Shown here piece after piece: positions 1 through 46,714 of a DNA stretch of 46,714 bases. Position numbers and translations under genes: made by a program. Each line of letters opens with the position of its first letter. The stretch's first letter is position 1. The stretch comes from an uncultured Methanosarcinales archaeon (GTDB taxonomy: Archaea > Nanobdellota > Nanobdellia > Woesearchaeales > CAYSVS01). The notes beneath the pieces were generated by a model. The model did not search any database. It had not been told where the DNA came from and was given only the letters and a program-made list of their open reading frames with translations. The stretch spans positions 1 through 46,714 of the forward strand of contig CAYSVS010000004.1 in NCBI GenBank assembly GCA_964434475.1, given 5' to 3'.

Positions 1-77
1 CTTGATTTCTTATGGAAAAGAATATTTAAAGTTTTTGTTTATTTGTTTTTTTTTATTTATTTATTTTCAATATAGAA

Positions 78-101
78 AATAATAATAATAATAATAATAA
101 T
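78..101. repeat. (AAT)8 microsatellite inside a long imperfect inverted repeat
   Basis: Eight tandem AAT units read directly from the sequence. Confidence 0.9.
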
Positions 102-269
102 ATAGAAAAATAAAAATAAAACATACAAAAATTAAAAATTAAAGTTCCATAAGAAATAATAGGGTCAAGCTTATGCTCTTAAATCAATACATCTCGTTTC
201 ACTACTGATTAATACTAAATACTACATAACATTTAAATAGTTCTGTTATTTACCTATTGGTTGTAACAG

Positions 270-1052
270 GTGCAAATAATGATCATTGATAAAAATATAT
301 TAAACAAATTAAAAGATTTTGGATTAAATTCATATGAATCTAAACTTTGGACTGCTTTATTGTCCCGTAGTTCAAGCACAGCAGGAGAATTAAGTGATAT
401 TGCAGGTGTTCCAAGAAGCAGAAGTTACGATGTACTCGAAAGTTTAGAAAGAAAAGGATTTATTCTGATGAAACTCGGCAAACCTATAAAGTATATTGCT
501 ATTCCCCCTTCTCAAGTTCTTGAAAGTATAAAGAAAAAGACAAATAAAGAAGCAGAAGAAAAAATGCAAAGTATAGAAAACCTAAAAACAAGCGATATTA
601 TAAAAGAGTTAAACATATTACATTCACAAGGTATAGAATTAGTAGAACCCGTAGAAATATCAGGTACAATCAAAGGAAGGAACAACATAGATTCCCATAT
701 GGATCATATGTTGAAAAAAGCTAAATCTTCAGTTATTTTTATGTTATCTTCTACAGATATAGAAAGAAAACACTCTTTACTTCTAAAAACTTTATCAGAA
801 GTTAATAAAAAAGGGATAAATATAAGGTTGCTTTCAAAATCAAAAAATAATAATGTTAAAGAGTTATCTAAATATGCAGATATTTTCAATATATCTATTG
901 ACGGAAGATTTTGTATAATAGATAATAAAGAAGTATTATTCATGTTGACTGATAATGATACGCATCCTTCTTATGAGGTAGCAGTGTGGTTAAATACTGG
1001 ATTTTTCGCTTCAACAATATCTTCTATGTTAAACAATAGTTTAAAAAAATAA
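270..1052 (+). CDS. TrmB-family transcriptional regulator (start may be ATG at 279)
   Basis: N-terminal wHTH 'FGLNSYE...AGELSDIAGVPRSRSYDVLESLERKGFI...PIKY'; C-terminal PLD-like effector domain 'RFCIIDNKE'. Confidence 0.9.
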   Translation: MQIMIIDKNILNKLKDFGLNSYESKLWTALLSRSSSTAGELSDIAGVPRSRSYDVLESLERKGFILMKLGKPIKYIAIPPSQVLESIKKKTNKEAEEKMQSIENLKTSDIIKELNILHSQGIELVEPVEISGTIKGRNNIDSHMDHMLKKAKSSVIFMLSSTDIERKHSLLLKTLSEVNKKGINIRLLSKSKNNNVKELSKYADIFNISIDGRFCIIDNKEVLFMLTDNDTHPSYEVAVWLNTGFFASTISSMLNNSLKK

Positions 1053-1089
1053 AAAAATTTATTAAGTAATATAGATAGTTTTTTTCTTT

Positions 1090-1749
1090 ATGGTATTATT
1101 TGGTAAAACAGTTTATTTTCCGGGTATTTTTTCTGATGATAATATAAAAAAAAATTATAGGCATATTTTAGACAACATAAAGGTTAAATATGTAGAATTT
1201 GATGAAAATATAGATATTGTTTCAGACAAAAAAAAGTTTTTAGATACTATCAGAAAAAAAAGAGTTAAAAAAATAATAACCAATTGTCCACATACTTTAA
1301 ACATATTAAATAAATTAAAAATTAAATCTGAACACATATCCTTAACTATAAAAAAAAATATAAGTAATTTTATTTCTGAAGATATTTTAAAAGATAACCT
1401 TAAAGATAATTCTTTACAGATAGAGAATAAGAATATTTTTGTTTCTTATCATGATCCTTGTTTTCTGGGAAGATATAGTGGTATTTATGAAACACCCAGA
1501 ATAATATTAAAATCTTTAGGATACGAAGTAATTGAATTTGACATGAACAAGAAAAACTCATTTTGCTGCGGTGCAAATATGTCAAATAAATATATTTCAG
1601 AAAAGATATGCTCCAAGAGGCTGGCAACCTGCAAAACCAGAATACTGGTTACATCCTGTCCTTTATGTTATAGACATTTTAAGAAAAATGCAAAAGATAT
1701 CTTAACACTCGAATTAAGCGAGGCTATATTAAAAAATGCTAAAAAATAA
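1090..1749 (+). CDS. CCG-domain Fe-S protein (GlcF/GlpC/HdrD-like)
   Basis: Motifs 'ITNCPH', 'YHDPCFLGR', 'CCGA', 'VTSCPLC'. Confidence 0.85.
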   Translation: MVLFGKTVYFPGIFSDDNIKKNYRHILDNIKVKYVEFDENIDIVSDKKKFLDTIRKKRVKKIITNCPHTLNILNKLKIKSEHISLTIKKNISNFISEDILKDNLKDNSLQIENKNIFVSYHDPCFLGRYSGIYETPRIILKSLGYEVIEFDMNKKNSFCCGANMSNKYISEKICSKRLATCKTRILVTSCPLCYRHFKKNAKDILTLELSEAILKNAKK

Positions 1750-2743
1750 AATTATAGATATATTTGGTGAGAAAGGTGTTCTGGATTCAAAAGAAGATCT
1801 CGCTGCTTATTCGTATGATTCTTTTTCAGATAAAGATATGATTTGTCTTTGTACAAATGCTGAACAAATTTTTAAACTGGTCAAGATAGCAAATAGATAC
1901 GATTTAAAGATATACCCTGCGGGTTCAATGACATCTTATTTAGGCAAAAGAAAAGGATTAACTCTCGATATGGCAAGGATGAACCATATATATGATACAG
2001 ACATAAAAAACACCAAGGTGATTGTTCAGTCAAGTTTGTTGATTTCAGACCTTAATAAGTATCTCAAAAGATTTAAGCTAGAATTCCCTATTATTCCATA
2101 TAATAATGAGACTTGCACCCTGGGAAGTATATTTGTAAGAGGATATTCAGAAAAAATTAAAAAATACATAGAAAATATAGAAGTAATAGACGGCAGCGGA
2201 AAACATTTTAAATCTAAAGATATTGCTAAATTCTTTGGGTCTGATGGGAAATTAGCAATAATTACCAAATTCACTCTTTTATTATCTAAAATAAAAGAAC
2301 CAAGATCTTTGGATTTTTTTTACTTTTCTTCAATAGATAAATTATTTAAAGCATTGATGAAAATTACAGACGAAAAAAATTTATCTGATTTTTATATTTT
2401 TGATAACTTTACTACTTATAATCTATTTAATAATTCAAGATATTCTTTACTTATTTTCCGTGATGATGACGAAGGCAGGATAAAAAATACAGATAAAATA
2501 GATATAATTAAAAAAAAAATAATGGGCTCTTGGTTTTACAGGTTTTACAATAAAATAAATTTCATCAATCTGTCTTTGAATAAAATAAAAGACAATCTCG
2601 ATATCTTTAAAAACAACAGATTTTTTTATTCAGGTAAATCAGAGGTTATGCATATTTTTGACGTACAATCAAACAACTGCTCTCGACAAATAAATAGAAT
2701 AAGTAAAGATACTTACGATCCAAATAGCATATTAAAAGATTAA
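1736..2743 (+). CDS. FAD-binding oxidoreductase, GlcD/D-lactate dehydrogenase-like, divergent
   Basis: 'AYSYD', 'LDMARMNHI', 'CTLGS', 'FFGSDGKLAIITK' and a C-terminal 'DPNSIL' typical of FAD_binding_4/FAD-oxidase_C proteins. Confidence 0.75.
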   Translation: MLKNKIIDIFGEKGVLDSKEDLAAYSYDSFSDKDMICLCTNAEQIFKLVKIANRYDLKIYPAGSMTSYLGKRKGLTLDMARMNHIYDTDIKNTKVIVQSSLLISDLNKYLKRFKLEFPIIPYNNETCTLGSIFVRGYSEKIKKYIENIEVIDGSGKHFKSKDIAKFFGSDGKLAIITKFTLLLSKIKEPRSLDFFYFSSIDKLFKALMKITDEKNLSDFYIFDNFTTYNLFNNSRYSLLIFRDDDEGRIKNTDKIDIIKKKIMGSWFYRFYNKINFINLSLNKIKDNLDIFKNNRFFYSGKSEVMHIFDVQSNNCSRQINRISKDTYDPNSILKD

Positions 2744-2744
2744 G

Positions 2745-2987
2745 ATGATAAAAGATTGTAAAAACTGTGGATTATGTAAAAGTGTTTGTCCAGTATATAA
2801 AGTAACTTTGATGGAAAAATATTCTCCTTTAGGAAAGATAAAAATTATAAGAAATAAGATAAACTCTGATGTTTTTAATTTTTGCACCCTGTGCGGAGCT
2901 TGTAAAGAAATATGTCCTTTGGATATAGATATACCTAAGGCTATTCTCAAAGCAAGAAGGTCATCAGCTTCTAATAAAAACATTTAA
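2745..2987 (+). CDS. 4Fe-4S dicluster protein
   Basis: Two CxxCxxCxxxCP motifs. Confidence 0.9.
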   Translation: MIKDCKNCGLCKSVCPVYKVTLMEKYSPLGKIKIIRNKINSDVFNFCTLCGACKEICPLDIDIPKAILKARRSSASNKNI

Positions 2988-3038
2988 ATACTAATTCTCC
3001 AGTTATTATTGTATTAATATTAAAAGAGGTGTATTGTT

Positions 3039-3239
3039 ATGGCATTTGGAATAGCAGAAGTGACTCTTGCGATAATTGTGGGTACATTGTTAGCTATAGT
3101 ATATAGTTTGCGTGTCCTGGTTCTTATGGACAGGAGAATAGAAAGGATAGAAGAACATATTGAAAGAGTTGTGGAGAAAGTTTTGAAGGAAGAGACCAAT
3201 ATTCAAAAAAAGATAAGATCCAAAAGAAGAAAAAAATAA
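3039..3239 (+). CDS. Small single-pass membrane protein with a coiled, basic tail
   Basis: Upstream GAGGTG ribosome-binding site; hydrophobic N-terminal helix. Confidence 0.75.
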   Translation: MAFGIAEVTLAIIVGTLLAIVYSLRVLVLMDRRIERIEEHIERVVEKVLKEETNIQKKIRSKRRKK

Positions 3240-3256
3240 TTTTTTAATTTCTTAAA

Positions 3257-4171
3257 ATGAACTCTAAAACAAAAAAGATAGTTGAAGATATAAAAACCCT
3301 TAAGATTCAGGGTGCTGAAAACGTAGCTAACTCTTCTTTAGAAGCTATAAGTTCTATCCTAAAATATAAAAAAACAAAAGATTATGAAGAATTTATACAT
3401 GATTTGTATGAGGCAAAAAAGATACTTTTCAACACAAGACCGACTGAACCTTGTCTAAGGAACACTTTAAATTTTGTTTTTAAAGGAATACATAAAGCCA
3501 GAGATATACATGATTTAAAAGATATGCTTGAAGCAAAGATAATAACTGCGAACCATCATTTTAATACTGTTAAAAAAAACATACCTAAGTTCGGTGAAAA
3601 GAAGATTTTTAAAAATTCAACAATATTTACACATTGCCATTCTTCTACAGTTACAAGCATATTGAAACGTGCAAAGGATAATAAAAAAAAATTTATAGTG
3701 CATAATACAGAAACAAGACCTAAATTTCAAGGAAGGTTGACTGCGATAGAATTAAATGAACACAATATACCTGTTGTTCATTATGTTGATTCTGCTGCAA
3801 GACTTGCTTTAAAGAAAGCAGATTTGATGCTTATAGGGGCAGATGCAATAACCAGCGAGGGAAAGATAATAAACAAGATAGGCTCTGAATTATTCACAGA
3901 GATAGCTAATAAATATCAGATACCTGTTTATTGCTGCACAGATTCCTGGAAATTTGATCCTTTATCTATATTTGGATATGAAGAAGAGATTGAAGAAAGA
4001 AGCTATAAAGAGGTATGGAAAAATAAACCCAAAGGGGTAAAGATATGTAATTATGCATTTGAAAAGATAAGTCCTGATCTTATAACCGGAATCATAAGCG
4101 AAATAGGTATATACAAGCCAGAGATTTTTATTGAAGAGATAAGAAGGAATTATTCATGGATGTTTGATTGA
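3257..4171 (+). CDS. Ribose-1,5-bisphosphate isomerase (eIF-2B-like family)
   Basis: 'IQGA', 'TRPTEP', 'THCHSSTV', 'TETRP..QG', 'GADAI', 'NKIG'; catalytic Cys and Asp positions present. Confidence 0.85.
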   Translation: MNSKTKKIVEDIKTLKIQGAENVANSSLEAISSILKYKKTKDYEEFIHDLYEAKKILFNTRPTEPCLRNTLNFVFKGIHKARDIHDLKDMLEAKIITANHHFNTVKKNIPKFGEKKIFKNSTIFTHCHSSTVTSILKRAKDNKKKFIVHNTETRPKFQGRLTAIELNEHNIPVVHYVDSAARLALKKADLMLIGADAITSEGKIINKIGSELFTEIANKYQIPVYCCTDSWKFDPLSIFGYEEEIEERSYKEVWKNKPKGVKICNYAFEKISPDLITGIISEIGIYKPEIFIEEIRRNYSWMFD

Positions 4172-4173
4172 AA

Positions 4174-4680
4174 TCATTTAATTTTTAGTTCTTTTTCTAG
4201 TTTTTTTATATCCTTTTCTATACTTTTTATTACTTTAAGATTATCTCTCATTTCCATTATTTCTCCACATTCAGGACATTTAAATTCAAAATTCATTGCT
4301 TGTTCAAAATTAAGTCTCATACACTCATTATTACACAAAAAAAACTGACCAGATTTCTCTCTTTCTAACCTTTCTTTAAGCTTTTCTAATTTTTTTGCCT
4401 TTAATTTTTTAGCTAAAAAAGAAATTTTCTTTCTGTCAAATGTCCAATAATATATATACCATCCTTTCCTTTTGTCCTTTCTTCTTATAAAAGATACAAG
4501 ATTAAAGTCATAAAGCCTATAAAGCATATTTCTGGTTAAGTTAACCTCTGCTTTGATCTGCTCAGCTAATTTGAATTCAGATACATTTTTTTTATTCTTT
4601 AATACTTTAATTAAAGGTATAACGTCTTCTCCTGCTACATCTGCAACGACTTCTTCTATCAATTTATTAGTAATCTTCAT
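4174..4680 (-). CDS. tfe: Transcription factor E (alpha subunit)
   Basis: wHTH 'RNMLYRL...KGWYIYYW' and zinc ribbon 'C...C...FKCPECG'. Confidence 0.9.
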   Translation of the reverse strand: MKITNKLIEEVVADVAGEDVIPLIKVLKNKKNVSEFKLAEQIKAEVNLTRNMLYRLYDFNLVSFIRRKDKRKGWYIYYWTFDRKKISFLAKKLKAKKLEKLKERLEREKSGQFFLCNNECMRLNFEQAMNFEFKCPECGEIMEMRDNLKVIKSIEKDIKKLEKELKIK

Positions 4681-4835
4681 TTAAAAAACCAATATTTAGA
4701 GTATAATTTTTGAGTCATATGGTTTTATAAATCTTTCTGATTAGAAATCAAAAAAATTACTTATTTTTATAATATTTATCTTTTTTTTAAAACAAAAACT
4801 CAAAAAAAACCAAAAAACTAAAAAATTGTTTAGTT

Positions 4836-4957
4836 ATTGAAAATCTCGCTTGTGAGATTTGAATTGGAATTCAAATGCCCTCGCTTTAGTGCGAGATTTT
4901 CAATCCCCAAAATTTGTCTCAATACCAAGTCCGTAATGCCCTTACCTTTAGGCGGGG
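4836..4957. mobile_element. Palindromic element with two IS200/IS605-end-like hairpins (non-autonomous relic)
   Basis: 14-bp perfect inverted repeat 4836-4849/4891-4904; two copies of AATGCCC-n-CTTTAG-n-GCG-G at 4874-4895 and 4935-4957, between two minus-strand genes. Confidence 0.45.
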
Positions 4958-5005
4958 AATAGAAAGAGCAATCAAGAGACAAATTTTTGTTATTTTGTGT
5001 ATATA

Positions 5006-5398
5006 CTATATTTCAACCAATTCTTCGAACAATAATCCTTTAATTCTTATATTATCTGAATTGATAGAATAATTTAATCCTCTTGTCTCCTTTAGATCTT
5101 CAGGATTAAGAAAATACCAATTTTTATTTTCAAATTTAATGGCTAACCAGGGTTCTGCACCAAATATGTTAGCAAATTCCTTTAGCTCTTCTATTTCTTT
5201 TAGATTAAAATGCTTAAACTTATTTTTTGTAATTTTTGATTCTATCACTATTTTTCTTACAGAATTACCTGCCAATATATCTGGACTTGGATATTTTATG
5301 CTTCCTGAACCAGCTACTCTGATACACGCCCAATCCTTTTTCCAGAACATATGGACAAGCTCTCTTTCAGCATTTATTCCTTTTGCTTTTTTTGACAT
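5006..5398 (-). CDS. hjc: Archaeal Holliday junction resolvase
   Basis: 'KGINAEREL', 'RVAGSG', 'PDILAG', 'IESK'. Confidence 0.92.
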   Translation of the reverse strand: MSKKAKGINAERELVHMFWKKDWACIRVAGSGSIKYPSPDILAGNSVRKIVIESKITKNKFKHFNLKEIEELKEFANIFGAEPWLAIKFENKNWYFLNPEDLKETRGLNYSINSDNIRIKGLLFEELVEI

Positions 5399-5518
5399 AG
5401 CTTATTTATGTGAAGATAATTATATAATTGTTTTGAAAAAAAGATTAAATGTTTTAGTCAATGAATATACTTTTTTAGAATATAATTTTTTGTATAGAAT
5501 GTACACTCAAATAATTCT

Positions 5519-5835
5519 ATGCAGGAAAAAGATGAAATAAATAAGATAAGAGATGATTTAAAGGAATCATTATTGGCATCAAGGACATACACTGCAAAAA
5601 TATAAGAAAAGTCCATAGGATTTTAGTAAATCATATCAATTATATGGGAACTCAAAAAGAATATGTTGATGAAGAGTTTATAGCAAAAGTAATCTATGTT
5701 GATTTTAATGCACAGTATAGACACATACGACAAGATTACGATTATTATAATGTTTATGATGAGCCTGCACATATATTTAATCACAAAAGTCCTATATATG
5801 AAATATTAGAAAAAGATACCCCAGTTAAATCTTGA
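5519..5835 (+). pseudogene. Probable frameshifted hypothetical gene (includes ORF 5644-5835)
   Basis: ATG at 5519 (MQEKDEINKIRDDLKESLL...) stops near 5605; a -1 shift near the A-run at ~5596-5600 joins an open frame running into ORF 5644-5835. Confidence 0.3.
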
Positions 5836-6718
5836 CTTTCATGAAATCATAAGCAAGAACAACATTCTGGAATAATTTTTTAGCATCCTCCAGAATCTCA
5901 TTACTATCCTTATACCTTTGGCTGAAATGCGTCAATACTAGTTTTTTAACATTACATTGGTTAGCTATAGATGCTGCTTCTTCTGCTGTTAAGTGTTTAT
6001 ATTTTTCAGCTTTTTCTTTGTGTTTACTAGTGAATGAACTTTCTGAAATCAAAAGATCGCAATCTTGGGCTATTTCCAAACAATTAGAAGTATAAACAGT
6101 ATCTGCAATATAACCTATAATTTTGCCCTCTTTTATTGTTGTTACATCGTCTGCTTTGATAATTTCTTTTTTTATTTTAATATCCTTTCCTTTTTGAAGT
6201 TTGCCTATCAAAGGCCCTTCTGGAATTTTTAGGTGTTTTATTTTTTTCATATTTATCTTTCTTTTATCTTTTTCGATAAACTTGAAACCATAAGTTTCAA
6301 TTCCGTGTTCTAATTCATACGCTTCCAATATGAATTCATCATTTTCAACTATTTTACAGCTCTTGGTTATTTCTACAATTTCATGTTCTATGACATCTGC
6401 TTTTGCGAATACGCTCATGATTTTTTTTAAATTTTCTTTTGTTCCCTTTGGACCATAAATCACCAATTTTCCGCTAAACTGAGAAGCGCCCATTGTTTGC
6501 ATAATACCTGGCAACCCTAACACATGATCTCCATGCCAGTGGCTTATCAATATTTTTGTAATTTTAGCAGGCTTGATTCCTGCAATTCTCATCTGTCTCT
6601 GTATGTTTTCACCACAATCAAACAGTATGTTTTCAGTTCCATAACTGAGCACAAAACCCGGATGATTTCTTTCTTTTGTTGGCTGCATACAACTTGTACC
6701 TAAAAATAATATTTCCAT
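5825..6718 (-). CDS. rnz: Ribonuclease Z
   Basis: 'FLGTS', 'FDCGE', 'HWHGDH', exosite 'GPLIGKL', 'HLTA', 'THFSQRY'. Confidence 0.95.
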   Translation of the reverse strand: MEILFLGTSCMQPTKERNHPGFVLSYGTENILFDCGENIQRQMRIAGIKPAKITKILISHWHGDHVLGLPGIMQTMGASQFSGKLVIYGPKGTKENLKKIMSVFAKADVIEHEIVEITKSCKIVENDEFILEAYELEHGIETYGFKFIEKDKRKINMKKIKHLKIPEGPLIGKLQKGKDIKIKKEIIKADDVTTIKEGKIIGYIADTVYTSNCLEIAQDCDLLISESSFTSKHKEKAEKYKHLTAEEAASIANQCNVKKLVLTHFSQRYKDSNEILEDAKKLFQNVVLAYDFMKVKI

Positions 6719-6859
6719 GATTTATCGCTTATTTCTTGCTATTTATAAATATTTACTTAAAAATTTATTTTCAATATTGAAAATAATGTTACAAACAATA
6801 AAACAAATCAAAAACATTAAACAAAACATTTATTAATCACTCGAAAATATATTTTAAAA

Positions 6860-7381
6860 ATGGTAGTTAAAGCGACATTATTGAAAGAAAGGATAACTAC
6901 GGACGATAGTGATGAAGCTAGATTATTTTATAGCCAAAGTAGGTTTGGAGACATAAAAGAAGGCAGGGTTGAACTTTCTTTTTACGAAGCGTTATATCTT
7001 CTTGAGAAAAAAAAGCTAAAAATATTGGATTACAGAAAAAAAAATATTAAAAAAGAAGAGTTTATAAAGAAAGCACAGAGAAAAAAATCAGATTTCTGGA
7101 CAAAATATTGCGTATATAAAGATATGAGAAACAGAGGATATATCGTTAAGACTGCTTTAAAATTCGGAGCTGATTTTCGCGTATATGACAGAGGTATAAA
7201 ACCAGGAGAAGATCATGCAAAATGGGTGCTTTTTCCAGTACACGAAGGAGATACATTAACATGGCACGAATTTTCTTCAAAGAATAGGGTTGCACATTCT
7301 ACAAAAAAAAGGCTGCTTATAGGCATAGTAGATGATGAAAGCGATGTAACTTACTACGAGATTAAATGGACAAGGCCTTAA
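6860..7381 (+). CDS. endA: tRNA-intron endonuclease (single-unit, alpha4 type by size)
   Basis: 'LSFYEALYL', 'KFGADFRVY', catalytic Tyr/His/Lys ('VYDRG', 'DHAKW', 'STKK'). Confidence 0.93.
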   Translation: MVVKATLLKERITTDDSDEARLFYSQSRFGDIKEGRVELSFYEALYLLEKKKLKILDYRKKNIKKEEFIKKAQRKKSDFWTKYCVYKDMRNRGYIVKTALKFGADFRVYDRGIKPGEDHAKWVLFPVHEGDTLTWHEFSSKNRVAHSTKKRLLIGIVDDESDVTYYEIKWTRP

Positions 7382-7432
7382 TTATACTAAATAACCAAAA
7401 AGCTATTAAACCCCCTTTCTAATTTATTTATT

Positions 7433-8653
7433 ATGAAAGATAAAATATTTGAGTTTGTAAAAAGTAGGGGTCCTGTTCTTTCAAAGGACGTATCTAAACA
7501 TTTCAAAATAGATTCTACTTATTCTGGTGCTTTTTTATCTGAATTGATACAAGACAAGAAACTACTTTATTCTAAACTAAAGATAGGCACTTCGCCTGTA
7601 TATTATACAAAAGAACAGCTTCCTAAACTAGAAGTCCTTTATGAACATTTGAACAGTAAAGATAAAGATGCATTCAATAAGCTTAAAGAAAAAAAATTGC
7701 TAAGAGATTCAGTTTTACAGACTATAACGAGAGTTTCTTTAAGAAATATAAAAGATTTTGCGATACCTTTGAATGTTAATATAGGCGGAAAAAAAGAGAT
7801 ATTCTGGAAATGGTATCTTATATCCCATGAAGAGGCTTCAGGTTTGATCAAAAAATATTTTGCTAAAAAAGAACAGCCAAAACCTGAAGAAAAGCCCGTA
7901 CAACATGAAGAAAAAAACAAAGATGAAGAAATATCTAAAGAAAAGGAGAAATTGGTCCAGATCAAAAATCTCTTGGCTAAAGAAAGAAAAGAACTAGAGA
8001 ACGAGAAGATACATCTTCAAAAAAAACTAATAGAAGATGAGGAAAAATTAAGAGAAAAATATGGCGGAGAGTTAAAAAAGCTTAAACAAGAGCATGAATC
8101 TTTGTTGTCTGAACAGAAAAATAAGATTCAAGAATTGGAAAATCAGTTAGAAACAAATTCAAACAAAGATTCAACAGAAGAAGTAGATGAGCTTAAAAAC
8201 AAGTTATCCTATATGGAAAAGGAAAAAGAAAGACTAGAGAAAGAGATGCGCCATCTTTCGTCAAAACCACAAAAAGATCAAGATTCCAAAAAAGAAGTAC
8301 AGGAAAAGCTTGAGTCAAAAGATATTAATGAAGAAGAAGACGATTTTGTTATCTCTATACTGCCTTTCTTTACAGATAAGAATATAGAAGTTATAGATTA
8401 CAACATAATAAAAAAATCTTCAGAATGCGAATTCACTGTAAGGATACCTTCTGTAATAGGAATGTCTGAATATTATTGCAGAGCAAAGAAAAAGAAGAAA
8501 TGCAACGAAGGAGACTTAAGTACAGCTTTTGTCAAGGGCCAGATAAAGAAACTGCCTGTTCTGTTTATCTCTCCTGGAGAAATAACAAAAAAAGCAAAAG
8601 ATATGCTGGAAAAAGATTTCAAGAACAATTTGATATATAGGAAACTGGAATAA
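7433..8653 (+). CDS. Hypothetical protein: wHTH-like N-terminus, long coiled coil, alpha/beta C-terminal domain
   Basis: 406-aa ORF; K/E heptad-rich centre; ends 2 bp before fen. Confidence 0.8.
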   Translation: MKDKIFEFVKSRGPVLSKDVSKHFKIDSTYSGAFLSELIQDKKLLYSKLKIGTSPVYYTKEQLPKLEVLYEHLNSKDKDAFNKLKEKKLLRDSVLQTITRVSLRNIKDFAIPLNVNIGGKKEIFWKWYLISHEEASGLIKKYFAKKEQPKPEEKPVQHEEKNKDEEISKEKEKLVQIKNLLAKERKELENEKIHLQKKLIEDEEKLREKYGGELKKLKQEHESLLSEQKNKIQELENQLETNSNKDSTEEVDELKNKLSYMEKEKERLEKEMRHLSSKPQKDQDSKKEVQEKLESKDINEEEDDFVISILPFFTDKNIEVIDYNIIKKSSECEFTVRIPSVIGMSEYYCRAKKKKKCNEGDLSTAFVKGQIKKLPVLFISPGEITKKAKDMLEKDFKNNLIYRKLE

Positions 8654-8655
8654 AA

Positions 8656-9690
8656 ATGGGAGTAAAAATTTTCGAACTTTTGCCTAGCAAGACCATAGAA
8701 TTAAAAAACTTATCTGGCAAGATAGTTCTTCTTGATGCTTCTCTTGTATTATATCAATTCTTATCGACCATAAGACAAAGGGATGGCACGCCTCTAAAAG
8801 ACAGCCACGGCAATATAACAAGCCACCTAGTGGGACTTTTTAGCAGGACAACAAGGCTCATGCAGAACAATATAAAGATAGCATATGTATTTGACGGCAA
8901 AGCTCCTGATTTGAAAAAAAAGGAAAGAGAAAGAAGAGCAGGTTTAAAAAAAGAAGCAGAGATAAAATACAAAAAAGCTTTGGCATCCAAGGATATAGAA
9001 TCTATGCAAAAATATGCTTCAAGAACATCAAGACTTAGTTCAGACATGGTAGAAGAAGCAAAAGAGCTTATATCTGCTTTAGGATTGCCTGTGATCCAAG
9101 CACCTTCTGAAGCTGAGGCTCAGGCAGCAGATATGGTAAGAAATAACAAGGCTTTCGCTCTTGGTACACAAGATGCAGACAGTTTTATGTTTGGATGTCC
9201 AAAAGTGATAAAGAATCTTGCTATATCTGGCAGAAGGAAAAAACCAGGCAAACTCTCCTATTCATCAGTAAAACCCGAGATTATAGAATTGACAGAAAGC
9301 TTGAATAAATTAGGCATAGACAGAGAACAGCTTATAGCATTAGGTATGCAGATAGGCACAGATTTTAATATAGGAGGAATCAAAGGCATAGGCCCTAAGA
9401 ATGCACTGAAAAACGTAAAGAAATACGGTAAAGATTTTGATACCATGTTCAAGGAACTCAAGTGGCAGGATAATTTTGATTATCCTTGGACAGAAGTATA
9501 TTATACTATAAAAAATATGCCTGTTTCTGAAGATTATACTCTTAAGTGGAATAATTTAGATGAGTCAGGTATTTTTAAAATATTAGGAGAAAGGCACGAT
9601 TTTTCAGAGCAAAGGATATCCTCTACTTTAGAGAAATTACAAAAGAATAAAAAGAAGAAGCAGCAACATAGTTTAAACAAGTGGTTTTAG
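8656..9690 (+). CDS. fen: Flap endonuclease 1
   Basis: 'MGV', 'YQFLSTIRQRDG', 'VFDG', 'APSEAEAQ', 'GTDFN.GGIKGIGPK', C-terminal PIP box 'QHSLNKWF'. Confidence 0.97.
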   Translation: MGVKIFELLPSKTIELKNLSGKIVLLDASLVLYQFLSTIRQRDGTPLKDSHGNITSHLVGLFSRTTRLMQNNIKIAYVFDGKAPDLKKKERERRAGLKKEAEIKYKKALASKDIESMQKYASRTSRLSSDMVEEAKELISALGLPVIQAPSEAEAQAADMVRNNKAFALGTQDADSFMFGCPKVIKNLAISGRRKKPGKLSYSSVKPEIIELTESLNKLGIDREQLIALGMQIGTDFNIGGIKGIGPKNALKNVKKYGKDFDTMFKELKWQDNFDYPWTEVYYTIKNMPVSEDYTLKWNNLDESGIFKILGERHDFSEQRISSTLEKLQKNKKKKQQHSLNKWF

Positions 9691-10560
9691 ATGGAATGGT
9701 ATATTTATGCTTTTATAGGATCATTTTTATGGTCTTTGGCTTTTGTCATAGAAAAAAAAGTGTTATTTAAAGAACATTCTATGGAATACTCTATAACAAG
9801 AACTTTTTTTATGATGCTTTTGGTTTTGCTTTTGTTGCCTTTTTTTGATATGCGGATAAGTTTACAGACAGCTTTGCTGATATATATTGCATCTTTGATG
9901 GCTGCTATGGGCATAGTCTACAGGGTCAGGGCAGCAAGACATTTAGATATAAGCATAGTATCTCCTTTCATGAATTTTGATCCTGTTTTAGTTATAATAT
10001 TATCTTTCATATTTCTTAGAGATACTATAACCTATCAACAGTTAGCAGGAGTATTTATAATAGTGGTGGGTGCTTATATGCTTGAAGCAGATGGCAGCAT
10101 AAAGAACTTGATGAAACCTGTGCGTGTTGCAATGTCCTCTAAATACATCCATTATATATTTTTAGCAATCTTTTTTTTCAGTATAGATGCAGTAGTGAGT
10201 AAGTACGTATTGACCTTTTATACGCCAGTATTTACATATCTTTTTTATTTTTGGATATTTGTATTTTCCAATTTTTTCCTTATTTCTTTGTTCAGATATG
10301 ATGGTGTAGGCCAGATAAAGAAAGGTTTAGCAGATAGTGGTTTTTGGATATTCGTGGTTTCTTTGATGGTGTTTGCTGCTTCTTTTTCTATGTTCCAAGC
10401 TTTATCCTTGGGAAATGTTAGTCTAGTAGTAACTATAAAAAGATTCGGCACAGTTTTTACAACAATATTAGGAGGGGAGCTCTTTCATGAAAAACATTTA
10501 AAAGTAAGGGTATTATCCTCTTTGGTTATGTTTGTAGGAGTATATCTTATATTGATGTAA
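9691..10560 (+). CDS. EamA/DMT-family transporter
   Basis: About 10 hydrophobic helices in two repeats ending 'FIFLRD' and 'LFHEK'. Confidence 0.88.
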   Translation: MEWYIYAFIGSFLWSLAFVIEKKVLFKEHSMEYSITRTFFMMLLVLLLLPFFDMRISLQTALLIYIASLMAAMGIVYRVRAARHLDISIVSPFMNFDPVLVIILSFIFLRDTITYQQLAGVFIIVVGAYMLEADGSIKNLMKPVRVAMSSKYIHYIFLAIFFFSIDAVVSKYVLTFYTPVFTYLFYFWIFVFSNFFLISLFRYDGVGQIKKGLADSGFWIFVVSLMVFAASFSMFQALSLGNVSLVVTIKRFGTVFTTILGGELFHEKHLKVRVLSSLVMFVGVYLILM

Positions 10561-10561
10561 A

Positions 10562-11584
10562 ATGAAATCATTGAAAGTTCCTTTAAAAAAAGCAGAATCA
10601 GTAAAGAATAGATTATCTAAACAAGAGTTGTTAGATTTTGATTATTCTATAAAGAAAGATGCAAACAACATATTCTTTCCCTTGAAATGTTCTGAAAAAG
10701 TTGTTGATAAATTTCCTGATTTGGATATTGTCGAAAAAAAGTTTGTAAAAAAGAAGAAAAAGCTGAAATTTAAAAAAGAATTAAAGAGAATCCTGTCAGA
10801 AAAAGATTTTTCTCAATTACCTAAATCATATGATATTGTGGGTACAATTGCAATCTTAGAGATACCTGAAGATATAAAAAACAAGGAAAAAAAGATAGCA
10901 AAAGCTCTGCTTGATTCAAACAAAAACATTAAAACTATATTGAGAAAAGCAGATATACACAAAGGCAAATACAGGACTCAAAAGATGAAATATATTATAG
11001 GAGAAAATACAAAAGAGACTATCCACAAAGAAAATAATGTTAAACTAAAGCTTGACGTTGAAAAAGTGTATTTCTCAGTAAGAAGCGGAACAGAAAGAAA
11101 ACGTATAATGCAGCAGGTAAAGCCAAAAGAAGACGTATTGGTTATGTTCTCTGGCTGCGCTCCTTTTCCTCTTGTTATCGCAAAGAACACTGAAGCGAAC
11201 GTAGTATGCGGAATAGAGATGAATCCTGTCGCCCATAAGTACGCAGAACAAAACACAAAATTGAACAAGATAAACAACATAGAACTTATCAAAGGAGACG
11301 TAACAAAAGTATTTCCTAAATTAAACAGGAAATTTGACAGGATAGTTATGCCTTTACCTAAAACATCAGAAGAATTTTTGCCATTGGCTTTAACTGTTTC
11401 AAAAAAAGGCACGATGATCCATCTTTATCTATTCTTGTCAGAAAAACAATATCCTGAAGCAAAATCAAGGATTGCAAAAATATTCAAGAGATCTAAATTC
11501 AAGCACAAAATATTAAGGATTGTAAAATGCGGCCAGTATTCTCCAGACATATTCAGAACTTGTATAGATATCAAGATTGCATGA
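10562..11584 (+). CDS. trm5: Trm5/Tyw2 (Met-10) family tRNA methyltransferase
   Basis: 'YDIVGTIAI', 'KVYFSVR..ER.RI', SAM motif 'MFSGCAP', 'EMNP', 'DRIVMPLPK'. Confidence 0.85.
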   Translation: MKSLKVPLKKAESVKNRLSKQELLDFDYSIKKDANNIFFPLKCSEKVVDKFPDLDIVEKKFVKKKKKLKFKKELKRILSEKDFSQLPKSYDIVGTIAILEIPEDIKNKEKKIAKALLDSNKNIKTILRKADIHKGKYRTQKMKYIIGENTKETIHKENNVKLKLDVEKVYFSVRSGTERKRIMQQVKPKEDVLVMFSGCAPFPLVIAKNTEANVVCGIEMNPVAHKYAEQNTKLNKINNIELIKGDVTKVFPKLNRKFDRIVMPLPKTSEEFLPLALTVSKKGTMIHLYLFLSEKQYPEAKSRIAKIFKRSKFKHKILRIVKCGQYSPDIFRTCIDIKIA

Positions 11585-11830
11585 TTTTTTATTTCTATTT
11601 TTTCTATGCTTGTGCAATTTCATATTATATTATTTTTTTATGACAAACCATACAGAAATAATCCTATGCGTGATATTTTGTCAACTTATTTCTTTGTTTT
11701 AGCACATGATTTAGAATATTCTAGTATTTAAAAATAAATGTTTGTACTTTTTAGAAAAATATGCTCACATTATCTTTTCCTCTTTTTCATATTGATCAAA
11801 TACAAAACTAAATTAATTAATTAATATAAA

Positions 11831-11860
11831 ATAGGTTAATCTTATAAACCAATAACCTAT
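11831..11860 (+). promoter_or_regulatory. TATA box of the sRNA, flanked by an 8-bp inverted repeat
   Basis: ATAGGTTA (11831-38) ... TTATAAA (11842-48) ... TAACCTAT (11853-60), about 25 nt before the sRNA. Confidence 0.55.
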
Positions 11861-11870
11861 AATATGTATT

Positions 11871-11939
11871 GCGTGCGATGATTTAGTGAACACCCACTGA
11901 GCGAAAGCGATGAAGAACGGAAGTAACTGATGAGCACGC
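11871..11939 (+). ncRNA. C/D-box methylation guide sRNA
   Basis: C GCGATGA 11875-81, D' CTGA 11897-900, GC-GAAA-GC loop, C' GCGATGA 11907-13, D CTGA 11927-30, terminal stem GCGTGC/GCACGC; GC-rich island in AT-rich intergenic DNA. Confidence 0.8.
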
Positions 11940-11973
11940 GTTATTCAATATAAATAAAGAAAATAGTAAAAAA

Positions 11974-13125
11974 TTATCCATACATTCTTAGATAATCAGT
12001 TCCTTCAGTCTTCTCTTTATTCTTTACTTTTTCTATGGCTTTATCTATGTCTGATTTGGTTATCTTATGCCTTTTCTTCCTTATTGCAAAATATCCTGCT
12101 TCTGTACACACAGCTCTGATTTCTGCACCAGAAAATCCTTCCATCTTCTTGGCTATATTATCTAGATTTACTTGAGTGTCTAGTTTCATATTTCTGCTGT
12201 GTATCTTGAATATCTCTTTTCTTCCTTCTAAATTAGGCACGTCTATATGTATGAGCCTATCCAATCTTCCTGGCCTTATTATTGCAGGATCAAGAATATC
12301 TTTTCTGTTTGTTGCTCCTATTACTTTAACATTGCCCAATGGCTTGAACCCGTCCAGTTCTGCTAACAGCTGCATAAATGTTCTTTGAACTTCCCTTTCT
12401 CCACTTGTTCCTAATTCCATCCTTGTTCCTGCCAGCGCATCGAGTTCATCTATGAATATTATGCTTGGGGCTTTATCTTTAGCTAGCTGAAAAACCTCTT
12501 TAACCAGCCTTGCTCCTTCTCCAATGAATTTCTGAACCATCTCGCTTCCTACAACTTCTATGAAAGTTGAGTTTGTCGAAGCAGCGACAGCTTTAGCCAA
12601 TATTGTTTTTCCTGTGCCTGGCGGGCCATATAACAAGATTCCCTTTGGCGGTTGTATCCCTACTTTCTTGAAAAGTTTAGGATTTTTTAAAGGCAGCTCA
12701 ACAACTTCTTTTATCTCTTCCACCTGTTCCTGCAATCCGCCTACTTCTTTCCATTTTATATCGGGCTTTTCCATTATTACAAACTGCTCAACGTTGAATC
12801 TTTTTTGCGTCCCTATCTTATCCATGACTGTAAGGTTTTTCTGTTCAGCCAAAACAGAATCTCCTGCCCCTATCTTTCCGCAGTCTTCTGAAATATTTAC
12901 CAAGAATTGGTTTCCGTTAGGTATTTTTACGATAGCTTTATCTTCATCTATCATTTCGCTAAGTTCACATATCATCAACGGCGGTTCTCTGTGTTTTTTC
13001 AGCTCGTTTTTAAGATGTTCTACTGTCTGTTTAAGAAGTCTGTTTTCATCTTTTAAAGTATCGCTGCCTGTTGTATATCCGTACATTATTTTGTTTATGT
13101 CTTCTTTTGCTGTCATACTTTGCAA
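11974..13125 (-). CDS. pan: Proteasome-activating nucleotidase
   Basis: N-terminal coiled coil plus OB domain, 'GPPGTGKT', 'QKFIGEG', 'DELD', 'RPGRLDR', C-terminal HbYX motif 'MYG'. Confidence 0.96.
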   Translation of the reverse strand: MQSMTAKEDINKIMYGYTTGSDTLKDENRLLKQTVEHLKNELKKHREPPLMICELSEMIDEDKAIVKIPNGNQFLVNISEDCGKIGAGDSVLAEQKNLTVMDKIGTQKRFNVEQFVIMEKPDIKWKEVGGLQEQVEEIKEVVELPLKNPKLFKKVGIQPPKGILLYGPPGTGKTILAKAVAASTNSTFIEVVGSEMVQKFIGEGARLVKEVFQLAKDKAPSIIFIDELDALAGTRMELGTSGEREVQRTFMQLLAELDGFKPLGNVKVIGATNRKDILDPAIIRPGRLDRLIHIDVPNLEGRKEIFKIHSRNMKLDTQVNLDNIAKKMEGFSGAEIRAVCTEAGYFAIRKKRHKITKSDIDKAIEKVKNKEKTEGTDYLRMYG

Positions 13126-13644
13126 TATATAAATAGATATTTAAAAACCTTTTGTTTGTTTTTCAGGAAAAATTATCAACATATTGTATGTTTTATCTAT
13201 TCTTTTTTGTAGATCATCGTAGGATGTTTTAATATACTTATTTCTTTTGTTTTCAGAATATGTGTTTGATTAAAATTATGGCTTGGTTTCTTTATCCAAA
13301 ATCTTTTTGCGTAATAATTCATGTGTTATTTGTTTGTTATACATGCTATCTTTATTTTTTTTAGGATATAACACATTAAAATTAGAACATATCTCTAATC
13401 TTGTTTTATTTCTTTATGGCTGCTTATTTTTAAAATCATCTACACAATAAAACAGTCTTGTTCCTTAAACTAAAGCCCTTGCCGCTTTTTTCATTTATTT
13501 ATATGTCTTGTTTTTTACTTTTCTTCAAAACTTTTTATCTGTCTTAAATCCTTGTATATTCCATTTCCTAATTCTTGCTGTTTCTGATCCATTATTTTAG
13601 CATATGTATAATTGCAGAAAGTAAAGTTAAACAATTTTTTGAAT

Positions 13645-14085
13645 TTATTTCNNNNNNNNNNAATCTGATTTATAAAATTTCCAAGATTTTTTCGTGAATA
13701 TCAAACCAACCTGTTTACATCTTAAGAAAACATCTTCTGTGTTTTCCTTATGAACAACATAAATAGTATCAACAGTTCTATCTCCTTTCTTATCCTCTAT
13801 CGCAGCATAATAATTTCCCAGATCAATCTCTATATATTTTCTGTATGCTTTTATGTCCTCTTCATCAAATTCTTTAAATTCTAACCAAGGATTATATTCT
13901 TTATCATATTCCAGCAGTTGCTCAAGCTCTGACTGTGCTTGTTCCAATATTTTATCTTCCTTTATTTCCATAACTTTCTCTTTTGCATATTTATATTCTT
14001 TAAAATTGTATGTTATTTCTTTATTCTCTTTTTTTCCGCATTCAAGCAGCCCTAACAAAACAATCATGCCTATTATCTTTTTCAT
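13645..14085 (-). CDS. Hypothetical lipoprotein-like protein; 3' end falls in the assembly gap
   Basis: 'MKKIIGMIVLLGLLECG' signal/lipobox-like start; Ns at 13652-13661. Confidence 0.55.
   Translation of the reverse strand: MKKIIGMIVLLGLLECGKKENKEITYNFKEYKYAKEKVMEIKEDKILEQAQSELEQLLEYDKEYNPWLEFKEFDEEDIKAYRKYIEIDLGNYYAAIEDKKGDRTVDTIYVVHKENTEDVFLRCKQVGLIFTKKSWKFYKSDXXXXK
13652..13661. other. Scaffold gap (10 N)
   Basis: Run of n characters. Confidence 1.
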
Positions 14086-14117
14086 TAATTTTCTTAATTC
14101 AATAATGCTTATAAAAC

Positions 14118-15272
14118 TTATCCAAGAACATCCAATAATGTGTAACCCATTATCTCTGCAAAATCATAAAGTTCCTGTATCTTTATATTTTCGTCAGCGC
14201 AGTGCACCAGTTCATCATCCCCTGCAGAATACCCTATGGCGGGTATACCTTCTTTAATCAATTCTTTGCATACTGTAGCTCCGCTTAATCCTATCAATTT
14301 CGCTTTTTTTCCCAAAACTTTTTTAGAATTCTTTTGTATGGCTTTAACCATAGCGTTGTCTGGATTAACTTGTGTAGGCTCGTGATGAGTCAATATCTGG
14401 AATCCAAAATCGCCTATTTTTGATGCTATTTCTTTTAACTCTTTAAGTATCTTATTTTCGTCGGTCTCTGGTATATATCTTATATCATATCCTGCTACAC
14501 ATTTGCCTGCGACGAGATTATGCTTTACGCCTCCTTCTATCTTTCCAAGATTTATTGTGCTTTTTCCCAATAGTTTATTCTTCTTTGTCAGGAACTCACT
14601 TTTTCTTATTGCATGATCAAAACCCATCATATTTGTTATAGCGTTTATCCCCAAATTAGGTCTTGATCCATGCGCTTGTTTGCCGTAAGCCGTAACATTG
14701 ACGAACAACGCACCTTTTTCAGCTATATCTATTTCTAAACAATTTCCAGAAATGTCAGGAATTATTGCATAATCAATATCAATGATTTTTTCCTTGATAA
14801 GGTATTTCATTCCGCAATTAGATCCTGCTTCTTCATCCGCAACAACGGCGAAAATAATTTCTCCGTTAAGTTTTTTTTCAAAACTCTTTAATATCTTTGC
14901 TAATATTAGCATAGAAGCCATAGGTCCTTTATTGTCTATTGTTCCTCTTCCATACATCCTTCCTTTTTTTATTGTTGGCTTGAATGCAGGCATTGTCCAA
15001 CCATCTCCTGCAGGTACAACATCGCTATGGCATGCTACTAATATCTTTGGCCCTTCTTTGCCTATCCTTCCTATTATGTTTGGTCTATTATTTACTTTTT
15101 CATGTTTCTCATATCTTATATCATTATCTTTGAAGAACTTCTCAACTATATCTACAATCTTATATTCATTTCCCGGAGGGTTTGTTGTATCTTGTTCAAC
15201 CAATTTTTTCAAAAGATTGACCAATTCTTTTTCATGTTTTTTTATATGTTTTTTTAGCTCCATAATCATCAT
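14118..15272 (-). CDS. M20-family metallopeptidase (ArgE/DapE-like)
   Basis: 'NPPGNE', 'HSDVVP', 'GRGTIDNKG', 'DEE', 'HCADE'; start placed at the ATGA overlap with the upstream gene (ORF track starts at 15290). Confidence 0.9.
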   Translation of the reverse strand: MMIMELKKHIKKHEKELVNLLKKLVEQDTTNPPGNEYKIVDIVEKFFKDNDIRYEKHEKVNNRPNIIGRIGKEGPKILVACHSDVVPAGDGWTMPAFKPTIKKGRMYGRGTIDNKGPMASMLILAKILKSFEKKLNGEIIFAVVADEEAGSNCGMKYLIKEKIIDIDYAIIPDISGNCLEIDIAEKGALFVNVTAYGKQAHGSRPNLGINAITNMMGFDHAIRKSEFLTKKNKLLGKSTINLGKIEGGVKHNLVAGKCVAGYDIRYIPETDENKILKELKEIASKIGDFGFQILTHHEPTQVNPDNAMVKAIQKNSKKVLGKKAKLIGLSGATVCKELIKEGIPAIGYSAGDDELVHCADENIKIQELYDFAEIMGYTLLDVLG

Positions 15273-15940
15273 CTTTTGTTTATGACCCATAACTTTTTTC
15301 TTGTTTTGGTCAATATTATGTTTTCTTTCTTTCTGACAGCAATAGTATCTTCTATCCTTATTCCTAATTCATTATCAATATATATTCCTGGCTCTATCGT
15401 AACAATATCTTTGTCTTTTACCTTTTCTTTTGATGTTTTGCTTATCTTTGGCAGTTGGTGTATCTTTTTTCCTACTCCGTGTCCTAAAGAATGGACAAAA
15501 TATTTATCATATTTTCCCAATTTTTTTCTTGCAAAACCATCAATATCTGAATACTTTGTTCCTATCTTCAATTTATTTATGCTTTTTTTCTGCACTTCAA
15601 TAAGCAATCTATACATCTTTAATTCTTTTTTGCTCGGCTTCCCTATATATATCATCCTGGTCATATCAGAGCAATAGCCTTTATACTTTACGCCAAAATC
15701 CATAACAACAAACCCTTTTTTTAGTTTTGTCTTGTTTGGCTTGTGATGGGGATCAGCAGCATTATTTCCTGCCGCGATTATAGGTTCAAAGCTTGGTTTT
15801 AATCCTCTTTTTTTAATCTCGTCAAGAATAAATTTTTCAACATCTTTCTCTGTATCAAATCCTTTGAATTTATTTATTAATTCCTTAAATATTATGTCCC
15901 CTATCCTGCATGCTTTTTTTATAGCCTTAATCTTGTCCAT
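15269..15940 (-). CDS. M24-family Xaa-Pro peptidase (catalytic domain only)
   Basis: 'PHH', 'DFG...GYCSDMTR', 'HSLGHGVG..IH', 'TIEPGIY', 'RIED'. Confidence 0.9.
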   Translation of the reverse strand: MDKIKAIKKACRIGDIIFKELINKFKGFDTEKDVEKFILDEIKKRGLKPSFEPIIAAGNNAADPHHKPNKTKLKKGFVVMDFGVKYKGYCSDMTRMIYIGKPSKKELKMYRLLIEVQKKSINKLKIGTKYSDIDGFARKKLGKYDKYFVHSLGHGVGKKIHQLPKISKTSKEKVKDKDIVTIEPGIYIDNELGIRIEDTIAVRKKENIILTKTRKKLWVINKR

Positions 15941-16000
15941 TATTCATTAAATAATCCTTTCTTTATTTTAATTTTTCTAAAACAGAAGTTTTAAATATCC

Positions 16001-16321
16001 TTGATATCCTTTTATATAAAAAAGAGGTTAAAAATGCCATATACATATATTGAAGGTGTAATACAGATAGCTAACGTATTTCTGGCAGTTGTCGCAGGAG
16101 CGATAGCTCTATCTATGTTAAGATGCAAAAAATGCAAAGCATGGAAACCCATGATTATAGCCTTGATATTGTTCGCATTAGAAGAGATTCTGGGAGCTTT
16201 AAGAAGTTTCAATATATTCAGCACACCTTATCTTACACATATTGTTCCTTCGTTTATCTTGGCATTCCTTATTTTTGCAATAATATTACACATAATGGAA
16301 GCAAGAGGTTATAAGATATGA
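16001..16321 (+). CDS. Three-TM membrane protein (likely start ATG 16034)
   Basis: Three hydrophobic helices; GAGG before ATG 16034; paralogous to the next gene. Confidence 0.75.
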   Translation: MISFYIKKRLKMPYTYIEGVIQIANVFLAVVAGAIALSMLRCKKCKAWKPMIIALILFALEEILGALRSFNIFSTPYLTHIVPSFILAFLIFAIILHIMEARGYKI

Positions 16322-16611
16322 CTTTAGGAATATGCGCAGGTTTGATAGCTCCGTACTATAATGCTGCTTTGGCATTGATAGTGATAGTGTTATTCATAAA
16401 GCTTTTTTCGATAAAGAAGCCAAAAGCATACCTGCTTCCTTGGAAGTATATATTTGCGGCTTTTGTTATATTTGTTATTGAAACTATAATGACCATACTT
16501 TATGGTTTGGAATTGATAACATTTCCTCACGTTATATTTCCTTTCTTCGAACTTGTAATTATCTGCTTATTCATTTACGCATTATTACTTGAAAAACAGC
16601 ACATAAAATGA
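16318..16611 (+). CDS. Three-TM membrane protein
   Basis: Three hydrophobic helices; ATGA-type overlap with the upstream gene; shared W..I.A...F..E.I and H..P.F pattern. Confidence 0.75.
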   Translation: MTLGICAGLIAPYYNAALALIVIVLFIKLFSIKKPKAYLLPWKYIFAAFVIFVIETIMTILYGLELITFPHVIFPFFELVIICLFIYALLLEKQHIK

Positions 16612-16841
16612 ACAAAAGAGCTATATCACCCTTGTTGGCAACATCTATGTTGCTTGTATTTGCGATTATACTAGGTACTATAGTGATGAACATGGGCAGG
16701 GAATATGTTGAAGGTATAACTGAGATAGAAGAACTTTCTATAGAAGAGTTTGATGATCCTCTTAAGATACTTAAGACAAGGTATGCTTCTGGCGAGATAT
16801 CAGAAGAAGAATTTTTTAGGATGAAAGAGAATCTGTCTTAG
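16608..16841 (+). CDS. Archaeal type IV pilin-like (class III signal peptide) protein with a SHOCT domain
   Basis: 'MNKRA/ISPLLATSMLLVFAIILG'; C-terminal 'LKILKTRYASGEISEEEF..MK'. Confidence 0.8.
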   Translation: MNKRAISPLLATSMLLVFAIILGTIVMNMGREYVEGITEIEELSIEEFDDPLKILKTRYASGEISEEEFFRMKENLS

Positions 16842-16868
16842 CTTTTTTATAATATTTTTTTATTAAAT

Positions 16869-19800
16869 CTATTTTAGCTTCTTATCATAATTATTTTTCA
16901 TGTCTTTAAAGCCTTTAATCTTGTTCTCTATATCTTCTTTTAAATTTTTCATGTCTTTGTTTCTTCTGGCTCTTTTTATCTCTTTTTTGATTATATCCTT
17001 TACTATAAACCTAGGCCACCCTTTCTTGACTATTGCGTTTTCCATGGCTTTTACATCTTTTTTATATTCTATGGATTTTCTTACAAATTCTTTTAGCTTG
17101 CTTGTGTCTATATCTTTTGTATGTTTTTCTCTCTTCTTCACAAAAGGTTGTTTTAGTCTATTACTGTATTTTTTGAGTATGTTGTTGTACTTTGTATTTA
17201 ACTGCTTTTTCCTTTTTATTTTGAAAGGCCATATCTTTAGTCCAACCTTTTTTCTTTCCATTTTTCTAGACATCTCTATGTTTTGAATGTATTCTTTGTT
17301 CTTTTTGATCATATTTTTGTAATTATTTTCTATATTTTCTAATTCCTTGTTCCCCTTATATTCTCTTTTTTTTTCTGGCTCTTCTTTTCTTTCTATATTT
17401 CTCTTGATTTTCGGCCATCTTCTTTTAGCTAACAGGAATTGTTTGTTTTTTTTAAGCTTACTTTCAAAGAATTCCAATTGTTTCTTCATACTTCTGAAGC
17501 CTTTGCTTTCTTCATAACTTTTTTCTGTCTTTTTTTCTATCTTATCTTTTTTCCTGAAAACCTGTTTTTTTATTTCAGGAAGCTTGTTTTTGATCTTCAG
17601 GTATTGCTTATTATCTTTCAGCATATTATCATAGAAGTGCATTCTTGCCTTGAGCTCTTTCTGTTCTTTTGTTTCCTTTTGTTTTTGTTTAGGCTTTTCT
17701 TTATGTTTAAAGACTTCAAATATCTTTCTTTTAAGCTTCGGCCATCTTCTTTTCACTCTCAGGAATTCTTTGTTTTTTTCTAATCTGCTTTCTATATGCT
17801 TCATCTGCTCCTTGAGTGCAATTTCTTCTTTAGTCTCTTTGGTATATCTAGTCTCTTTTGTTTTCTTATGTTTCTTGAAGACGTTTCTCTTTATTTCAGG
17901 AAGCTTGTTTTTGATCTTCAGGTATTGCTTATTCTCTTTCAGCATATTATCATAGAAGTGCATCCTTGCCTTGAGCTCTTTCTGTTCTTTTGTTTCCTTT
18001 TGTTTTTGTTTAGGCTTTTCTTTATGTTTAAAGACTTCAAATATCTTTCTTTTAAGCTTCGGCCATCTTCTTTTCACTCTCAGGAATTCTTTGTTTTTTT
18101 CTAATCTGCTTTCTATATGCTTCATCTGCTCCTTGAGTGCAATTTCTTCTTTAGTCTCTTCAAGATGTTTCTCTTTTTTCTCTTCTTTTTCTTTTGGTTT
18201 AAATAGCTTTATTTTCAGTTTAGGCCATAATCTTTTAGCTTTCATATATTCTCTGTTTTCTTTCAACAACTCATCATAATAATCAAGCTTTGTCTCCAGT
18301 TTCTTATGCTCTTTTGTTAGCGTTATAGGTCTTGATTCCTCAACCTTCTTCTTGGATTTTATCATGCTTTTCAGCTTAGGCAGGCTTATAGATTCCAATA
18401 TATCTTTAAGATGCCTTTCGTTCTTTTTCAGTTTGTCTTCATAACGCGTTAACTGCAGTTTAAGATGTTCTTCTTCTTTTGTTATCTTTCTTTCTTCTTT
18501 TTTAGCCAGCTTTTTTACTTTTCTTTTCTCTATTATCTCAAGCATCTCAAGTTTGCTTCTTAGATGTTCTATCTTGTGCTTGATAAGTCTATTATATCTT
18601 GTTATTTCTTTCTCTAAATGTTTTATAGAACTCGCTATCGCCTGTTCTGTTTCTATCGCTACTTCTTCTGCATTTTCTATGCCTGTTAATATTTTTCTTT
18701 TTACTCTTCTTTCCAGCAGTTTCAGATTTTCTTTTACGTGCTTGTTGAATCTTGTTATGCTTTTTATTATATTTTCTTCTATTGCAAAAATATTGTATTC
18801 TATATCTTCTGCTTTTTGTTTGATTTTTTTCTTTGTTCTTTTTCCTGTTTTTTCTATCTCTTTATCAAATGCTTTTATCTTTTCTTTAACAATTTCTGTA
18901 ATAGAAGGTTTTTCTTTCAATGCTTTGAAATACATTATCTTGATAAGTTTCTTGTCGTACTTGTTCTTCAGCATATTGTACACATATCTGAAGTGATATC
19001 CTTTCATAACATACCTTTTCACTCTTCTGTGCATCATCGAATAGATATGTTTTTGTTTCTTGATTGTTCTTGACTGAATTCTTATGCCTTTTCTCTTTAA
19101 TCCTTCCTTGATTTCCTGTTCATCATAGCCTAGAACAAACCACATAAGTATCCTTTTCTTTGTCTCTTTGAATGTCTTGATATATATAGCAGTCTCAGCA
19201 TACTTCTGTTGCAGGTATTGGTGATTCACTGATACAGAAAGCAATAAAAGCAGCGCTATAAGATACATTATCTCCTTTAGATAGCCCTCTCCCACAACCA
19301 CTCCTGGTATCTCTTCTCTTGGTGGTTTGATTATCAATCTAATCTCTTCTTTTTCTTCTTCCTCCATCACAATCTTTTCTTTTTCTTCCCCTGGCTCGAT
19401 TGTTATCGCAAAATAGCTCAACCCATACGTTCTTGCTTTGAAATAATAGTATTTCTTATCTTGTTTTATCAGGTTTGTCTTAAGTTTTCCCCACTTGTTT
19501 CTGTACTTGTTCAAATAAACATTTCCAGGACTGCTTATAACATCAATATCTTCTTTCTCTATCTTAAAATAAAGATCTGCATATCTAAGATTATCGTAAT
19601 CTCTTAATGTTTGGATTTTGAAATACGAGTATGCGTTTTTTATTATTGGAACTTTCTGATCTTCTTCCATATCTATCTTGACTATTGTCAACCTGAATCC
19701 GCTTATATCTCCGTCAGCAACTACATTAGCCCCATACATCTCCATGCAGTTTATGTTCCAATTAAACTCTTCTCCCTGCGATAAGTAAACTAATGGAGTC

Positions 19801-22800
19801 ATATAGGCGCATCCACTTACATATCCCCCAATACCTGCTCCTGATCCTGATGGTGCAGTGCTAACTTCTCCTGGACAAACTCCGCAGTCAATAGGGCAAT
19901 TTTCGCAAGTTTCTCCTGGCTGACATATGCCGTCTCCGCAGCAGTCAGGATCTATCAAGACACATACAGGATCAAACGCGCTGCATACGCCATCGCTTAT
20001 ATTATTGCAGCTGCACTTTTCCATGCTTGGATCACATTGCAATCCTATGCTGCATCCATCCTGTTTTAGATTACAATCCGCACAATCACAGCTTTCATTA
20101 AATCCGCAGATATTATCGTTGTTGCAGTTACTAGGTCCAGTATCTCCACATGTTCCGTTTCCTTGACATATCTGTCCGCTTAAACAGCCTGCATCATCAG
20201 GGCAAGTGATGCAGTTTTCTCCTGCATCAATTACACCATCTCCGCAAGAATCACACACATCTCCAACTCCGTTGGCGTTGCTGTCATTTTGGTCAGGGTT
20301 ATATATGCTTGGACAATTATCACAAGTTTTTCCAACAAAGAAATTACTTGATATGCCTTCTGTATATCCATCCATGTCCATATCCATAAATGCGCAGCTC
20401 CATCCTGTGCTTTTGCTCGATGCATTATTGCACACAAAGAACAACTGTTTATCACTGACTACGCTGTAATTGTTAGAATCAGTCGCATTTATCCTAATGA
20501 AATACATGCTGTCGTTATTGTATATGTTTGCAGGCAGACTTACTGCTTTAGTGCAAATATTGTTTGAGTCTCCAAAGTTGTTAGCATATACTGTATTGTC
20601 ATTTTCATCCAATATCTCTATATTGCAGTTAACTATGTTGTCTGCAGTAAAGTACGCGCTTATCGAATCTAGTACATTTATCGAACCATTATAATATGTT
20701 CTGTTAAGCTTTGTTGTTTGGTTGAATTTAGGAATTATTTTTACAGTGATATTATCCTCTATAACATTTCCTTTGTTTCCTGCTATATCATATGCATACG
20801 CTTTAACATTATAGGTTCCTGCTTCATTTATACCATAGCTTAATTTGCAGTTGTTTACAGTTGTTGAATACGCTTTTTGTCCTGTTATATTTATTACGCA
20901 ATAAGCTATGCTTCCTTCTCTTGCTTGGTTTTCAATAATAGGGTCTGAACCATTGACCAATATCTGCAATGCGTCTCCTTTCTCTAATAAGCCATCGCTT
21001 GGTTCGATAAATATCCCATTCATCACAGGCGCATTATTGTCTACAACTTCTATATTCAATGTTTGTTCTCCTGTAAATTGCTGTGTTCCTGCTAAGATGC
21101 CATAGCTTGTATCATTTAAAACAACATTAGCAGAAGGTATCATTACTGTTATGCTAAACATAGAAGTAGATGATCCACTATAGCTGGCCAATACAAATCC
21201 GCTTGTTGGATTCTTTTCTGTAAAGCTCCATCCGGCAGGTGAAGATGAGATAATCTGTGCATTGGCTATATCTGCGGCATTAGGCAAAGGATTAGCAGCT
21301 GTTCCTATGAATATGTCAGCAGCATTTGTAGCCTCAGCATTATAGCTGAACGTAATATAATAATCATTGCCTTTTTTCAACCTTCTTGTGTAGCTTGTTA
21401 TGCTTAGTTTGCTGTTTAATCCGCCTGTCATTGTACTGCTTAAGTTTTCTGCATCATGGCTTATTGTTCCTGTGCCTGTTATTGCTGCAATTTCGCAGAT
21501 TGCATAACAATCTTCATCATAGCAGTCTATTTTGCCATCAAGATCATTATCTATATTATCATTACATGTTGCTTCAACAGCTTCATAATTGCACACTTTA
21601 CCATCAGCTCTGAATATAACATTATTACAATTCCCGTCCCTGCAATCTGTATTTCCATCATTATCATTGTCAACGCTATCGCTGCAATAAAATGTTGTAT
21701 TTTCAGATATTGTCTGTGTGCAAGTGAATCCTTGCCTGTTCTTGAGCATATTGTTGCAATCTGTATCTGCGCAATCTATATTTCCGTCATGATCATTATC
21801 TATTCCATCAAAGCAGCTGTTCCAAGTAGTATTCTCTATGCTTGGGCAAGGTCCGCAATTTCCGAACTGTTGATGACAATCCTGATCATCGCAATCCATT
21901 TTTAGCGGAGGATAAGTATTCAGAACATTATCTCCTGCTCTTTCATCGTTGTCAAAAACATCATTACAATAATGATCAGACAATCCTAATGTGTATAATG
22001 CCTGGTCAAACTCTGTCTGCTCACATGTTTTTCCTGTGGCAGGATTATAAACTCCATAACAATCAGGATCATCGCAGTCAAATATTCCATCTAGATCATT
22101 ATCTATTCCATCAAAGCACCAGGTTGGCTGCGGATTATATCCTTTGTTTCCGTAATCTGCGCCGCTGTATTCATTTATAGCACACGAGAAATTATGCGTG
22201 CCGTTACCGAAGTTTCCGTCCGCATTGACATTATTATAGCAGTCATAATCACTGCAATCAGCTCCAAGATTGAATGTCCTATATCCGTCATTTTTATACG
22301 ACCATCCTGTCGCATCCAATTGGTCTCTATCATTGTCAAAATTGTCCATACAATTTGTTTCTTTTCCAAGCTGGCACTGTCCAATACCTTCTCCTGAAAC
22401 ATTTATGTATGTGTTGTTGCAATCAACATCATAGTTTGCAGTTGGCGCTGCACAATCTATTCCTGCACCTCCTGCATTGTTTAATGTAAGTCCGTTTGCA
22501 AGATAATTATCCATGTCATTATCTACACTATCATAGCACCAGTTGTATTCTGCAGGACAGTATGTTGCATTACACATTCCGCTTTGGTTGCTCTCTTTGT
22601 TCGGCACTACAATTTCATATTTACAATTATAATCGTCATAATCTCCGCTGTATGTGAAATTCGTTCCATAAAATAACTCATGCCCTTGTTCATTATTGCT
22701 CCAGCCTGGTTTATACATAGTATTTGCATCCCTATCTCTGTCGTTGTCAAAGCTGTCATTACATGTTAATTCATACGCAAGCTCACACCTTCCACTGCCG

Positions 22801-25800
22801 TCTGCAAATGTCAATTCAGTAAGATTACAATCTTCATCAGGTTCATAATCTACCCATCTGCAATCTATTCCTGCGCCATAGCTTGTATTCTGCGTACCAT
22901 AAAGATAATCAGTTGTTCCAGGCCTTTGGCTGAATTCATAATAATCATAATCATTGTCTATGTTGTCTGAACAATTATTGCCTTTTTCTTGTGTTACTCC
23001 AACACTCCTGCAATGTTTTTGACAGTCATACTCTGCTGAACTGAAAGTAGGCAATGTTTTTGAATTGGCCATTGTGTCTATGTCGCAGTCTGCTTTCTGG
23101 AACGCGTCATTGTTGAAGCCATCATTACAATTAAGCTCAAACTCATATTCGCATAACAAGGAATCATTGGTCAAGCTTCCGATGCTCATGTTGCAGTCAG
23201 GATCCTTGCAGTCATACAGATCTATGACTCCGTAAACACCATAAGCTTCGCTGTTTGGCCTTATGTCATAAGGTCCAGATACATAATCCCAATCATTGTT
23301 TATGCTGTCTGCACAACTATATTTGCTTATGTTCTCTTCCTCAGGACATCCTTTATCACTTTGCCTGAAACAATCGCTTATATCGTGGCAATCAGTTCTA
23401 TCAAACGCATCATATATGTTTGAATCCCAATCATTATCATACTCATCAGTACAATTGCTTTCATTTTGATAATTGCATTCTGCTTGCTTTGAAGTAAAGA
23501 AATTATTTTGCAAAGGTCCTATGCTATTGTTACAGTCTATGTCATAGCAATCTTTATTATCATCCAAACTTGTTTTACCTAAAATATTATTGCCCATGTC
23601 CAGATCATTATTGCTGCTGTCCGCACAAACCTGTCCGCTAAAGCTTGCAGTTTCAGATTCGTCATCATTGCTCAATGCAGCATTGTCAAAGTATATCCTG
23701 AACTTGGTTTGAGTAGAATCCTCTTCGCCATTATATGCTATTGCCACTTCTATTTCTCTTGAGAAGCTGCTGCTTATCTTAGCTTCATCAAACGTAATGT
23801 TGAAAACAACATCTATGGCGCCGGTGTTGCAATCTCCGCTATAACAACTATAACCTACAGTATATACTCCGTCTGCAACATTTGTTATCTGCAGTGATTT
23901 ATTTCCTGGAATTGTTCCATAGTAATTTGCGGCTTTTACATCAGGTAAATTCTTTATGCTTATTGTGAAAGGTCCGCTTTGCCTACCGCTTGTTTTTGTC
24001 AATCTTATCTTAAATTGTCCGGTTGGCTTATGGTTTATCGTATTTATGTAATTAGTATTTGTCTTGGTTCCTGTTGTACCTGAATGTAAATTATCTGTAT
24101 CTGCATAAGTTACAGCTCCTGTGATTAAATTTGTTATGCTTTCGATTCCTATGGCTAGACTTGTAGGTCCGAATCCTACGAAATACCTGTTGCTGAAATC
24201 TGTGTCACAATGCGGATCAGATATTCCTATACAGTCATCATCATCACAGTCTATTGCTCCATCGCCGTCATTATCTATTCCGTCTTTACAGTTTCCTTCA
24301 ACCTTTGCTCCGCCTTTTGTCCTCAATGCTCTTCTTTGGTCTCCTTCATATGTGCATGATGCAGTGTTGTTCATGAACTGGAATTTGTTATCATTCTTAC
24401 AGCTTATGGCTCTTGTTACATCGTCCAATGTCCAACTATTATTGTGCACATATATCCTGTTGTTTTTTGTCTCATTATATGTTATATTTCCGTTGCTCTT
24501 CAAACTGCAGTTCAGCAAAGCCCAAGGCAGATAGCCGCCATTATCTACATTATAATTTATTTTGTCTGCTGTTGTAATTGTATAATTTAAGGAATAATCT
24601 TCATACATTTTTGTTATTCCTGTTATGTTTATTGTCTTTGTATCATTTCCTGTCCTGAATACACATTCTAATGTCTCTGTTGAAAATAAGCTTAGATTTT
24701 TGAAATCAATAAAGAAAGTATGCAAATGAGTTCCAGCCAATCCTGCTGCATAAGGTTCATAGATTCCGTACGGAGGAATTATACTGTCCCATGGCGGATA
24801 ACCAAATAAGCTTAAGTTCTGCACTTTATCCTGGCTGGTGCTTCCGCTTCTGCAGAATATCGCTGCTGTTATATTGGCTTTTCCTCCGCCTATAGCTGTT
24901 ATGTTAAATGTTGTAATGTTGTTTTGGTCTTCTGTTAAATTTCCTATATATTTCGAGTCTCCATTATTGTTGTTGAATTTTGTTTCATCATAATATATGC
25001 TTATGTTGCAATAGCTTAAGTTGCCTTCTAATGCGGTTGCATTAACAACAACATTAAATGTTTGACTTCTGTTGATTATAGTATTGTTCAAAGGGTTAAG
25101 TATCTTTATTGTGCTGTTTCCACCTGTGTTTAATATGGTAAAGTTAACACTTTCGCTGTCATTGACCAATCCTGCACTGTTGTTTGCTATTATCAATGCA
25201 TTATATACTCCAGTCATCAAAGTATTGTTGAACAACAATTGATAATTTTCTTCAGTATAGTTTTCAAGATTATACTCTATTGCTTGCTCAGTTACTGGAT
25301 ATGTTATTCTTACTATTGCACTCTCTACTCCTGTAGGATCTATTATTCTTGCACTTATGTTTACTGTTTTTGTTTGATTAGTTGCATTAGGCTCTGCTTT
25401 TACGTCCAAAACCATAGGTGTACCATTATAATAAAATATCCAGCTATATTCATAAACTGTATTGCCAAACTCATCTTTTGCTAAAGCTATAACTGTATTG
25501 TTTCCAGATTTTAGGTTTATTGTTGCATTATAATCTGATGTTTCTGTTATTGAGCTTATGTTGTTTACTTCAACGTCTGATCCTGACTCATAAACAGTTC
25601 CTATTACAGTATAATTTTTTGTTGCAACATATTTTTCTCCATTGCTTATGGTGATAACTGGCGGCTGCTGGTCCAATCCTTGTATGCTTGAGTTAAACAA
25701 TTTTTCATAATAATATTTGCCTGCTTCTACTTTAACTTTATAGTTGATAAACAACCCTGGCTGCTTTGCTTTTACAGTAAATTTATGGCTGCTGTTTGCA

Positions 25801-28800
25801 AGATTGACTTTTTTAGTATTGTTTAAGCTTTCATGATAAGGTTCTTGTATCTGTATACTTACATTCACATTTTGTATGCTTGTTGTTGTGTTGGTAATGT
25901 TTACGTTCACATCAAAAGTATCATTTATCCATAAGAACTGTCCGTCTGTGTTTATGTTTATGCTTATATTGCTGTCAAAGCTGTGGTTAATCGGAACTTT
26001 AGATTTTGCCATGTTATCTTTTGTGTTTGTCTCCATAGGAAGCTGCGATGCTCTCACTTCTATGTTATCAAAGCTGGTTGTGTCTGCAGTATAGCTAAAT
26101 TCTACTTTTCTTTTTTCTCCTGTACTCAATAATTTTGTCTGGCTGTCTTTTTCTATATTATCAACATACAATTTTACTACGACATTATTTTCATCCTGTG
26201 TTCCTGTGTTTGTCACGCTTGCATTTACATATACTGTTTTTGTTGTCATGCTTGTTGTGTTGGATATTACTATGTCTGTTATCTTAACATCCCTTTCTGG
26301 ACTGCTTATATTCAGATAATTGGTTCCGTTTATCCTTCCCACTACTCCAACTATATCTTTGAAATAACCTTCTATAGAATAATTGTCAAACATTCCTGGC
26401 ACTATGACAAACTCTATCTTATATTTCCCGTCATTACTTAAATCATCTCCGTGTATTGCATCATCATATAATGGTATATCTAAACTTATATCCTTATAAT
26501 TAAAGTTTGATGTTTGTCCGTTTACTGTCGCATTCATTGTTATCAGCACAAGATCATTCTTATGCAATGTGCCTGTAGCATTATGCTCTATAGAAAATAA
26601 TACTTGCGGACAATCTGGATCAAACTGCTGGCAATATTCATCTCCTGTAGGGCATATGAAATCAACTTCAGTATTGCAGCTGCATAACTCATTGGTGCTG
26701 CTGCATATCAACCCAAACATGCAGCTGTCTTGTTTCCCATAGCAGTCAGAGCAATTACAAGTTTCATTAACTTCACAGATTCCATTATTGTTGCATTGTG
26801 CCATATTCACTAATCCGCAGGTTGCATTCTCTTGGCATACTAATCCATCAGTACATCCTGCATCATCTGGACATGTTTGGCAAGTTTCTCCCGCGTCTAC
26901 TGTTCCATCACCGCATAAGTTTGTACAGTCAGGATCCAAAATCCTGCAGTAATAATCTTGCGTAGGGCATATTCCATCAGAAATATAATTACAATCACAT
27001 TTTTCTTGTGTTAAGTTGCATACATCTCCGTAATAGCATCCATCTTGCTCGCCATCACAATCAGCACAGCTGCAGCTTTCATTCGCTTGACATATTCCGT
27101 CGTTGTTGCAGTTCGTATTTTCTTCTATTGAACAGCTTCCATTGACTAGACAATTATAGCCTCTCATGCATCCTGCGTCTTTTGGACATGTTATGCATGT
27201 TTCTCCTGAATCTATATCTCCATTACCGCAAAGATTAACTTCTATATTATGTACTGTATCTTCGCTGCTTCCACCATACCAGCAGCTTGTTTGTGCTCCT
27301 ATGTCGCTGAATCCGAATTTGGTTGCGTTCATCGTGAATTTTAGGATTGTTGAAGAATCATTTAGTTCAATTATCGTCTTGTTATTTTTTAACGCTGTTA
27401 TTACTGTTGTATTTATAGGATATATCTTTACAGTGCAATTACTTACATTGCCTGTTGAATTTATCTGTACGCTTAGATTGAAATTACTGCCTTCATAATA
27501 GCTTGCTCTATCTTCAGGCAATATTATTTTTGTTGTAGTATTCCCGAATCCAGGATATGTTGATACAGTGAAGTTTATTTTTTCAGTATTGTTTATATTG
27601 TTGAAAGTGTCATTTGCTATTATTGTTACATTGTATTGCCCTGTTAACATCGTGTCTGTGAATGAGTATGTATATATGTCAGATATATTGGCTGCAACAA
27701 AGCTATTATTAACAAATCCGCCAGGATAGATTATGTTTACTAATACTGTGTCTAGTTCTCTGTCATCAGTAACATTTGCGCTTATGTTTACTATATCGTG
27801 CTGCACTAACGTGTTGTTTGTAATAGTAAGATTCTCTACTTTAGGATTTTCGTAATCACTGCAAATATTACCTATTCCGTCTGCATTAGTATCTAATTGA
27901 TCTGGGTTATATGTGTCTGGACAATTATCGCAAGTTAATGTTGTTCCATATAATTCAGTGAATATTCCTTCTACAGCTCCGTCCTGGTCAAAGTCTGCAA
28001 ACGCGCAGCTCCAGCCATCGCCTTTGCTTGATAGGTTGTTGCATACATAGAACACAGCAAAATTCGATTCTGCTGCATCATTGTCATTGTCTGTTATGTT
28101 TGTTTTTATAAAATACATTCCGTCATTTAATGTTGTTAAATCTATTGTCTTGTTGCAGTAAGCTATATTGTTGCTTCCTTCTTTGTTTACAGTGAAACTT
28201 TCATTGAATTCTTTTGATGAATTATAGATTGCAACATTACAGTTACCATTGAATACATTATTTGTTGCTGTGATAAAGCTTGAGTTTATCTTTAATGATT
28301 CTGTTGATCTATAGAACGGCTTAGTCTTGTCTACACTGATAGATTGCGCTATTGGCTGGACGTTTACTGCTATTGTTCTTGTTCCTCCTTCTGCTCCTAT
28401 ATTATCTGCTCCGTCTTCTGCAGTTGCTTTTATCTGCAATGAATCAATGTCAGTGATATAATTGTTTTCTGTATAGATGCAATTTCCATTGCCTGATGTT
28501 GAATGTTGCGCACCATTAAGATCGAATGTACATTGGCATATTCCGCTTGCATCATTGCTTGGGATTGCTCTGAATGCTATTGAGCTTCCATAGGTAACAT
28601 TCACATTATTGCCTAATTCTCCGCCAATCTCTATTTCTGAAATTGTTGGCGCAGTATCTTCTAATGAAGCTGCAGTGAATGTGTTTCCTGTGCTTGGCGT
28701 GCTAACATCGTCAATTCTTGTAAGCAGATCTATTAAATAAGTTTCTGAAGCTACTGGTGTAGCATCTAATGTACAAGTTAATTTTATATCTTCTCCATAG

Positions 28801-31800
28801 AACGTAGTGTCTTTCTTGCTTTTTATAACTCCTGTATCTCCGTTTTCAGGCAACCATTCAAATCTTGTTGTATCATTTAATACGCAATTGGTAAGATCAA
28901 AAGGATAGTTTTGAGCGCCATTCTCGCCTATGTATATGTTATAGCTAGTATATGCTAATCCATTTTGATTAAATATTTCTATGGTGTGTGTTGTGCTTAT
29001 TCTGCTGTATCTTTTTTGTTTGACTTGTATTTCAGAAACCAAATTTTTTGTTTGATAGCTTGGCACATTGATGCAAGCTCCATTAGGATTCCAATCTAAT
29101 GCATGGCAGCTTCCTACACCAAAGCAATCATTGTCTATACAATCCACATAATTATCTTGATCATTATCTATTGCATCATTGCATGTTGTTTCTGTGCCAT
29201 ATTCGCATGCAACTCCGTATGGTCCTAGTTTAGTGTTGCAGTTGGAGTCTTTACAATCTGCATTTCCGCTTCTATCATTATCAAATCCATCTGAACATAA
29301 TGCATCTGTATCTTCTGAAGTTTCGCATGTTGCAGCATATGTTAAGCTTCCTAGCATCCCATAACAATCACTATCATCGCAGTCTATATTACTGTCCCTA
29401 TCATTATCTGTGCCATCTGCACATGAATCGTATGTTATATTTTCTACGCTTGGACAAGGTCCACAATTACCAAATTTCTGATTGCAATCACTGTCTGCAC
29501 AATCCTTTGGCCCGTCTCCGTCATCATCTTGATCATTATTACAATATTGATAGCCTAATGTAAGGTTAAACTCTTGCTGTGCACATGTTAGACCTGTGTC
29601 TGGATTAATTGCACCCAAGCAATCTATGTCTGCACAATCTATTATATAATCAAGATCATTATCTATTCCGTCAAAGCATTGCGAATCATTTATAGTGCCG
29701 TCAGCCAGCCTATTTTCTTTAGCAGGACAGTTAGGATTTCCTGCGCAGTCATAATCCCTGCAATCCTTTCCTGTGTTAGGATCAGTATCCATGACTCCTT
29801 GTCCATTATCATAATCATTATCTATGCCATCACTACAGTTAAGCTCTACACTTGGACATGGATGGTTAACAGGATCATCGTTTATTCCTCCTTGTCCCCA
29901 ACAATTTGTTGTATCGTAGCAATCTGTTCTTCCGTCCCTATCATTATCAAAGCTGTCTTTACATGTTGTTGGATAATTGGCTGCTTTACCCTCTTGTCCG
30001 TACTCGCAATAAACTCCTGGTCCTCCTAGCTTGCCATCGCAATCAGGATCAGCGCAGTCTATCTTTCCGTCTCCATCATTATCAAAGCCATCATTGCAAG
30101 TTACCTCTGTTCCGTATTCACATACTGCACTTGATCCAACATTTCCTATCTCTCCATCACAATTGATATCTCTGCAGTCAAAGTAATTGTCTAAGTCATT
30201 ATCTACTGCATCAGCGCAAGGATAATTCAATCCTATGTCTGCATAAGTTGAGCTTTCATCATCATTTGAAGGTGCATTGCTGTCAACATACAATTCATTA
30301 TTCAGCACATCTCCAGTTCCTCCATATTGTACTATGCTCATGTTGAAGTGATGCAATATTTCTGCAGCACTATTTAGATTGACATACATAACTATCTTAT
30401 CCCATCCAGTATTTCCTGAAGGGGCTGTTGTCTTGTATGTTGTGCTTGAATCTAGAATAGTATCAGTATCATATGGATATGTTACAGGATCAGCAGTATA
30501 ATTATATCTTCCATAAGTTGAAAATGTAGGCATATCTGTTATAGCTCTTCCGAAAGCTTGTCCACCGACAGAATATCCACTGTCAAACAATATCTTGAAT
30601 TTGCCATTAGGTTGTACATGCTCTGTATAATAATAGCTTAATGTTTTCCCTCCTACTGATGTTGTGCCTTGGCAGATGTTTCCATTGCACGGGGTAATAT
30701 CATAAGCAGCCATAACTGTAAATGCATTTATTATGAAACAACCGAACAATATCACTGCAGTTATTGATGTAATGTATTTTCTTGATAATGTTGAGTTAAC
30801 GCTATATGCTAGCATGCTTGTTAATGTAAACATGAACAACCATACCAAAGGCATGAATCCTGGCACTTTAGGATTTATAGGATTAAAGTATGAAATCACT
30901 TCTGCTAATTCGCTATGCCTTGCAGTATAATTGAAAGCTCCATATGTTATGCCATTACAGCTTATATCATCAAAGTCAGTATATCCGTCTGCGTTATTAT
31001 CTATGCCGTCTGAGCATTTGCCTTCTACTTTTATGTCTTTATACATGTTCATTGCAAAAACAACATCTCCGTCATAATCGCATTTTACTGTGTTGTTCAG
31101 ATATTCTCCTTTTTGTCCTAACCAACATTCCCAAGCGTTGAAAGCGTCATCATAGTCATTGTCAAAACCATACCACTCATTATCGTGAACATATATTCTC
31201 TTGTTTTCAGCTTTATTGTTTTCATTATCTCTATGTTCTTGGTTGTCTGTTTTTAATGTCTCATTCTGCGAGAATATTGAGCAGTTATGCACCAGCCATG
31301 GCTTGTTTTTATCTATCGGATCTGTTATTTTTATAGTGTAGTTAAGATATTCGACTCCTTCAATTATTGTTGTTGTTGTCTTGTTTAAGCTAAATAGGCT
31401 GTTGTCAGATCTTTCTATCACACACTCTATTATATTACCATTATATGTTGTATAGTTTTCAAATGTGATGTTGAATTCAAACAGATGCATGCCGAATAAT
31501 CCTGCTGCTTCTGGCTCATAAACACCTTCAGGATAATTTATTTGAGTCCAATTCCCTTTTCCACCATACCAACTGCTATTATCTCCACAAGTTACATCGC
31601 CATATACTGGATGCGCTTGTCCATAATCATAACATATTGTATTATACACACAATCTGTTGCATCATCGCAGCATCCAACACTTGCATCGTTTGCAGTTCC
31701 GTTTGAATATCTGATAAATTCATGATGGTCATCCTGACAGCATCTTGATAATGCTGTAAACCACATAAATGTTGGTTCTGCTTCACAATATGATTCGTTT

Positions 31801-34800
31801 AGATCTGGGTCATACCATAGTCCCTCTAAACAATAAGAATTGTTCATCTCATAAGCTATTGTGTTATTATCTATACAATGATTAGTGCTGTTTATACAGT
31901 CAAATTGACTATTGCAGCAAGCAGCTTCTGCACCGCAGCTTGTTCCTGTGTTAGGCGCTCCTTCACATATCCTGTGATTTTCTCCATCATCATCTTCACA
32001 GCAGCTTAAGGCTGTACCTGTGCTATATTCTCCGAATGCTACAATTTCTCCGCCTGATACCCAATTCAATCCGCAGCTTGAACATGACGCTGAGTCTGTA
32101 TCTGAGTCCTGCCAATCACCAGTATTACACACTGAATAACCAAATCCTAAACTGCATTCCCCTTCAGAATAACACATTCCTGAATTATCTACGCAGTCAT
32201 TCGTATCATTACAGCAGCTGTCGTATGTTGCTTGGCAAGTTTGTCCTGTGTTAGGCGCTCCTTCACATACTGTATAATATTCTGTTGCATCATCACCGCA
32301 GCAGTTAGGCTCGTATTTTGTCTCTTCATATGCATCTGAAAAACTAAAATCATTTGTAGGACCATAGCAGTTGAATCCGCAGCCGCTTCCCCAATCTGTT
32401 GCTGTACAGTTTGCAGGATCATTGTCTGGAGTGGATTGCTCTGTCAATCTACAGCATACTAGTGTGCTGTAAGGCAATGCATATTCACAAGCAGTTATAT
32501 GTGAATTTGTGCTTGATAGGTTTGATTTTGTCACCATGCAATATTCATATCCTGCATCAACACAATCCTGCTGTGCATCATTGCTTGATTTAGTTTCATA
32601 GCTGCATTCAACGTATTTATCATCTGCATGCAGGCAAACATCCCAACTATATGTTGAGTAATGGTACAATTCAGCGTGTGCGTTCGTATAATTGTTCAGT
32701 GACAATACCCCTCCAAAATTATCCTCACATGCATTGCTTAAATTAAATCCTGAAACGCATATTTGATTGGTTAAATTGTATTGCATGCCTGCGTGCGCAT
32801 TATATATTCCGCCGGTTTCATTCGCTATAGACATCAATGAGAATTCTCCTGCGCCATTACAATCTGCTGCTGTAAACACGCCAGTAATCTCATCACAACT
32901 TTCAACACACTGTCCGTATTGATTTAGGAAATCATTAGGATTATCGCAGCATCCTGTTTCTATTCCATTGCAGCTTTTTCCGTTTTCTGGTCCTGCATAG
33001 TATTCTCCTGTATCGTCTCCGCAGCATTCATCTGTTATGTTATTTAGATAATCTCCTATAGGGTATTTTTCACCAGAATGCGTCCAGTAATGTAAAGTGC
33101 AGCCTGTGGAATCTTCACAATATGTTTGATCATCATCCCTATCATACTTTCCGCATAATCCATGGCAATAATAATCATCAGGCGTACAAGTGTAAGGTAG
33201 ATAATCATCACATTCATCACTTTCAATTCCGCATCCGTCTTGGCATGTGTTGTCATAATCTGAACATAATGCCATACCATCTCCGCATATTGAGCAGTTG
33301 AAGCAAACGTCTTGATCTGTGTTTTTTCCTATTCCGTATTCATTATCACAGCTGCCATACTCTTGTCCAGGAGTGTATGCTGCACACTGCTCATCATTTG
33401 TACAGCTTTGTCCTAGATGCAGTTTACAAATTCCTGCTCCATCGCAAGCGCATGCATCTCCTATGCACCCATCTCCTGTATAAGTACATTCTCCTAGATC
33501 TTCCATATTTCTTGAAACAAACGCATTACAGTTAACATCTCCGTCATTGTTTGATGATGTTCCTCCGCAAACATTACATACTCCGCATTGAGCATCTACT
33601 CCATCACTTGAACCTGCTACCCAAGTTCCTGCACCATCACAGTATTTGTTAGCATATTCATCACATTGTGTTAATGAAGTGCATCTATGCCAAGTGTCTT
33701 GCGCAGAGCATAAGTAATCAGAATTACCATTGGTTCCAACATCGCTTGTATCGTAACCTTGATGGTCTGCATTATTTTCTGAGCATTCTTTATTTGTTGC
33801 AGCACAGTAATAGTTGCTTGAGTCGATTTCTTTTCTGCAGTTGTTGCTTGTGCAGTCGCTGTTCTCATCGCAGCTTCCACCATTGCTGACATCTGCTAAG
33901 CAAGAGCTTCCATCACAGTGATATCCTGTAGCGCATTTGTTGTCGTCGTTTGCGCAGTCTGTGTAGCAAACGCTTGTAGATTGTCTTGCATAAGGAGAGC
34001 AATCCTGGCAAGCAACTCCGTTGCCGCAGATGTCTGTTGCGTCTAATGTACATGTTGCGCCGTTAGCTTCGCTTCCACTCTGGCATGTAATGTCTCCATG
34101 ATAGCAAGTTGCACCTGAAACATAACCATTTCCGTATAGTGTAGTTATTGAGTCGCTTGCAGCAGTTCCATCTGTACAGGTAGCAGCTCCGCTTCTGCAG
34201 TCAATTGTTGTTGAAGTTTGCAAATTGCCAGTATAATAACCCCATCCGTAGACGGTTGAAGCATCTCCGTCGGATGCGCTTGATGCAGTACATTCAATAT
34301 TTCCATAATAACAAGTTCTAGTTGTTCCACTTCCTTGTAAGTTGCCATTACCTATCAATGATGAAGTGCCTTGATCTGCTCCATTAAGGCATCTTCTACA
34401 GTTTAGCGATGTTGACGAACTTAATGTCCCTGAATAGGTTGACCAATCATCTGATGTTGAATCATCTCCGCAGCACAAGTTTCCTCCTGTGCCTAATGTC
34501 GCTATCCATGTTTGCGCATCGCATGCTCCTGAACTGGTTGTACAATAACTGCTGCTGGTGTCTCTGTCTCTATCAGTATATGAACAATAATCATTAAGAG
34601 TATTGTAACAATAATAATCTCTAAATGTGGTTTGTCCTGAAACACAAGTGTCATACGTATTACAATCTGTCGCTGCTGTAGAATACGATGCACCGTTTGC
34701 TAAATAATCTGTTAATGTGTCTCCTGTACAATAATCTCTTCTTGTTGTTGAAGTGCATGATGAACCTGAACACGCATCATTATAATCTGTAACATATCCT

Positions 34801-36182
34801 CCAACTAATGGGAAGTTTCCTCCGTCGCTGTCTATGCTGTTTGCAGAACCGCAATCAGTATATATTGCTATAGTATCTTCTCCATTACACCTATATACAT
34901 CATTATTGTAACATTCATAGTTTCCTGTGTTCATTCCGTTGCCATTTGTATATGCGCATTCATAGCTACTTGCTGTACAGTAACTGTTTCCGTTTGCAGC
35001 AGGATTGCAATCTCCGCTTGTGCAGTCGCTATCTGATGTGCATTGTTGTCCGTTTGCAAGTAATGGTTTGCCACGTTTTTCAACATATTTATTAGGGTAT
35101 TGCATACCTCCTATATATAAATAAGGATCACTTCCCACTTTATCTACAATAACACTAATTAATCTTTGGCTAGGAGTATCCTGCCACGCCACATTTCCTG
35201 TACTTATACTCCTTTTTTGAAGTAAGTTATCTGCAACATTATATACTGCATTATCACTTACTGCTATTGCTTTTCCAGCCGGTAAATATTGGGAACCTGC
35301 GTCTGTTTTAAACCACACTAGTGAACCGTCTCCTTTATTCCTTTTTTCTATCCTCGGAGATCCATATGTATAAATATATGATGGATCCGCAGTTATACTA
35401 TTAAGAGTAGCATCACTCACCGTTATTACTCCTCCTGTACCAAAATCTGCTACAAGGCCTAAATTTGATATATATCTTTTTTCAATCCTCCAAACAGTAT
35501 CTTGCCATTCTGCAAGATATATGTAATTGCTATCAATAACTAAATCCCTTATCGCATCTAGCTCTACTGTAGGGTTGTTTGTTATTCTTTTTATCAGTGC
35601 ACCAGTACTTTTATCTCTTTTTTCTAGAATCATGGCATAATTCCGAATACCATCCACTCCATAAACTCCTCCTCCATAAATATAATTGCTGTCAACATCT
35701 ATGGCTTGGAAACCGAGATCATAATCATTTGGACAATATTTAACTCTTCCGTCGTTGTCAAAACTAGTAATTAAACTCCCTGTTGATTTGCTCCTTTTTT
35801 CAATAAACAAGCAGTTAGGATTTGTAAACTCATAACTGCCTGATATGTACAAATAATCAGCATCCGCTACAATGCCTCCATACTCATAACTGTTTGTTGT
35901 AATTGTCCACATAATTTGGCCATCAGACTTTCTAATTTTTTGTAGTTCTGAATCTGATGAAGTACCTCCTGTATTGCCTGTAACATAAATGTAATCACTA
36001 TCTTGTACACTTTCTACTTGTTCGTATTTATTGCTGCCTGTATAACTCCACGCAATAGCATCCTCATCAAATGTCTGTATCTCATACCCTCCACTCTCTG
36101 CAACAAACATTCCTGCATTCATCACAAGTAAAACTATCAAAATCAAAACATTCGCTATCCGTTTGATATTTGCTTTACTCAT
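16869..36182 (-). CDS. Giant (6437 aa) membrane-anchored Cys/Asp-rich surface protein
   Basis: Signal peptide; beta-propeller-like IEKR repeats; many CxDxxDNDxDGxxDCxDxDC repeats; TSP3-like 'DNCP..YNPDQ.D...DG.G..C'; CARDB/Ig-like domains; PGF-pre-PGF-like domain ('TYGLSYFAI'); C-terminal TM and K/E tail. Confidence 0.92.
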   Translation of the reverse strand: MSKANIKRIANVLILIVLLVMNAGMFVAESGGYEIQTFDEDAIAWSYTGSNKYEQVESVQDSDYIYVTGNTGGTSSDSELQKIRKSDGQIMWTITTNSYEYGGIVADADYLYISGSYEFTNPNCLFIEKRSKSTGSLITSFDNDGRVKYCPNDYDLGFQAIDVDSNYIYGGGVYGVDGIRNYAMILEKRDKSTGALIKRITNNPTVELDAIRDLVIDSNYIYLAEWQDTVWRIEKRYISNLGLVADFGTGGVITVSDATLNSITADPSYIYTYGSPRIEKRNKGDGSLVWFKTDAGSQYLPAGKAIAVSDNAVYNVADNLLQKRSISTGNVAWQDTPSQRLISVIVDKVGSDPYLYIGGMQYPNKYVEKRGKPLLANGQQCTSDSDCTSGDCNPAANGNSYCTASSYECAYTNGNGMNTGNYECYNNDVYRCNGEDTIAIYTDCGSANSIDSDGGNFPLVGGYVTDYNDACSGSSCTSTTRRDYCTGDTLTDYLANGASYSTAATDCNTYDTCVSGQTTFRDYYCYNTLNDYCSYTDRDRDTSSSYCTTSSGACDAQTWIATLGTGGNLCCGDDSTSDDWSTYSGTLSSSTSLNCRRCLNGADQGTSSLIGNGNLQGSGTTRTCYYGNIECTASSASDGDASTVYGWGYYTGNLQTSTTIDCRSGAATCTDGTAASDSITTLYGNGYVSGATCYHGDITCQSGSEANGATCTLDATDICGNGVACQDCSPYARQSTSVCYTDCANDDNKCATGYHCDGSSCLADVSNGGSCDENSDCTSNNCRKEIDSSNYYCAATNKECSENNADHQGYDTSDVGTNGNSDYLCSAQDTWHRCTSLTQCDEYANKYCDGAGTWVAGSSDGVDAQCGVCNVCGGTSSNNDGDVNCNAFVSRNMEDLGECTYTGDGCIGDACACDGAGICKLHLGQSCTNDEQCAAYTPGQEYGSCDNEYGIGKNTDQDVCFNCSICGDGMALCSDYDNTCQDGCGIESDECDDYLPYTCTPDDYYCHGLCGKYDRDDDQTYCEDSTGCTLHYWTHSGEKYPIGDYLNNITDECCGDDTGEYYAGPENGKSCNGIETGCCDNPNDFLNQYGQCVESCDEITGVFTAADCNGAGEFSLMSIANETGGIYNAHAGMQYNLTNQICVSGFNLSNACEDNFGGVLSLNNYTNAHAELYHYSTYSWDVCLHADDKYVECSYETKSSNDAQQDCVDAGYEYCMVTKSNLSSTNSHITACEYALPYSTLVCCRLTEQSTPDNDPANCTATDWGSGCGFNCYGPTNDFSFSDAYEETKYEPNCCGDDATEYYTVCEGAPNTGQTCQATYDSCCNDTNDCVDNSGMCYSEGECSLGFGYSVCNTGDWQDSDTDSASCSSCGLNWVSGGEIVAFGEYSTGTALSCCEDDDGENHRICEGAPNTGTSCGAEAACCNSQFDCINSTNHCIDNNTIAYEMNNSYCLEGLWYDPDLNESYCEAEPTFMWFTALSRCCQDDHHEFIRYSNGTANDASVGCCDDATDCVYNTICYDYGQAHPVYGDVTCGDNSSWYGGKGNWTQINYPEGVYEPEAAGLFGMHLFEFNITFENYTTYNGNIIECVIERSDNSLFSLNKTTTTIIEGVEYLNYTIKITDPIDKNKPWLVHNCSIFSQNETLKTDNQEHRDNENNKAENKRIYVHDNEWYGFDNDYDDAFNAWECWLGQKGEYLNNTVKCDYDGDVVFAMNMYKDIKVEGKCSDGIDNNADGYTDFDDISCNGITYGAFNYTARHSELAEVISYFNPINPKVPGFMPLVWLFMFTLTSMLAYSVNSTLSRKYITSITAVILFGCFIINAFTVMAAYDITPCNGNICQGTTSVGGKTLSYYYTEHVQPNGKFKILFDSGYSVGGQAFGRAITDMPTFSTYGRYNYTADPVTYPYDTDTILDSSTTYKTTAPSGNTGWDKIVMYVNLNSAAEILHHFNMSIVQYGGTGDVLNNELYVDSNAPSNDDESSTYADIGLNYPCADAVDNDLDNYFDCRDINCDGEIGNVGSSAVCEYGTEVTCNDGFDNDGDGKIDCADPDCDGKLGGPGVYCEYGQEGKAANYPTTCKDSFDNDRDGRTDCYDTTNCWGQGGINDDPVNHPCPSVELNCSDGIDNDYDNGQGVMDTDPNTGKDCRDYDCAGNPNCPAKENRLADGTINDSQCFDGIDNDLDYIIDCADIDCLGAINPDTGLTCAQQEFNLTLGYQYCNNDQDDDGDGPKDCADSDCNQKFGNCGPCPSVENITYDSCADGTDNDRDSNIDCDDSDCYGMLGSLTYAATCETSEDTDALCSDGFDNDRSGNADCKDSNCNTKLGPYGVACEYGTETTCNDAIDNDQDNYVDCIDNDCFGVGSCHALDWNPNGACINVPSYQTKNLVSEIQVKQKRYSRISTTHTIEIFNQNGLAYTSYNIYIGENGAQNYPFDLTNCVLNDTTRFEWLPENGDTGVIKSKKDTTFYGEDIKLTCTLDATPVASETYLIDLLTRIDDVSTPSTGNTFTAASLEDTAPTISEIEIGGELGNNVNVTYGSSIAFRAIPSNDASGICQCTFDLNGAQHSTSGNGNCIYTENNYITDIDSLQIKATAEDGADNIGAEGGTRTIAVNVQPIAQSISVDKTKPFYRSTESLKINSSFITATNNVFNGNCNVAIYNSSKEFNESFTVNKEGSNNIAYCNKTIDLTTLNDGMYFIKTNITDNDNDAAESNFAVFYVCNNLSSKGDGWSCAFADFDQDGAVEGIFTELYGTTLTCDNCPDTYNPDQLDTNADGIGNICSDYENPKVENLTITNNTLVQHDIVNISANVTDDRELDTVLVNIIYPGGFVNNSFVAANISDIYTYSFTDTMLTGQYNVTIIANDTFNNINNTEKINFTVSTYPGFGNTTTKIILPEDRASYYEGSNFNLSVQINSTGNVSNCTVKIYPINTTVITALKNNKTIIELNDSSTILKFTMNATKFGFSDIGAQTSCWYGGSSEDTVHNIEVNLCGNGDIDSGETCITCPKDAGCMRGYNCLVNGSCSIEENTNCNNDGICQANESCSCADCDGEQDGCYYGDVCNLTQEKCDCNYISDGICPTQDYYCRILDPDCTNLCGDGTVDAGETCQTCPDDAGCTDGLVCQENATCGLVNMAQCNNNGICEVNETCNCSDCYGKQDSCMFGLICSSTNELCSCNTEVDFICPTGDEYCQQFDPDCPQVLFSIEHNATGTLHKNDLVLITMNATVNGQTSNFNYKDISLDIPLYDDAIHGDDLSNDGKYKIEFVIVPGMFDNYSIEGYFKDIVGVVGRINGTNYLNISSPERDVKITDIVISNTTSMTTKTVYVNASVTNTGTQDENNVVVKLYVDNIEKDSQTKLLSTGEKRKVEFSYTADTTSFDNIEVRASQLPMETNTKDNMAKSKVPINHSFDSNISININTDGQFLWINDTFDVNVNITNTTTSIQNVNVSIQIQEPYHESLNNTKKVNLANSSHKFTVKAKQPGLFINYKVKVEAGKYYYEKLFNSSIQGLDQQPPVITISNGEKYVATKNYTVIGTVYESGSDVEVNNISSITETSDYNATINLKSGNNTVIALAKDEFGNTVYEYSWIFYYNGTPMVLDVKAEPNATNQTKTVNISARIIDPTGVESAIVRITYPVTEQAIEYNLENYTEENYQLLFNNTLMTGVYNALIIANNSAGLVNDSESVNFTILNTGGNSTIKILNPLNNTIINRSQTFNVVVNATALEGNLSYCNISIYYDETKFNNNNGDSKYIGNLTEDQNNITTFNITAIGGGKANITAAIFCRSGSTSQDKVQNLSLFGYPPWDSIIPPYGIYEPYAAGLAGTHLHTFFIDFKNLSLFSTETLECVFRTGNDTKTINITGITKMYEDYSLNYTITTADKINYNVDNGGYLPWALLNCSLKSNGNITYNETKNNRIYVHNNSWTLDDVTRAISCKNDNKFQFMNNTASCTYEGDQRRALRTKGGAKVEGNCKDGIDNDGDGAIDCDDDDCIGISDPHCDTDFSNRYFVGFGPTSLAIGIESITNLITGAVTYADTDNLHSGTTGTKTNTNYINTINHKPTGQFKIRLTKTSGRQSGPFTISIKNLPDVKAANYYGTIPGNKSLQITNVADGVYTVGYSCYSGDCNTGAIDVVFNITFDEAKISSSFSREIEVAIAYNGEEDSTQTKFRIYFDNAALSNDDESETASFSGQVCADSSNNDLDMGNNILGKTSLDDNKDCYDIDCNNSIGPLQNNFFTSKQAECNYQNESNCTDEYDNDWDSNIYDAFDRTDCHDISDCFRQSDKGCPEEENISKYSCADSINNDWDYVSGPYDIRPNSEAYGVYGVIDLYDCKDPDCNMSIGSLTNDSLLCEYEFELNCNDGFNNDAFQKADCDIDTMANSKTLPTFSSAEYDCQKHCRSVGVTQEKGNNCSDNIDNDYDYYEFSQRPGTTDYLYGTQNTSYGAGIDCRWVDYEPDEDCNLTELTFADGSGRCELAYELTCNDSFDNDRDRDANTMYKPGWSNNEQGHELFYGTNFTYSGDYDDYNCKYEIVVPNKESNQSGMCNATYCPAEYNWCYDSVDNDMDNYLANGLTLNNAGGAGIDCAAPTANYDVDCNNTYINVSGEGIGQCQLGKETNCMDNFDNDRDQLDATGWSYKNDGYRTFNLGADCSDYDCYNNVNADGNFGNGTHNFSCAINEYSGADYGNKGYNPQPTWCFDGIDNDLDGIFDCDDPDCYGVYNPATGKTCEQTEFDQALYTLGLSDHYCNDVFDNDERAGDNVLNTYPPLKMDCDDQDCHQQFGNCGPCPSIENTTWNSCFDGIDNDHDGNIDCADTDCNNMLKNRQGFTCTQTISENTTFYCSDSVDNDNDGNTDCRDGNCNNVIFRADGKVCNYEAVEATCNDNIDNDLDGKIDCYDEDCYAICEIAAITGTGTISHDAENLSSTMTGGLNSKLSITSYTRRLKKGNDYYITFSYNAEATNAADIFIGTAANPLPNAADIANAQIISSSPAGWSFTEKNPTSGFVLASYSGSSTSMFSITVMIPSANVVLNDTSYGILAGTQQFTGEQTLNIEVVDNNAPVMNGIFIEPSDGLLEKGDALQILVNGSDPIIENQAREGSIAYCVINITGQKAYSTTVNNCKLSYGINEAGTYNVKAYAYDIAGNKGNVIEDNITVKIIPKFNQTTKLNRTYYNGSINVLDSISAYFTADNIVNCNIEILDENDNTVYANNFGDSNNICTKAVSLPANIYNNDSMYFIRINATDSNNYSVVSDKQLFFVCNNASSKSTGWSCAFMDMDMDGYTEGISSNFFVGKTCDNCPSIYNPDQNDSNANGVGDVCDSCGDGVIDAGENCITCPDDAGCLSGQICQGNGTCGDTGPSNCNNDNICGFNESCDCADCNLKQDGCSIGLQCDPSMEKCSCNNISDGVCSAFDPVCVLIDPDCCGDGICQPGETCENCPIDCGVCPGEVSTAPSGSGAGIGGYVSGCAYMTPLVYLSQGEEFNWNINCMEMYGANVVADGDISGFRLTIVKIDMEEDQKVPIIKNAYSYFKIQTLRDYDNLRYADLYFKIEKEDIDVISSPGNVYLNKYRNKWGKLKTNLIKQDKKYYYFKARTYGLSYFAITIEPGEEKEKIVMEEEEKEEIRLIIKPPREEIPGVVVGEGYLKEIMYLIALLLLLSVSVNHQYLQQKYAETAIYIKTFKETKKRILMWFVLGYDEQEIKEGLKRKGIRIQSRTIKKQKHIYSMMHRRVKRYVMKGYHFRYVYNMLKNKYDKKLIKIMYFKALKEKPSITEIVKEKIKAFDKEIEKTGKRTKKKIKQKAEDIEYNIFAIEENIIKSITRFNKHVKENLKLLERRVKRKILTGIENAEEVAIETEQAIASSIKHLEKEITRYNRLIKHKIEHLRSKLEMLEIIEKRKVKKLAKKEERKITKEEEHLKLQLTRYEDKLKKNERHLKDILESISLPKLKSMIKSKKKVEESRPITLTKEHKKLETKLDYYDELLKENREYMKAKRLWPKLKIKLFKPKEKEEKKEKHLEETKEEIALKEQMKHIESRLEKNKEFLRVKRRWPKLKRKIFEVFKHKEKPKQKQKETKEQKELKARMHFYDNMLKENKQYLKIKNKLPEIKRNVFKKHKKTKETRYTKETKEEIALKEQMKHIESRLEKNKEFLRVKRRWPKLKRKIFEVFKHKEKPKQKQKETKEQKELKARMHFYDNMLKDNKQYLKIKNKLPEIKKQVFRKKDKIEKKTEKSYEESKGFRSMKKQLEFFESKLKKNKQFLLAKRRWPKIKRNIERKEEPEKKREYKGNKELENIENNYKNMIKKNKEYIQNIEMSRKMERKKVGLKIWPFKIKRKKQLNTKYNNILKKYSNRLKQPFVKKREKHTKDIDTSKLKEFVRKSIEYKKDVKAMENAIVKKGWPRFIVKDIIKKEIKRARRNKDMKNLKEDIENKIKGFKDMKNNYDKKLK
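17569..18160. repeat. Near-perfect intragenic direct repeat (271-bp copies, 321-bp period)
   Basis: 17569-17839 vs 17890-18160; two mismatches seen; 107-aa period in the protein tail. Confidence 0.92.
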
Positions 36183-38001
36183 TTCTCCTCAAGTATGGTC
36201 TATAATCTAGATTGCTCATTCCTTTGTAGCATGCGAACGGTCCTTTTTCTCCTGCTATATCTTGTCCGGTTAATTCTAAAGTAACTTTTTCAGAATCCAT
36301 TAAGCTAGAAACATCAACACAGTTCCAGCCTTTGTGTACTGTAAATTCTATTGTATCATTCCCATTAGAAACATAGTTAGTTACTTCTTCATTCTTCCAT
36401 AATGTAGCATACAAACAAAGCTCTGCATCACTAACAGCATCAAACTCTAGTTTCGCAGAGAAATCTCCTTGCGTATATCTGTTAATAGCAGCGCAGAAAT
36501 TATTCGTATAATTTGATAAATAACTGTTGTATGTATCATAATTCACATAATTAGGATATACTTTTTCTTCTGATGATAATATTGTTTCATTAACAGTTTC
36601 ATTTATTGTTACATTTAGAGTCTGGTTTATTGTCTTATTTAAAGTATAATTCAATTCAACATACTCCCTTGAAACAAAACTGTCAACAAGGCAATAATAT
36701 CCTTGTGATAAAGGATTCTTATTGCCCGTAACAGTAAACTCTAAGTGGTGTGTGTTATTATCTAAGTTAGCAGCAATCTCAATAATCTCATTCTCTGAAA
36801 TATATGGGTCATATAAGTCTATTAAGTTAGTAGAATTATCTAACTTAATCTCAAGAATTCCGTAATCAAATCTCTTTTCTGTAAGTAAGAATATATTCTC
36901 AGCAGTAAAATCAAAACTTAGTTTAGTTCTATTAGTGCTTGAAACAACTGCAAATCCATTTGAATAGAAGCTATCTTCTACTTTTATCCATTTGCCAGAA
37001 TCATCTATTATGTCTTCAGCTTCTATTATTTTAGTGTAATTATAAGGGTTGTCTAATGTATTTGCATTACAATCATCATCAATGCCATTGAACAATATCT
37101 CTGCTCTGTTAGGATGTACTTCACTATTATTGTCATCACAATCTGTGTTGTTATCATATCCATCTTTGTCATCATCAATATAATCTAAAGTAGATGAATT
37201 ACAGTCATCATCCAATCCATTATACAATATCTCTGTAGCATTAGGATTAATGTTTGCATTATTATCATCGCAATCAGTATTGTTCAAGAAACCATCAAAG
37301 TCATTATCACTATAATATTCAATGTGTTCTACTGTAACATTTTCAGAATATTGCTTGATTATCGTATCATTATATTCTAAAATTATTTTTATGTCATAAA
37401 TTCCATCTACTTCTGGCTTGTCAAATATCTCGTTTAATTCAAATGTTGCTGTTTCATCAGTATAATATCCTGCACCAAATCCATAACTTATTTTAGAATA
37501 ATTAGTTGATATTGTTGAATTGTCTATTATCAATATTGATTCATCCAACATTTCATTGCCTTGCCAAACTCTTGTTATGTTTATCGAAGAATTAATCTCG
37601 TGCGCTGTGTTCTTATTCACATTACCTATTATTGTTTCATTATCTAGTACATATTCAAAATAGATATCAACAATATCTTCTCTTGTTCCTTCAAACCCAA
37701 AGCCTGATCCTGAATCGCTTAATCTTTCTTCGTAATAGTATTCTCCATATCCTTGCGTTATATTAAGTTCAGACAATTCAATTATTTTGGTTTGATTATT
37801 GAATTCAAACTTGATTATCGTATCTAACGGCAGTAATGTTTGATTGCCTATTGTTATTTTTGAGCTAACATTCAGATTATCTGTTAATTCATAATGCCCT
37901 ATTAATTTACCTGTTATATTGATTTCATTATATCCAATTGCAAACACCATGAACAAGAACATTAAAGTGAAGATCTTTGCGACTTTATTGTAGCCTTTCA
38001 T
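36175..38001 (-). CDS. Secreted protein with MopE-like metal-binding repeats and carbohydrate-binding-like domains
   Basis: Signal peptide plus 'ITG' motif; two 'D.DG....DCDD....I.P..EI..NG.DDDC' repeats; 'IIEAED' jelly-roll-like domain; C-terminal 'GWNCVDV...RPYL'. Confidence 0.8.
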   Translation of the reverse strand: MKGYNKVAKIFTLMFLFMVFAIGYNEINITGKLIGHYELTDNLNVSSKITIGNQTLLPLDTIIKFEFNNQTKIIELSELNITQGYGEYYYEERLSDSGSGFGFEGTREDIVDIYFEYVLDNETIIGNVNKNTAHEINSSINITRVWQGNEMLDESILIIDNSTISTNYSKISYGFGAGYYTDETATFELNEIFDKPEVDGIYDIKIILEYNDTIIKQYSENVTVEHIEYYSDNDFDGFLNNTDCDDNNANINPNATEILYNGLDDDCNSSTLDYIDDDKDGYDNNTDCDDNNSEVHPNRAEILFNGIDDDCNANTLDNPYNYTKIIEAEDIIDDSGKWIKVEDSFYSNGFAVVSSTNRTKLSFDFTAENIFLLTEKRFDYGILEIKLDNSTNLIDLYDPYISENEIIEIAANLDNNTHHLEFTVTGNKNPLSQGYYCLVDSFVSREYVELNYTLNKTINQTLNVTINETVNETILSSEEKVYPNYVNYDTYNSYLSNYTNNFCAAINRYTQGDFSAKLEFDAVSDAELCLYATLWKNEEVTNYVSNGNDTIEFTVHKGWNCVDVSSLMDSEKVTLELTGQDIAGEKGPFACYKGMSNLDYRPYLRRNE

Positions 38002-38522
38002 CTTTTCTTCACCCCTTTGTTGTATGATGACCAGATTGTTCTTGGATCTCTTTTTAGCAAATTAGCAATATCTTTGAATTTCATATGCTTGTTTTCTTTC
38101 AAGAATATAGTAAGTATTTCTAATGGCCCTAGGTTTCTGTTATGGAATATTTCAATAGGTATTTTGATTTCAGAATCTATTTCTGCGAATTGTTTAGGAT
38201 ATTTTTTCTTTGCTTTGTCATATGTATTCCAGATTGTTCTTTGGTCTCTCTCAATTAGTTTTGCTATTTCAGAAAGTTTGAATTGTTTGTTTTCTTTTAG
38301 GTATTTTACTATGCTTTCTAGAATGCCTAATTTATCATTGAATATGTTTGTTGGAATGAATTCTAATTGCTGGTTTTCTTCACTAAATATCTTGTCAAAT
38401 TCTGCTTTGTTCTCTGTTTCTAGCTCATTTAGGAGTTTATGTATTTGCAATATTTTTTTAAGGGTTTTAGGACTAGCAGAATTAAGCAAATTCTCTGTTT
38501 TAATAAGTTTTTTTTTACCCAT
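37998..38522 (-). CDS. Tandem HTH DNA-binding protein
   Basis: Two repeats of 'LG.LE....LKENK..K...IA.L..RD.RTIW..Y.K'. Confidence 0.8.
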   Translation of the reverse strand: MGKKKLIKTENLLNSASPKTLKKILQIHKLLNELETENKAEFDKIFSEENQQLEFIPTNIFNDKLGILESIVKYLKENKQFKLSEIAKLIERDQRTIWNTYDKAKKKYPKQFAEIDSEIKIPIEIFHNRNLGPLEILTIFLKENKHMKFKDIANLLKRDPRTIWSSYNKGVKKR

Positions 38523-38546
38523 TAAATAAGTAAAACCTCTTTTAAT

Positions 38547-38700
38547 CTTATTTAGTAAGTGTTTTTATACTTGCTAAATGTTTCTTTTGCTTTAAAACTT
38601 ATTTAGTAAGTATTTTTATACTTGCTATGTGCGATTACTTATTTATTCAATAAGTATTAATTATACTTATTAAATAATATAGAAACTTATTAAATAGGTA
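38547..38700. promoter_or_regulatory. Repeated operator-like palindromes upstream of the HTH/surface-protein operon
   Basis: 30-bp direct repeat 38547-38576/38598-38627 (one mismatch), each containing AAGT(A/G)T-N4-ATACTT; a third AAGTAT-N5-ATACTT at ~38652-38668. Confidence 0.65.
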
Positions 38701-38901
38701 TTATATAAAAGTTTTGATTTAAATTACTTATTAGATAAGAAAAAGAATAGAAACATAATCAACTAAAGTATAATATATTGTTTATTTTTGATTTGAACTT
38801 AAGGTTGATCTATTGTTTTTGCACATATTTCAAGAATTATGGCTAGATGGTTAATTATGATGTTGTTGAAGATTCATAGTGGCAGTAATAATAACTTAGG
38901 A

Positions 38902-40188
38902 TTACTTTTCAAGCAGCCATTTCCATAATGGTATGAATTTTATGCCTTTTTCTTTTTTTTCTATGTTTTTGGTGAGCAATATCATCTCTTTCACTTTAGA
39001 TTTGAATTTTTCTTTGAATTCAATAAGGCCTTTTGTTTCTCTTTCATTGATTTTATTTGTATATGATACATTAATGGCGGTAAGAGCATTGTCTCTGTGT
39101 TTTATTATAAAATCAACCTCATTTTTATCATACCAATAATATGTTTCATAATCTCTTCTTTTAAGCTCGATAAACACTATATTTTCTGCTAATTTTCCAG
39201 TATCTTCAGAAAATTTAAAAGAGATTGCGTTCCTTAACCCATTATCTATGCTAAATATTTTTCGAGGTTTTTGTATGCTTATTGATTCTTTGAGCGAATA
39301 CGATGCAAAATTCAATTGAAATATCAAAAACGCATTCTCCAGAAAAAATAAATACTCTTTTAATGTCGTTATGTTTAAGCCAATTGTTTTGGAGATGTTG
39401 TTGTAGCTCAATATGGCTGAAATATTTGTCATACAATAATTCGACAATTCAATCAGTTTAGATACTTCTCGTATATTTTGCGGTTCAACAATGTCCCTTA
39501 ACAAAATATTATTGAAATATTCTTTCAATCTTTGAGCATTTATATCTTGGTCTATCTCAAGAACTGCTTCAGGAAATCCCCCTATATTTAGATAGTTTTC
39601 TAGGTGAAATAACTGCTCCTGTTTATTGATATTAAAATCATCAATCTTAACAGATTTGAAATCAAGGTATTCTGCATAAGATAAAGGAAATATTTTTTTT
39701 GTGATTATTCTTCCTGTAAGGAGTTTTGATAGGTTGTCCTGCAGCAATGAATTATTTGACCCTGTAAGTACGAACTTTAAGTCATCGTCGTGCAGATCAT
39801 AATTTTTTTTAATCCATTTTTCCCAATTCTCTATATTCTGTATTTCATCAAAAAACAGATATTTTTTACCTTTTGGATTATTTATTTCTAAAAAAGAATT
39901 ATATACTGATTCGATTGCTTTCTCGTCCTTGAATTCCAAAGTCTCATCAAAGTTAAAATACATTATATTATTTGGATTAATCCCTGACTTTATTAAAGAA
40001 TCAATCATTTGATACAATAATGTTGATTTGCCTGATCGCCTGACTCCGCAAAGTATAAGTGCCTCTTTAATACGCATAAATTTATTCAGTTCAGACAAAA
40101 GTTTATCGCGAGGATGGCGTTTTTTTGAATCTGGAACTTTTTTTTCAGACCACCAGATATTCCATTTTTTAAGCAGTTCTTTTTCCAT
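38902..40188 (-). CDS. AAA+ ATPase (AAA_14 plus DUF4143-type C-terminal domain)
   Basis: Walker A 'GVRRSGKS', Walker B 'FFDEIQ', 'LTGS', 'GGFPE', 'DNGL', 'ENIVF', 'EVDF'. Confidence 0.92.
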   Translation of the reverse strand: MEKELLKKWNIWWSEKKVPDSKKRHPRDKLLSELNKFMRIKEALILCGVRRSGKSTLLYQMIDSLIKSGINPNNIMYFNFDETLEFKDEKAIESVYNSFLEINNPKGKKYLFFDEIQNIENWEKWIKKNYDLHDDDLKFVLTGSNNSLLQDNLSKLLTGRIITKKIFPLSYAEYLDFKSVKIDDFNINKQEQLFHLENYLNIGGFPEAVLEIDQDINAQRLKEYFNNILLRDIVEPQNIREVSKLIELSNYCMTNISAILSYNNISKTIGLNITTLKEYLFFLENAFLIFQLNFASYSLKESISIQKPRKIFSIDNGLRNAISFKFSEDTGKLAENIVFIELKRRDYETYYWYDKNEVDFIIKHRDNALTAINVSYTNKINERETKGLIEFKEKFKSKVKEMILLTKNIEKKEKGIKFIPLWKWLLEK

Positions 40189-40211
40189 ACACGCTTAAAT
40201 GTGTGTTTGTT

Positions 40212-40273
40212 TATAAACCTTTCTATTACAACTTAAGGTTTTATATATAAACCTTCCATTATACCTTAAAGGT
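40212..40273. promoter_or_regulatory. Tandem palindromic repeat at the AAA ATPase promoter
   Basis: Two ~28-bp copies of TATAAACCTT...CTTAA(A)GGT. Confidence 0.5.
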
Positions 40274-40362
40274 ATATAACTGCGATTAGTTTCGTTTATA
40301 TCTTTTTTAGTTATAATCGACACTTTAAAGATGAGATTTTGATTAACTTATTTACTGAATGT

Positions 40363-40496
40363 GAGAATTACTTTAAATTGTTTCTAGTTCCGCAAGGTAT
40401 TTCTTAACATAAAGAGATCATAAGCTACAAAATATATTGCCAATATAAATTCAATGATGGATGTTGCGAGTGTGAAGTATATATTTGATTTAATAT
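40363..40496. repeat. 134-bp direct repeat, copy A (decayed MCFT gene start)
   Basis: Colinear with 42848-42981, 13 mismatches by eye (~90% identity). Confidence 0.9.
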
Positions 40497-40499
40497 TTT

Positions 40500-40960
40500 T
40501 TATTTATAATTACTCTTATTTTTTAATACTTCTCTAATTTCATTTATTTTATAATCATTAAGATCTTTACTAATTTGTTTGCATTTATTCAGAAATTCAA
40601 GTACTTGATTTGTATCAATATGCAAACTAGAAGTTTTCAAATAATACTGAACATTAACTCTATCATTTTTTAGAGATTCTAAAAATTGAATATCGGCCTT
40701 ATCAAAACCAAGTAGTTGCATCAAAGCAAGTGTACAATCGGGTATCTCGCATTTTATTCCAATCTTGACTAAAATTGCATATACTGCATTATAACAAGAA
40801 TAATAAGAGGTTACAGCTTTCCATTTCTGATTTAATTTTTCAATCATACTAAAATCAGATAAAGCTTCCTTAAAATAACTATCACTAATAAGATCATTAG
40901 CTTCAATTAACCTAATGCCCTTACTCTGTTTAAACACCATTTAACTTTTTCAAATTTCAT
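40500..40960 (-). pseudogene. HEPN-domain toxin, probably frameshifted near the 5' end (ORF 40500-40940)
   Basis: 'SYYSCYNAVYAIL.K.GIKCE...C' and 'DRVNVQYY'; upstream ATG 40960 (MKFEKVKWC) is out of frame by one base. Confidence 0.65.
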
Positions 40961-41534
40961 TTTTATAAAACTTCCAACATAAATTAGAAAAAGAATCGCC
41001 AAAAATAATATGACTCTTAATTATTTCTAATGCCAGTAAATTTCTATTTTTTAATAGCTTTTCAAATCCAGATAATGTAGAAAAATGTAAATTTAGTTGT
41101 TTAGGTTGATTTCTTGCTAAATCTAAGAGCTTTTTTGATTTATTACCAATAATAAGTATATCTATATCGGATTTATCATTATAATTGCCTTTTGCATAAG
41201 ATCCAAATATAATTAAATCTCTTTCTTCGAATAAATCCTCAATCATAAGATATATCTTCTTATTTTTAATACTAAAATCCAGAGCTTTATAATCTTCAAT
41301 TAGCTTAGTTAAAACTCTTATTCTTTGGTCATTAAGATCCAAATGAAATTTCTTATTTTTGCCTTCTATTATAAATCTGATTAAATTGTGTATGACCAAA
41401 TTATCTAAACTGCGAGAAACAGTCCTTTGAGGAATATTTGTTATTCTTGCTATTTCGCTAGCCGTAAACTTTGCAGTATAATCATTTGCAAAAGGCAATA
41501 GTACATTTAGCCAATTTTGTCTTATATTAGCCAT
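40950..41534 (-). CDS. HTH plus minimal nucleotidyltransferase (MNT antitoxin)
   Basis: N-terminal wHTH 'ASEIAR...PQRTVSR.L'; 'FGSYAKG....SDIDIL'. Confidence 0.9.
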   Translation of the reverse strand: MANIRQNWLNVLLPFANDYTAKFTASEIARITNIPQRTVSRSLDNLVIHNLIRFIIEGKNKKFHLDLNDQRIRVLTKLIEDYKALDFSIKNKKIYLMIEDLFEERDLIIFGSYAKGNYNDKSDIDILIIGNKSKKLLDLARNQPKQLNLHFSTLSGFEKLLKNRNLLALEIIKSHIIFGDSFSNLCWKFYKNEI

Positions 41535-41712
41535 TTTAATCTAAATGAAATATGTGCCAGTATATAAATGTTTTGACTAACTCAGTATCTCCGAACGTAT
41601 TTAAAATAGCACGTATTTTAAAGTAGAAAATGGCTTTATTTGTATTATTAAACTTAATTTCAATAAAATATTTAAGATTTTTTTGTTTTTTCGAATAAAA
41701 TCAGTTAATTTT

Positions 41713-41732
41713 AACATAGCTATCGCTATGTT
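41713..41732 (-). terminator. Hairpin immediately downstream of the transposase stop
   Basis: AACATAGC-TATC-GCTATGTT. Confidence 0.35.
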
Positions 41733-41739
41733 TTTATCA

Positions 41740-42729
41740 TTAATTAGATTTATTTTTGATTAAATCAAAGAAATATATTTGTTCTATTAAATCTAGATAT
41801 TTCTTAAATTGTACATAAAATTCTTCTTTTTTATGTAGAATCCAGAATAAACGAAATAATTGACTTATGATGAAATAAAAAAATCTGATCAAATAATTGG
41901 AACTTTTTGATTTTATTTTTGCTTCATCTTCTACTCGATAATTAGTTTCAATTTGCCACCTTCTTTTGTAGTTTAAAACATATTCTTTTCCTGTTTTAAA
42001 TATTATATTGGTTGCAAATATCCAATCATATCCAAATATATTTTTACATACAACTAATTTTGTTTTAGGTTTCCAAGTGGATTTATCTTTACTGTATTTT
42101 AATTGGTGAACAAAGGTATTTAATTTATCTGTATTGTCTATATAACTTGTTATTTTCCCTTGAAATTTGGGAACTAACATTTGATAATTGATTTTATTTG
42201 AAGTCAAATAATCAATTACTTCTGCAATATAAAAACCTCTGTCAAATAATACATATTTGATTCTTTTAAATAGAGATTGACAATATTCTAACAATTCAAT
42301 TGTTAGTCTTGTCTGTTCGCCTACACGAACAGGCAAAGCCATTAATGGAATTTCTTTGCCTTTATTGATTAAGCAACAAGTAATGTACTGATATTCTCCA
42401 CGATATTTCTTTTCTTTTTGAGTATTAAAAATATATATATTTCTTTGTTTTCCATAAAATGGTTCATGCGTTATATCAATTGCAATTTCAGCAGAGATTA
42501 TTCTTAATTTCTTGATTATTTTACGAACACAAAGTTCAAAACTTCTTTTAAAATCCTCTTCATAAGATGATTTAATCCAATTATGAACTGTATCTGCATG
42601 ACCACTAAATGTTTCAATATAGCTTCTTGATTTTGAACATTTTGAAAAAATGTGATTTATGTATTTTAAAGGCAATTTTATAGAAATGTGACCGAAACAT
42701 TTTTTAAGGAATTGTATTATTGATTTCAT
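41740..42729 (-). CDS. DDE transposase (ISH3/IS4 superfamily)
   Basis: 'AIDITHEPFYG', 'LFDRGFY', 'Y..RWQIETNYR'. Confidence 0.93.
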   Translation of the reverse strand: MKSIIQFLKKCFGHISIKLPLKYINHIFSKCSKSRSYIETFSGHADTVHNWIKSSYEEDFKRSFELCVRKIIKKLRIISAEIAIDITHEPFYGKQRNIYIFNTQKEKKYRGEYQYITCCLINKGKEIPLMALPVRVGEQTRLTIELLEYCQSLFKRIKYVLFDRGFYIAEVIDYLTSNKINYQMLVPKFQGKITSYIDNTDKLNTFVHQLKYSKDKSTWKPKTKLVVCKNIFGYDWIFATNIIFKTGKEYVLNYKRRWQIETNYRVEDEAKIKSKSSNYLIRFFYFIISQLFRLFWILHKKEEFYVQFKKYLDLIEQIYFFDLIKNKSN

Positions 42730-42847
42730 TGTTGTTTATCGCAAATTTACAACAATGGGTCCTTATTTGTAGTTTTTTCTAACTACTTATAAGGACTTAT
42801 TTTTTAATCGGAGATACTGTAACTTACTTATTAAAAGGGAAAATGGA

Positions 42848-42981
42848 GAGCATTACTTTAAATTATTTTTAGTTCTGCAAGGTATTTCTTAACATAAAGA
42901 GATCAATTGCTACAAAATATGTTGCTAATATAAATTCAATGATGGGTGCTGCGAGTGTGAAGCACATATTTGATTTAATAT
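42848..42981. repeat. 134-bp direct repeat, copy B; contains a 32-aa minus-strand ORF 42869-42967 (MCFTLAAPIIEFILATYFVAIDLFMLRNTLQN)
   Basis: Alignment with copy A; hand translation. Confidence 0.9.
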
Positions 42982-42995
42982 AATAATAAAAAAAA

Positions 42996-44495
42996 TTAAG
43001 AACAACATACAACATAGATTTGCATATTTCTACTGCCACCTGTCATTTGCATGCATGACCATCCACTTAAATCTGACATAGGTATTGAAGCCGTTGCACC
43101 ATAATTTCCATAAATATAACAACCCCCTCCTGTAGCAATTTCTCCTGTATTACAATCATGACTATAATAATTTGAACTAGCTGAAGAAAAAAGTGAACTT
43201 GCTCTCCTTGTGCAACTCAAACCTCCGCTTGGCGCATCTTCATTACAATCTATTCAGCTTCCATTATATTTGCACCACTTGCTGGATTGAAGATCTCCTC
43301 CTGATTTTAATATGGTTGCATCTGATATCTGAGTATTAAGTTATGCATATGTATCAAGTTCAGTTTCATATAAAATATTGCTGCATGAATCTGTTACTGC
43401 GCATGTTGTGTCTGTTACAGTCTCTGTCGCTGTAGCCAGTCCAGTAACGTGGCCATAAGTATCTAATGTTACGTCTTGGATGTATGTTCTTCCTGCATTG
43501 TTTGAACTTGCTTGGGAAGATGTATCTGCATGACTAACTGTTCTCGTAGAAACAGAGATTCCACTTCCTGCTAGAGGATATTCATTTGTTGCAGAAGTAT
43601 CTACATCATTTTGGCTGTGTGTATATGCTGTGTTCCAGTTTGTTGAGCTGTCGGTTATTGTTGAATATGTTCCTGCTGCTGTTCGTCTTAAAATCCCTGT
43701 CGCTGAAAATACTCCGTCTAACTCAGTGCCTGAAACTGTGTCATCCGCGCTTGTTATAAAACCATAAACATTATTCCAACCAGTGTTACCGTCAGTTATC
43801 GCGCCAACAACGCATCCGGTTATCTCTGAGCACTCATCTTTAGTTGCGATTGCTTCTGTGACTTCAGAATTTCTTGCAATCGTTGATGCTATCCTCGCAT
43901 CCTCTATTGTTCCGGTTGAAAAGAATGCTGTTGCCGAATCACCCGAAGTAGCAGCGCCGCCTTTGGTTGCGCCAGCTGCATAATTAAAATCAACCTCTCC
44001 TGAAGATACACAAGTTCCTGAGCAAGCTAATCCTGTAGCAGCCCCTCCTTCTGAACCTGAAGCAGCGTAATTGAAATTAACCATTCCAGAAGTTATCGAA
44101 TCTGCTTGCCCTTCATTTACGAATCTAGAATCTGATTGTGTTCTTGTAAGCAGATCACCATTAGCATCATTATCAAGATATCCTTCTGCAGTTAAATCTG
44201 AATATGCGCTGAATACAGAATTATCTATTGATCCTGTAGTTATTTTATCAGCATCTAGATTAGGAATATTTACTGCTGGCAATGTTCCTGCTCCTGATGG
44301 AACATTTCCCAAACTCCACAGATAAGCTGCATTTATCTTAGTATAATCTCCTGAATCTCTCCAAGTAGATAAGTTATGAGAAGGATCTCCATTTAATCTT
44401 ATATATTGCGCACTATGGTAAACTTCATCTGCATATGCAAAGCTAACCAGAAACAACAATGCAATTCCAAAACTCACCAGTTTTTTCACAATCAA
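42996..44495 (-). pseudogene. Secreted tail-fibre-like adhesin gene (500 codons) interrupted by two in-frame stops
   Basis: ORFs 43341-44495 and 42996-43220 share one frame; TAA 43341-43 and TGA 43254-56 separate protein-like sequence; signal peptide, 'NWNTAY', 'VTLDTYGHVTGL', Cys-rich tip 'C..GE.ATGGGC...WSC...VCC'. Confidence 0.8.
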
Positions 44496-44565
44496 TCCCT
44501 TTAATACATTCTTTATTCTTATTTATTATATAAATTTTACTCCCGATATGTTTTATTTGAGTACT

Positions 44566-44871
44566 TCAATTAATCATACTCCTCCTCGCTTTGTTTTTTT
44601 TCTCATCTTCTTTCTTGAGTTTCTCATATTTCTTAAGATCAAAATCATCAACCATCTTCTTTGTTTTTGCATCTGCTTTTAATTCCGTGTGCTCCAACAT
44701 ATCTGGCTTTTTCTTTCTTTTTCGTTTGCCGCCATTATCCATTTTTTCAAGATCACGATACAAAGTACGCATATGTTTTGCATTAGCCAAATTACTCAAC
44801 CCATCTTTATCCTCACTTTCCTTAATATTTTTAATATCTTTTTGATACGATTCTTCTTTTTTGAAAAACAT
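44566..44871 (-). CDS. Charged hypothetical protein; possibly originally started at ATG 44931
   Basis: 101-aa ORF; in-frame upstream ATG with an AAGGTGA site, separated by TAG 44899-44901. Confidence 0.55.
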   Translation of the reverse strand: MFFKKEESYQKDIKNIKESEDKDGLSNLANAKHMRTLYRDLEKMDNGGKRKRKKKPDMLEHTELKADAKTKKMVDDFDLKKYEKLKKEDEKKNKARRSMIN

Positions 44872-44985
44872 AGAAACAAGTTTTATCCAATTGCTTTGCT
44901 ACAATCTTTGTGTCAGTGCCAACCTCTTCATGATTGATCACCTTCTTTTTTAATATTAAAAAATTGGGAACTGTTTTTAGGATGT

Positions 44986-45075
44986 TCATATATAATTACA
45001 TCCTATATAATAATATAAAAGAAAGAATTGGGTGTTGATAAATATTGTTAATGATATAATTGGAGTGAAGCACAT
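44986..45075 (-). pseudogene. Third MCFT gene-start remnant (MCFTPIISLTIFINTQFFLLYYYIGCNYI)
   Basis: Shares ATGTGCTTCAC and AT-rich upstream context with repeat copy B. Confidence 0.5.
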
Positions 45076-45122
45076 TTTTAATTTAACGGTTTTAATATTC
45101 TAAAGTTGATAATTATAATAAA

Positions 45123-46430
45123 TTAACATCCCGAACTGCCACATTTGAAAAATCTTAAATTTTCATTAGACCAATCAATATGTGATATGACCGGATTATT
45201 ATCATCGCCTATGGCTATTGAGGGGAAGTAACCTATATCGCCAGTAGACTCTAATGTTTTTGATGAACCGCTTGAACAAGCAACATCATTACATTTGTAT
45301 ATTTTTAAATCATAATCTGCGCTATTTCTGTATGCAATTATAGGATAACCATCACTACCTATTGCTATGGATACGTCGTGATTGCCTGCATAATAAGTAT
45401 CTAAAGTATATGATGTGCCACTCGAACAATCTACACTACTACATTTATATAATTTCAAATTATTGTTCGTTTGATCAGAATATGCAATAACAGGATAATT
45501 ATCGCTTCCTTTGGTTATTGAAGAATATTTTCCAACTGAACCAGTAGAATCTAATGTTCTTGTTGTCACAGATGAACAAGAAAGGTCATTACATCTCGCA
45601 AATTTTAAATTAGAATTACCGCCATTCCAATCCTGATATGAAAAAATGGCATAACCATCATTTCCTATTGCCACAGAAGTACGTGTAGTAACACCACCCA
45701 CTAAATCAAGTGTCCTAACCGTACCACTTGAACAATCTGCATTTGCACAAAAATAATAGTTATATCTACTTTCTCCCAAATCATAATAAGAAATTATAGG
45801 TTTTCCATTCATTATTGCAATTGAAGTAAACTGTCCAGTAATACCATCCGAATCTAAAGTTCTTGCAGTACCACTTGAACAATCTGCAGCATTACATTTA
45901 TAAAATTTCAAATCACTTCCCCCACTATAATGATAAGAAATTGCAGGATAACCATCGCTGCCTATAACAATGGAAGCATCTAGTACATTATTGTCAAGAT
46001 TAATTACTGAACCAGTTGAACAATCCGCAGCACTACATTTATAAAATCTTAAGTTAGCATCATTTTGACCCATGTATGTAATGACGGGATAACCGTCACT
46101 ACCTATTGCTATTGATGTTGGTTGACCATGAGCCTTATCAGTATCTAAAGTGAATGATGCAAAGCAATCACTAATACCGATACAACCAGGATAGTTTCCA
46201 AGAAAATAACTAACCCATTCAGAACTAGTTTTAGTAGGAACGAAAATTGATGAACCGGGACAAGCAGTATTAGTTACTTTTTTGCATGTGCTATGGCAAT
46301 TGATCATCTTATTGGTGTTGAGCGGGACATCAAAACCAGACAAACAATCAAGATCATTTAGAGCGGCATAACTAACATTTATTAAACTAAGAAATACAAT
46401 CAAACCCATAATAATATCTATCTTTCGCAT
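45123..46430 (-). CDS. Secreted protein with ~7 Cys-containing beta-propeller-like repeats
   Basis: Signal peptide; repeats of 'SIAIGSDGYP.I.Y...LKFYKC...DCSSGT..TLD'. Confidence 0.85.
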   Translation of the reverse strand: MRKIDIIMGLIVFLSLINVSYAALNDLDCLSGFDVPLNTNKMINCHSTCKKVTNTACPGSSIFVPTKTSSEWVSYFLGNYPGCIGISDCFASFTLDTDKAHGQPTSIAIGSDGYPVITYMGQNDANLRFYKCSAADCSTGSVINLDNNVLDASIVIGSDGYPAISYHYSGGSDLKFYKCNAADCSSGTARTLDSDGITGQFTSIAIMNGKPIISYYDLGESRYNYYFCANADCSSGTVRTLDLVGGVTTRTSVAIGNDGYAIFSYQDWNGGNSNLKFARCNDLSCSSVTTRTLDSTGSVGKYSSITKGSDNYPVIAYSDQTNNNLKLYKCSSVDCSSGTSYTLDTYYAGNHDVSIAIGSDGYPIIAYRNSADYDLKIYKCNDVACSSGSSKTLESTGDIGYFPSIAIGDDNNPVISHIDWSNENLRFFKCGSSGC

Positions 46431-46687
46431 CTTTCTTTTAACTCTTCAACATCTTTTCTTAATTCTTTATTCTGTTTTTCAAGTTCTTTAACAGATTCTA
46501 TCAAAGGAGCAACTAAGTTTCCATAATTGATAGATTTAGTGCCTGTTTCATTATCGGTATAAACTATTTCAGGAAAAATTTCTTCAACATCTTGAGCAAT
46601 TAAACCTATCGAAGTTTCATTATTCTGATTCCATTTAAATTCAACACCATCTAATTTAATTATTTTACTGGAGTTGTGCAGATTTTT
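46418..46687 (-). pseudogene. C-terminal fragment of an intramolecular chaperone (peptidase S74 / endosialidase chaperone) domain protein
   Basis: Hand translation: KIIKLDGVEFKW...SIGLIAQDVEEIFPEIV...KSINYGNLVAPLIESVKEL plus coiled coil; no start codon, in-frame TAG at 46688-90. Confidence 0.8.
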
Positions 46688-46714
46688 CTAAAAACCGAAA
46701 AAATTAGGTAGTTG

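Follow-up and report, generated by a model that had tools for sequence, protein, structure and literature searches.

A minus-strand operon lying in a 46,714-nt stretch of DNA (the window) probably encodes a membrane-anchored giant surface protein with a likely role in adhesion, controlled by an HTH protein encoded at the head of the operon. As part of this reading, the three overlapping genes would represent a real, co-transcribed operon of a Woesearchaeales-type (DPANN) archaeon. The genes for a tandem HTH, a 608-aa protein and the giant follow one another on the minus strand with successive overlaps of 4 bp and 8 bp (Table 1); the ORF coordinates thus bear out the overlaps described in an earlier note on this DNA, and the computed mass of the giant (714 kDa) agrees with the ~700-kDa product given there. 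The junction between the 608-aa protein gene and the giant gene, GAGGAGAAATGAGTAA, carries a Shine-Dalgarno-like GGAG followed by overlapping ATG/TAA, and a stop-free run of 6437 codons has a chance probability of ~10^-225 at the local base composition.

Table 1. Features of the operon and of its encoded proteins, with positions counted from the first nucleotide of the window.
Feature	Position	Strand	Description
Promoter/operator region	38523-38760	(-)	two 38-nt direct repeats, six TACTTA/TAAGTA sites
TACTTA/TAAGTA sites of promoter/operator region	38527, 38607, 38636, 38651, 38664, 38725		
Tandem HTH gene	37998-38522	(-)	174 aa, 20.7 kDa, pI 9.7
608-aa secreted protein gene	36175-38001	(-)	69 kDa, pI 4.1
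Giant surface protein gene	16869-36182	(-)	6437 aa, 714 kDa
Signal peptide or signal anchor	36102-36182	(-)	residues 1-27, hydrophobic signal 9-27
Beta-propeller head	35043-36101	(-)	residues 28-380, ~seven repeats of type YIY..G / IEKR..tG
Cys-rich stalk	31551-35042	(-)	residues 381-1544, 118 Cys, CCGDD and CYYGDITC-type repeats
Module A	26601-31550	(-)	residues 1545-3194, colinear with module B
Mid-protein hydrophobic hairpin	30702-30866	(-)	residues 1773-1827
CARDB domain	26049-26264	(-)	residues 3307-3378, weak Ig-like matches on both flanks
Module B	19731-24791	(-)	residues 3798-5484, diverged copy of module A
PGF-pre-PGF domain	19401-19643	(-)	residues 5514-5594, adjoins membrane
C-terminal transmembrane helix	19227-19283	(-)	residues 5634-5652
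Cytoplasmic tail	16872-19226	(-)	785 aa, 97 kDa, pI 10.1

The genome is 1.5 Mb in size and 97% complete, the neighbours of the operon are archaeal housekeeping genes, and the relatives carrying the HTH are labelled Woesearchaeota, Pacearchaeota or Nanoarchaeota, all of which fits the reduced archaeon assumed earlier. Five ORFs exceed 4000 aa and together occupy 5% of the genome. A DDE transposase is encoded 3 kb upstream.

Upstream of the HTH gene lie two direct repeats of 38 nt that are 92% identical (38539-38576 and 38590-38627), each containing an AAGTAT-N4-ATACTT palindrome around a TATA-like, TATAAAAA-like box. Together with 18 inverted-repeat pairs in the same region, these correspond to the repeated palindromes already noted in front of the operon. 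The window contains 14 copies of AATAAGTA where 4.6 would be expected; five of the 14 fall within 38525-38732. In 46 regions upstream of genes of the HTH family, 138 TACTTA/TAAGTA sites were found compared to 9.2 by locus frequency (~15-fold), while shuffles of the same regions averaged 18.9 and never exceeded 35; at least two sites are present at 37 of the 46 loci. The upstream regions of giants fused to an HTH (n=11) hold 28 sites, whose -58/-6 spacing about a TATA-like box is fixed. Clusters of at least four sites occur at only three places in this genome, each upstream of an HTH paralogue. The HTH most likely binds the TACTTA/TAAGTA inverted repeats flanking the TATA-like boxes in front of its own gene, and would therefore control the operon.

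In the 174-aa HTH protein (P0003), a helical N-terminal part is accompanied by two units of three helices each that resemble sigma-70 region 4 (AlphaFold2 model, pLDDT 90). Its score against Sigma70_r4_2 is 21.2 bits, below the Pfam cut-off of 25.7; among 29 family members, 24 match this type of domain (PF08281/PF04545) at E <= 0.01, with 1.4e-11 as the lowest E. In Foldseek, the model matched ECF sigma factors, SigR region 4 and the bipartite DNA-binding domain of Tc3 weakly, in no case at E <= 0.001; the superposition on SigR region 4 has an rmsd of 0.7 Å over 43 residues, but an E of 0.37. A bacterial sigma factor was considered and rejected, as both units are region-4-like, no region-2 family is among the matches and the host is archaeal. 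To our knowledge, archaea lack sigma factors.

Of 301 genomes sampled from the phylum, 156 encode members of this sigma-70-region-4-like family. Linkage was counted at the best 80 of 209 loci from a scan of species genomes, 74 of which were parsed and 54 of which carry a free-standing HTH. The next ORF is at least 700 aa long at 24 of these 54 loci and complete but shorter than 700 aa at 16, while nine run off the locus and five have none. Among the informative loci of these best 80 of 209, 24/45 thus lie directly upstream of an ORF of at least 700 aa and 16/45 upstream of a complete shorter one, against a background of 72/1304 ORFs in this genome, a comparison whose binomial significance is overstated as the loci come from related genomes and are not independent. 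A second set of 20 loci, selected solely for the presence of downstream sequence, has a next ORF of at least 770 aa, and up to 3899 aa, at 15. At the other 20 parsed loci of the 74 (best 80 of 209), the HTH forms the C-terminal end of a long ORF, 14 of these ORFs being 1239-3435 aa in length. In all six fused sequences inspected, a short hydrophobic segment and a run of basic residues stand just before the HTH. Comparison thus shows the HTH to be a member of a class-wide family that specialises in giant surface-protein genes. This coupling and fusion across order and class, together with motif clusters confined to HTH loci, supports the dedicated transcriptional control that had been proposed, and a dedicated HTH regulator of DPANN giant surface proteins is apparently unreported.

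Judged against two congeners, in which neither its head nor its stalk was found, the giant itself is species-specific. No HTH match was obtained in one congener, G001 (99% complete). At the syntenic site of another, G002, a homologous tail repeat is retained (33% identity over 144 aa, E 1e-9). The succession of HTH, 608-aa protein and giant, which the earlier note had proposed to look for in other genomes, is not conserved as an exact trio even within the genus, while the general HTH-to-giant arrangement is.

All Cys and sequons of the giant lie before the C-terminal transmembrane helix, and the tail contains neither Cys nor NxS/T. With 785 aa and a pI of 10.1 the tail matches the earlier description of a charged segment of about this length, and it is built from a repeat of ~54 aa in at least seven copies ending in (R/K)(W/L)P(K/E)(L/I)K. 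Residues 5653-6437 gave no hit in Pfam or NCBIfam, and neither a Walker A motif nor a P-loop was found there. The single transmembrane helix and the 97-kDa basic repeat tail in the cytoplasm would retain the giant in the membrane. One explanation for its association with the HTH is a contact-sensing device, in which the giant acts as a receptor and keeps the HTH tethered or sequestered at its cytoplasmic side, and in which binding of the ectodomain or mechanical load releases or activates the HTH and changes transcription; the tether would be covalent in relatives and non-covalent here, by analogy with ToxR/CadC, anti-sigma/ECF sigma pairs and Notch. The HTH fused behind a membrane segment at the C-terminus of giants (14 ORFs of at least 1239 aa; best 80 of 209 loci) argues for a physical and functional link. 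The device is also favoured by the TACTTA/TAAGTA sites upstream of the fused genes and by a tail repeat that is kept in a congener when the ectodomain is not. ToxR and CadC are membrane-tethered one-component regulators, and like these and the ECF/anti-sigma pairs, the relatives have one membrane segment with a sigma-region-4-like HTH on its cytoplasmic side and an extracellular part on the other. However, their extracellular part is 1200-3400 aa long, their HTH is tandem and C-terminal, the host is archaeal, and the HTH of this window is encoded as a protein of its own. We judge contact sensing unlikely, as the tail of the giant has no HTH-like domain, no protease or release mechanism was identified, and the HTH-first overlapping gene order is equally explained by plain autoregulation.

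Under the favoured reading, that of an HTH-controlled adhesin-like protein, the giant would have a Sec-exported, disulfide-rich and probably N-glycosylated ectodomain (612 kDa, pI 4.1, 317 Cys, 150 sequons), in which, from tip to membrane, a beta-propeller is followed by a Cys-rich stalk, by a pair of duplicated modules carrying Ig/CARDB domains and acidic repeats of Ca-binding type, and by a PGF-pre-PGF domain. The signal, propeller, Cys-rich stalk, acidic repeats, CARDB, PGF-pre-PGF, transmembrane helix and tail named earlier were each recovered by the tools used, among them a Pfam scan of whole halves and 21 overlapping pieces. Domain-wise structure prediction confirmed the propeller head (AlphaFold2 pLDDT 85.5, pTM 0.88), which Foldseek matched to designer 8-blade propellers and BamB at E 1e-12 to 1e-11, and with WD40 proteins included at E 1e-12 to 1e-9; Pfam PQQ_2 scored 25 bits, under its cut-off of 27.6. 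Module A contains acidic double-disulfide repeats at ~1980-2370 and Cys-rich CG(D/N)G units at 2983-3194. For the acidic double-disulfide repeat (NF033662, cut-off 41), the halves of the giant scored 89.7 and 67.6 bits, and shorter pieces as much as 111. The only PDB sequence match of this repeat region is the teneurin C-rich domain (7plp; E 1.9e-4, 24 residues), which binds Ca; the match is a single short motif, and Ca binding by the giant is putative. CARDB (PF07705) was matched with 27.3 bits against a cut-off of 22.7, and PGF_pre_PGF (TIGR04213) with 48.5 bits against 28 (E 8.8e-13), the latter confirmed by a genome search. Residues 1545-3190 and 3798-5484 are an internal duplication with 28-56% identity. 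This duplication and the mid-protein hairpin are features absent from the earlier note.

Considering architecture only, the most likely role of the giant would be adhesion of the small cell to a partner cell or surface, and attachment to a host is plausible. The terms apparatus and invasion used earlier find no support: the operon encodes one anchored modular protein and one secreted accessory protein, and neither has an ATPase, pore, protease or secretion-system domain. Alternatively, the giant and four paralogous or analogous giants may form a protective or hydrated coat with no specific partner, as halomucin is thought to do. Five ORFs of more than 4000 aa making up 5% of the genome, a very acidic, sequon-rich ectodomain and the lack of any recognised lectin or adhesin family among Pfam matches to the giant or the 608-aa protein are consistent with a coat. 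A coat nevertheless appears improbable, as a distal propeller tip, modular Ig/CARDB and Ca-type repeats and a single membrane anchor are the usual build of a fibrillar adhesin, and the species-level turnover of the ectodomain fits a partner-recognition surface better. Bacterial RTX adhesins (LapA, SiiE, MpIBP) and the Bap family likewise combine a long rod of Ig-like or Ca-binding domains with a ligand-binding tip and a surface anchor, RTX adhesins being exported by type I secretion and retained in the outer membrane. The giant resembles them as a long modular rod of Ig-like and Ca-binding-type repeats with a distinct tip and surface anchor, but differs in its archaeal Sec signal, transmembrane anchor and large cytoplasmic tail, and no RTX nonapeptide repeats or Bap-type domain were hit in Pfam or NCBIfam.

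A closer comparison is offered by the SPEARE/giant surface proteins of the Nanohaloarchaeota, described in the available excerpts of two papers (PMC6642349, PMC10266531) as DPANN proteins of 4000-9400 aa with a signal peptide and a proposed role in host contact, a conserved cytoplasmic domain of restriction-enzyme-like or VirB4/TraG-like ATPase type, and at least one laminin-G/LamG domain in the ectodomain. As far as these excerpts go, the shared features are a signal peptide, a mostly extracellular protein and, close to the C-terminus, a transmembrane helix with a cytoplasmic region behind it (here from hydropathy and the distribution of Cys and sequons), as well as a DPANN genome of ~1-1.5 Mb with several giant genes that make up 4-5% of it. 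Measured against the same excerpts, the giant lacks the conserved cytoplasmic domain, its tail being a basic ~54-aa repeat without a P-loop; no LamG was found by Pfam in halves and 21 overlapping pieces, and no secretion ATPase was found adjoining the operon. A dedicated HTH partner is not mentioned for SPEARE in the excerpted text (PMC6642349, PMC10266531). The giant can be placed among the known DPANN giant surface proteins, as a variant with a probable dedicated HTH regulator.

The mid-protein hairpin, in which residues 1774-1802 (PGF, a hydrophobic helix and a basic loop NSTLSRK) are directly followed by a signal-peptide-like segment ending in VMAAYD, raises the possibility that two genes have fused into this ORF or that its product is processed to give two proteins. 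One would be a ~1800-aa head-stalk protein with an anchor of PGF-CTERM-like type, the other a ~4600-aa protein beginning with a signal peptide of its own; a lost stop codon or a sequencing or assembly error would have joined them, or post-translational cleavage would separate them. Module B lacks a hydrophobic segment at the corresponding position, which agrees with such a join. Like the substrates of PGF-CTERM/archaeosortase A in Euryarchaeota, the giant has a PGF-pre-PGF domain adjoining a membrane anchor, but it lacks a C-terminal PGF-CTERM, its helix is followed by a 785-aa tail, and PGF, helix and basic loop are found only internally. We regard two products as decidedly unlikely, as the frame is continuous with no in-frame ATG at the second segment, archaeosortase A (TIGR04125) had no match in this 97%-complete genome (of 14 genomes searched, two gave the match expected of the control, Haloferax and Methanosarcina), and both hydrophobic helices can simply form a hairpin with both flanks outside the cell.

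It is highly improbable that the HTH is instead a transposase-type bipartite HTH of mobile-element origin and the repeats recombination or inversion sites switching giant genes on and off rather than operators, for although family members also match HTH_23 (20/29), HTH_38 (17/29) and HTH_Tnp_ISL3 (4/29), Foldseek lists the Tc3 and SETMAR DNA-binding domains and a DDE transposase lies nearby, none of the loci examined has a catalytic domain fused to the HTH or next to it, the motif position is fixed around TATA-like boxes next to the start codon, and the fusion partners of the HTH are surface proteins, not transposases.

The second gene of the operon would encode a secreted accessory protein with motifs of MopE, a copper-binding surface protein. 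The 608-aa product has an N-terminal hydrophobic segment, 29 sequons and two MopE-type motifs at residues 243-320 (PF11617, E 3.8e-13, 49.8 bits against a cut-off of 27), a likeness confined to this short motif, as PDB 2vov matches only residues 272-313 (E 0.02). It had been described as a secreted metal-binding/CBM-like protein; secretion and the MopE-type motifs stand, while the CBM-like label is unproven, with no CBM hit in Pfam or among PDB sequences, nothing below E 0.18 for a five-sequence profile against PDB, and an Atlas score of 0.79 to CE2_N clusters that is a lead only. Database matches span 10-43% of the protein. Its conserved central domain (residues ~320-470) is found again, in other genomes, as the N-terminal part of giants coupled to an HTH, for example in an ORF of at least 7121 aa in G215, located directly downstream of an HTH.

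Three overlapping minus-strand ORFs were recovered in the region marked in the earlier note. They encode a tandem helix-turn-helix protein (HTH), a secreted protein (p608) and a 714-kDa surface protein (the giant), and form a predicted operon of 21,654 bp, corresponding to 1.4% of the genome (1.50 Mb in 148 contigs, 97% complete, 33% G+C), of which the window is one entire contig (C4). In the junction between p608 and the giant, GAGGAGAAATGAGTAA, a GGAG resembling a ribosome-binding site precedes a start codon that overlaps the stop codon, an arrangement typical of translational coupling. Given the local base composition, 6437 codons would stay free of stops by chance with a probability near 10^-225. 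The operon is flanked by archaeal housekeeping genes, encoding TFE, Hjc, a tRNA-splicing endonuclease, FEN-1, Trm5, a PAN-type AAA ATPase and a member of the aIF-2B family. Among the sequencing runs listed for the locus there is one DNA run, from a microbial-mat metagenome that may be its source, and no RNA run.

Features of the operon, of its surroundings and of related loci (window coordinates unless a contig or locus is named)
Feature	Position	Strand	Remark
HTH ORF (174 aa)	37998-38522	-	Overlaps next ORF by 4 bp
p608 ORF (608 aa)	36175-38001	-	Overlaps giant ORF by 8 bp
Giant ORF (6437 aa)	16869-36182	-	Third of three consecutive ORFs
Cys-rich stalk	Giant residues 381-1544		118 Cys
PGF-CTERM-like motif and signal-peptide-like segment	30702-30866	-	Giant residues 1773-1827
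ORF of 406 aa	7433-8653	+	Without Pfam family
AAA_14/DUF4143 ATPase gene	38902-40188	-	Directly upstream of operon promoter region
NTP_transf_2 nucleotidyltransferase with N-terminal HTH, adjoining a 146-aa ORF	40500-41534 and 41740-42729	-	146-aa ORF without family
ORF of 384 aa	43341-44495	-	Without Pfam family
ORF of 435 aa	45123-46430	-	Without Pfam family
HTH paralogue	C2		Overlaps start of a 5033-aa ORF
HTH paralogue	C6		Upstream of p608 paralogue
HTH paralogue	C56		At contig end
Four other giants of the genome (4147-5102 aa)	C1 52077-67382; C2 55305-70403; C3 348-13436; C6 3132-15572		Outside the window
PGF-pre-PGF protein (1757 aa)	C1 68148-73418		Just downstream of the 5102-aa ORF
PGF-pre-PGF protein (1280 aa)	C10 19357-23196		
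Fused giants, examples	L064 4955-11050; L095 1877-10390		C-terminal tandem HTH

The first gene of the operon encodes a basic protein (pI 9.7), modelled as an N-terminal helical part and two three-helix units (pLDDT 90). Foldseek returned no match to this model at E <= 0.001, the weak top matches being ECF sigma factors, SigR region 4 and the bipartite DNA-binding domain of Tc3. Among 29 members of the family, 24 match Sigma70_r4_2, 20 HTH_23 and 17 HTH_38. The family is present in 29 of 41 close relatives and in 156 of the 301 sampled genomes of the phylum (E <= 1e-8), often in multiple copies, and the genomes bearing it belong, among the matches listed, throughout to the same order or the same class. 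A scan using one genome per species yielded 209 relatives, the best 80 of which come from records titled Woesearchaeota, Pacearchaeota, Nanoarchaeia or Nanoarchaeota, together with some third-party assemblies labelled Methanosarcinales. These taxa place the organism of the window among the DPANN archaea. The label 'uncultured Methanosarcinales archaeon' looks doubtful for several of the HTH-bearing third-party assemblies, the family being otherwise found only in Woesearchaeota, Pacearchaeota and Nanoarchaeota records.

The dedicated transcriptional control claimed for the operon is well supported by comparison, through the linkage of HTH genes to giants, the fusions between the two and a DNA motif. 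The genome holds four HTH genes, one in the window and three on other contigs (see table). At 20 HTH loci from relatives, selected solely because downstream sequence was available, the next ORF encodes 770-3899 aa in 15 cases; at two loci a long ORF comes second or third downstream, one locus runs off its contig, and two loci lack a long ORF. Among the best 80 of the 209 loci of the species scan, 74 were parsed, comprising 54 with a free-standing HTH and 20 with the HTH at the C-terminus of a long ORF. The ORF following a free-standing HTH reaches at least 700 aa at 24 loci, extends past the end of the locus at nine, is complete and shorter at 16 and is missing at five, compared to a background in the genome under study of only 72 out of 1304 ORFs of this length. 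This count is conservative, since the locus in the window, where the next gene encodes 608 aa, would itself be scored as 'shorter'. The proteins encoded downstream start with a hydrophobic segment and are rich in sequons, and in many of them the C-terminus consists of a transmembrane helix plus a tail. A BLASTP comparison of the giant to 19 giants located downstream of HTH relatives revealed no homology except for one weak Cys-repeat match; its only related giants are those on C3 and C6 of the same genome.

In 14 of the 20 fusions the ORF measures 1239-3435 aa. In all six sequences read through, a hydrophobic segment lies near residue 95 and is followed by a very large region rich in sequons, then by a short GAWTIKILLVAL-type hydrophobic stretch, an Arg/Lys run and finally the HTH; this build puts the fused HTH of a giant surface protein on its cytoplasmic side. 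Such natural fusions constitute the strongest argument that HTH proteins and giants work together. A profile search detected no HTH domain in the tail of the giant or in the other giants of the genome. Each of the fused giants at loci L063-L114 is in turn followed by a secreted paralogue, about 300-330 aa long, of its own membrane-proximal domain.

In the genome under study, a repeated element of its own precedes every one of the four HTH genes, with ACTTAC/GTAAGT as the common core. In other species, TACTTA/TAAGTA occurs 138 times within the 250 bp upstream of 46 free-standing HTH genes, where 9.2 occurrences are expected from the whole-locus frequency and shuffling of these regions yields 18.9 on average and 35 at most; two or more sites are found at 37 of the 46 loci. 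The corresponding regions of 11 fused giants contain 28 sites, in a fixed layout at about -58 and -6 from the start codon and with a TTTATAAG-like box near -27. Clusters of at least four sites occur at only three places in the genome under study, each upstream of an HTH paralogue, and the sites in the window flank TATA-like boxes or overlap with them. The arrangement resembles an autoregulatory operator, with the HTH protein as its putative ligand.

The domains listed for the giant in the earlier note were borne out nearly item by item by a structure model, profile matches and hydropathy. Hydropathy identifies four hydrophobic segments (residues 9-27, 1773-1791, 1807-1825 and 5634-5652). All 317 Cys and all 150 N-x-S/T sequons precede residue 5634, and none is found in the last 785 residues; the ectodomain has a pI of 4.1 and the last 785 residues, about one third of which are Lys or Arg, a pI of 10.1. 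This distribution indicates an exported, disulfide-bonded and probably glycosylated ectodomain followed by a cytoplasmic tail. Residues 28-380 form a beta-propeller in an AlphaFold2 model built from 31 relatives (pLDDT 85.5, pTM 0.88), with designed 8-blade propellers and BamB as top Foldseek matches (E 1e-12 to 1e-11). For the propeller repeat, a set of 1.84 billion representative proteins includes 750 relatives (E <= 0.001), yet it falls into no curated family, PQQ_2 scoring only 25 bits against a cut-off of 27.6. The CYYGDITC-type repeats of the Cys-rich stalk are shared with only one other giant, a 4249-aa Woesearchaeota protein, and a search with residues 28-1550 among proteins of 3540-11265 aa returned one partial relative. 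Residues 1545-3190 and 3798-5484 are colinear diverged copies of about 1650 residues each (modules A and B, 28-56% identity), which together carry 18 acidic double-disulfide repeats (NF033662; cut-off 41 bits, top score 111 bits). The sole PDB sequence match of these repeats is a C-rich fragment of teneurin-4 (E 1.9e-4), and the CG(D/N)G Cys-rich units gave no match in a PDB sequence search. One CARDB domain scores above cut-off, along with several weak Ig-like matches, and a PGF-pre-PGF domain (residues 5514-5594, 48.5 bits against 28) is located just before the last transmembrane helix. Two more PGF-pre-PGF proteins are encoded elsewhere in the genome (see table). The tail contains at least seven copies of a repeat of about 54 residues ending in (R/K)(W/L)P(K/E)(L/I)K; it lacks a P-loop and matches no family in Pfam or NCBIfam. 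Pfam searches with two halves and 21 overlapping pieces left most of the giant without a family. The G+C content is 0.34-0.41 across most of the giant gene (window 20000-36000) compared to 0.25-0.33 in the flanks, which may reflect a Gly/Cys/Asp-rich composition or a foreign origin.

Residues 1774-1802 consist of PGF, a hydrophobic helix and NSTLSRK, the same three-part pattern as in a PGF-CTERM sorting signal, directly followed by a signal-peptide-like segment ending in VMAAYD. The frame is continuous through this region, there is no ATG at the signal-peptide-like segment, and archaeosortase A was not detected in the 97% complete genome. Most simply, the region can be read as two former genes joined in frame, with the two helices now forming a hairpin that holds both flanks outside the cell. 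Cleavage of the giant into two products at this feature, as its sorting-signal-like pattern might imply, is conceivable. Membership tests rejected the giant as a PGF-CTERM substrate and as an RTX adhesin.

The first 1523 residues of the giant have no match at E <= 1e-5 in two congeneric genomes (99% and 93% complete), and from its last 1043 residues only the PGF-pre-PGF part matches in these congeners. In one of them (G002), the contig syntenic with window 11000-16830 continues as a minus-strand ORF to the contig end, the 393 residues of which form a K/E-rich tail with the tail repeat of the giant (33% identity over 144 residues, E 1e-9). Since this tail is kept and the ectodomain is not found, the slot is retained together with its tail while the outside changes. 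As judged by these searches the ectodomain is species-specific, and the pattern is that expected for a surface under diversifying pressure. The genome contains five ORFs above 4000 aa, the giant included, which make up 5.0% of its DNA; several are located at contig ends, indicating that the assembly breaks at giant genes. Genomes of the same order hold open frames of 11,032 aa (G215, contig C3) and 10,855 aa (G004, contig C1), longer than the 9,409 aa given in one report for the largest known protein in cultivated archaea (PMC10266531).

In p608, a hydrophobic segment at the N-terminus is accompanied by 29 sequons and two motifs of the MopE type (PF11617, E 3.8e-13). Its relatives in a whole-protein database search are MopE-repeat proteins only, which have just the motif in common with it (10-43% query coverage), and membership tests rejected p608 as a MopE orthologue. 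A search of 300 other genomes from the order, both congeners included, yielded no full-length relative, and the one paralogue in the same genome (on C6) is likewise positioned just downstream of an HTH paralogue. In other genomes, giants directly following HTH genes carry the p608 central domain (residues ~320-470) at their N-terminus, as does a G215 ORF at least 7121 aa long (33% identity over 105 residues), and p608 therefore resembles a detached N-terminal module of giants. This domain gave nothing below E 0.18 among PDB sequences, and the label 'CBM-like' previously attached to p608 serves as a lead only.

The closest published analogues of the giant are the SPEARE proteins, giant surface proteins of Nanohaloarchaeota, one of which was detected by proteomics in Ca. 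Nanohaloarchaeum antarcticus (PMC6642349, PMC10266531). As described there, these have the same topology but also a conserved cytoplasmic ATPase-like domain and LamG domains, both missing in the giant, which is thereby ruled out as a family member. A SPEARE-like secretion channel was likewise rejected, no ATPase being found. The protein architecture makes a role in attachment plausible; the invasion and the 'apparatus' previously proposed are unsupported, as ATPase, pore, protease and secretion-system domains are all lacking. Full-text searches of the main articles brought up no publication that connects an HTH family with the giant genes of DPANN archaea and no use of the term 'acidic double-disulfide repeat', and the literature found does not address the regulation of DPANN giant surface proteins.

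How DPANN archaea, most of them uncultured, recognize and hold their partner cells is poorly understood, and giant surface proteins are commonly suspected of mediating this contact. The most interesting part of the locus is the regulator family with its operator motif and its membrane-tethered fused forms. An unlikely reading, taken with all its steps, is that in Woesearchaeales and Pacearchaeales the giant surface proteins act as contact sensors with a direct line to transcription. The tandem HTH, of sigma-region-4-like type, would either follow the membrane anchor as a fusion or be encoded alongside the giant, each HTH paralogue would recognize its own variant of a TACTTAC operator, and single giants would be switched on or off by what their ectodomains touch. 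If true, this would represent an archaeal Notch- or ToxR-like link from partner recognition to gene expression, possibly with one giant expressed at a time. The locus points to a DNA-binding protein that is small and easy to express, to a short DNA motif that is conserved, and to natural fusions of this protein to giants across the class. Together, the HTH and the motif offer a handle for listing a 'contact regulon' in any genome of the group, make the regulation testable in vitro without cultivating the organism, and allow metatranscriptomes to be read for switching between alternative giants.

Upstream of the operon, the AAA_14/DUF4143 ATPase gene is not homologous to the gene preceding the HTH gene in the congener G002, and a DDE transposase is located 3 kb upstream. 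The nucleotidyltransferase and the adjoining 146-aa ORF within window 40500-42729 possibly represent a toxin-antitoxin-like pair.

What the first reader, a model, noticed from the sequence alone, without database searches (positions are those of the whole stretch)
30700..30865. Internal TM anchor plus signal-peptide hairpin: the giant protein may be a polyprotein
Seen: around aa 1775-1827, in the middle of the extracellular region, 'FMPLVWLFMFTLTSMLAYSV-NSTLSRKY-ITSITAVILFGCFIINAFTVMA/AY'. This is a TM helix, a short basic loop, then a segment shaped like a cleavable signal peptide (basic n-region, h-region, V-x-A site). The topology is self-consistent: out, hairpin, out, final TM, cytoplasmic tail. 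Inference: signal peptidase could split one ORF into two separately anchored surface proteins in fixed stoichiometry, like viral envelope polyproteins. I know of no described archaeal cellular example.
Basis: partly seen in the sequence, partly recalled or inferred. Interest (0 to 1): 0.8.

Follow-up and report, generated by a model that had tools for sequence, protein, structure and literature searches.

The report
Membrane hairpin at a gene seam
A 6,437-residue surface protein of a tiny symbiont-type archaeon passes through the membrane in mid-chain by a two-helix hairpin, placed exactly where related bacteria split the same protein into two genes, so the cell probably cuts it there into two surface proteins, although the cut itself is untested.

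Summary
Residues 1776-1825 of a 6,437-aa ORF (window 16869-36182, minus strand) form two hydrophobic helices joined by an 8-residue basic loop. They are two of only four hydrophobic segments in the protein.

The hairpin is not an assembly artefact. The same hairpin lies between the same two beta-sandwich modules (A and B) in four other archaeal proteins from separate assemblies. Among 51 A-B pairs, only these five have a membrane-grade linker.

The main new result concerns relatives whose records are mostly titled Patescibacteria. There, A and B are two adjacent genes in 6 of 6 loci. The B gene starts with a normal signal peptide. Its A-x-A site lies 6 residues before the first conserved Cys in 12 of 15 proteins, the same register as V-M-A|A-Y-D-I-T-P-C here.

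Archaeal signal peptidase I is encoded in all 4 hairpin genomes checked.

So helix 2 is best read as an internal signal peptide at a gene split/merge seam. Cleavage is plausible (about 0.5) but not shown; an uncleaved mid-chain anchor is the main rival.

Earlier notes of this scan report the same design on other DNA.

It is a new variant of a known principle.

The parts
16869..36182 (-). Giant ORF, 6437 aa: surface protein with an N-terminal signal/anchor, two ectodomains, a mid-chain hairpin, a C-terminal TM helix and a cytoplasmic tail
   Evidence: no Pfam family above cut-off in three overlapping pieces
36102..36158 (-). N-terminal hydrophobic segment (aa 9-27) after a K/K/R n-region: signal peptide or signal anchor
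   Evidence: KD19 maximum 2.54; sequence
30930..31550 (-). Module A, copy 1 (aa 1545-1751): beta-sandwich followed by an acidic Cys repeat
   Evidence: paralogues at aa 3798-3971 and in the 4363-aa ORF on contig C3; profile matches; AF2 pLDDT 73-94 over its first 100 residues
30855..30890 (-). Conserved juxtamembrane motif before helix 1 (aa 1765-1776, Y-F-N-P-I-N-P-K-V-P-G-F)
   Evidence: P32, P42 and W45 are invariant in the 5-sequence alignment A6; function unknown
30798..30857 (-). Helix 1 (aa 1776-1795): inferred stop-transfer TM helix, running from outside to inside
   Evidence: KD19 1.63; modelled as a helix at aa 1778-1794; hydrophobic helix at the same place in 4 relatives
30774..30797 (-). 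Cytoplasmic loop (aa 1796-1803, N-S-T-L-S-R-K-Y): it also serves as the n-region of the internal signal peptide
   Evidence: contains R and K; every hairpin relative has at least one R or K in this loop
30729..30773 (-). Helix 2 h-region (aa 1804-1818, 15 uncharged residues)
   Evidence: KD19 2.27; phmmer extends 8 of the 15 stand-alone alignments into or before this helix (their best stretches start at query 251-268)
30708..30728 (-). Helix 2 c-region (aa 1819-1825, N-A-F-T-V-M-A), with V at -3 and A at -1; the predicted signal peptidase I cut lies between aa 1825 and 1826 (window 30708 | 30707)
   Evidence: The site is 6 residues before the first Cys of module B, as in 12 of 15 stand-alone homologues. 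Ten of this genome's own giant proteins show candidate sites that end in A, six with V at -3, by my reading. Cleavage itself is inferred.
30204..30689 (-). Module B, copy 1 (aa 1832-1993): beta-sandwich that starts at C-N-G-N-I-C
   Evidence: profile match 5.7e-55; AF2 pLDDT 73-84; only generic Ig-like adhesin folds by Foldseek
23613..24791 (-). Second A-B unit of the same protein (aa 3798-4190), with no hairpin; 27-aa linker, KD19 maximum 1.22
19215..19283 (-). C-terminal TM helix (aa 5634-5656)
   Evidence: KD19 1.9
16872..19214 (-). Cytoplasmic tail (aa 5657-6437): 250 K+R, 119 D+E, no Cys, no sequon; contains a 321-nt tandem repeat

Best explanation
The hairpin is a real, conserved stop-transfer helix plus internal signal peptide. 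It sits at a seam where one protein in some lineages is two proteins in others.

Inferred course of events: the N-terminal signal starts Sec export, and about 1,750 residues are translocated. Helix 1 (aa 1776-1795) halts transfer and enters the membrane. The 8-residue basic loop stays in the cytoplasm. Helix 2 (aa 1804-1818) restarts export of the next roughly 3,800 residues. Its polar c-region N-A-F-T-V-M-A is exposed on the outer face, where the cell's archaeal-type signal peptidase I cuts between A1825 and A1826.

The products would be (i) an N-terminal protein, from about aa 28 to 1825, ending in module A and held by the helix 1-helix 2 hairpin, and (ii) a C-terminal protein, aa 1826-6437, whose new N-terminus matches the mature N-terminus of the stand-alone bacterial B proteins. 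Product (ii) is held by the last TM helix and carries the basic cytoplasmic tail.

Shown: the anatomy, its conservation, the split-gene homologues and the presence of the enzyme. Inferred: membrane insertion, topology and the cut.
For: (1) Conservation. The hairpin lies between modules A and B in 5 proteins from separate assemblies: this one, P0004, P0005, a 6633-aa ORF in G302 and an ORF of at least 1049 aa in G124. A sixth protein, P0046, has module A plus a hairpin.

(2) A discrete class. Of 51 A-B pairs within single proteins, the five longest linkers (72-98 aa) have a KD19 maximum of 2.27-2.76. The other 46 are either under 19 aa (29 pairs) or have a maximum of 1.32 or less (17 pairs).

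(3) Split homologues. A search of 1.84 billion representatives gave 108 hits. Fifteen of them begin with an N-terminal signal peptide directly followed by module B; the conserved Cys is at position 26-46 in 14 of these. In 6 of 6 loci with upstream DNA (L019-L024), the gene immediately upstream on the same strand encodes a full module A in a 527-591-aa open frame. Its stop abuts or overlaps the next gene's start.

(4) Register. A (-3,-1) site lies exactly 6 residues before the module-B Cys in 12 of 15 stand-alone proteins, in this protein, and in only 1 of 34 hairpin-less fused copies. The other two hairpin proteins scored have sites at 4 and 9 residues.

(5) Every one of the 6 hairpin proteins ends helix 2 with a polar stretch that finishes in [V/A/S]-x-A.

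(6) Ten of this genome's own giant proteins show candidate cleavage sites ending in A, six with V at -3, by my reading.

(7) Archaeal signal peptidase I (TIGR02228) is above cut-off in this genome (76.5 bits; a 215-aa ORF with S-G-S-M and G-D-H-N motifs). It is also above cut-off in 3 of 3 other hairpin genomes.

(8) By identity, module B of this hairpin copy is nearest to a stand-alone protein (41-42% to P0064). The hairpin copies lie outside the 98/96-supported clade of tightly fused copies.

(9) Topology markers: sequons 24, 125 and 0, and Cys 126, 190 and 0, in the N-ectodomain, C-ectodomain and tail.

(10) Precedent: mouse astrotactins have the same topology and are cut after their second TM helix by signal peptidase (bioRxiv 10.1101/493858, abstract and introduction read).
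Against: Cleavage is not observed, and no cleavage predictor was available.

The [VAS]-x-A motif is not rare once composition is fixed. Shuffles of the six post-helix segments keep it at frequencies of 0.54, 0.17, 0.99, 0.83, 0.85 and 0.14.

The site's distance to the Cys is 4 and 9 residues in P0004 and P0005, not 6.

Helix 2 of four relatives has a 20-22-residue uncharged core by my reading of the sequences. That length is also typical of uncleaved anchors.

P0004, P0005 and the G302 protein have no C-terminal TM helix. For them a cut would release the distal ~1,700-1,900 residues unless the halves stay bound, whereas an uncut hairpin would be their only anchor.

The tree does not resolve whether the hairpin copies descend from the split form. 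A single hairpin clade is not rejected (p-AU 0.417), nor is a joint hairpin plus stand-alone clade (p-AU 0.224), but neither is shown. The groups were named after a first tree had been seen.

The bacterial A proteins end in a Cys-rich domain of roughly 70 to 110 residues with no TM helix. Helix 1 is therefore not simply inherited from them.

Helix 1 is only moderately hydrophobic here (KD19 1.63).
Confidence: 0.5

Rival explanations
1. Uncleaved mid-chain anchor. The two helices insert as described, but signal peptidase does not cut. The hairpin simply pins one very long polypeptide to the membrane in its middle, so that two ectodomain arms spring from one anchor point.
For: P0004, P0005 and the 6633-aa G302 protein have no C-terminal TM helix, so the hairpin would be their only anchor after the N-terminal signal is removed. 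The uncharged cores of helix 2 are 20-22 residues long in four relatives, by my reading. The small-residue motif is not improbable by composition. The pre-helix-1 motif and helix 1 are at least as conserved as helix 2, as expected for a structural anchor.
Against: An anchor needs neither a polar c-region ending in [V/A/S]-x-A in 6 of 6 proteins, nor a site in the exact register of the homologous true signal peptides. In this protein the h-region is only 15 residues and is followed by a 7-residue c-region. The split two-gene form shows that the two halves can work as separate polypeptides.
Confidence: 0.37
2. Internal sorting tag. The conserved motif, helix 1 and the basic loop form a tripartite sorting signal of the sortase/archaeosortase/myxosortase kind, placed mid-protein and processed by a dedicated enzyme, with or without a further cut at helix 2.
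For: The order 'signature motif, TM helix, basic residues' matches the tripartite tags described in PMC11980579 (passages read). That paper also reports an internal MYXO-CTERM in MXAN_5598 and states that such tags work in mid-protein. This protein happens to read P-G-F just before helix 1. The pre-helix motif is the best-conserved part of the hairpin.
Against: No archaeosortase or exosortase was found in this 97%-complete genome with PF09721, TIGR04178 (one 13.7-bit hit with a stop, below cut-off) or TIGR04125. The controls rang in Haloferax and Methanocaldococcus. No NCBIfam sorting-domain model matched the 52- or 76-aa pieces at E up to 10. P-G-F is not conserved; relatives read P-P-Y, P-P-F and P-K-F. 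No protein of this genome ends in a similar tag (tblastn gave only the self hit below E 0.06; 34 C-terminal anchors inspected).
Confidence: 0.06
3. Hairpin aimed at another membrane. The hydrophobic hairpin is exported and shielded within the ectodomain, and later inserts into a host cell's membrane, as the helical hairpins of some pore-forming toxins do (recalled).
For: Only circumstantial. Homologous loci are titled as Nanoarchaeota and Woesearchaeota, small-genome archaea generally regarded as symbionts (own knowledge). The flanking modules have adhesin-like Ig folds.
Against: A Sec-exported chain with two segments of KD19 1.63 and 2.27 and a basic loop would be expected to partition into the cell's own membrane (established knowledge of stop-transfer signals). 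The positive charge in the loop, and the alignment of helix 2 with true signal peptides, have no role in this model.
Confidence: 0.04
4. Artefact: a mis-assembly, or a recent accidental fusion of two genes on its way to decay.
For: The genome is a 148-contig assembly. The only run that holds the stretch is probably its own source.
Against: The frame is continuous with no stop. A second assembler's contig is identical. There is no compositional break. The same hairpin occurs in four other proteins at 31-41% identity from other assemblies. The loop is too short to hold a stop, a spacer and a start.
Confidence: 0.02

Closest known systems
Vertebrate astrotactins ASTN1/ASTN2 (bioRxiv 10.1101/493858; abstract and introduction read)
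   Same: A cellular adhesion-type protein with an N-terminal signal, an N-terminal ectodomain, two TM helices and a large C-terminal ectodomain. It matures by a signal peptidase cut just after the second TM helix, and the fragments stay together.
   Different: Astrotactins are eukaryotic and use the ER signal peptidase. No sequence relation was found: no Pfam family in the giant protein. Cleavage there is shown by experiment; here it is inferred. No split-gene homologues are described there.
Viral envelope glycoprotein polyproteins, e.g. the bunyavirus GPC (PMC7926653; passages read)
   Same: [quoted passage not shown] Signal peptidase releases separately anchored surface proteins in fixed proportion.
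   Different: Those are viral and use the host's enzyme. This is a cellular gene on a contig with housekeeping genes: methionine aminopeptidase family M24 and a proteasome-type AAA ATPase.
Bradyrhizobium japonicum FbcH cytochrome b/c1 precursor (recalled from own knowledge; one search found no paper in the library)
   Same: A bacterial cellular polyprotein split at an internal signal-peptide-like segment into two membrane proteins.
   Different: It is a respiratory complex, not a giant surface protein. It was not seen here, so it counts as a lead only.
Internal MYXO-CTERM of Myxococcus xanthus MXAN_5598 (PMC11980579; passages read)
   Same: A probable fusion of two neighbouring surface-protein genes that leaves a membrane-spanning sorting element in mid-protein. 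The authors propose that it is still processed.
   Different: That is a Cys-containing tag cut by a CPBP-family myxosortase. Here no sortase-like enzyme was found, and the candidate enzyme is signal peptidase I acting on the second helix.
Tetrabrachion of Staphylothermus marinus (PMC5744192; passages read)
   Same: An archaeal surface protein whose two chains come from a single gene product.
   Different: It is cut between Glu700 and Gly701; the review calls the STABLE subtilisin-like protease a likely candidate for the cut. No TM hairpin and no signal peptide are involved.
Giant surface proteins of DPANN archaea (SPEARE-type, PMC10266531; search listing only)
   Same: Multi-thousand-residue, Cys- and sequon-rich mosaic surface proteins of small-genome archaea, with N-terminal signals and C-terminal anchors.
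   Different: No mid-chain hairpin or processing is reported in what I saw, which was the listing only.

Membership tests
Sec-type signal peptide cleaved by signal peptidase I | Positively charged n-region | tested here: met
   The loop N-S-T-L-S-R-K-Y holds R and K. All 5 other hairpin proteins have at least one R or K in the loop.
Sec-type signal peptide cleaved by signal peptidase I | Hydrophobic h-region | tested here: met
   aa 1804-1818, 15 uncharged residues; KD19 2.27.
Sec-type signal peptide cleaved by signal peptidase I | Polar c-region with small uncharged residues at -3 and -1 | tested here: met
   N-A-F-T-V-M-A with V at -3 and A at -1, in the same register as 12 of 15 homologous true signal peptides. 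Caveat: the motif is common in shuffles.
Sec-type signal peptide cleaved by signal peptidase I | Location at the N-terminus of the precursor | tested here: not met
   It lies at aa 1796-1825 of 6437. This is what makes it a variant rather than an ordinary member.
Sec-type signal peptide cleaved by signal peptidase I | The processing enzyme is encoded by the organism | tested here: met
   TIGR02228 at 76.5 bits with neighbouring stretches in frame (cut-off 51.85), a 215-aa ORF. It is also above cut-off in 3 of 3 other hairpin genomes.
Sec-type signal peptide cleaved by signal peptidase I | Actual cleavage at the site | not testable with these tools
   It needs proteomics or a reporter assay. 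No SignalP or DeepTMHMM was on hand.
Unnamed A-B module surface-protein family (DPANN archaea; relatives mostly titled Patescibacteria) | Module A and module B detected by profiles built from relatives | tested here: met
   Module B scores 5.7e-55 for copy 1 and 7.8e-30 for copy 2. There are A-B pairs in 51 places and 108 relatives at E up to 0.001.
PGF-CTERM / archaeosortase A sorting signal | Signature P-G-F motif conserved before the TM helix | tested here: not met
   P-G-F is present here only. None of the four relatives keeps P-G-F at that place (three read P-P-Y, P-P-F and P-K-F). No NCBIfam sorting-domain hit.
PGF-CTERM / archaeosortase A sorting signal | Location at the extreme C-terminus | tested here: not met
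   4,600 residues follow it.
PGF-CTERM / archaeosortase A sorting signal | An archaeosortase gene in the genome | tested here: not met
   PF09721, TIGR04178 and TIGR04125 found nothing above cut-off in a 97%-complete genome, and the controls rang.
Viral envelope polyprotein | A TM segment followed by an internal signal peptide between ectodomains | tested here: met
Viral envelope polyprotein | Encoded by a virus | tested here: not met
   The contig is cellular and carries M24 and M20 peptidases and a proteasome-type ATPase. The window is a whole contig of a 1.5-Mb genome.
Astrotactin family | Sequence or domain homology to astrotactins | tested here: not met
   No Pfam family above cut-off anywhere in the giant protein. 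It resembles astrotactins in how it would work, not by membership.

The most novel reading that the evidence does not exclude
One archaeal gene makes two surface proteins. The cell's ordinary signal peptidase I cuts a 6,437-residue precursor at an internal signal peptide. This hairpin form is a living intermediate between a two-gene operon (in relatives mostly titled Patescibacteria) and seamless fusions (in most DPANN relatives). If so, gene fission and fusion of exported proteins can pass through a 'fused gene, separate proteins' state, shared across the bacteria-archaea divide among ultra-small symbionts.
Probability: 0.45. Interest if true: 0.72.

Novelty: new variant of a known kind. Interest (0 to 1): 0.6.

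Why it matters
Internal signal peptides that let one reading frame yield several membrane-anchored proteins are textbook for enveloped viruses. Among cellular proteins they are documented for very few. I found none described for archaea in four searches.

Here the case rests on more than the shape of the sequence. The same two modules are separate, adjacent, individually exported genes in relatives mostly titled Patescibacteria. They are joined by a hairpin in five archaeal proteins, and joined seamlessly in 46 other places.

This turns a speculative reading into a directly testable claim: a neo-N-terminus at A1826. It also gives a concrete model for how genes for exported proteins can fuse or split without losing export of the downstream part.

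It bears as well on how DPANN archaea build and anchor the giant surface proteins thought to mediate attachment to hosts, and on gene sharing between ultra-small bacteria and archaea.

Tried and rejected
- Word-index searches of the 5.8-billion protein set for split or further hairpin forms. Region 1700-1900 with 'shorter' scored none of 871 candidates. Hairpin alignment A2 with 'longer' scored none of 8000 candidates, and only lengths 259-2000 were searched. Both are weak negatives.
- Metagenome-contig scan with two hairpin-motif patterns: 127 pattern matches, none confirmed by tblastn.
- Archaeosortase / PGF-CTERM idea: rejected.
- Search for a copy of the hairpin, or a similar C-terminal tag, elsewhere in this genome: only the self hit.
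- Promoter and terminator consensus scan around the hairpin: at chance level and not suited to archaea. No Shine-Dalgarno-like sequence is visible before the in-frame ATG of M1790, so there is no sign of an internal start.
- Base composition shows no break at the hairpin.
- Foldseek against the PDB gave only generic Ig-like or adhesin beta-sandwiches, with a TM-score to the target of 0.54 or less. No functional assignment followed.
- Sequencing runs: no RNA holder is listed. One DNA run, probably the source, holds the stretch.
- The G005, G230, G097 and G143 matches are short or hold stops. G005 is an ordinary C-terminal anchor of another protein. The longest open frame in the G230 locus (L105) is an unrelated ATPase. 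I dropped these four as not related.
It therefore stays open whether the two halves would remain bound after a cut.
- Literature search for the B. japonicum FbcH precedent found nothing in the library.
Full report
THE OBSERVATION

Window 16869..36182 (minus strand) is a single 6,437-codon ORF.
- helix 1 at aa 1776-1795 (window 30798-30857);
- the loop N-S-T-L-S-R-K-Y at aa 1796-1803;
- a second hydrophobic segment at aa 1804-1825 (window 30708-30773) that ends V-M-A, followed by A-Y.

A Kyte-Doolittle scan with a 19-residue window finds only four segments above 1.4 in the whole protein: the N-terminus (2.54), these two (1.63 and 2.27) and a C-terminal helix (1.9). None of the other 14 ORFs of 1200 aa or more in this 1.5-Mb, 148-contig, 97%-complete genome has a mid-chain pair.

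Both flanks of the hairpin look extracellular. They carry 24 and 125 N-glycosylation sequons and 126 and 190 cysteines. The 781-residue K/R/E-rich tail behind the last helix has none of either.

AlphaFold2 on a 15-row alignment (mean pLDDT 66) models helices at aa 1778-1794 and 1801-1826. They lie between two beta-sandwiches that are modelled with more confidence.

IS IT REAL DNA?

- The frame is unbroken.
- Composition shows no break.
- A contig from an independent assembler, from the one public run that holds the stretch, is identical over 2 kb. That run is probably the source sample, so this is weak support.
- The stronger argument is the recurrence of the hairpin in other assemblies, described below.

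WHAT SURROUNDS IT

Pfam names nothing in the giant protein above its cut-offs.

Self-comparison shows two modules. Module A is aa 1545-1751 and module B is aa 1832-1993. They recur, adjacent and without a hairpin, at aa 3798-4190 of the same protein and in a 4,363-aa ORF on contig C3. In this protein the hairpin is thus an extra stretch of about 50-70 residues in the A-B linker.

Foldseek sees only generic Ig-like adhesin folds in both modules.

Relatives are archaeal giants, named by their sources or titled as Nanoarchaeota or Woesearchaeota. So this is a DPANN-type archaeon.

THE HAIRPIN IS CONSERVED BUT RARE

Two relatives from the word-index search, P0004 (4,930 aa) and P0005 (3,990 aa), carry a hairpin at the same place. 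A search of 401 genomes of the same order found matches spanning the hairpin in three: this genome, G302 (a 6,633-aa ORF) and G124 (an ORF of at least 1,049 aa at a contig end). A sixth protein, P0046 (577 aa), has module A, a hairpin and a short tail.

Profile searches over all proteins held found 51 A-B pairs within one protein. Their linkers run from 2 to 98 aa. Only the five longest (72-98 aa) reach membrane-grade hydrophobicity (KD19 2.27-2.76). Of the rest, 29 are shorter than 19 aa and 17 peak at 1.32 or below. The hairpin is therefore a discrete state, not the tail of a continuum.

In the five-sequence alignment, the best-conserved part is a proline- and tryptophan-bearing motif just before and at the start of helix 1 (invariant P32, P42 and W45). 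I cannot explain this motif.

THE SPLIT HOMOLOGUES

A full HMMER search of 1.84 billion representatives with aa 1545-1960 gave 108 hits. Fifteen of them (P0047, 51, 64, 65, 75, 77, 82, 83, 84, 85, 89, 90, 92, 97 and 105) match only from module B onward, and they match at their own N-termini. For eight of them the alignment extends back into helix 2.

When anchored on the first conserved Cys of module B, these proteins show an ordinary N-terminal signal peptide. Its A-x-A-type site lies exactly 6 residues before that Cys in 12 of 15, for example P-V-R-A|A-V-A-P-S-P-C. The giant protein reads T-V-M-A|A-Y-D-I-T-P-C, which is the same register. Only 1 of 34 hairpin-less fused copies has any such site at that distance.

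A scan of one genome per species located these stand-alone genes. Four of the six record titles are Patescibacteria, Uhrbacteria or Parcubacteria; one is a Gammaproteobacteria MAG and one a Vicinamibacterales MAG. In all six loci that include the gene start and upstream DNA (L019-L024):
- the gene immediately upstream on the same strand encodes a full-length module A in a 527-591-aa open frame;
- its stop abuts or overlaps the start of the B gene.

Relatives of these upstream proteins among the hits (P0024 and its like) carry N-terminal signal peptides of their own.

In contrast, the 11 archaeal loci that held an A-B pair (12 pairs) encode A and B in one frame.

IS THE SECOND HELIX A SUBSTRATE FOR SIGNAL PEPTIDASE?

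Points in favour:
- Here it has an n-region with R and K, a 15-residue h-region and a 7-residue polar c-region, N-A-F-T-V-M-A.
- All six hairpin proteins end helix 2 with a polar stretch that finishes in [V/A/S]-x-A. The stretches read N-T-E-T-V-D-A|T-F, S-A-S-S-A-P-V-E-A|V-Y, T-A-S-S-Q-E-V-S-A|A-Y, N-A-N-V-A-I-A|A-G and T-P-S-L-A|R-C.
- Ten of the genome's own giant proteins show candidate cleavage sites ending in A, six with V at -3, by my reading.
- An archaeal-type signal peptidase I is encoded here and in the three other hairpin genomes tested.

Points against:
- The motif survives most shuffles of these small-residue-rich segments (0.14-0.99 per protein), so it is not significant by itself.
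- The register differs by 2-3 residues in P0004 and P0005.
- Four relatives have 20-22-residue hydrophobic cores.
- No cleavage predictor or experiment was available.

EVOLUTION

By identity, module B of the hairpin copy is nearest to a stand-alone protein (41-42% to P0064). In a maximum-likelihood tree of 39 module-B rows, the hairpin copies form two groups: P0005 with G302 (support 100/100), and P0001 with P0004 and G124 (84/84). Both lie outside the 98/96-supported clade of tightly fused copies, in an unresolved polytomy with the stand-alone forms.

AU tests reject neither a single origin of the hairpin (p 0.417) nor a joint clade of hairpin and stand-alone forms (p 0.224). I named these groups after seeing a first tree. 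The data are compatible with the hairpin form being kin of the split form, but the direction of change is open.

The bacterial A proteins end in a Cys-rich domain without a TM helix. Helix 1 is therefore not simply inherited from them.

RIVALS

The main rival is an uncleaved mid-chain anchor. P0004, P0005 and the G302 protein have no C-terminal helix, so the hairpin would be their only anchor, and a cut would free the distal half unless the halves stay bound. I could not test A-B binding because the complex-prediction queue stayed full.

I also tested whether helix 1 is an archaeosortase-type tag, since the protein reads P-G-F there. The results were negative:
- the motif is not conserved;
- no sorting-domain model matches;
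- three family searches find no archaeosortase, while the controls ring;
- no other protein of the genome ends in such a tag.

An unknown sorting enzyme cannot be excluded. Published work shows that tripartite tags can sit and work in mid-protein (PMC11980579).

COMPARISON WITH WHAT IS KNOWN

The principle is known from three places:
- viral envelope polyproteins (PMC7926653);
- vertebrate astrotactins, which share this exact topology and are cut after the second helix by signal peptidase (10.1101/493858);
- from memory only, the B. japonicum cytochrome b/c1 precursor.

Archaea are known to cut one surface-protein precursor, tetrabrachion, into two chains, but not at a signal peptide; the STABLE protease is the proposed candidate (PMC5744192).

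I found no description of an internal signal peptide in an archaeal cellular protein. Supplements were not consulted.

Earlier notes of this scan report the same design in at least seven other genomes, including CPR bacteria, a Thorarchaeota archaeon and another small-genome archaeon. Those are unchecked AI notes on other DNA and I do not count them as evidence.

VERDICT

The hairpin is a genuine, conserved membrane element at a gene split/merge seam, and its second helix corresponds in position to a true signal peptide.

My estimates are about 0.5 that signal peptidase I cuts there, about 0.37 that it is an uncut anchor, and the small remainder for the other readings.

It is a new variant of a known kind. 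Interest is 0.6.

Noticed in passing
window 17569-18160 (minus-strand ORF, tail region aa ~6009-6200): A 321-nt tandem repeat (1.8 copies, 99% identical) lies inside the 781-aa cytoplasmic tail. The tail is extremely charged (250 K+R, 119 D+E) and has no Cys and no glycosylation sequon. Such near-identity suggests a very recent duplication, or concerted evolution of the tail.
   Followed up: partly
window 36175-38522 (minus strand): The giant gene appears to be third in an operon. A 174-aa protein with two similar helix-turn-helix halves (sub-threshold HTH_11 and Sigma70_r4_2 hits) comes first. A 608-aa protein follows, with an N-terminal hydrophobic segment and MopE-type metal-binding motifs (PF11617, 49.8 bits). 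Its end overlaps the giant's ATG by 8 nt. An earlier scan note describes a like regulator heading another giant gene of this genome.
   Followed up: partly
window 30855-30890 and the aligned places in L026, L095, L096 and P0005: The stretch just before and at the start of helix 1 (N-P-x-N-P ... P-x-x-W) is the best-conserved part of the whole hairpin region in five proteins that share only 31-41% identity. No known sorting motif or enzyme explains it.
   Followed up: partly
P0046 (577 aa): A short protein has module A and then a strong two-helix hairpin ending T-P-S-L-A|R-C. After that come only about 55 residues, not module B. The hairpin therefore seems to travel with module A.
   Followed up: no
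L105 (G230:C43:4678-7926): A 790-aa ORF looks like an ABC-type ATPase interrupted, right after its G-P-S-G-S-G-K loop, by a long insertion. The insertion begins with Cys and ends H-N before Ser, as an intein would. It turned up only as a chance match.
   Followed up: no
L020 and L022: Two of the six split A|B loci are titled as a Gammaproteobacteria MAG and a Vicinamibacterales MAG; the other four are titled Patescibacteria. This is either a binning error or a wider spread of the two-gene system.
   Followed up: no
window 38902-40188 and 41740-42729 (minus strand): An AAA_14/DUF4143 ATPase gene and a DDE transposase gene lie just upstream of the operon.
   Followed up: no
P0005, G302 ORF and P0002 C-termini: These giants end in a shared C-terminal domain with no TM helix. 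How they stay on the cell, if they do, is unclear unless the hairpin does it.
   Followed up: partly
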